Part shown: in pieces, positions 1 to 20,000 of the stretch | Numbering within the stretch: the stretch's first letter is position 1 | How the letters are laid out: each line of letters starts with the position of its first letter | Virus record (IMG/VR): IMGVR_UViG_3300033066_001573 | Source: an uncultured virus (IMG/VR IMGVR_UViG_3300033066_001573) | Lineage: Duplodnaviria; Heunggongvirae; Uroviricota; Caudoviricetes | DNA length: 20,000 bases | Strand: one strand, 5' to 3' | The notes under the pieces: generated by a model | Seen by the model: the letters and a program-made list of their open reading frames with translations, nothing else | Databases searched by the model: none | Told to the model about the DNA's origin: nothing | Position numbers and translations under genes: made by a program

Positions 1-1286
1 AAATCATCATGAGAAATGATATAGTTTATGCCATCAATCTTTTTGCTACCTAAAATAGTATCAATTAATTTATGCATTAAGAGTTCTTTATTACTTTGAG
101 TTCCAACTCCTCTTAAGCTTCCATTTGTATAATCATTAACGCTATAATGAACACCATGAATATTAGAGTCTTGACGAACTTCAATTGAGTACTTACCACC
201 TTTTGTATCTGCCTTAAAAACTAAAGTTCCATCAGTATCTTTTGAATGGATTTGTCCACCATCTTTATACCAATCTTTGTCTTCTTCATCCCAATGAAGT
301 TTTCTTCCTTCTTTTAATTTATTGGTAATAAATTGAGATTCTTCCTGAGTTAATTCAGAGCCATCAACATTATAAATGTGAAGTGAATAATATTTTTCGA
401 TACCTTTTTCAAAATAATCACGGTCATTATCAGGAGATACACTTGACCACCAACATCCTGCCATTACAGAACTAATACCATTTTCATTTTTAGTTGAAGA
501 TGGCTCATGAATACCATATCTATTTACAGCTTCTTGAAGAATGTCTTGTAATTCATCAATAGTTTTTTCAACTTCAAATCCTTGTGAATCGAAGTCTCCC
601 TCTTCTGCGCTCTCAGGAGTTATTGTTTGATAAGTAACAGAGTATTGATATTTTTTATCACCTTCAAGAGTTCCACCTAAATCAAAACGAACTTTTTTTC
701 TTGTCAATTTTAAATCAATTAACTGACCTGCAATAAATCCACCTAAAGCACCGAATAAGAATCCACCAAGAGATTTTTTAACTACCTTTTTTTTTGAAGC
801 AGTCTTAGTTTTTTTTAATTCTTCTTTGAATTTAGCAATCATTTTTTCGATTGTCTTAACTCGTATTTTAAGCTCAGTCTTCTTTAAAGGCTGCTTAAGA
901 ATCATTTTATTAACTACACTTAATCTAGTTTCAAGGTCTTTAATCTTTGTTTCTAATTCAGATGTATCAACAGGTTTTTCTTCAGCTAAAACAATAGGCT
1001 CAGACTTAACTACAGGCTCAACTTTAGCAACAGGTGCTATTGAAACAACCTTAGCATCTTCTTTTATTCCAAAGGCAGCAGGATATAAATCAGCGAATGT
1101 TTCAATCCATTTTTTGAAGGTAGATTGTTCGAATTGTAAATCAAGTGTATCATCAGATACTCCTGATAAATCACCTTTCATCTTATCTCTAACTTCTTTT
1201 GGTAATTTTGAATAATCCAATTGTTTAAATACAATTGAAGGTTTCATTGATTGAAAATTCTTTATGATGGTTTTCTTATCTGACAT
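1..1286 (-). CDS. Modular GG-linker protein, 3' end runs off the window (at least 428 aa; not in the ORF track)
   Basis: My manual translation from ATG at 1286 (MSDKKTIIKNFQSMKP...) stays open to position 1. It contains a coiled-coil-like/basic N-terminal part, a Gly-rich hydrophobic stretch SLGGFLFGALGGFIAGQL (~720-770), and linkers FDLGG-TL (672-686) and YKDGG-QI (255-269). It starts 20 nt after the helicase stop. Confidence 0.85.
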   Translation of the reverse strand, partial: MSDKKTIIKNFQSMKPSIVFKQLDYSKLPKEVRDKMKGDLSGVSDDTLDLQFEQSTFKKWIETFADLYPAAFGIKEDAKVVSIAPVAKVEPVVKSEPIVLAEEKPVDTSELETKIKDLETRLSVVNKMILKQPLKKTELKIRVKTIEKMIAKFKEELKKTKTASKKKVVKKSLGGFLFGALGGFIAGQLIDLKLTRKKVRFDLGGTLEGDKKYQYSVTYQTITPESAEEGDFDSQGFEVEKTIDELQDILQEAVNRYGIHEPSSTKNENGISSVMAGCWWSSVSPDNDRDYFEKGIEKYYSLHIYNVDGSELTQEESQFITNKLKEGRKLHWDEEDKDWYKDGGQIHSKDTDGTLVFKADTKGGKYSIEVRQDSNIHGVHYSVNDYTNGSLRGVGTQSNKELLMHKLIDTILGSKKIDGINYIISHDD

Positions 1287-1306
1287 GGCAGTAAATTTAC
1301 AATAAA

Positions 1307-4300
1307 TTAATTAAAATATTTGTTAGTTGGATACACTTCTAAAACAGGTTTTTCGATTGATGGAATAGAGCCTTCATAAGCTAAAACAAAAACAATGTCA
1401 CCATCTTTATATTTAACGAATAAACCACCAATACTATCTGAATAAGGTTCATTCGTTAGCTCATCAACTTCACTGAATTTTGGGTCAAAGTGAGTAAGTA
1501 TTTCTTTTACCTCAGTGCTATCAGAAATAAATTGAAGTGAATCATCTTCTTGAGCATCACCAATAGTTTTAATTCCAAATCCAAACTCTCCGCCAAATTC
1601 CATTTTACTCATTTCTTTTTCCTTGTATTTTTTAGCAAAGTTAAGAGTATCAACAAGTATTCTCATAGCTTTATTATTCTCTTTTTCTTTTCTAAGTTCA
1701 TACAATTCTTTTTCCATTTCCTGCATTTTCTTTAGGTCAGCAGCGGCAGCTAATTCAAATGGTTTATTTTGTTCTTTTTCGTATTCCTCAAGATTAGCAT
1801 TATACTTTCTAATCATTTCCTCAACAGCATCTTCTTCTCTTGCTCTATCTTGAACATCATATCGGTGAGCAATAGTTTTGAATTCTTCAAAATACATATT
1901 CATTGGGAATCCTAATGAGTAAAGTATTTCAATTATCTTTTCTGCATTTTCTTTTCCAACAATATCAGCCTCATAATAATCTCCCCACTTAGTCCAACGA
2001 GAATCTAAGTATTGATTAAGTTCATTGTTTTTATCAATATGATAGCTCTTCTTTTTTGTAGCTTCTCTTCTTAGTAAAAGCTTGTTAGCTCTAGGAGTAA
2101 TTTTTATAATATCATCATCACCAAAAACTAAAACTTTACTTGTTCCAAGTGCATTACCTACAATATCTTTAGCTGCCTCTACAGGTATTTTAACGTATAA
2201 AGCATAAGGATTAAATCCTTCTTCAAGTAAAATACCTTTCTTTACTTTTTTATCGATTGTAGAGTAGCTAATCAATTTGTTTTGACCACTGCTTAACTCA
2301 GGAATACCATAAGCTTTAAGAATGTTTCCTGTTACAATGTAACGCTTAACACGCTCTGATATTGAATCCTTAATTTTATCATCCCAATCATTGAATAAGT
2401 TTTTACCTAAAACTTCTCTCTGTCTGTTATCATAAACATCATTAGTAGAATCCATTATTTTCTTTATGTCTTGCATACTAGCGAAGCTTAATTCAACTTG
2501 ACGTAAAGAAGAAGGGAAGGCTATTTTTAAAGAGAATCCGTATGAACTCAACCATTTACCTGAATCCATTTTAACTCCAATAACAATTCCGTCAAAGTTT
2601 TGCTTTTGAACTTTATAAGAAATAATTGTTTTAGGTTTAAAGAAAGAAACTACTTCTTTAAACTCTTTAGCTCTTTTGTAAACACTTTCTAATTGAGATA
2701 TTTTCTCATCCCACAATTCAATTATATGAGCTGTTTCATCTCTTAAAGCTTCTGCTCTTTTCGATTCATTTTTAATTTTAGTAAATCTCTTATCCTTACT
2801 TAATCCATCTACCTCTCTTTGTTTAGCTTTAATATACTGAGGATAAAAATGATTGTATTCTTCTTTTGCTCTATTGTCAATAGCATCATGAAGCATATCA
2901 ACGTATTCCTCAATAGATACATCAACTATATTTTGTTTAATATCCTTAGTAGATAAAATACCTGCAAAAAGATTTCTTAGATAATTTTTATTAAAAGGTT
3001 TTCTAATATTGTTTATCTCACAAAGTTCAAGGAATGTAGCTCCACCAAATAATGATTTTTTCTTAGGATTACCAACTGATACAGCATCTTTTTCAATAGT
3101 TTTAGCTTGTAAATCTAAACTATCAACTTCTAAGTTCCATCTACCTTCTTGAATTAATTTAGATTGATATGCCTTGTACATATCAGTAACTTCATTGTAG
3201 AATTTCTCTTGGTCTTCAGTACTAAGTATAGCAACTCTTCCTGTAGCCCTGTGAGCCAATTCTTGAATAGAGCCACTAGGAATATTTTCTGTTTCTCCAT
3301 TTTCATTAATAATAGTTTCATAAGAAACAGGGTTTCCTATCATATTATTAACTTCAGGATTATTAGCTAAATATTTCGCTACAACTTCATCACCATATTC
3401 ATTCAAGAAATCAACAACATCAAGTATTTCATTTGATTGTTTTTGATTTGAAGAAGTATTAGCATCTAATGAACGAAGCTTTTTTCTAAGCATCATCATT
3501 AAACGTTTTTGAGAAGGGATAGCTGAAATAATATAATCGTAAATAGGGTTGAATATCATACCTGTACGGAATATTCTACCACGCTTTTGAACTTCTTTAT
3601 TTACATCACGCTCAGCTTCAAGTATAATCATACAACGTTGCTTAACCTCTTCTGTATTTTCTAATGAAGTAGGCACAACAGGTATTCCGTTTTCGTAATT
3701 AACTTGATTAACTTTTGTTGTTTTTATAGAGTGTGCAGAAGAACCTGTAGCACCTGCTTGATTGATAATCAAACAATCGATTACGTTATTATTGAAGTTA
3801 TTAAAAACATCAGTAGCATTTGGAATATTTCTATTCTTAACATAACCACTTTCTTCTGTTTTATCAAATTCAACAATACGAGTTCTTCCTGTTACTTCTT
3901 CAACAGTAAATCCTGCTTCAGCAATTCTTTTTCTAATTAAATCAATAGGACTAATAGTTATTCCTGTAAGTAAACTATCGATACTCTCAACTATTGTCTC
4001 GTAATTTAATTGTGCTTTACCACCAAGTTCTTCAATATCTAAACGATTTTTTTCAGGTACACCTTCTTTAGATATAGTTGTATAAGATAAAGCGTTAGCA
4101 AGTCTTCTTTTTAATATTACAGAAAAATCAACATCAATTTTAGAGCCTGTACTTTCTTCGATAGCATAATCTAATGCACTTTCCATAGTAGAAGCGAGAG
4201 CAATGATTGGTTTTTTACCTTGCTTCATTCTATACACAGCCCATGTAGCAACTGCCTCTGCATTTATAGAGAAGAATAATTGATTAACAATATTGAATAT

Positions 4301-5902
4301 GCCTTGATAAGCGTTGTTATTATATAAATCTGCTTGACAAACTGCACGAGCAGCATCTTTTTCATCACGACTACCGAAAAGTATCTGATTAGCTAATTCT
4401 ACTCCACATTCTGATTCAATCCAACCTTGTCTTTTTGCATGTACAATAGGATTAACATCTTTTTGAACGAACTTAATAATATCACGAATAACAGATAAGA
4501 ATCTATCCGCAATAGCATAATGAGCATTCTTTAAGTTAAAATCAGGTTCTTTTACTTCAGCAGATTCATCGAGTGTCATATAATTAATCTCGATTCCTTC
4601 GTAGCTTCTTTCTCTACGAATCATCTGTCCTTCTGCAACTAACTGAGAAGAAATTATTTCTTGCATCGCAACTCCACCTTTTGTTAAAGCAGATATTAAT
4701 TCTTCTGAGGTTAAATCAGCATCAGCGATATTAGATTTAATTGAATAAATAGGCATATTATCAGGTCTTTTAGCATAAGTAGCAGACGCAAATAAATTAC
4801 CCTTAGTACCTTCAACAATATTTTGTAAAATTGAACCTCTACGTGAAGCTCCTGAGCTATTATGTGACTCATCCATACAAACGATATTATCCTTTGCAAC
4901 TTCCATCATAAACTCAACTTTTTTAGAAGCTCTCATTGAACTAAATTGAGAATAAGTAGCAAGAACACAATCGTATTCTTCAACTAATGTTTTTGAAGAA
5001 AGAACTTCATTTAATTTTACAGAAGGTAATCCTTTGTATAGGATATTACCATCTTCATCTTTAATTTCTGTTTTACTACTTGCACCATTTATAATGAATG
5101 GAACAAATCTCTTTTCACCTTGAATGTCTTCTTCATAAGATTTATTTGTAGTGTACTTATAAACCTTCATTACTTGGTCAGGGAAGTTCTCAGCACGATA
5201 AGCATCAATAGCTTGTTCTGTAAGTTCTTTATTTCCTTTTTTGAAAAGTAAATCACCATCAAATCCTTCTAAATCAAAGTCATCATTGTCAATATCTTCC
5301 TTCATAGCTGAAATAACTAATTCACGAGATACTTCAACTGTTTTTTCAACCTCACCACTTCTGAATTTTATTGGGATACCTGCATCTAAACCGATAGCAA
5401 TCATATCACGATAAATATCAGAATACAAGTTTGGTCTTTCTGTAATGAATATTGGCTTTTTACCCTGAACCTTTGCGTATCTCATTACTCCTGCAAGGCA
5501 TCGACCTTTGCCTGCCCCTGCCATATCGCCTAAAATCAAGGCTTTACCATCTTGAATTTGTACAATTGCAGCAGCAATAGCATCAATTTGTTCAGCACTA
5601 AAAGCTCGGCACAATTCAATCATATCATTGTATCCAAGTTGCTCCATAACAAACAAATCGATACCACGAACCTTTCTGTCAATATCCTTTAAGTTTTTGT
5701 TCATATCAAACAACATGCGAATAGGAGCTGACATATTTAGTGTATCACACACTTCAGAAGTAGGAATGTATGCATCAATAGTAGCATCAGCATTTTGAAT
5801 ATTCTTTTCCTCTACAGGATTAGAATCATCAATTTGTTTTTGTTCGGTACTAATAACGTTTGTAATTTCGTCTTTATTTGAAAGCGGATTATCTTGCATC
5901 AT
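1307..5902 (-). CDS. Strawberry-notch (SNO)-family SF2 helicase/ATPase, 1531 aa, with a short C-terminal module after an MEFGG linker
   Basis: Walker A-like GDMAGAGKGR (5501-5530), Walker B DESH (4862-4873), motif III FASATYA, EVTGR, INQAGATGSSAH, motif VI QKRGRIFRTG (~3561-3590). This order is typical of SNO/AAA_34 + Helicase_C_4 proteins. No methyltransferase motifs seen. Confidence 0.85.
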   Translation of the reverse strand: MMQDNPLSNKDEITNVISTEQKQIDDSNPVEEKNIQNADATIDAYIPTSEVCDTLNMSAPIRMLFDMNKNLKDIDRKVRGIDLFVMEQLGYNDMIELCRAFSAEQIDAIAAAIVQIQDGKALILGDMAGAGKGRCLAGVMRYAKVQGKKPIFITERPNLYSDIYRDMIAIGLDAGIPIKFRSGEVEKTVEVSRELVISAMKEDIDNDDFDLEGFDGDLLFKKGNKELTEQAIDAYRAENFPDQVMKVYKYTTNKSYEEDIQGEKRFVPFIINGASSKTEIKDEDGNILYKGLPSVKLNEVLSSKTLVEEYDCVLATYSQFSSMRASKKVEFMMEVAKDNIVCMDESHNSSGASRRGSILQNIVEGTKGNLFASATYAKRPDNMPIYSIKSNIADADLTSEELISALTKGGVAMQEIISSQLVAEGQMIRRERSYEGIEINYMTLDESAEVKEPDFNLKNAHYAIADRFLSVIRDIIKFVQKDVNPIVHAKRQGWIESECGVELANQILFGSRDEKDAARAVCQADLYNNNAYQGIFNIVNQLFFSINAEAVATWAVYRMKQGKKPIIALASTMESALDYAIEESTGSKIDVDFSVILKRRLANALSYTTISKEGVPEKNRLDIEELGGKAQLNYETIVESIDSLLTGITISPIDLIRKRIAEAGFTVEEVTGRTRIVEFDKTEESGYVKNRNIPNATDVFNNFNNNVIDCLIINQAGATGSSAHSIKTTKVNQVNYENGIPVVPTSLENTEEVKQRCMIILEAERDVNKEVQKRGRIFRTGMIFNPIYDYIISAIPSQKRLMMMLRKKLRSLDANTSSNQKQSNEILDVVDFLNEYGDEVVAKYLANNPEVNNMIGNPVSYETIINENGETENIPSGSIQELAHRATGRVAILSTEDQEKFYNEVTDMYKAYQSKLIQEGRWNLEVDSLDLQAKTIEKDAVSVGNPKKKSLFGGATFLELCEINNIRKPFNKNYLRNLFAGILSTKDIKQNIVDVSIEEYVDMLHDAIDNRAKEEYNHFYPQYIKAKQREVDGLSKDKRFTKIKNESKRAEALRDETAHIIELWDEKISQLESVYKRAKEFKEVVSFFKPKTIISYKVQKQNFDGIVIGVKMDSGKWLSSYGFSLKIAFPSSLRQVELSFASMQDIKKIMDSTNDVYDNRQREVLGKNLFNDWDDKIKDSISERVKRYIVTGNILKAYGIPELSSGQNKLISYSTIDKKVKKGILLEEGFNPYALYVKIPVEAAKDIVGNALGTSKVLVFGDDDIIKITPRANKLLLRREATKKKSYHIDKNNELNQYLDSRWTKWGDYYEADIVGKENAEKIIEILYSLGFPMNMYFEEFKTIAHRYDVQDRAREEDAVEEMIRKYNANLEEYEKEQNKPFELAAAADLKKMQEMEKELYELRKEKENNKAMRILVDTLNFAKKYKEKEMSKMEFGGEFGFGIKTIGDAQEDDSLQFISDSTEVKEILTHFDPKFSEVDELTNEPYSDSIGGLFVKYKDGDIVFVLAYEGSIPSIEKPVLEVYPTNKYFN

Positions 5903-5934
5903 GTGAATATTTTTTAAGCTTAATTAAGCATTAG

Positions 5935-5942
5935 CAAAAATA
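5935..5942 (-). promoter_or_regulatory. Possible Bacteroidota-type sigma70 -7 element (TAnnTTTG) upstream of the helicase
   Basis: The minus strand reads TATTTTTG about 32 nt upstream of the ATG at 5902, in the only sizeable intergenic gap (5903-5970). No convincing -33 TTG box was seen at the expected spacing. Confidence 0.4.
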
Positions 5943-5970
5943 AGAATAATTTTTATCTTTTTGATACTCA

Positions 5971-6894
5971 TTATTCTATATGCTCAACAATATCGTTAAC
6001 ACATTCTTTACCTTTTTCTGTTAACGAAAAAGCGTTACCTACAATTTCGTAATCCCTGAATAAATATCCTTTACTAACTAAATCAGAAACATATTCTAAA
6101 TCTTTAGAAGAACTAATAAAGAAGCCATCTAGGTCATCATTAAAGTTCCTGTATAGTATTTCACCTTGATAACCACCAATATCATTGTAGTCTCTTGAAA
6201 TAACCTCAGATATATCTTGTGTAACATCATAAGTTGTTGCAGATAAATTACCGCCTTGTTCTTTTAGTGGAATCTGAGATACACCAATGTCAGAAATAAC
6301 CTCAAAAAGACTATCATCTTCTTTTAGAACGATTAAATAAATACCTCTAGGCTCATAAATAACAATGCTATCGAAACCTGCCTTAAGAAGCTTTGTGTTT
6401 AATTCATTCTTATCCTTTACTTCTCCTTTTCCAATTAGCTTATTTAAAAGCTCTGTGTATTCGAAAGAAGGGGTTAATCTGTCATGGTTTATAAAAACGT
6501 ATGGTTGCTTTATTCTTGGCTTAATAGTAACAAAGCGAGCATTCTCAAACTTATCCCTGTAGAAATCAAAATCATCAAGGAAGTAAATTCCAAACCCATA
6601 CTTGTTAGCTGAATCATAAGAAATTTGAAATGGCTCACTGATTGAAGGATAATACCTGTAGAACTCCATTGAGTTTATTTTATCAACAGTTGGATAGTTA
6701 AGTGCCTTAGCCTCTCCACCATCTTTAAATATTTCCTTATCATCAGCATAACCAATAATTCTTTCTTTTGAAACTAATGATTCACCGATACCATTATGCA
6801 TAACGTAGAAATCCCCACGTACATCTAAAATATCTCCTTTAGTTATTTTTCCATTTTCTGAGAATAGAACTGAGTCTGTTAATTCGTATTTCAT
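5971..6894 (-). CDS. 307-aa three-module protein: small N-terminal domain / divergent ART-like domain / winged-helix-like C-terminus
   Basis: Linkers FKDGG (6715-6729) and KEQGG (6250-6264) flank a segment with YGFGIYF...IKQPYV...LLKAGFDSIVI, which resembles the ART modules of the 2903-aa protein but lacks YHGT. The C-terminus LVSKGYL...FSLTEKG is wHTH-like. Confidence 0.7.
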   Translation of the reverse strand: MKYELTDSVLFSENGKITKGDILDVRGDFYVMHNGIGESLVSKERIIGYADDKEIFKDGGEAKALNYPTVDKINSMEFYRYYPSISEPFQISYDSANKYGFGIYFLDDFDFYRDKFENARFVTIKPRIKQPYVFINHDRLTPSFEYTELLNKLIGKGEVKDKNELNTKLLKAGFDSIVIYEPRGIYLIVLKEDDSLFEVISDIGVSQIPLKEQGGNLSATTYDVTQDISEVISRDYNDIGGYQGEILYRNFNDDLDGFFISSSKDLEYVSDLVSKGYLFRDYEIVGNAFSLTEKGKECVNDIVEHIE

Positions 6895-6905
6895 TTCTTT
6901 TTTTT

Positions 6906-9900
6906 TTATGCGTTTAAATCTTTCAAAACATATTCAATATCCTTAAAGAAAACCTCCATTGTGTCTTGGTCTTCATCATAGAAATTAGTTCCTATTGCTG
7001 AAACAGAATCATAATCATACAATTCAATCTCGAAAGTTCTATCGTTTTCATCACCGTCTCCAATAACCAAAACTTCTACTTTGTAACTTCCATCTTTTTC
7101 TATATAACCTAATTTTTTAAGATATTTAGCGAATTCATATCCTGTATATGGCTTTATAACTAATTTATTTCTTCTTTTTTTAGTTAAGATACCACCATCT
7201 TTCATCTCAGAATTATCTTCAATAAATAAGTTCTTTTTCAATTGCTTAATCGCTTGCTCTTTTAATTCTTTTTTCAAGTATCCATTTTCATCATATTTAT
7301 CTCCATCCCAATCTCCGAACAAATCAAATTCAGTAACAGCAGCAAATCCTTTAATGTTTCCATGTCTGTATATTCTTATAAAACTAGGATTAGCGTCATC
7401 ATAATTTAACGCATTTTGATACGCATCAGCAACATATTTTTGGTATATTATTTTATTAGAATAGAATTTATTTGAATACTTATCATGATATTCTTTACTT
7501 ACATAGAAAACAGCTTCGTAATCATTAATATCTTGTTTTGATTTTTTAAGAAACTCATAGAACTTCTTATGACCTGATTCATTAATATTTTTAAGGTACT
7601 CAATAATTATTTTTTGAGCATCTTTATCAGCAGCGGAATTAGTATTATTGTGAACTACTATTTTAGGTTTTTCTGATACTTCTCCGCCATCATTGTAGTG
7701 AGTTGATGACTTCCAATGTTCATAGTTATTGAAATAATATGGAGGTATGTTTTTTCTTTCTTCTTCTGTAAGACTTAACCTGTAATAAACATCCCATGCT
7801 TCTTTTTCTGCGGGTTGATTAATATAGGTATAATATGAAAATATAGAGATATTATCTTCTACAAAATCATAAATAGCTAACCTTCGTTCACTATTTTTAG
7901 TATTTCCTGCTCGAATGACGGAAGACCTTCCTCTTTCAACATAGTATCTAATTGCATCTTTAATTTCATTGTAGCTTGCTGCTTTTCCAAAGTCATGTCG
8001 TCCCTGAATGTAGTGCTGTGTTTCGTGTGTAATGACTGCGTTAAGCTTTCTACGTATGCTCTCGATTCCCTCATCACTTGTTCCCGATTTCCTAATTTTT
8101 TCATAATTTTTTATGTTTAATGTAATAAAAATATAAAATTTTTCATCCTTATAACCTGATAAAGCAGATATTAATTGTTCTTGATTTGGCTCATTATCTA
8201 AAACAAAGATAATATCTTTTGAATTAGGATAAAGATAATATAAATTTTCATGATTAAAAATATCAGATAACTTATATTTATAAATAAAATTATCGTAGTT
8301 TTCAACAAGTTTATCTAAGGAAATACCTATATCCGAGTTACTATCATCAATTTCAAACTTAAATTTTTTATCTGATTCATCATAAATCCACCCCGTATCT
8401 TCCCAAACTTTTTTAGGAGAAATACCATCTTTTATTAATAATTTAGCTTTATTTAAAAGGTTATAATTTGGAGCTTTTTCAAGTTCTCCGCCATATAAAT
8501 ACTTCTTTATTAGTTTTGTTTCTTCTGATTTGATGTACTCTGAACCTTTAGCATTTGAACCTGCGCTCTTGCTTCTTCCAATGTAATTGGCGGTTGTTTT
8601 GATAACATCTTCATTCCTAACTTTGCTCTTTCCTGAAATGATATTGTTGATTTCATCTTTTTTTTTATCTAAATTGTCAAAATATCCTCCATCATTCATG
8701 GAATCCTTACCTACCTTATTGGTTAAGAACTCCTTCTTATTTAAGTCATAGTAAAGCATACCATGAGGCATTTCAGATTCATTACTCTTAATAGAAACTC
8801 TAATTCCTGATTCTTCAAGTCTTATTAATGAAGAAACATTTTCTGAAATATAAAGTCCATTTTTAGAAACTCCGAACTGAACTGTATCAATTCCCATTTT
8901 AATTATAGCGGCTAATGCTTCTATAAAATCACCTAAACAAATAGTGAATAAATTAGCACCTTGTTTAATGTAAAGAATAGAATAGCTAGATACTTTTAAT
9001 TTCAAACCATCAACTTCTTTTTTAACGTAATCTTTATAAGCTTTACTCGAATAAACAACGCTCATATCCTTGAACATAGTTTGTATTTGGTCATGTGTTA
9101 AAACGGAAATGCCTTTATTGAATTCACCTTTTTCGTTGCCATATGTTGCCATATATTCTTGGAAAAACTGAATAGCTTTTTTATCTTTTAGCATATTAAG
9201 TCTTTTAGCTCCGTATGCAGGTAAAATATTTTTAGCTGAATTACTAAGACCATAAATACCTTCTTCAATATTATTTTTAGGAAGATAACCTTTTTTACCT
9301 TTAAGGAAAATGTCAAGTGTGAACTTACTTGCGAATACTCCGTCTTTACCAAAATAAACTCCTAATGTAGAAGTAAGAACCTTAGTTTTATTAACGAATG
9401 CATCAACTATCTCAGCTAAATTTTTATCTTTAGGATTTAGGTCGTATTCTAATTCGTTAGGCACTTCGAATGGAGAGTATGGTAATAAGTTAAAAATATT
9501 ATTTAGCTTCTTATTTTCGCTTCCAAAAATCATTTCAGAATCAATAACATTTTCAATGAATTTATTTACAACATCTTCTTCATAGTGAGCGTTATTGTAA
9601 ATACCATACATTAACATTTTATTTCTTTGGTTTTCCGTAAGGTATTCATTTTGTAAATCTAACCATACAGGAGTATAGAATATGTATTCAGAAACTACAT
9701 CATTAAATAATGAAACAAAGTGATTAAGTATTTGATTTTTTAGAAAAGATTCTACTTCATCAGGAACTCCATCTCCTATTTGTTTATGAGCATATTTTAT
9801 TTTATCAATAATTGGTCTAGCTTTTAACTCAACTATTTCTTCAACAGATAATCCTTCTAACTCTCTTTGTTTTTGAGAAAAAGCTTCCATGTATTCGTCA

Positions 9901-11012
9901 TGACTGCTAAATTTAGAAGGGTCTAATTCTTCCATTGTTTTCTCTGCCTGAATAAGAACGTCATAGTAATAAGGATTTTCAACTAAATGGTCTTTAACTA
10001 TTTCTCCCATTTTTTGTTTATCCTTAGTATGCTCTCTTTCAACTTTCAAACCTTTTTTAAATTGTCTGATTATTTCTTTTATAGGAACACCATGTTTTTC
10101 TGAAATATCATAAATAGATTGACTATCAGCGTATCCGCCAACTAAACTTTCTATCTCTTCTTTTCTTTCACTTATAGCCTCTCCTAATAATCCTTCAGGA
10201 ATTTCAAATCCTGCGCTCTCTATGATGAAGGCAACTTTATTTGCAGAAACAGTTCCTTCTTTAATTAATTTTTCATATTTATTTGAATCAATAGCATCAT
10301 TAATTATTTGGCTGTATCTCTTATCTGATAAGTGATTCATTTCCGAACGTTCGTACAAATAAGGAAAGCGAACCTTGTCAAGAACTTCTTCTTGATTAGC
10401 TTTCTTCATTGACCATACCGCTTGTATGTCAGGATGTAGTTCTATAAAGTCTTGGTTAATTTGCTCAAGACTATAACCTAAGCTCTTAATTATTTGAGCA
10501 GCACGTACAGGATTCATCTCTCCTTTCTCAACAGCTTTATTATATTTTCCGCTCATTAAAGCGTTACCAATAATCTTTTTAGCTAAAGAAATGAAGGCAT
10601 CATCAATAGAACCTGATGGAACTTTAATTGAGTAATTAACTAGCTTACCATCTAAATTATATTTGAAATTAAATGTATCTTCTCCTCTTTTTGAAACAGG
10701 AATAGATTTTAATTCTTCTAATGTATAATTCCAAGCATCTTTATTTTCATCAACTTTTTGAAGTTCTACTTTTTCTTCAAAGAAGATTCCCTTGAATATT
10801 TCATCAATTTCCTTTTGACTTAATATGCGATTGAATACAAATCCTTTTTGATGCCCTGAATAGTAACCACCATGATTTTCAACTCTTCTAGTTAAAAGCT
10901 TGAATTTATCCTCAACTCTATTTTTAAGTTGAATAACGTATAGCTTACTTTCTTTTTTAGTATGAGTAGCTTCTACAAATTGGTAATTAGGAGTGTCTAT
11001 TATTGTTGTCAT
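6906..11012 (-). CDS. 1368-aa polyvalent protein with DUF5661-like domain, internal repeat and LPD23+zincin module
   Basis: GLKVEREHT..EIVKDHLVENPYYY (DUF5661-like); VWEDTGW..KFKFEIDDS (LPD23-like); HETQH (8013-8027) plus downstream EKEA. Linkers MNDGG (8685-8699), YLYGG (8487-8501), YNDGG (7683-7697), MKDGG (7191-7205). Confidence 0.85.
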   Translation of the reverse strand: MTTIIDTPNYQFVEATHTKKESKLYVIQLKNRVEDKFKLLTRRVENHGGYYSGHQKGFVFNRILSQKEIDEIFKGIFFEEKVELQKVDENKDAWNYTLEELKSIPVSKRGEDTFNFKYNLDGKLVNYSIKVPSGSIDDAFISLAKKIIGNALMSGKYNKAVEKGEMNPVRAAQIIKSLGYSLEQINQDFIELHPDIQAVWSMKKANQEEVLDKVRFPYLYERSEMNHLSDKRYSQIINDAIDSNKYEKLIKEGTVSANKVAFIIESAGFEIPEGLLGEAISERKEEIESLVGGYADSQSIYDISEKHGVPIKEIIRQFKKGLKVEREHTKDKQKMGEIVKDHLVENPYYYDVLIQAEKTMEELDPSKFSSHDEYMEAFSQKQRELEGLSVEEIVELKARPIIDKIKYAHKQIGDGVPDEVESFLKNQILNHFVSLFNDVVSEYIFYTPVWLDLQNEYLTENQRNKMLMYGIYNNAHYEEDVVNKFIENVIDSEMIFGSENKKLNNIFNLLPYSPFEVPNELEYDLNPKDKNLAEIVDAFVNKTKVLTSTLGVYFGKDGVFASKFTLDIFLKGKKGYLPKNNIEEGIYGLSNSAKNILPAYGAKRLNMLKDKKAIQFFQEYMATYGNEKGEFNKGISVLTHDQIQTMFKDMSVVYSSKAYKDYVKKEVDGLKLKVSSYSILYIKQGANLFTICLGDFIEALAAIIKMGIDTVQFGVSKNGLYISENVSSLIRLEESGIRVSIKSNESEMPHGMLYYDLNKKEFLTNKVGKDSMNDGGYFDNLDKKKDEINNIISGKSKVRNEDVIKTTANYIGRSKSAGSNAKGSEYIKSEETKLIKKYLYGGELEKAPNYNLLNKAKLLIKDGISPKKVWEDTGWIYDESDKKFKFEIDDSNSDIGISLDKLVENYDNFIYKYKLSDIFNHENLYYLYPNSKDIIFVLDNEPNQEQLISALSGYKDEKFYIFITLNIKNYEKIRKSGTSDEGIESIRRKLNAVITHETQHYIQGRHDFGKAASYNEIKDAIRYYVERGRSSVIRAGNTKNSERRLAIYDFVEDNISIFSYYTYINQPAEKEAWDVYYRLSLTEEERKNIPPYYFNNYEHWKSSTHYNDGGEVSEKPKIVVHNNTNSAADKDAQKIIIEYLKNINESGHKKFYEFLKKSKQDINDYEAVFYVSKEYHDKYSNKFYSNKIIYQKYVADAYQNALNYDDANPSFIRIYRHGNIKGFAAVTEFDLFGDWDGDKYDENGYLKKELKEQAIKQLKKNLFIEDNSEMKDGGILTKKRRNKLVIKPYTGYEFAKYLKKLGYIEKDGSYKVEVLVIGDGDENDRTFEIELYDYDSVSAIGTNFYDEDQDTMEVFFKDIEYVLKDLNA
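7698..8486 (-). other. LPD23-like + zincin metallopeptidase module (copy C, intact HExxH)
   Basis: TGW..KFEIDDS..KLSDIFNHENLYYLYP..HETQHYIQ..YINQPAEKEA, bounded by YLYGG and YNDGG linkers. Confidence 0.75.
9940..10095 (-). other. DUF5661-like domain
   Basis: KKGLKVEREHTKD...EIVKDHLVENPYYYDVL matches the GxxVExEH...IAxDHLxExPxYY signature (recognised by motif only). Confidence 0.7.
10198..10575 (-). repeat. Degenerate protein-level duplication (~36-aa core, two copies ~90 aa apart)
   Basis: IIGNALMSGKYNKAVEKGEMNPVRAAQIIKSLGYSL (~10575-10468) vs IINDAIDSNKYEKLIKEGTVSANKVAFIIESAGFEI (~10307-10198). Confidence 0.65.
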
Positions 11013-11018
11013 TTACAT

Positions 11019-14000
11019 TTATTGTTTTTCTATTTCAGAAGGATTACTATCTCTTTGAGATTTATTTAACTTAATTCTATTTGCAGAATCAATACTTTCA
11101 ATTTCTAATAATTGATTTTCATATTGTAAACGTGCATTTTCACGTATTTCTTTAAGACGAATATTGAAATCAGCTTCAGCTTGTATTCTTTCAATTGATT
11201 TTTCAGGTAAGGATGTTATTTTACCCCATACTTCTTTAAGAACTCTTGCATATTTTCTCTGTTCCTTTTCAACAAAATACGATAGTCCTCTTTCTTCACC
11301 AAATCCTTCTGCTTGTTGAATGGCGTGTTGAACTTCTGTAATTGTTCCTCTGAGAACCATGTTGTACATTTCGGTGGAAGTGATTTTATTTGCTCTTTCA
11401 TAATCAATATATATTAAAATTTGTTTATCTAAATCTGTTGTTTTATCGTATGCTAAACTGAATACAAATATATTAAATTCGCCCTTAAAATCATACATTT
11501 TTGGATTATCAGTAAAATAATCCTCTTTTGACTTAAAAACTACCTTAATATCCCTTAATTCAGGATAAGCTTTAAATAATTCTCTATGTTGAATGAAGTG
11601 AATTAATGGTACATTATTTATCTTTTTATCTAAAATATCATTAATATCAATTAATAATTTAGCTTTATGGTCAGAAAACTCAAATCTCCAATTATTGTCT
11701 TTACCAACAAACACTCTACCACTATAATTCAACTTTTTAGAACCAATAATACCTCCAAACATCTTCTTTTCATTATTTGATTTTTTAGGATTATGTCCCC
11801 AAATCAATAAGGAAAGATATTTTCTTGTTTTATTTCCTTTTTCATCAATTAAATCTCCTTTTGCACCTGACATTCTTTTAACAAATCCAATCTGTCTTTT
11901 TGCCCATGCCCACATTTCATTAGTCCAATCTTCTCTTTTTGTTTTCTTCATTTTCATAATCCATCTAGCACTTTCTCTACCACTATGAATTCCTAACTCA
12001 TCCGCTTCACTCTTTTTTAATCCTGCTACTTTTCCTTCTTCGCTATCATAGAATTCTTTTAATTCAGAATAAGACATATTAATCAACTCTTTCCAATCTT
12101 TATAAATATCATCTTTTTCTTCTTTTTCTAAATAGCCTCCTTTTAGCATTTTAATATTTCCCTCATAATTCTCAATAAACTCCCTACTTGGTTTTTCACT
12201 ACAATATTCATTTGAGTTTTTAGACTCAGTCCACTCATAGTAGTATGGAGTTTCTCCATATCTATTATTATCTAATGCTTTTTGATATATATTTGAGCGA
12301 TTTTTATTTTCAGAAAACTTTGTCAAGTCTTGATATATTCTATCGTTCTTTTTAAAACATAAGCCTTCAAAATCAACTTTAATTCTTTCCCATTTTTCAT
12401 TAGCTAATAAAGTACGTTCTTTATCTTTTGCTTCTAAATCTATTCTTATTAAATTGTTTTTTCTTGTTTCTTCAATATCTCTTTTAACAGATTCAACTAA
12501 TTTATTTACATCAGTATTTTGTGAATAGTGATATTCATTCGATATTCTTTCATGATTAGTAACAGGGTGGTCGCTTATTCTAAATTTTCTGTAAACATTA
12601 AATTCATCAATAAAACTAATATATGTAGAAACACCAAAATCAGTTATAGAGGTGTTTGGCTGATTTACAAAAAAACCTTCTTTTAACAAGGCACTTCGTA
12701 ATTCATTTGCCTTTTCTTGTTGATTCTTCTTTTCTATTTCTCCATATAATAATGAACCTAAATATCCTCCATTTTCAAACTGACCATAAGAATCCATTAT
12801 TTCTTGCTCCCAATCAAATAGTTCAATGCTTTCAATTCCATCTTCTCTCCAAACGCAACCACTAGCAACATCCCAACTAAACATCCACCAAAACAAATAA
12901 CGAAGATTATAATTTTTTTGATTACCATCTTCAATTCTCACATAAGTATCGTCTATCCTAGACCAAGAAGCGGGGTCTTTAACCTCAATCCCACTATAAT
13001 CTTCAGCGACATCAACCCATTTTATTAAGAATCTATTCATATAACTACCATGTTCTTGAACGCCATACTTTTTAGTAAAATCAATAGCTTCATCAATAGT
13101 ATTTATTGACAATACTTTATCCGTAATTTTTATTTTATGAACATAATTATATCTATTTGCTAAAAAATCTAATTGATTAGAAACTTCTTCAGCCCATTCA
13201 TTTCCTATGCTATACCAAAGACCTTCAGGCTTATCTGTTTCATTTTGCTCCTGTTTATCTTCTCTAAATTTTATTTCTTTTTCACTAGAAAAAATATACC
13301 TTTCATTTTCATTTAATATACCACTATCATATACTTGTCTAATTACAGTACCTTCACTTCTATCACGATAAGCATCTTCATAATAATCCTTGTCAAAATC
13401 AGAAAACTCACCTCCATTTTTATAATTTTCATTATACTCAGGTAATTCTTTAGCATCTTTAAAATTAGATACTGTAACATTTAATATTTTATTATTACTT
13501 GGAATAGGCAATTCAAATTCGGATTCAGAAGATGAAGAATCAGAAAACAAATGATATAATCTAATAGCATTTTCCCAATCTACATTTTCTTTTGGAACAT
13601 ATCCTGATATTATTTTCAGTTTACTTAATGGTTCTCCTAAATGACGACCAAATTCTTTTGCTGAATCTAAATATATAGACCAACTTTCTCCAATTGAATA
13701 GGGGTCTAAATCAACTTCTTCTGCACTGACACATCTATAAACAGGAATGAAATCATCATCTGATATACTTTCTATAAAATCATAAATCTCTTTAACATAA
13801 AGCATCGCTTGTTCTTTATCTTGAAATTTAGCATCTTCTGAATAATCACTATCTTCCTCAGCTATCCAAACTCCGCCTTGATTTGATTCTTCTGTTTCAA
13901 TAATATCATAAGCTTCATCTAATGTTGGAAATTTATTATCAGCCATTTCTTCCCCAACAATAACTCCTCCACTCTCAAATTTTAATTCATTTAAATCAAA

Positions 14001-17000
14001 AACATTTTTACCTGAATATTCGTTTACTCTTGACTTTAAATCATAAATATATTCAGTCCAATTACGAACTATAGGTTCATCAAGTAATTTAAATTTATTA
14101 TTTCTATCATGTTCTATTATAAACTTACCTCCTTCATGGAATACATATCCTAAAGAAGCTGTAGATTGTCTAATTTTATCAATAGAATTATGATGCTCCT
14201 TCCCCCAACTTCCATTTTCTAAAGGGCTTTGTTCACTTAAATACTTGTATAAATCTAAACACAATTTATGAGCATCTTTAAATTCACCCATATTTCCTAA
14301 AGCTTCGATTCTATCAATATCAGATTTAACTTTATCTGACAAAATCAAACTAATTATTGAATCAACATATTCTTTTGGATAGTCTTTATAATAAATATGC
14401 TCATATATATTTTCATTAATAGTACCTCCATTTTCCATTTTGGAATTTAGAATATTTTCAACTTTACGTTTTTGCCTTGCTACTCTATTTTTTAAATCAT
14501 AAAGACCTCTTGGATTAACACCTCCATTTTCTTCAACTCTCTTTGAAATCCAAGCCCAAGTTAATTGCTCAATTGTGGTTCTTGATATTGGTCTTTTTTT
14601 ATAGCTTTCAGTTCCATACACATAATCATTATCTTGTCTGTATGTAACATCTCCCATAGCATAATTAGAATAAGCTCCTTTTTTATAAGACTCTATTATT
14701 GCTGAAAACTTACTATCTTCTCCAACTTCTTTTATCTCAGGTTTTTCAGCCTTTTCAAATTTCGCATAAAGGTCATCGTATTCTTTTTTCTGCGATTCAA
14801 GTATAGCTAATTGCATTTGTTGTTTAGCTAATGTTTTTGATGCCGTTACTAAGTTTGGAAATGATTTTAATTCCTTCTTATCTAAGTAACCCAAAAGCAC
14901 AGGAACAGAATCAGAACTAACTGTTTTGTATTCTCCACTAGGCATTAAAATAGTATACTGATGAACTATATCTCTTCCTGTTTCAGCACTAATTTCAGCC
15001 TGAGTCCAATCAGAAACTCTTTTACTAACTAATTCACCTTCATAATTAGGCTTCATAGTCCATTCATAAGACCATGTATAAGAAATTAATTTAGCTCCAT
15101 TTTTACCTTCTAATGGTGGGTCAAAAACCACTGTTTCAGTAGGTCTAAATCTACTACTAGCAGAAATAACTTTATCAAAAGAAACTCCTCCTCCATCTTC
15201 AAACCTTATATCAGGATTATTAGAATCAAAAGTAGTGTTAGTTCCATCTGAAAGTTTTATCTGTTCAGGATAAAAAGCAATCCAAGAAACAGTAGATGTA
15301 ACTTCAAATTCATCATCATGATAGTCTTTTCTGTTTTCTATTGTACCTTCATGAAATTTAACTCCATCATAACCATTTCTTTTAAAGCTATCTATAATAT
15401 CATTGTTTGCTAAAAAAGCTATAAGGGGCTGTTCATTTTTAATAATTTGATTTTTCCAAGTATCATGAAATGAATCTATCTCATAAGGCAAATGCTTTAT
15501 AAATTCTTCCATGCTAATGTCTTCATACCCATCCTTTATTGATGTTAAGTCAATCGGATTTTTAATAGATAAGAAAACATTATAAATCATTTCATTTTCA
15601 ACATCAATCCTATATCTTTTCTTAGCTAATATGAAGTTTTTAGAAAAATTATAATCTTCTGCAAAGTAACCTACTGTTGGAAATCTTTTAGAATCAAACT
15701 TGGTAAAGCCTCCTTTTATAGTTCCATGATAGCACTCTTTAGGTTCTCCATTAGAATCTACTACTTTACTTGCATTTTCAGGGTCTTCAATCCAATTTCC
15801 GAACCACGAAATAAAATCGGGACTTCTCACTAATTTATATTGCTCAGGGGTTAAATTACTAGGTTTACCATTAGGCGCAAGTAAATCATATTCAACCTGT
15901 ACTTTAATTTTATTTTTCAAGTCACCACCTTGTTCAAACTTATTTGAATCAATAAATGATTGACCTTGTTCTGTAGGCTCGTGAAAAACAACATCATTTG
16001 AATTAAATACTTTTTTAGCGTATTGAATCATAAATGAGTTAATATGATTTCTTTTAGCAGAAGGTCTTACTGACATAAAGTGAATAACAATTTTATTATT
16101 AGCTTCATCGTAGTATCCTTGAACCATACCTAAAAGATTCTTAGCTCCTTTAAATTTATTTTGCCATTTAGAAGTCCATATTTCATCAATAATGCCTACA
16201 CTATTAAATGAGAATCCTTTCATTCTGTTTGGGAACATAAGGAAGTCATATTCTCCACTATTTATTTTAGGAGCAAATTCTGTTGTATCATAAAACCAAA
16301 TAAGGAATCTATTTTTAGCAAAGAAAATATTACCTTCTTGCTCATGGTAAATACCAATATATTTTTCAACTTCATCTAAAGGCATATCACGAAGAGCATT
16401 ATCTCCTTCGTAAACCTTCTTCTTTTCAATTTTAAGTTCGCCTCCATTGCTCATTTTGGCTTTAACCTTAAGAACACATCTTTCGTACTTATCTAAACCT
16501 TCTTCAGACCAATCACTTCTTTTTTGAGTATCTTCTGTTTTACCAATACTAGTAGTACAAACTGCATAAGGATTTATAGAGCCACCTTTTTTCATGGCTT
16601 CAGGTGAATAATTTAATTCAGATGGAAACGATTTATCTTTATTTATAAATCTTTGAACTACAGCTCTTGCTTCAACTTCAGCAGGGTCATTATAGTATAA
16701 TTCATGTAAATATGAACTCTCATTTACTATTAAATAGTTTAAGTAATTTTCTAAATCGTACTTATCATTAGATACATCTGAACCTATCGAGTTGGAAACA
16801 TCTTGAAGTTGTATCCTCGCTCGTTCAATTTCTTCACTAAATTGTTTCCTTCTTTCACTATCCGTTGAGCTTCTTCTATTTCCTCTTTGGTTCTGAAGTA
16901 TGTGCTGCATTTCGTGTAAAGCGCAGAGTCCGATACTTGATTCGTTTGGATATTTTTTTCGTTCTTCTCCATGTTCTTTAATATATTTGAAATCTATGTA

Positions 17001-19730
17001 TAAATCTATTTTATAAAAATTAAACTTGGTTGGATAATCAAGTCTATAATTAAATTCTGCAATACAATTTTCTTCAGGATTACGTTTAAAATAAGTAAAA
17101 TCATAATCATCCAAGTCATACAAATTTACTAAAATATCTTTAGATTTTGGTAAAATCCTAAAAAATTCTGAATGACTAACTAAATCACCTAATTTTAGTG
17201 TGCTTTTATTTTCATACTTTTCAAGTAATTGTTTTTCAGTTAATAAAAACACATAACTATCGTCATCTATTTCACTTCTCCATTTTCCATCAAGACCAAT
17301 AAAATAACCTGTTTCGTAGAATATTTTCTCATCACTAAAACCTAATTTTTTAAATGACATTGCTGTTTCAAAAAGTTCAGTATTCCCATCTATAACTCCA
17401 CCAAATAACATTTTATCTTGGCTATTAGCTTCGTTCAAATAATACTTTCTAATTTTCTGTTGAGTAACCCTATCTAATTTTTTTGTAAAATCTAATATAG
17501 TTTTATTCTTATCACTTTGATTGAAATCTTGAAGCTTCTTTAAGGAAAGTTTATACTTAGTTTTTAATCTAATATACTCATCTGACTTACGAACTTCATC
17601 AGGAACTAGTCCCATATCATGTCTTTTTCCAATAATTTTATTCCATTCATCTGAGTAAAAAGAAACATCATTATCAAGTGAATATTTTTCTTTTAATAGA
17701 GCATCAATATTTTCAGGAATTGATATTCCATTAATAATAATTCCACCATCTTTCATTTCAATATTTTGTTTTTTAAAATCAGATAATAAACACTTGCCTT
17801 GATTTAATCCTGAATACGATTCTGAATCTAACATCCAAGTGCATTCTCCAAGCTCTCCCCAATGGTCTGCCTGTCTAATTACATATTCTCCATCGTACCA
17901 ATACTTACTTCCTGATTCAGAAATAAAATCAGGTTTTCTACTAGGCACTTCACTTCTGTATATTGAAGAAAAATCTGCGATAGTATTTAAATGGAAATTA
18001 CTAAAAGATATTTCTTCTGAACTATTGTCTTTAAAATAATTATTGTTTTCACCTCCATTATCAAAACTTATATCTCCACCATTTTCAAAATTAGTATCTT
18101 CTATCTCTAGTTGAGAAATAATATCATATATTTTTTGTTGAATCGTAGATGTATTTTTGTTTTTTTCAAATTCTCCTTTTAGCCACAAACAATATTTCTT
18201 ATCTAGTTTCCATATAGATAAAATATCTTTTCCATTATATTTTCCAAATGTAATTGTAGGGTTATTTTGTGAATTTATTTTAGTTGAAGATTTAATTCTA
18301 TAATCATCAGTTGATAAATTAACTCTTGTTGTTGGGTAATGAGAAATTAGCTTATTAACTGCTTTTAGCAAATCAATTGACACGTTTTGTAAATATTTAG
18401 CTACTATGACATTCCGCTTTGAGTTTACATCATATACTTCAGAATGTTTATATAAAGTATAATAATTTAGTTGTACCCCTGTCTTTTCAATTGTTATTTG
18501 TGGGAATTCTTGAGTTATTTTACTATTGTGTTTATCACACAACTCAATAGCCTCTTGTAATTCAACATCCGATACTTCTTCAAATATTGCTTTTAACTTC
18601 TGAAATTTATTTGAATCATTTAATTTTCTAGCCTTATCTAATTGATTTTTAAATCTTGGCTCACATTTAGAAATATTATTTTCTAATTGTAATTTAATAA
18701 AATCGTTTAATTTTATTTTTGTACTCACAATAGAGTATCCAAACTTATTCAAACACCAATCTAATCCGTTTTCTTTATATTCAATAGAGTTTAAAATAAA
18801 ATCTTTTACCTTATTCATTGTATACAAACTTATTTCACTATCTATATTATGGATTACACTTAATACATTTTTCGTTAGATATTTTGAAACGTATTTAGAA
18901 AGAAATGAAATCGGATTTACGCCACCACTTTCAAGGAAATGCTCATTTGCTTTTATAAAAGCAGTTTCATAATTATTATCTTTTGAATATTTTGATAAGG
19001 TTTTAAAATAATTACCAATTATAGAATTATAAAGATTTTCATAAATTTTATTATCTAAAATAAATTGGCAAAAATTAGTGAATTCAGAATAATTATTACT
19101 ATACTGATTCATCCAAATGTTTGCATTCTCATGATTAAAACTCATATTTAAAATATTTCCACCTTTAGCGTATCTTACATCAGGATTACTTCCATCAAAA
19201 TTAGTATTTGTACCATCAGCCAATTTTATTTGAGTTGGTTCAAAAACAACAAACTCTATATCTCCATATCCATCTATGGCTTTTACTCCATCATATTTAC
19301 CAACGATATTTTTTGTAAAATCCCTGCTTACACCTTTATTATCTAACATTTTTTCAGTTGAATAATTTTCATACCCTTTTGGCATTACATCATTATTTAT
19401 TACAAAAGTTTTTCTAATGTTTAGAAATATAGATAGAACCCTACCATTATCTCCTCTTGCATAATCGGATGCAAAACTTTTTGAACTTGAAAAATAAATC
19501 CCTTGCCCATAAGCACCTATTGTTGGCTTGTCCTTCTTAAATTCATTAAAATCAAATGTAGTTCCGTGATAAACAACTAAAGGCTCACCATTTTCATCCA
19601 CAACTTTACTTGAATTTTCAGGCGAATTTTCCCAATCCCCAAACCAAGAAATAAACGCAGGTGTACGCACCAAACGATATTGTTCAGGAGTTAGATTTGT
19701 CGGTTTTCCGTTGGGTGCTAATAATTCCAT
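11019..19730 (-). CDS. 2903-aa giant polyvalent protein with about 15 modules separated by [FMY]xxGG linkers
   Basis: Uninterrupted ORF. It contains two ART-PolyVal-like modules, two LPD23+zincin modules, a GNAT-like module, an R-S-E ART-like module, a DUF3140-like module and several unknown modules. Confidence 0.9.
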   Translation of the reverse strand: MELLAPNGKPTNLTPEQYRLVRTPAFISWFGDWENSPENSSKVVDENGEPLVVYHGTTFDFNEFKKDKPTIGAYGQGIYFSSSKSFASDYARGDNGRVLSIFLNIRKTFVINNDVMPKGYENYSTEKMLDNKGVSRDFTKNIVGKYDGVKAIDGYGDIEFVVFEPTQIKLADGTNTNFDGSNPDVRYAKGGNILNMSFNHENANIWMNQYSNNYSEFTNFCQFILDNKIYENLYNSIIGNYFKTLSKYSKDNNYETAFIKANEHFLESGGVNPISFLSKYVSKYLTKNVLSVIHNIDSEISLYTMNKVKDFILNSIEYKENGLDWCLNKFGYSIVSTKIKLNDFIKLQLENNISKCEPRFKNQLDKARKLNDSNKFQKLKAIFEEVSDVELQEAIELCDKHNSKITQEFPQITIEKTGVQLNYYTLYKHSEVYDVNSKRNVIVAKYLQNVSIDLLKAVNKLISHYPTTRVNLSTDDYRIKSSTKINSQNNPTITFGKYNGKDILSIWKLDKKYCLWLKGEFEKNKNTSTIQQKIYDIISQLEIEDTNFENGGDISFDNGGENNNYFKDNSSEEISFSNFHLNTIADFSSIYRSEVPSRKPDFISESGSKYWYDGEYVIRQADHWGELGECTWMLDSESYSGLNQGKCLLSDFKKQNIEMKDGGIIINGISIPENIDALLKEKYSLDNDVSFYSDEWNKIIGKRHDMGLVPDEVRKSDEYIRLKTKYKLSLKKLQDFNQSDKNKTILDFTKKLDRVTQQKIRKYYLNEANSQDKMLFGGVIDGNTELFETAMSFKKLGFSDEKIFYETGYFIGLDGKWRSEIDDDSYVFLLTEKQLLEKYENKSTLKLGDLVSHSEFFRILPKSKDILVNLYDLDDYDFTYFKRNPEENCIAEFNYRLDYPTKFNFYKIDLYIDFKYIKEHGEERKKYPNESSIGLCALHEMQHILQNQRGNRRSSTDSERRKQFSEEIERARIQLQDVSNSIGSDVSNDKYDLENYLNYLIVNESSYLHELYYNDPAEVEARAVVQRFINKDKSFPSELNYSPEAMKKGGSINPYAVCTTSIGKTEDTQKRSDWSEEGLDKYERCVLKVKAKMSNGGELKIEKKKVYEGDNALRDMPLDEVEKYIGIYHEQEGNIFFAKNRFLIWFYDTTEFAPKINSGEYDFLMFPNRMKGFSFNSVGIIDEIWTSKWQNKFKGAKNLLGMVQGYYDEANNKIVIHFMSVRPSAKRNHINSFMIQYAKKVFNSNDVVFHEPTEQGQSFIDSNKFEQGGDLKNKIKVQVEYDLLAPNGKPSNLTPEQYKLVRSPDFISWFGNWIEDPENASKVVDSNGEPKECYHGTIKGGFTKFDSKRFPTVGYFAEDYNFSKNFILAKKRYRIDVENEMIYNVFLSIKNPIDLTSIKDGYEDISMEEFIKHLPYEIDSFHDTWKNQIIKNEQPLIAFLANNDIIDSFKRNGYDGVKFHEGTIENRKDYHDDEFEVTSTVSWIAFYPEQIKLSDGTNTTFDSNNPDIRFEDGGGVSFDKVISASSRFRPTETVVFDPPLEGKNGAKLISYTWSYEWTMKPNYEGELVSKRVSDWTQAEISAETGRDIVHQYTILMPSGEYKTVSSDSVPVLLGYLDKKELKSFPNLVTASKTLAKQQMQLAILESQKKEYDDLYAKFEKAEKPEIKEVGEDSKFSAIIESYKKGAYSNYAMGDVTYRQDNDYVYGTESYKKRPISRTTIEQLTWAWISKRVEENGGVNPRGLYDLKNRVARQKRKVENILNSKMENGGTINENIYEHIYYKDYPKEYVDSIISLILSDKVKSDIDRIEALGNMGEFKDAHKLCLDLYKYLSEQSPLENGSWGKEHHNSIDKIRQSTASLGYVFHEGGKFIIEHDRNNKFKLLDEPIVRNWTEYIYDLKSRVNEYSGKNVFDLNELKFESGGVIVGEEMADNKFPTLDEAYDIIETEESNQGGVWIAEEDSDYSEDAKFQDKEQAMLYVKEIYDFIESISDDDFIPVYRCVSAEEVDLDPYSIGESWSIYLDSAKEFGRHLGEPLSKLKIISGYVPKENVDWENAIRLYHLFSDSSSSESEFELPIPSNNKILNVTVSNFKDAKELPEYNENYKNGGEFSDFDKDYYEDAYRDRSEGTVIRQVYDSGILNENERYIFSSEKEIKFREDKQEQNETDKPEGLWYSIGNEWAEEVSNQLDFLANRYNYVHKIKITDKVLSINTIDEAIDFTKKYGVQEHGSYMNRFLIKWVDVAEDYSGIEVKDPASWSRIDDTYVRIEDGNQKNYNLRYLFWWMFSWDVASGCVWREDGIESIELFDWEQEIMDSYGQFENGGYLGSLLYGEIEKKNQQEKANELRSALLKEGFFVNQPNTSITDFGVSTYISFIDEFNVYRKFRISDHPVTNHERISNEYHYSQNTDVNKLVESVKRDIEETRKNNLIRIDLEAKDKERTLLANEKWERIKVDFEGLCFKKNDRIYQDLTKFSENKNRSNIYQKALDNNRYGETPYYYEWTESKNSNEYCSEKPSREFIENYEGNIKMLKGGYLEKEEKDDIYKDWKELINMSYSELKEFYDSEEGKVAGLKKSEADELGIHSGRESARWIMKMKKTKREDWTNEMWAWAKRQIGFVKRMSGAKGDLIDEKGNKTRKYLSLLIWGHNPKKSNNEKKMFGGIIGSKKLNYSGRVFVGKDNNWRFEFSDHKAKLLIDINDILDKKINNVPLIHFIQHRELFKAYPELRDIKVVFKSKEDYFTDNPKMYDFKGEFNIFVFSLAYDKTTDLDKQILIYIDYERANKITSTEMYNMVLRGTITEVQHAIQQAEGFGEERGLSYFVEKEQRKYARVLKEVWGKITSLPEKSIERIQAEADFNIRLKEIRENARLQYENQLLEIESIDSANRIKLNKSQRDSNPSEIEKQ
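11022..11750 (-). other. LPD23-like + zincin module (copy B, degenerate: TEVQH instead of HExxH)
   Basis: FVGKDNNWRFEFSD..HRELFKAYPELRDIKV..ITEVQHAIQQAEGF (TEVQH at 11325-11339)..EIES. Confidence 0.7.
11763..12134 (-). other. DUF3140-like module
   Basis: INMSYSELKEF..GIHSGRESARWI..IGFVKRM..YLSLLIWGHNP resembles the DUF3140 pattern VNMTxxEL..SG..RYSLxNWGHDP. Bounded by MLKGG and KMFGG. Confidence 0.65.
13425..13964 (-). other. R-S-E-type ADP-ribosyltransferase-like module
   Basis: VYR (13734-13742), GESWS, SAKEF, ESEFEL (~13510-13527) occur in the order expected for R-S-E ARTs. Bounded by FESGG and YKNGG. Confidence 0.55.
15204..15923 (-). other. ART-PolyVal-like module, copy 2
   Basis: LLAPNGKPSNLTPEQY..CYHGT..GYFAED..VFLSIKNP..GYDGVKF..SWIAFYPEQIK. 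Confidence 0.75.
15939..16439 (-). other. GNAT-like acetyltransferase module
   Basis: IVIHFMSVRPSAKRNHINSFMIQY..FHEPTEQGQSF resembles GNAT motif A (VxPxxRRxG) and the following helix. Bounded by MSNGG and FEQGG. Confidence 0.5.
16596..17396 (-). other. LPD23-like + zincin metallopeptidase module (copy A, intact HExxH)
   Basis: IFYETGYFIGLDGKWRSEIDDD..KLGDLVSHSEFF..HEMQHILQ (HEMQH at 16902-16916)..YYNDPAEVEARAV. Confidence 0.8.
19173..19730 (-). other. ART-PolyVal-like module, copy 1 (H/Y/E-type motifs intact)
   Basis: VVYHGT (YHGT at 19560-19571), YGQGIYFS, ASDYA, YDGV, EFVVFEPTQIK. This is the pattern of ART domains in DarA-like/large polyvalent proteins. Confidence 0.8.
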
Positions 19731-20000
19731 TATTCTATAACTCTTTTATATTCAGGTCTTAAATAAACTTTTTTGTATTTTACTCCACTAAGATAAACAA
19801 TATCATCTTTCCACCAATGTAGCTCTCTACCTAACTTATACTCAACTTTTTCAACAGAATATGAATCAGCTATCTCCACTGCATGTTCTATTTTTTTTGG
19901 TTTTGTAAAATTTAAATCACCACCTTTTTTGAAAGAATACTCTTCTTTTAAAATTATTTTAACTTCTTTAGGTAAAGACTTTTTTAGTTTACTATCAGGA
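19730..20000 (-). CDS. 3' end of an upstream modular gene (truncated by the window; not in the ORF track)
   Basis: My manual translation is ...PDSKLKKSLPKEVKIILKEEYSFKKGGDLNFTK...RPEYKRVIE*. It contains the FKKGG-DL linker (19919-19933), and its TAA overlaps the next ATG by 1 nt (TAATG). Confidence 0.8.
   Translation of the reverse strand, partial: PDSKLKKSLPKEVKIILKEEYSFKKGGDLNFTKPKKIEHAVEIADSYSVEKVEYKLGRELHWWKDDIVYLSGVKYKKVYLRPEYKRVIE

Follow-up and report, generated by a model that had tools for sequence, protein, structure and literature searches.

Six neighbouring giant genes of an uncultured tailed virus are assembled from swappable enzyme modules, and nearly every joint between modules carries a Gly-Gly peptide that probably signals either cutting or docking. 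The genes lie in a 20,000-nucleotide stretch (the window) that forms part of a 73.5-kb contig, and the junction consensus spans eight residues, [KR]-[FYM]-x-x-G-G-x-[IVL]; we found no published description of such a GG junction motif in the literature searched. Our preferred reading, to which we assign a probability of roughly 45%, is that the junction is an endoproteolytic processing site.

Multi-module proteins and the junction peptide

By their domain content, the six gene products are polyvalent proteins as defined by Iyer, Burroughs, Anand, de Souza and Aravind (2017; PMC5512222), who described giant chains of 2-15 or more disparate domains in phages and conjugative elements, among them ART-PolyVal, LPD23, zincin MPTase, SF2 helicase, methylase, NUDIX and other domains. 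The window proteins have the same giant multi-effector architecture. Many unrelated effector domains share a single chain: ORF E combines two ART-PolyVal modules (residues 1-190 and ~1270-1513), two LPD23-zincin modules (779-1050 and 2661-2903) and DUF3140 (2533-2660), and ORF D joins DUF5661 to LPD23. Signature domains of the class are also present (PF18760, E value 8.3e-38; PF18838, E values 2.8e-12 and 4e-11; zincin motifs HEMQH and HETQH; Table 1). The last zincin-like module of ORF E, with its degenerate metal site, is probably inactive, and a hydrophobic glycine-zipper stretch occupies residues ~172-192 of ORF A. Relatives contain further modules (Topo IB, NUDIX, GNAT, Zeta, PBECR5, beta clamp, methylases). 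Module relatives lie on IMG/VR viral contigs, which a degenerate DNA pattern search reached; the window itself is without a structural gene, and no phage record near-identical to it was found.

Table 1. Genes, modules and Gly-Gly junction sites of the window (ORF letter and residue in brackets)
Feature	Position	Strand	Basis or remark
ORF E, 2903 aa polyvalent protein, ~16 modules	11019..19730	-	Pfam, ORF list; 14 strict sites
ORF D, 1368 aa polyvalent protein	6906..11012	-	DUF5661 302-357, LPD23-zincin 843-1110; 4 strict sites
ORF C, 307 aa, three modules (1-58, 61-213, 216-307)	5971..6894	-	F..GG in 11/12 orthologs
ORF B, 1531 aa Strawberry-notch-type (Sbno) SF2 helicase	1307..5902	-	AAA_34, Helicase_C_4; 93-aa C-terminal module after motif
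ORF A, N-terminal 428 aa of ~1400-aa protein	3..1286	-	module 207-345 between two motif sites
ORF F, C-terminal 89 aa of upstream protein	19730..19999	-	one motif site
LPD23 + zincin module E1, intact HEMQH, candidate in-cis protease	16581..17396	-	Pfam, alignment
LPD23 + zincin module D1, intact HETQH, candidate in-cis protease	7683..8486	-	Pfam, alignment
Zincin-like module E2, degenerate metal site TEVQH	11022..11750	-	alignment
YAKGG-NI (E 190)	19152..19172	-	ART1 end
FENGG-DI (E 551)	18069..18089	-	motif match
FDNGG-EN (E 559), tandem copy	18045..18065	-	loose at +2
MKDGG-II (E 662)	17736..17756	-	motif match
MLFGG-VI (E 777)	17391..17411	-	LPD23-zincin 1 start
MKKGG-SI (E 1049)	16575..16595	-	zincin 1 end
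MSNGG-EL (E 1096)	16434..16454	-	motif match
FEQGG-DL (E 1268)	15918..15938	-	precedes ART2; pLDDT <50
FEDGG-GV (E 1513)	15183..15203	-	ART2 end; pLDDT <50
MENGG-TI (E 1768)	14418..14438	-	motif match
FHEGG-KF (E 1867)	14121..14141	-	motif match
FESGG-VI (E 1921)	13959..13979	-	motif match
YKNGG-EF (E 2106)	13404..13424	-	motif match
FENGG-YL (E 2321)	12759..12779	-	motif match
MLKGG-YL (E 2531)	12129..12149	-	precedes DUF3140
KMFGG-II (E 2659), variant	11745..11765	-	DUF3140 / zincin 2 joint
MNDGG-YF (D 775)	8679..8699	-	motif match
YLYGG-EL (D 841)	8481..8501	-	LPD23-zincin start
YNDGG-EV (D 1109)	7677..7697	-	zincin end
MKDGG-IL (D 1273)	7185..7205	-	motif match
FKDGG-EA (C 59)	6709..6729	-	motif match, ortholog alignment
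KEQGG-NL (C 214), variant	6244..6264	-	orthologs: F, M, L or Y at -3
MEFGG-EF (B 1437)	1583..1603	-	motif match
FDLGG-TL (A 204)	666..686	-	bounds module 207-345
YKDGG-QI (A 343)	249..269	-	bounds module 207-345
FKKGG-DL (F 26)	19913..19933	-	motif match

All 26 sites listed in a preliminary description of this DNA, which located each by the lowest base of its second glycine codon on the minus strand, were found in the window sequence. Twenty-four match [FMY]xxGG and 22 the strict pattern [FMY]xxGGx[ILVF], with two strict copies in ORF A, one in B, none in C (one by [FMY]xxGG), four in D, 14 in E and one in F; the looser sites are KMFGG-II, KEQGG-NL, FDNGG-EN and FKDGG-EA. Against 1000 shuffles of each window protein, the strict pattern, which was defined post hoc from the same data as tested, occurs 22 times versus 0.72 expected (maximum 4), [FMY]..GG 24 times versus a mean of 2.64 (maximum 9) and the GG dipeptide 41 times versus a mean of 22.0 (maximum 36), and for none of the three did any of the 1000 shuffles reach the observed count; the reported motif is real. 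When every gapped word of three residues was tallied blind across 105 relatives, F..GG still ranked among the top (511 versus 51.8 expected). The motif had also been said to spare the helicase core, and it does: ORF B contains five GG dipeptides, and the sole one that fits the pattern, at residue 1437, lies past both stretches that Pfam assigns to the helicase (312-449 and 750-926).

Module boundaries, lineage and selection on the peptide

BLAST alignment ends, Pfam and AlphaFold agree with the earlier view of these chains as multi-module phage proteins whose motif sits at module joints, outside folded domains. When the window proteins were compared with 119 giant relatives, 66% of HSP ends (n=646) fell within 10 residues of a motif site, versus 12% of random positions. 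Of 194 motif sites, 3 lay inside Pfam stretches, versus 37 expected (P = 2.5e-14). In the AlphaFold model of the second ART region, both flanking joints have pLDDT <50 and most core block means are 84-97; for ORF C, AF2 gave a model of low overall quality (pLDDT averaging 56.7), in which the motif again lies in low-confidence coil. The claim that the motif brackets every recognisable domain stands for both ART modules, the three LPD23-zincin modules and DUF3140; the GNAT label attached to ORF E residues 1098-1269 is weak, Acetyltransf_13 matching at E value 1.4e-4 and scoring 22.1 bits where the cut-off is 22.8. DUF5661 in ORF D has only a variant, SLVGG, at its upstream joint. Among 108 proteins, 1267 motif-delimited segments fall into 349 families (217 of them singletons), with lengths tight within each family, and giant proteins of this kind can contain a topoisomerase IB domain or the beta sliding clamp of DNA in complete form.

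Judged from related sequences, the motif is a lineage-specific gain: it is 20-50-fold enriched in ~105 giant relatives and present in 0-1 copies in 15 distant ones, whose ART module ends in DIR[FY] without GG. Bacteroides phage BS-TP4, which matches the helicase, has giant proteins that lack the motif (a single occurrence in 5391 aa). Within ORF C orthologs both glycines are kept all-or-none (11/12 and 9/12) inside indel-rich linkers, and GG is also retained at ART module ends; some ORF C orthologs have lost the motif, which implies that no single joint is essential. The glycine codon pairs differ among sites, placing selection on the peptide. Proline is reduced to 0.09-0.19 times background from -4 to +2 and raised to 1.7-2.3 times just outside the core, a depletion that spans the entire core without singling out P1' and fits any extended-strand binding. 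We infer that the peptide is recognised by a partner, beyond serving plain flexibility.

Known systems and candidate proteases

Proteases of the CE clan (adenovirus adenain, ASFV pS273R, Ulp1/SENP) direct maturation to GG, with a consensus of a hydrophobic residue at P4 and GG at P2-P1, and the window likewise repeats, at the joints of its putative polyproteins, a GG preceded at a short distance by a hydrophobic residue. However, this analogy, drawn in the preliminary description, fails for the protease where it could be put to the test: Peptidase_C48 (PF02902) was found in none of five related GG-type contigs (control positive), and Pfam scans detected no cysteine protease, C39 included, among the window proteins. 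Peptidase_C5 (PF00770) gave no match in the five contigs, nor in its control. A logo of 2024 GG sites places F/Y/M at -3 from the first glycine, which would be P5, one residue farther from GG than the P4 anchor; and the window virus is bacterial and of another realm. Double-glycine leaders of C39 peptidase-ABC export differ again, being N-terminal where the window motif is internal and repeated.

MARTX toxins offer another parallel: a giant multi-effector chain whose internal cysteine protease domain frees the modules after delivery, each short linker being unstructured and marked by a simple recognition residue. Shared with the window are the single giant chain, the independent effector modules and the short unstructured joints; the window differs in having no CPD domain, a zincin as candidate in-cis protease, and predicted delivery by phage particle rather than secretion. 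T4 internal proteins bear a single N-terminal capsid targeting sequence that the prohead protease removes at a hydrophobic-x-Glu site, a short peptide on head-packaged enzymes thus being both address and cleavage site, whereas the window peptide is internal, GG-based and present at every joint. As for T4/HK97-type head processing, S78 (PF04586) was found in none of the five GG-type contigs (control positive), and a complete GG-type contig (G004) contains no head protease, portal or HK97-type capsid gene recognised by PHROGs or Pfam.

The proposed search for a maturation protease, made in five related GG-type contigs, came back empty for C48 and S78. Candidates are the in-cis zincins of ORFs D and E; in another GG-type lineage the candidate is a 261-aa HExxH protein. 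The LPD23-zincin HMM matches 12 of 121 proteins, that is, 11 of the 120 listed (ORF E included) plus ORF D, and a true zincin HExxH, judged by eye, occurs in ~24 of 105 GG-type versus 14 of 15 non-GG proteins; with HExxH this sparse in GG-type proteins, the in-cis presence of the MPTase corresponds poorly to that of the motif. The 261-aa protein, a core protein of the G004-type lineage whose family has 2222 members, is present in 7/7 versus 0/5 contigs, a contrast confounded by kinship. An Atlas look-up gave it weak leads (DUF4344, 0.84; M48, 0.82), and neither a profile search against PDB sequences nor a Pfam scan returned anything significant; a 233-aa core protein had no Atlas lead. Because the 12 contigs surveyed for co-occurrence contain no homolog of window ORFs A, B, C or F, the pattern seen for the 261-aa protein concerns another lineage.

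Possible processing, docking or inheritance of the joint

The giant proteins are strings of independent effector modules, probably carried in the particle and delivered with the DNA, and the conserved eight-residue peptide, set in an otherwise variable flexible linker, is probably read in extended form by a trans-acting factor. If the junctions are processing sites, a protease, whether the in-cis zincin modules of ORFs D and E or another enzyme, would cut at or beside GG, either inside the capsid or once injection has taken place, and so turn each module into an enzyme of its own. Slightly more tentative is a fuller version, in which GG would be a 'cut here' mark at which injected giants are split, at [FYM]xxGG joints, into 10-17 anti-host enzymes by a metalloprotease (the in-cis LPD23-zincins, or the 261-aa HExxH protein in the G004-type lineage). 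Counting for processing, the free N-termini of module-first proteins align 0-2 residues past the GG of internal copies, in a set that is ART-dominated and redundant; and some modules (beta clamp, topoisomerase IB) seem, from family function, to need release to work. The same enrichment, boundary placement and proline-free extended core would equally be expected if the chains stayed whole and the peptide docked, in the form of an extra strand, on a surface of the inner capsid, the portal or a chaperone, loading and ordering the proteins or marking hinges for tail threading. Such an uncut docking, packaging or ejection tag or hinge is a serious possibility, although we would not bet on it. Some terminal modules end with the motif and only 3-5 residues before the stop (GGKVN-stop, GGSIKKV-stop), an arrangement that is unexpected if the site is simply cleaved but suits a tag; conserved C-terminal tails past the final GG (..TPDYL[RK]MFLGK-stop, ..FKPITTPL-stop, ..QQFGK..-stop) resemble address peptides; and the window proteins, G004 and the five GG-type contigs yielded no dedicated protease. 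Against a tag, one copy per protein would suffice for loading, on the T4 precedent, where these chains carry as many as 16, one at each joint; the last modules of ORFs D and E end without the motif; and the clamp and topoisomerase modules, enclosed by other modules on either side, would presumably be hindered if never released. Window ART-PolyVal modules match giant genes of crAss-like phages at 36-42% identity, and named crAss-like records share no other detectable gene with the window. For the crAss001 virion, Bayfield et al. (2023; PMC10172136) describe very large cargo proteins, stored and then extruded partly unfolded, and give them full-length predicted masses (262.5, 154.5 and 276.9 kDa); the parts of that study considered here make no mention of cleavage, proteolysis or a protease and contain no junction motif, which favours a tag and counts against processing.

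That the peptide is instead a passive inheritance, a linker cassette carried along as recombination shuffles the modules and providing flexibility only, appears unlikely. The number of segment families attests to extensive shuffling, and residues after GG are partly the next module's N-terminus (for example GG-x-LLAPNG). Yet the codons are not conserved as a DNA recombination site would be; the peptide is retained while the flanking linker diverges and varies in length; one lineage acquired it on modules of unrelated folds, and the same ART module lacks it elsewhere; and generic flexibility would accept Ser, Ala, Asn or Pro, whereas GG is all-or-none and proline is excluded. A signal at the nucleotide level, with GGAGG-like Shine-Dalgarno sequences in the Gly-Gly codons driving internal starts that make modules separately, is highly improbable and we reject it: GGAGG occurs in 10 of the 24 [FMY]xxGG sites, but the other 14 use GGTGGA, GGCGGA, GGTGGT or GGTGGC, in-frame ATG, GTG or TTG is rare within a few codons past GG, and the flanking residues are conserved as amino-acid classes with varied codons.

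Whatever its mechanism, the motif is a ruler that splits mostly unannotated giant phage proteins into natural modules, whose families offer an ample supply of candidates for anti-defence effectors, and it may be usable for loading foreign cargo into phage particles. Iyer et al. predicted that polyvalent proteins are delivered with the invading DNA and autoprocessed into units by the MPTase; the portions of their paper considered here name no cleavage site and lack the words linker, glycine, interdomain and boundary (PMC5512222), and what is new relative to them is a conserved GG peptide at the junctions, found in one large subset only. A sequence-defined joint makes that prediction directly testable. 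If GG is indeed a cut mark, it would be the first defined cleavage code of polyvalent proteins and a bacterial-virus counterpart of adenovirus and ASFV GG processing and of MARTX autoprocessing.

Enrichment of a Gly-Gly peptide in the window genes

The six ORFs of the window are close-packed and all lie on the minus strand (see table). Pfam assigns ORF E an ART-PolyVal domain (E-value 8.3e-38, two stretches), LPD23 and DUF3140, ORF D LPD23 and DUF5661, and ORF B AAA_34 and Helicase_C_4, a Strawberry-notch-type SF2 helicase; the products are polyvalent proteins as defined by Iyer et al. 2017 (PMC5512222). Zincin motifs follow the LPD23 stretches, HEMQH in the first module of ORF E, HETQH in that of ORF D and a degenerate TEVQH in a third zincin-like module (window 11022-11750, E 2661-2903), which, with TEVQH where HExxH is expected, has probably lost metal binding. 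A close relative, P0002, matches this last module end to end in an HMM search. The collection searched contains no near-identical phage record, and protein-level matches of named phages are confined to the ART module or the helicase.

All 26 Gly-Gly sites listed in the preliminary description were found at their coordinates, 24 of them as [FMY]xxGG and 22 as the full [FMY]xxGGx[ILVF] (the strict motif), a density of 22 per ~6600 aa. The enrichment it proposed to test is borne out: the window proteins hold 41 GG (shuffle mean 22.0), 24 [FMY]xxGG (2.64) and 22 full motifs (0.72, maximum 4), counts reached for none of the three patterns in 1000 per-protein shuffles. Several different codon pairs encode the Gly-Gly (GGTGGA 7, GGAGGA 4, GGAGGT 4, GGCGGA 3, GGTGGT 3, GGAGGC 2, GGTGGC 1), and the constraint therefore acts on the peptide, not the DNA. 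At window 18045-18089 (E 551-560) the junction is duplicated in tandem, FENGG-DIS-FDNGG; spacings below 20 aa make up ~6% of those in relatives.

Position of the peptide at module boundaries

Four independent routes (BLAST ends, Pfam, segment families and an ORF A search) agree with the earlier proposal that the motif marks module boundaries. Comparison of ORF E with 119 relatives by BLAST gave 646 HSPs, most of them ART matches, of which 498 cross no site; a site lies no more than 10 aa from 66% of HSP ends and from 58% of HSP starts, compared with 12% for random positions. Across 22 proteins with Pfam coordinates, only 3 of 194 sites lie inside Pfam stretches (37 expected, P = 2.5e-14), all three in the first 10 residues. 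Splitting 108 proteins at the motif yielded 1267 segments, which group into 349 families (217 singletons) with tight lengths per family (for example 48-49, 98-104, 111-111 and 163-169 aa), single linkage having merged one large family.

ORF A, the beginning of a ~1400-aa protein (orthologs P0140, 1389 aa, and P0141, 1463 aa; 80-81% identity), provided an exhaustive search independent of the ART-selected set. Its module 207-345 is a small widespread domain with 237 relatives, whose best-matching stretches run from query 202-215 to 322-349, matching exactly the segment between sites 204 and 343; the 150 listed of these carry 265 strict motifs (11.3 expected). Many relatives carry the domain at the N-terminus, with YA[VI]GG and a glycine-zipper segment similar to the hydrophobic one of ORF A (LGGFLFGALGGFIAGQLI) after it, an arrangement that would be in keeping with a membrane-inserting ejection protein.

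An AlphaFold2 model of the second ART module with both its joints (E 1255-1535, 27-row alignment; mean pLDDT 71) has a folded core mostly at 84-97 in 10-residue block means, dropping to 53-65 in blocks 15-18, and places both joints in segments below 50 (model residues 1-26 and 256-281). The poor ORF C model (12 rows, mean pLDDT 56.7) shows with confidence a beta domain at the N-terminus (7-49) and a C-terminal domain (224-306), its two GG sites lying inside or bordering low-confidence stretches. Such low values are consistent with linker flexibility but fall short of proving disorder. Of 12 ORF C orthologs (47-97% identity), 11 retain F..GG and 9 the second GG, amid flanks divergent in sequence and variable in length. 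Over 1053 unique sites, proline is depleted from -4 to +2 (0.09-0.19 times background; 3-6 observed, 31.9 expected) and enriched just beyond.

Distribution among relatives and protein ends

The ORF E search found 222 proteins of 1596-5081 aa, and the strict motif was counted in the 120 listed. We divided these post hoc, with the counts already known, into a GG-type group of ~105 with 2-20 copies (0.13-0.6 expected; P0073 was retained despite having none) and 15 more distant relatives with 0-1 (P0094, P0103-P0105, P0108, P0110-P0119). When every gapped three-residue word in the GG-type group was counted blind, F..GG came up 511 times against 51.8 expected and in 102 of the 105 proteins, ranking right after words intrinsic to the ART domain. 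The logo of 2024 GG sites reads [KR]-[FYM]-[EKA]-[KDEN]-G-G-x-[IVL], with a median spacing of 138 aa. ART modules end in NPDIR[FY]xxGG in the GG-type group and in DIR[FY] without GG in the other, and a quick ART-core tree, junction residues removed, gathers 12 of 17 GG-less modules in one branch (SH-aLRT 95), the GG label requiring 5 changes versus 15.7 in shuffles. In five non-GG proteins (P0108, P0112, P0094, P0115, P0116) an F[DN]xxNxDIR[FY] tail recurs 2-3 times per protein, beyond ART too, and may be an older junction-like element.

Seven GG-type viral contigs carry 3.55 motifs per 1000 aa in ORFs of at least 700 aa and 0.28 in smaller ones; five non-GG contigs carry 0.09 and 0.08. Bacteroides phage BS-TP4 (PQ571277; 1511-17686) has, directly upstream of its portal gene, a 5391-aa gene that includes a helicase relative (30.6% identity) and just one strict motif, and is a natural negative control. 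Sliding clamp (DNA polymerase III beta) domains lie whole within giant proteins (P0066, P0070, P0082, P0089; L035:4090-7236), and other giant relatives embed eukaryotic-type topoisomerase IB, NUDIX, Zeta-toxin kinase and CCA-adding enzyme domains. We read the GG peptide as a joint element that is probably recognised specifically and that a single large set of phage polyvalent proteins acquired on unrelated folds.

Where a module comes first in its protein, the initiator Met aligns 0, +1 or +2 after the GG of internal copies in 370, 309 and 347 of 3679 HSPs, counts that are redundant and mostly ART (MELLAPNG against GG-xx-LLAPNG, for example). Several proteins in which an ART-like module comes last retain the motif and terminate 3-5 residues beyond it (..RFENGGKIKN, ..RFEKGGKVN, ..GGSIKKV). 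Other giant proteins (P0076, P0081, P0086, P0099, P0066; loci L015, L035, L031) have conserved C-terminal tails beyond the last GG (..TPDYL[RK]MFLGK, ..FKPITTPL, ..QQFGK.., ..YVENLINKINGNY), distinct from one phage group to another, which are candidate address peptides. The motif is missing from the ends of window ORFs D and E.

Candidate proteases and the role of the joint

Of the CE-clan or prohead proteases suggested earlier as worth looking for, Peptidase_C48 and S78 are absent from five GG-type contigs, both controls being positive; a C5 family search of these contigs gave no match, but its control was silent, making it uninformative. In G004, a complete GG-type contig, neither Pfam nor PHROGs recognised a protease, its giant genes included, and the window modules likewise gave none apart from the zincins. 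The LPD23-zincin HMM matched 12 of 121 proteins (11 of the 120 listed relatives and ORF D), and by eye a zincin-type HExxH occurs in ~24 of 105 GG-type versus 14 of 15 non-GG proteins.

One candidate for acting on the motif is a 261-aa protein, in which H188, E189, H192, E202 and D206 are invariant; it is present in 7/7 GG-type and 0/5 non-GG contigs, a difference confounded by kinship. It has no Pfam or PDB match and belongs to an uncharacterised family of 2222 metagenome members. Its gene is a core gene of a ~63-84 kb phage group; the only non-giant G004 genes BLAST-detectable in at least six of the seven GG-type contigs encode this protein, a 271-aa ATPase and a 233-aa protein. The contigs compared contain no homolog of ORF A, B, C or F, and the window phage therefore represents another lineage.

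Coordinates of the window ORFs and of the 261-aa HExxH genes
Feature	Location	Extent	Strand
ORF F		C-terminal 89 aa only	minus
ORF E		2903 aa	minus
ORF D		1368 aa	minus
ORF C		307 aa	minus
ORF B		1531 aa	minus
ORF A	window 3-1286	first 428 aa	minus
261-aa HExxH gene, G004	L029:7737-8519
261-aa HExxH ortholog	L034:170-955
261-aa HExxH ortholog	L045:6778-7563
261-aa HExxH ortholog	L048:19151-19951
261-aa HExxH ortholog	L058:7461-8240
261-aa HExxH ortholog	L053:6830-7612
261-aa HExxH ortholog	L041:2587-3360

In full-text literature searches, the listings and abstract openings consulted described no such GG junction. The portions of Iyer et al. 2017 consulted name no cleavage site and lack the words 'linker', 'glycine', 'interdomain' and 'boundar'; those of Bayfield 2023 (PMC10172136) lack 'cleav', 'proteoly' and 'protease'. 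That the peptide serves merely as a passive linker fits the observations poorly and seems unlikely, and an internal translation signal, likewise a poor fit, is highly improbable. A docking or hinge tag that is never cut would account better than a processing site for the terminal motif copies and the address-like tails, and is a plausible though somewhat less likely explanation. The most likely reading, held tentatively at a probability of roughly 45%, is that the GG junction is a putative processing site that frees the modules; we favour it because the prediction of Iyer et al., the free N-termini and the embedded clamp and topoisomerase modules fit it. Embedded sliding-clamp and topoisomerase modules should need release.
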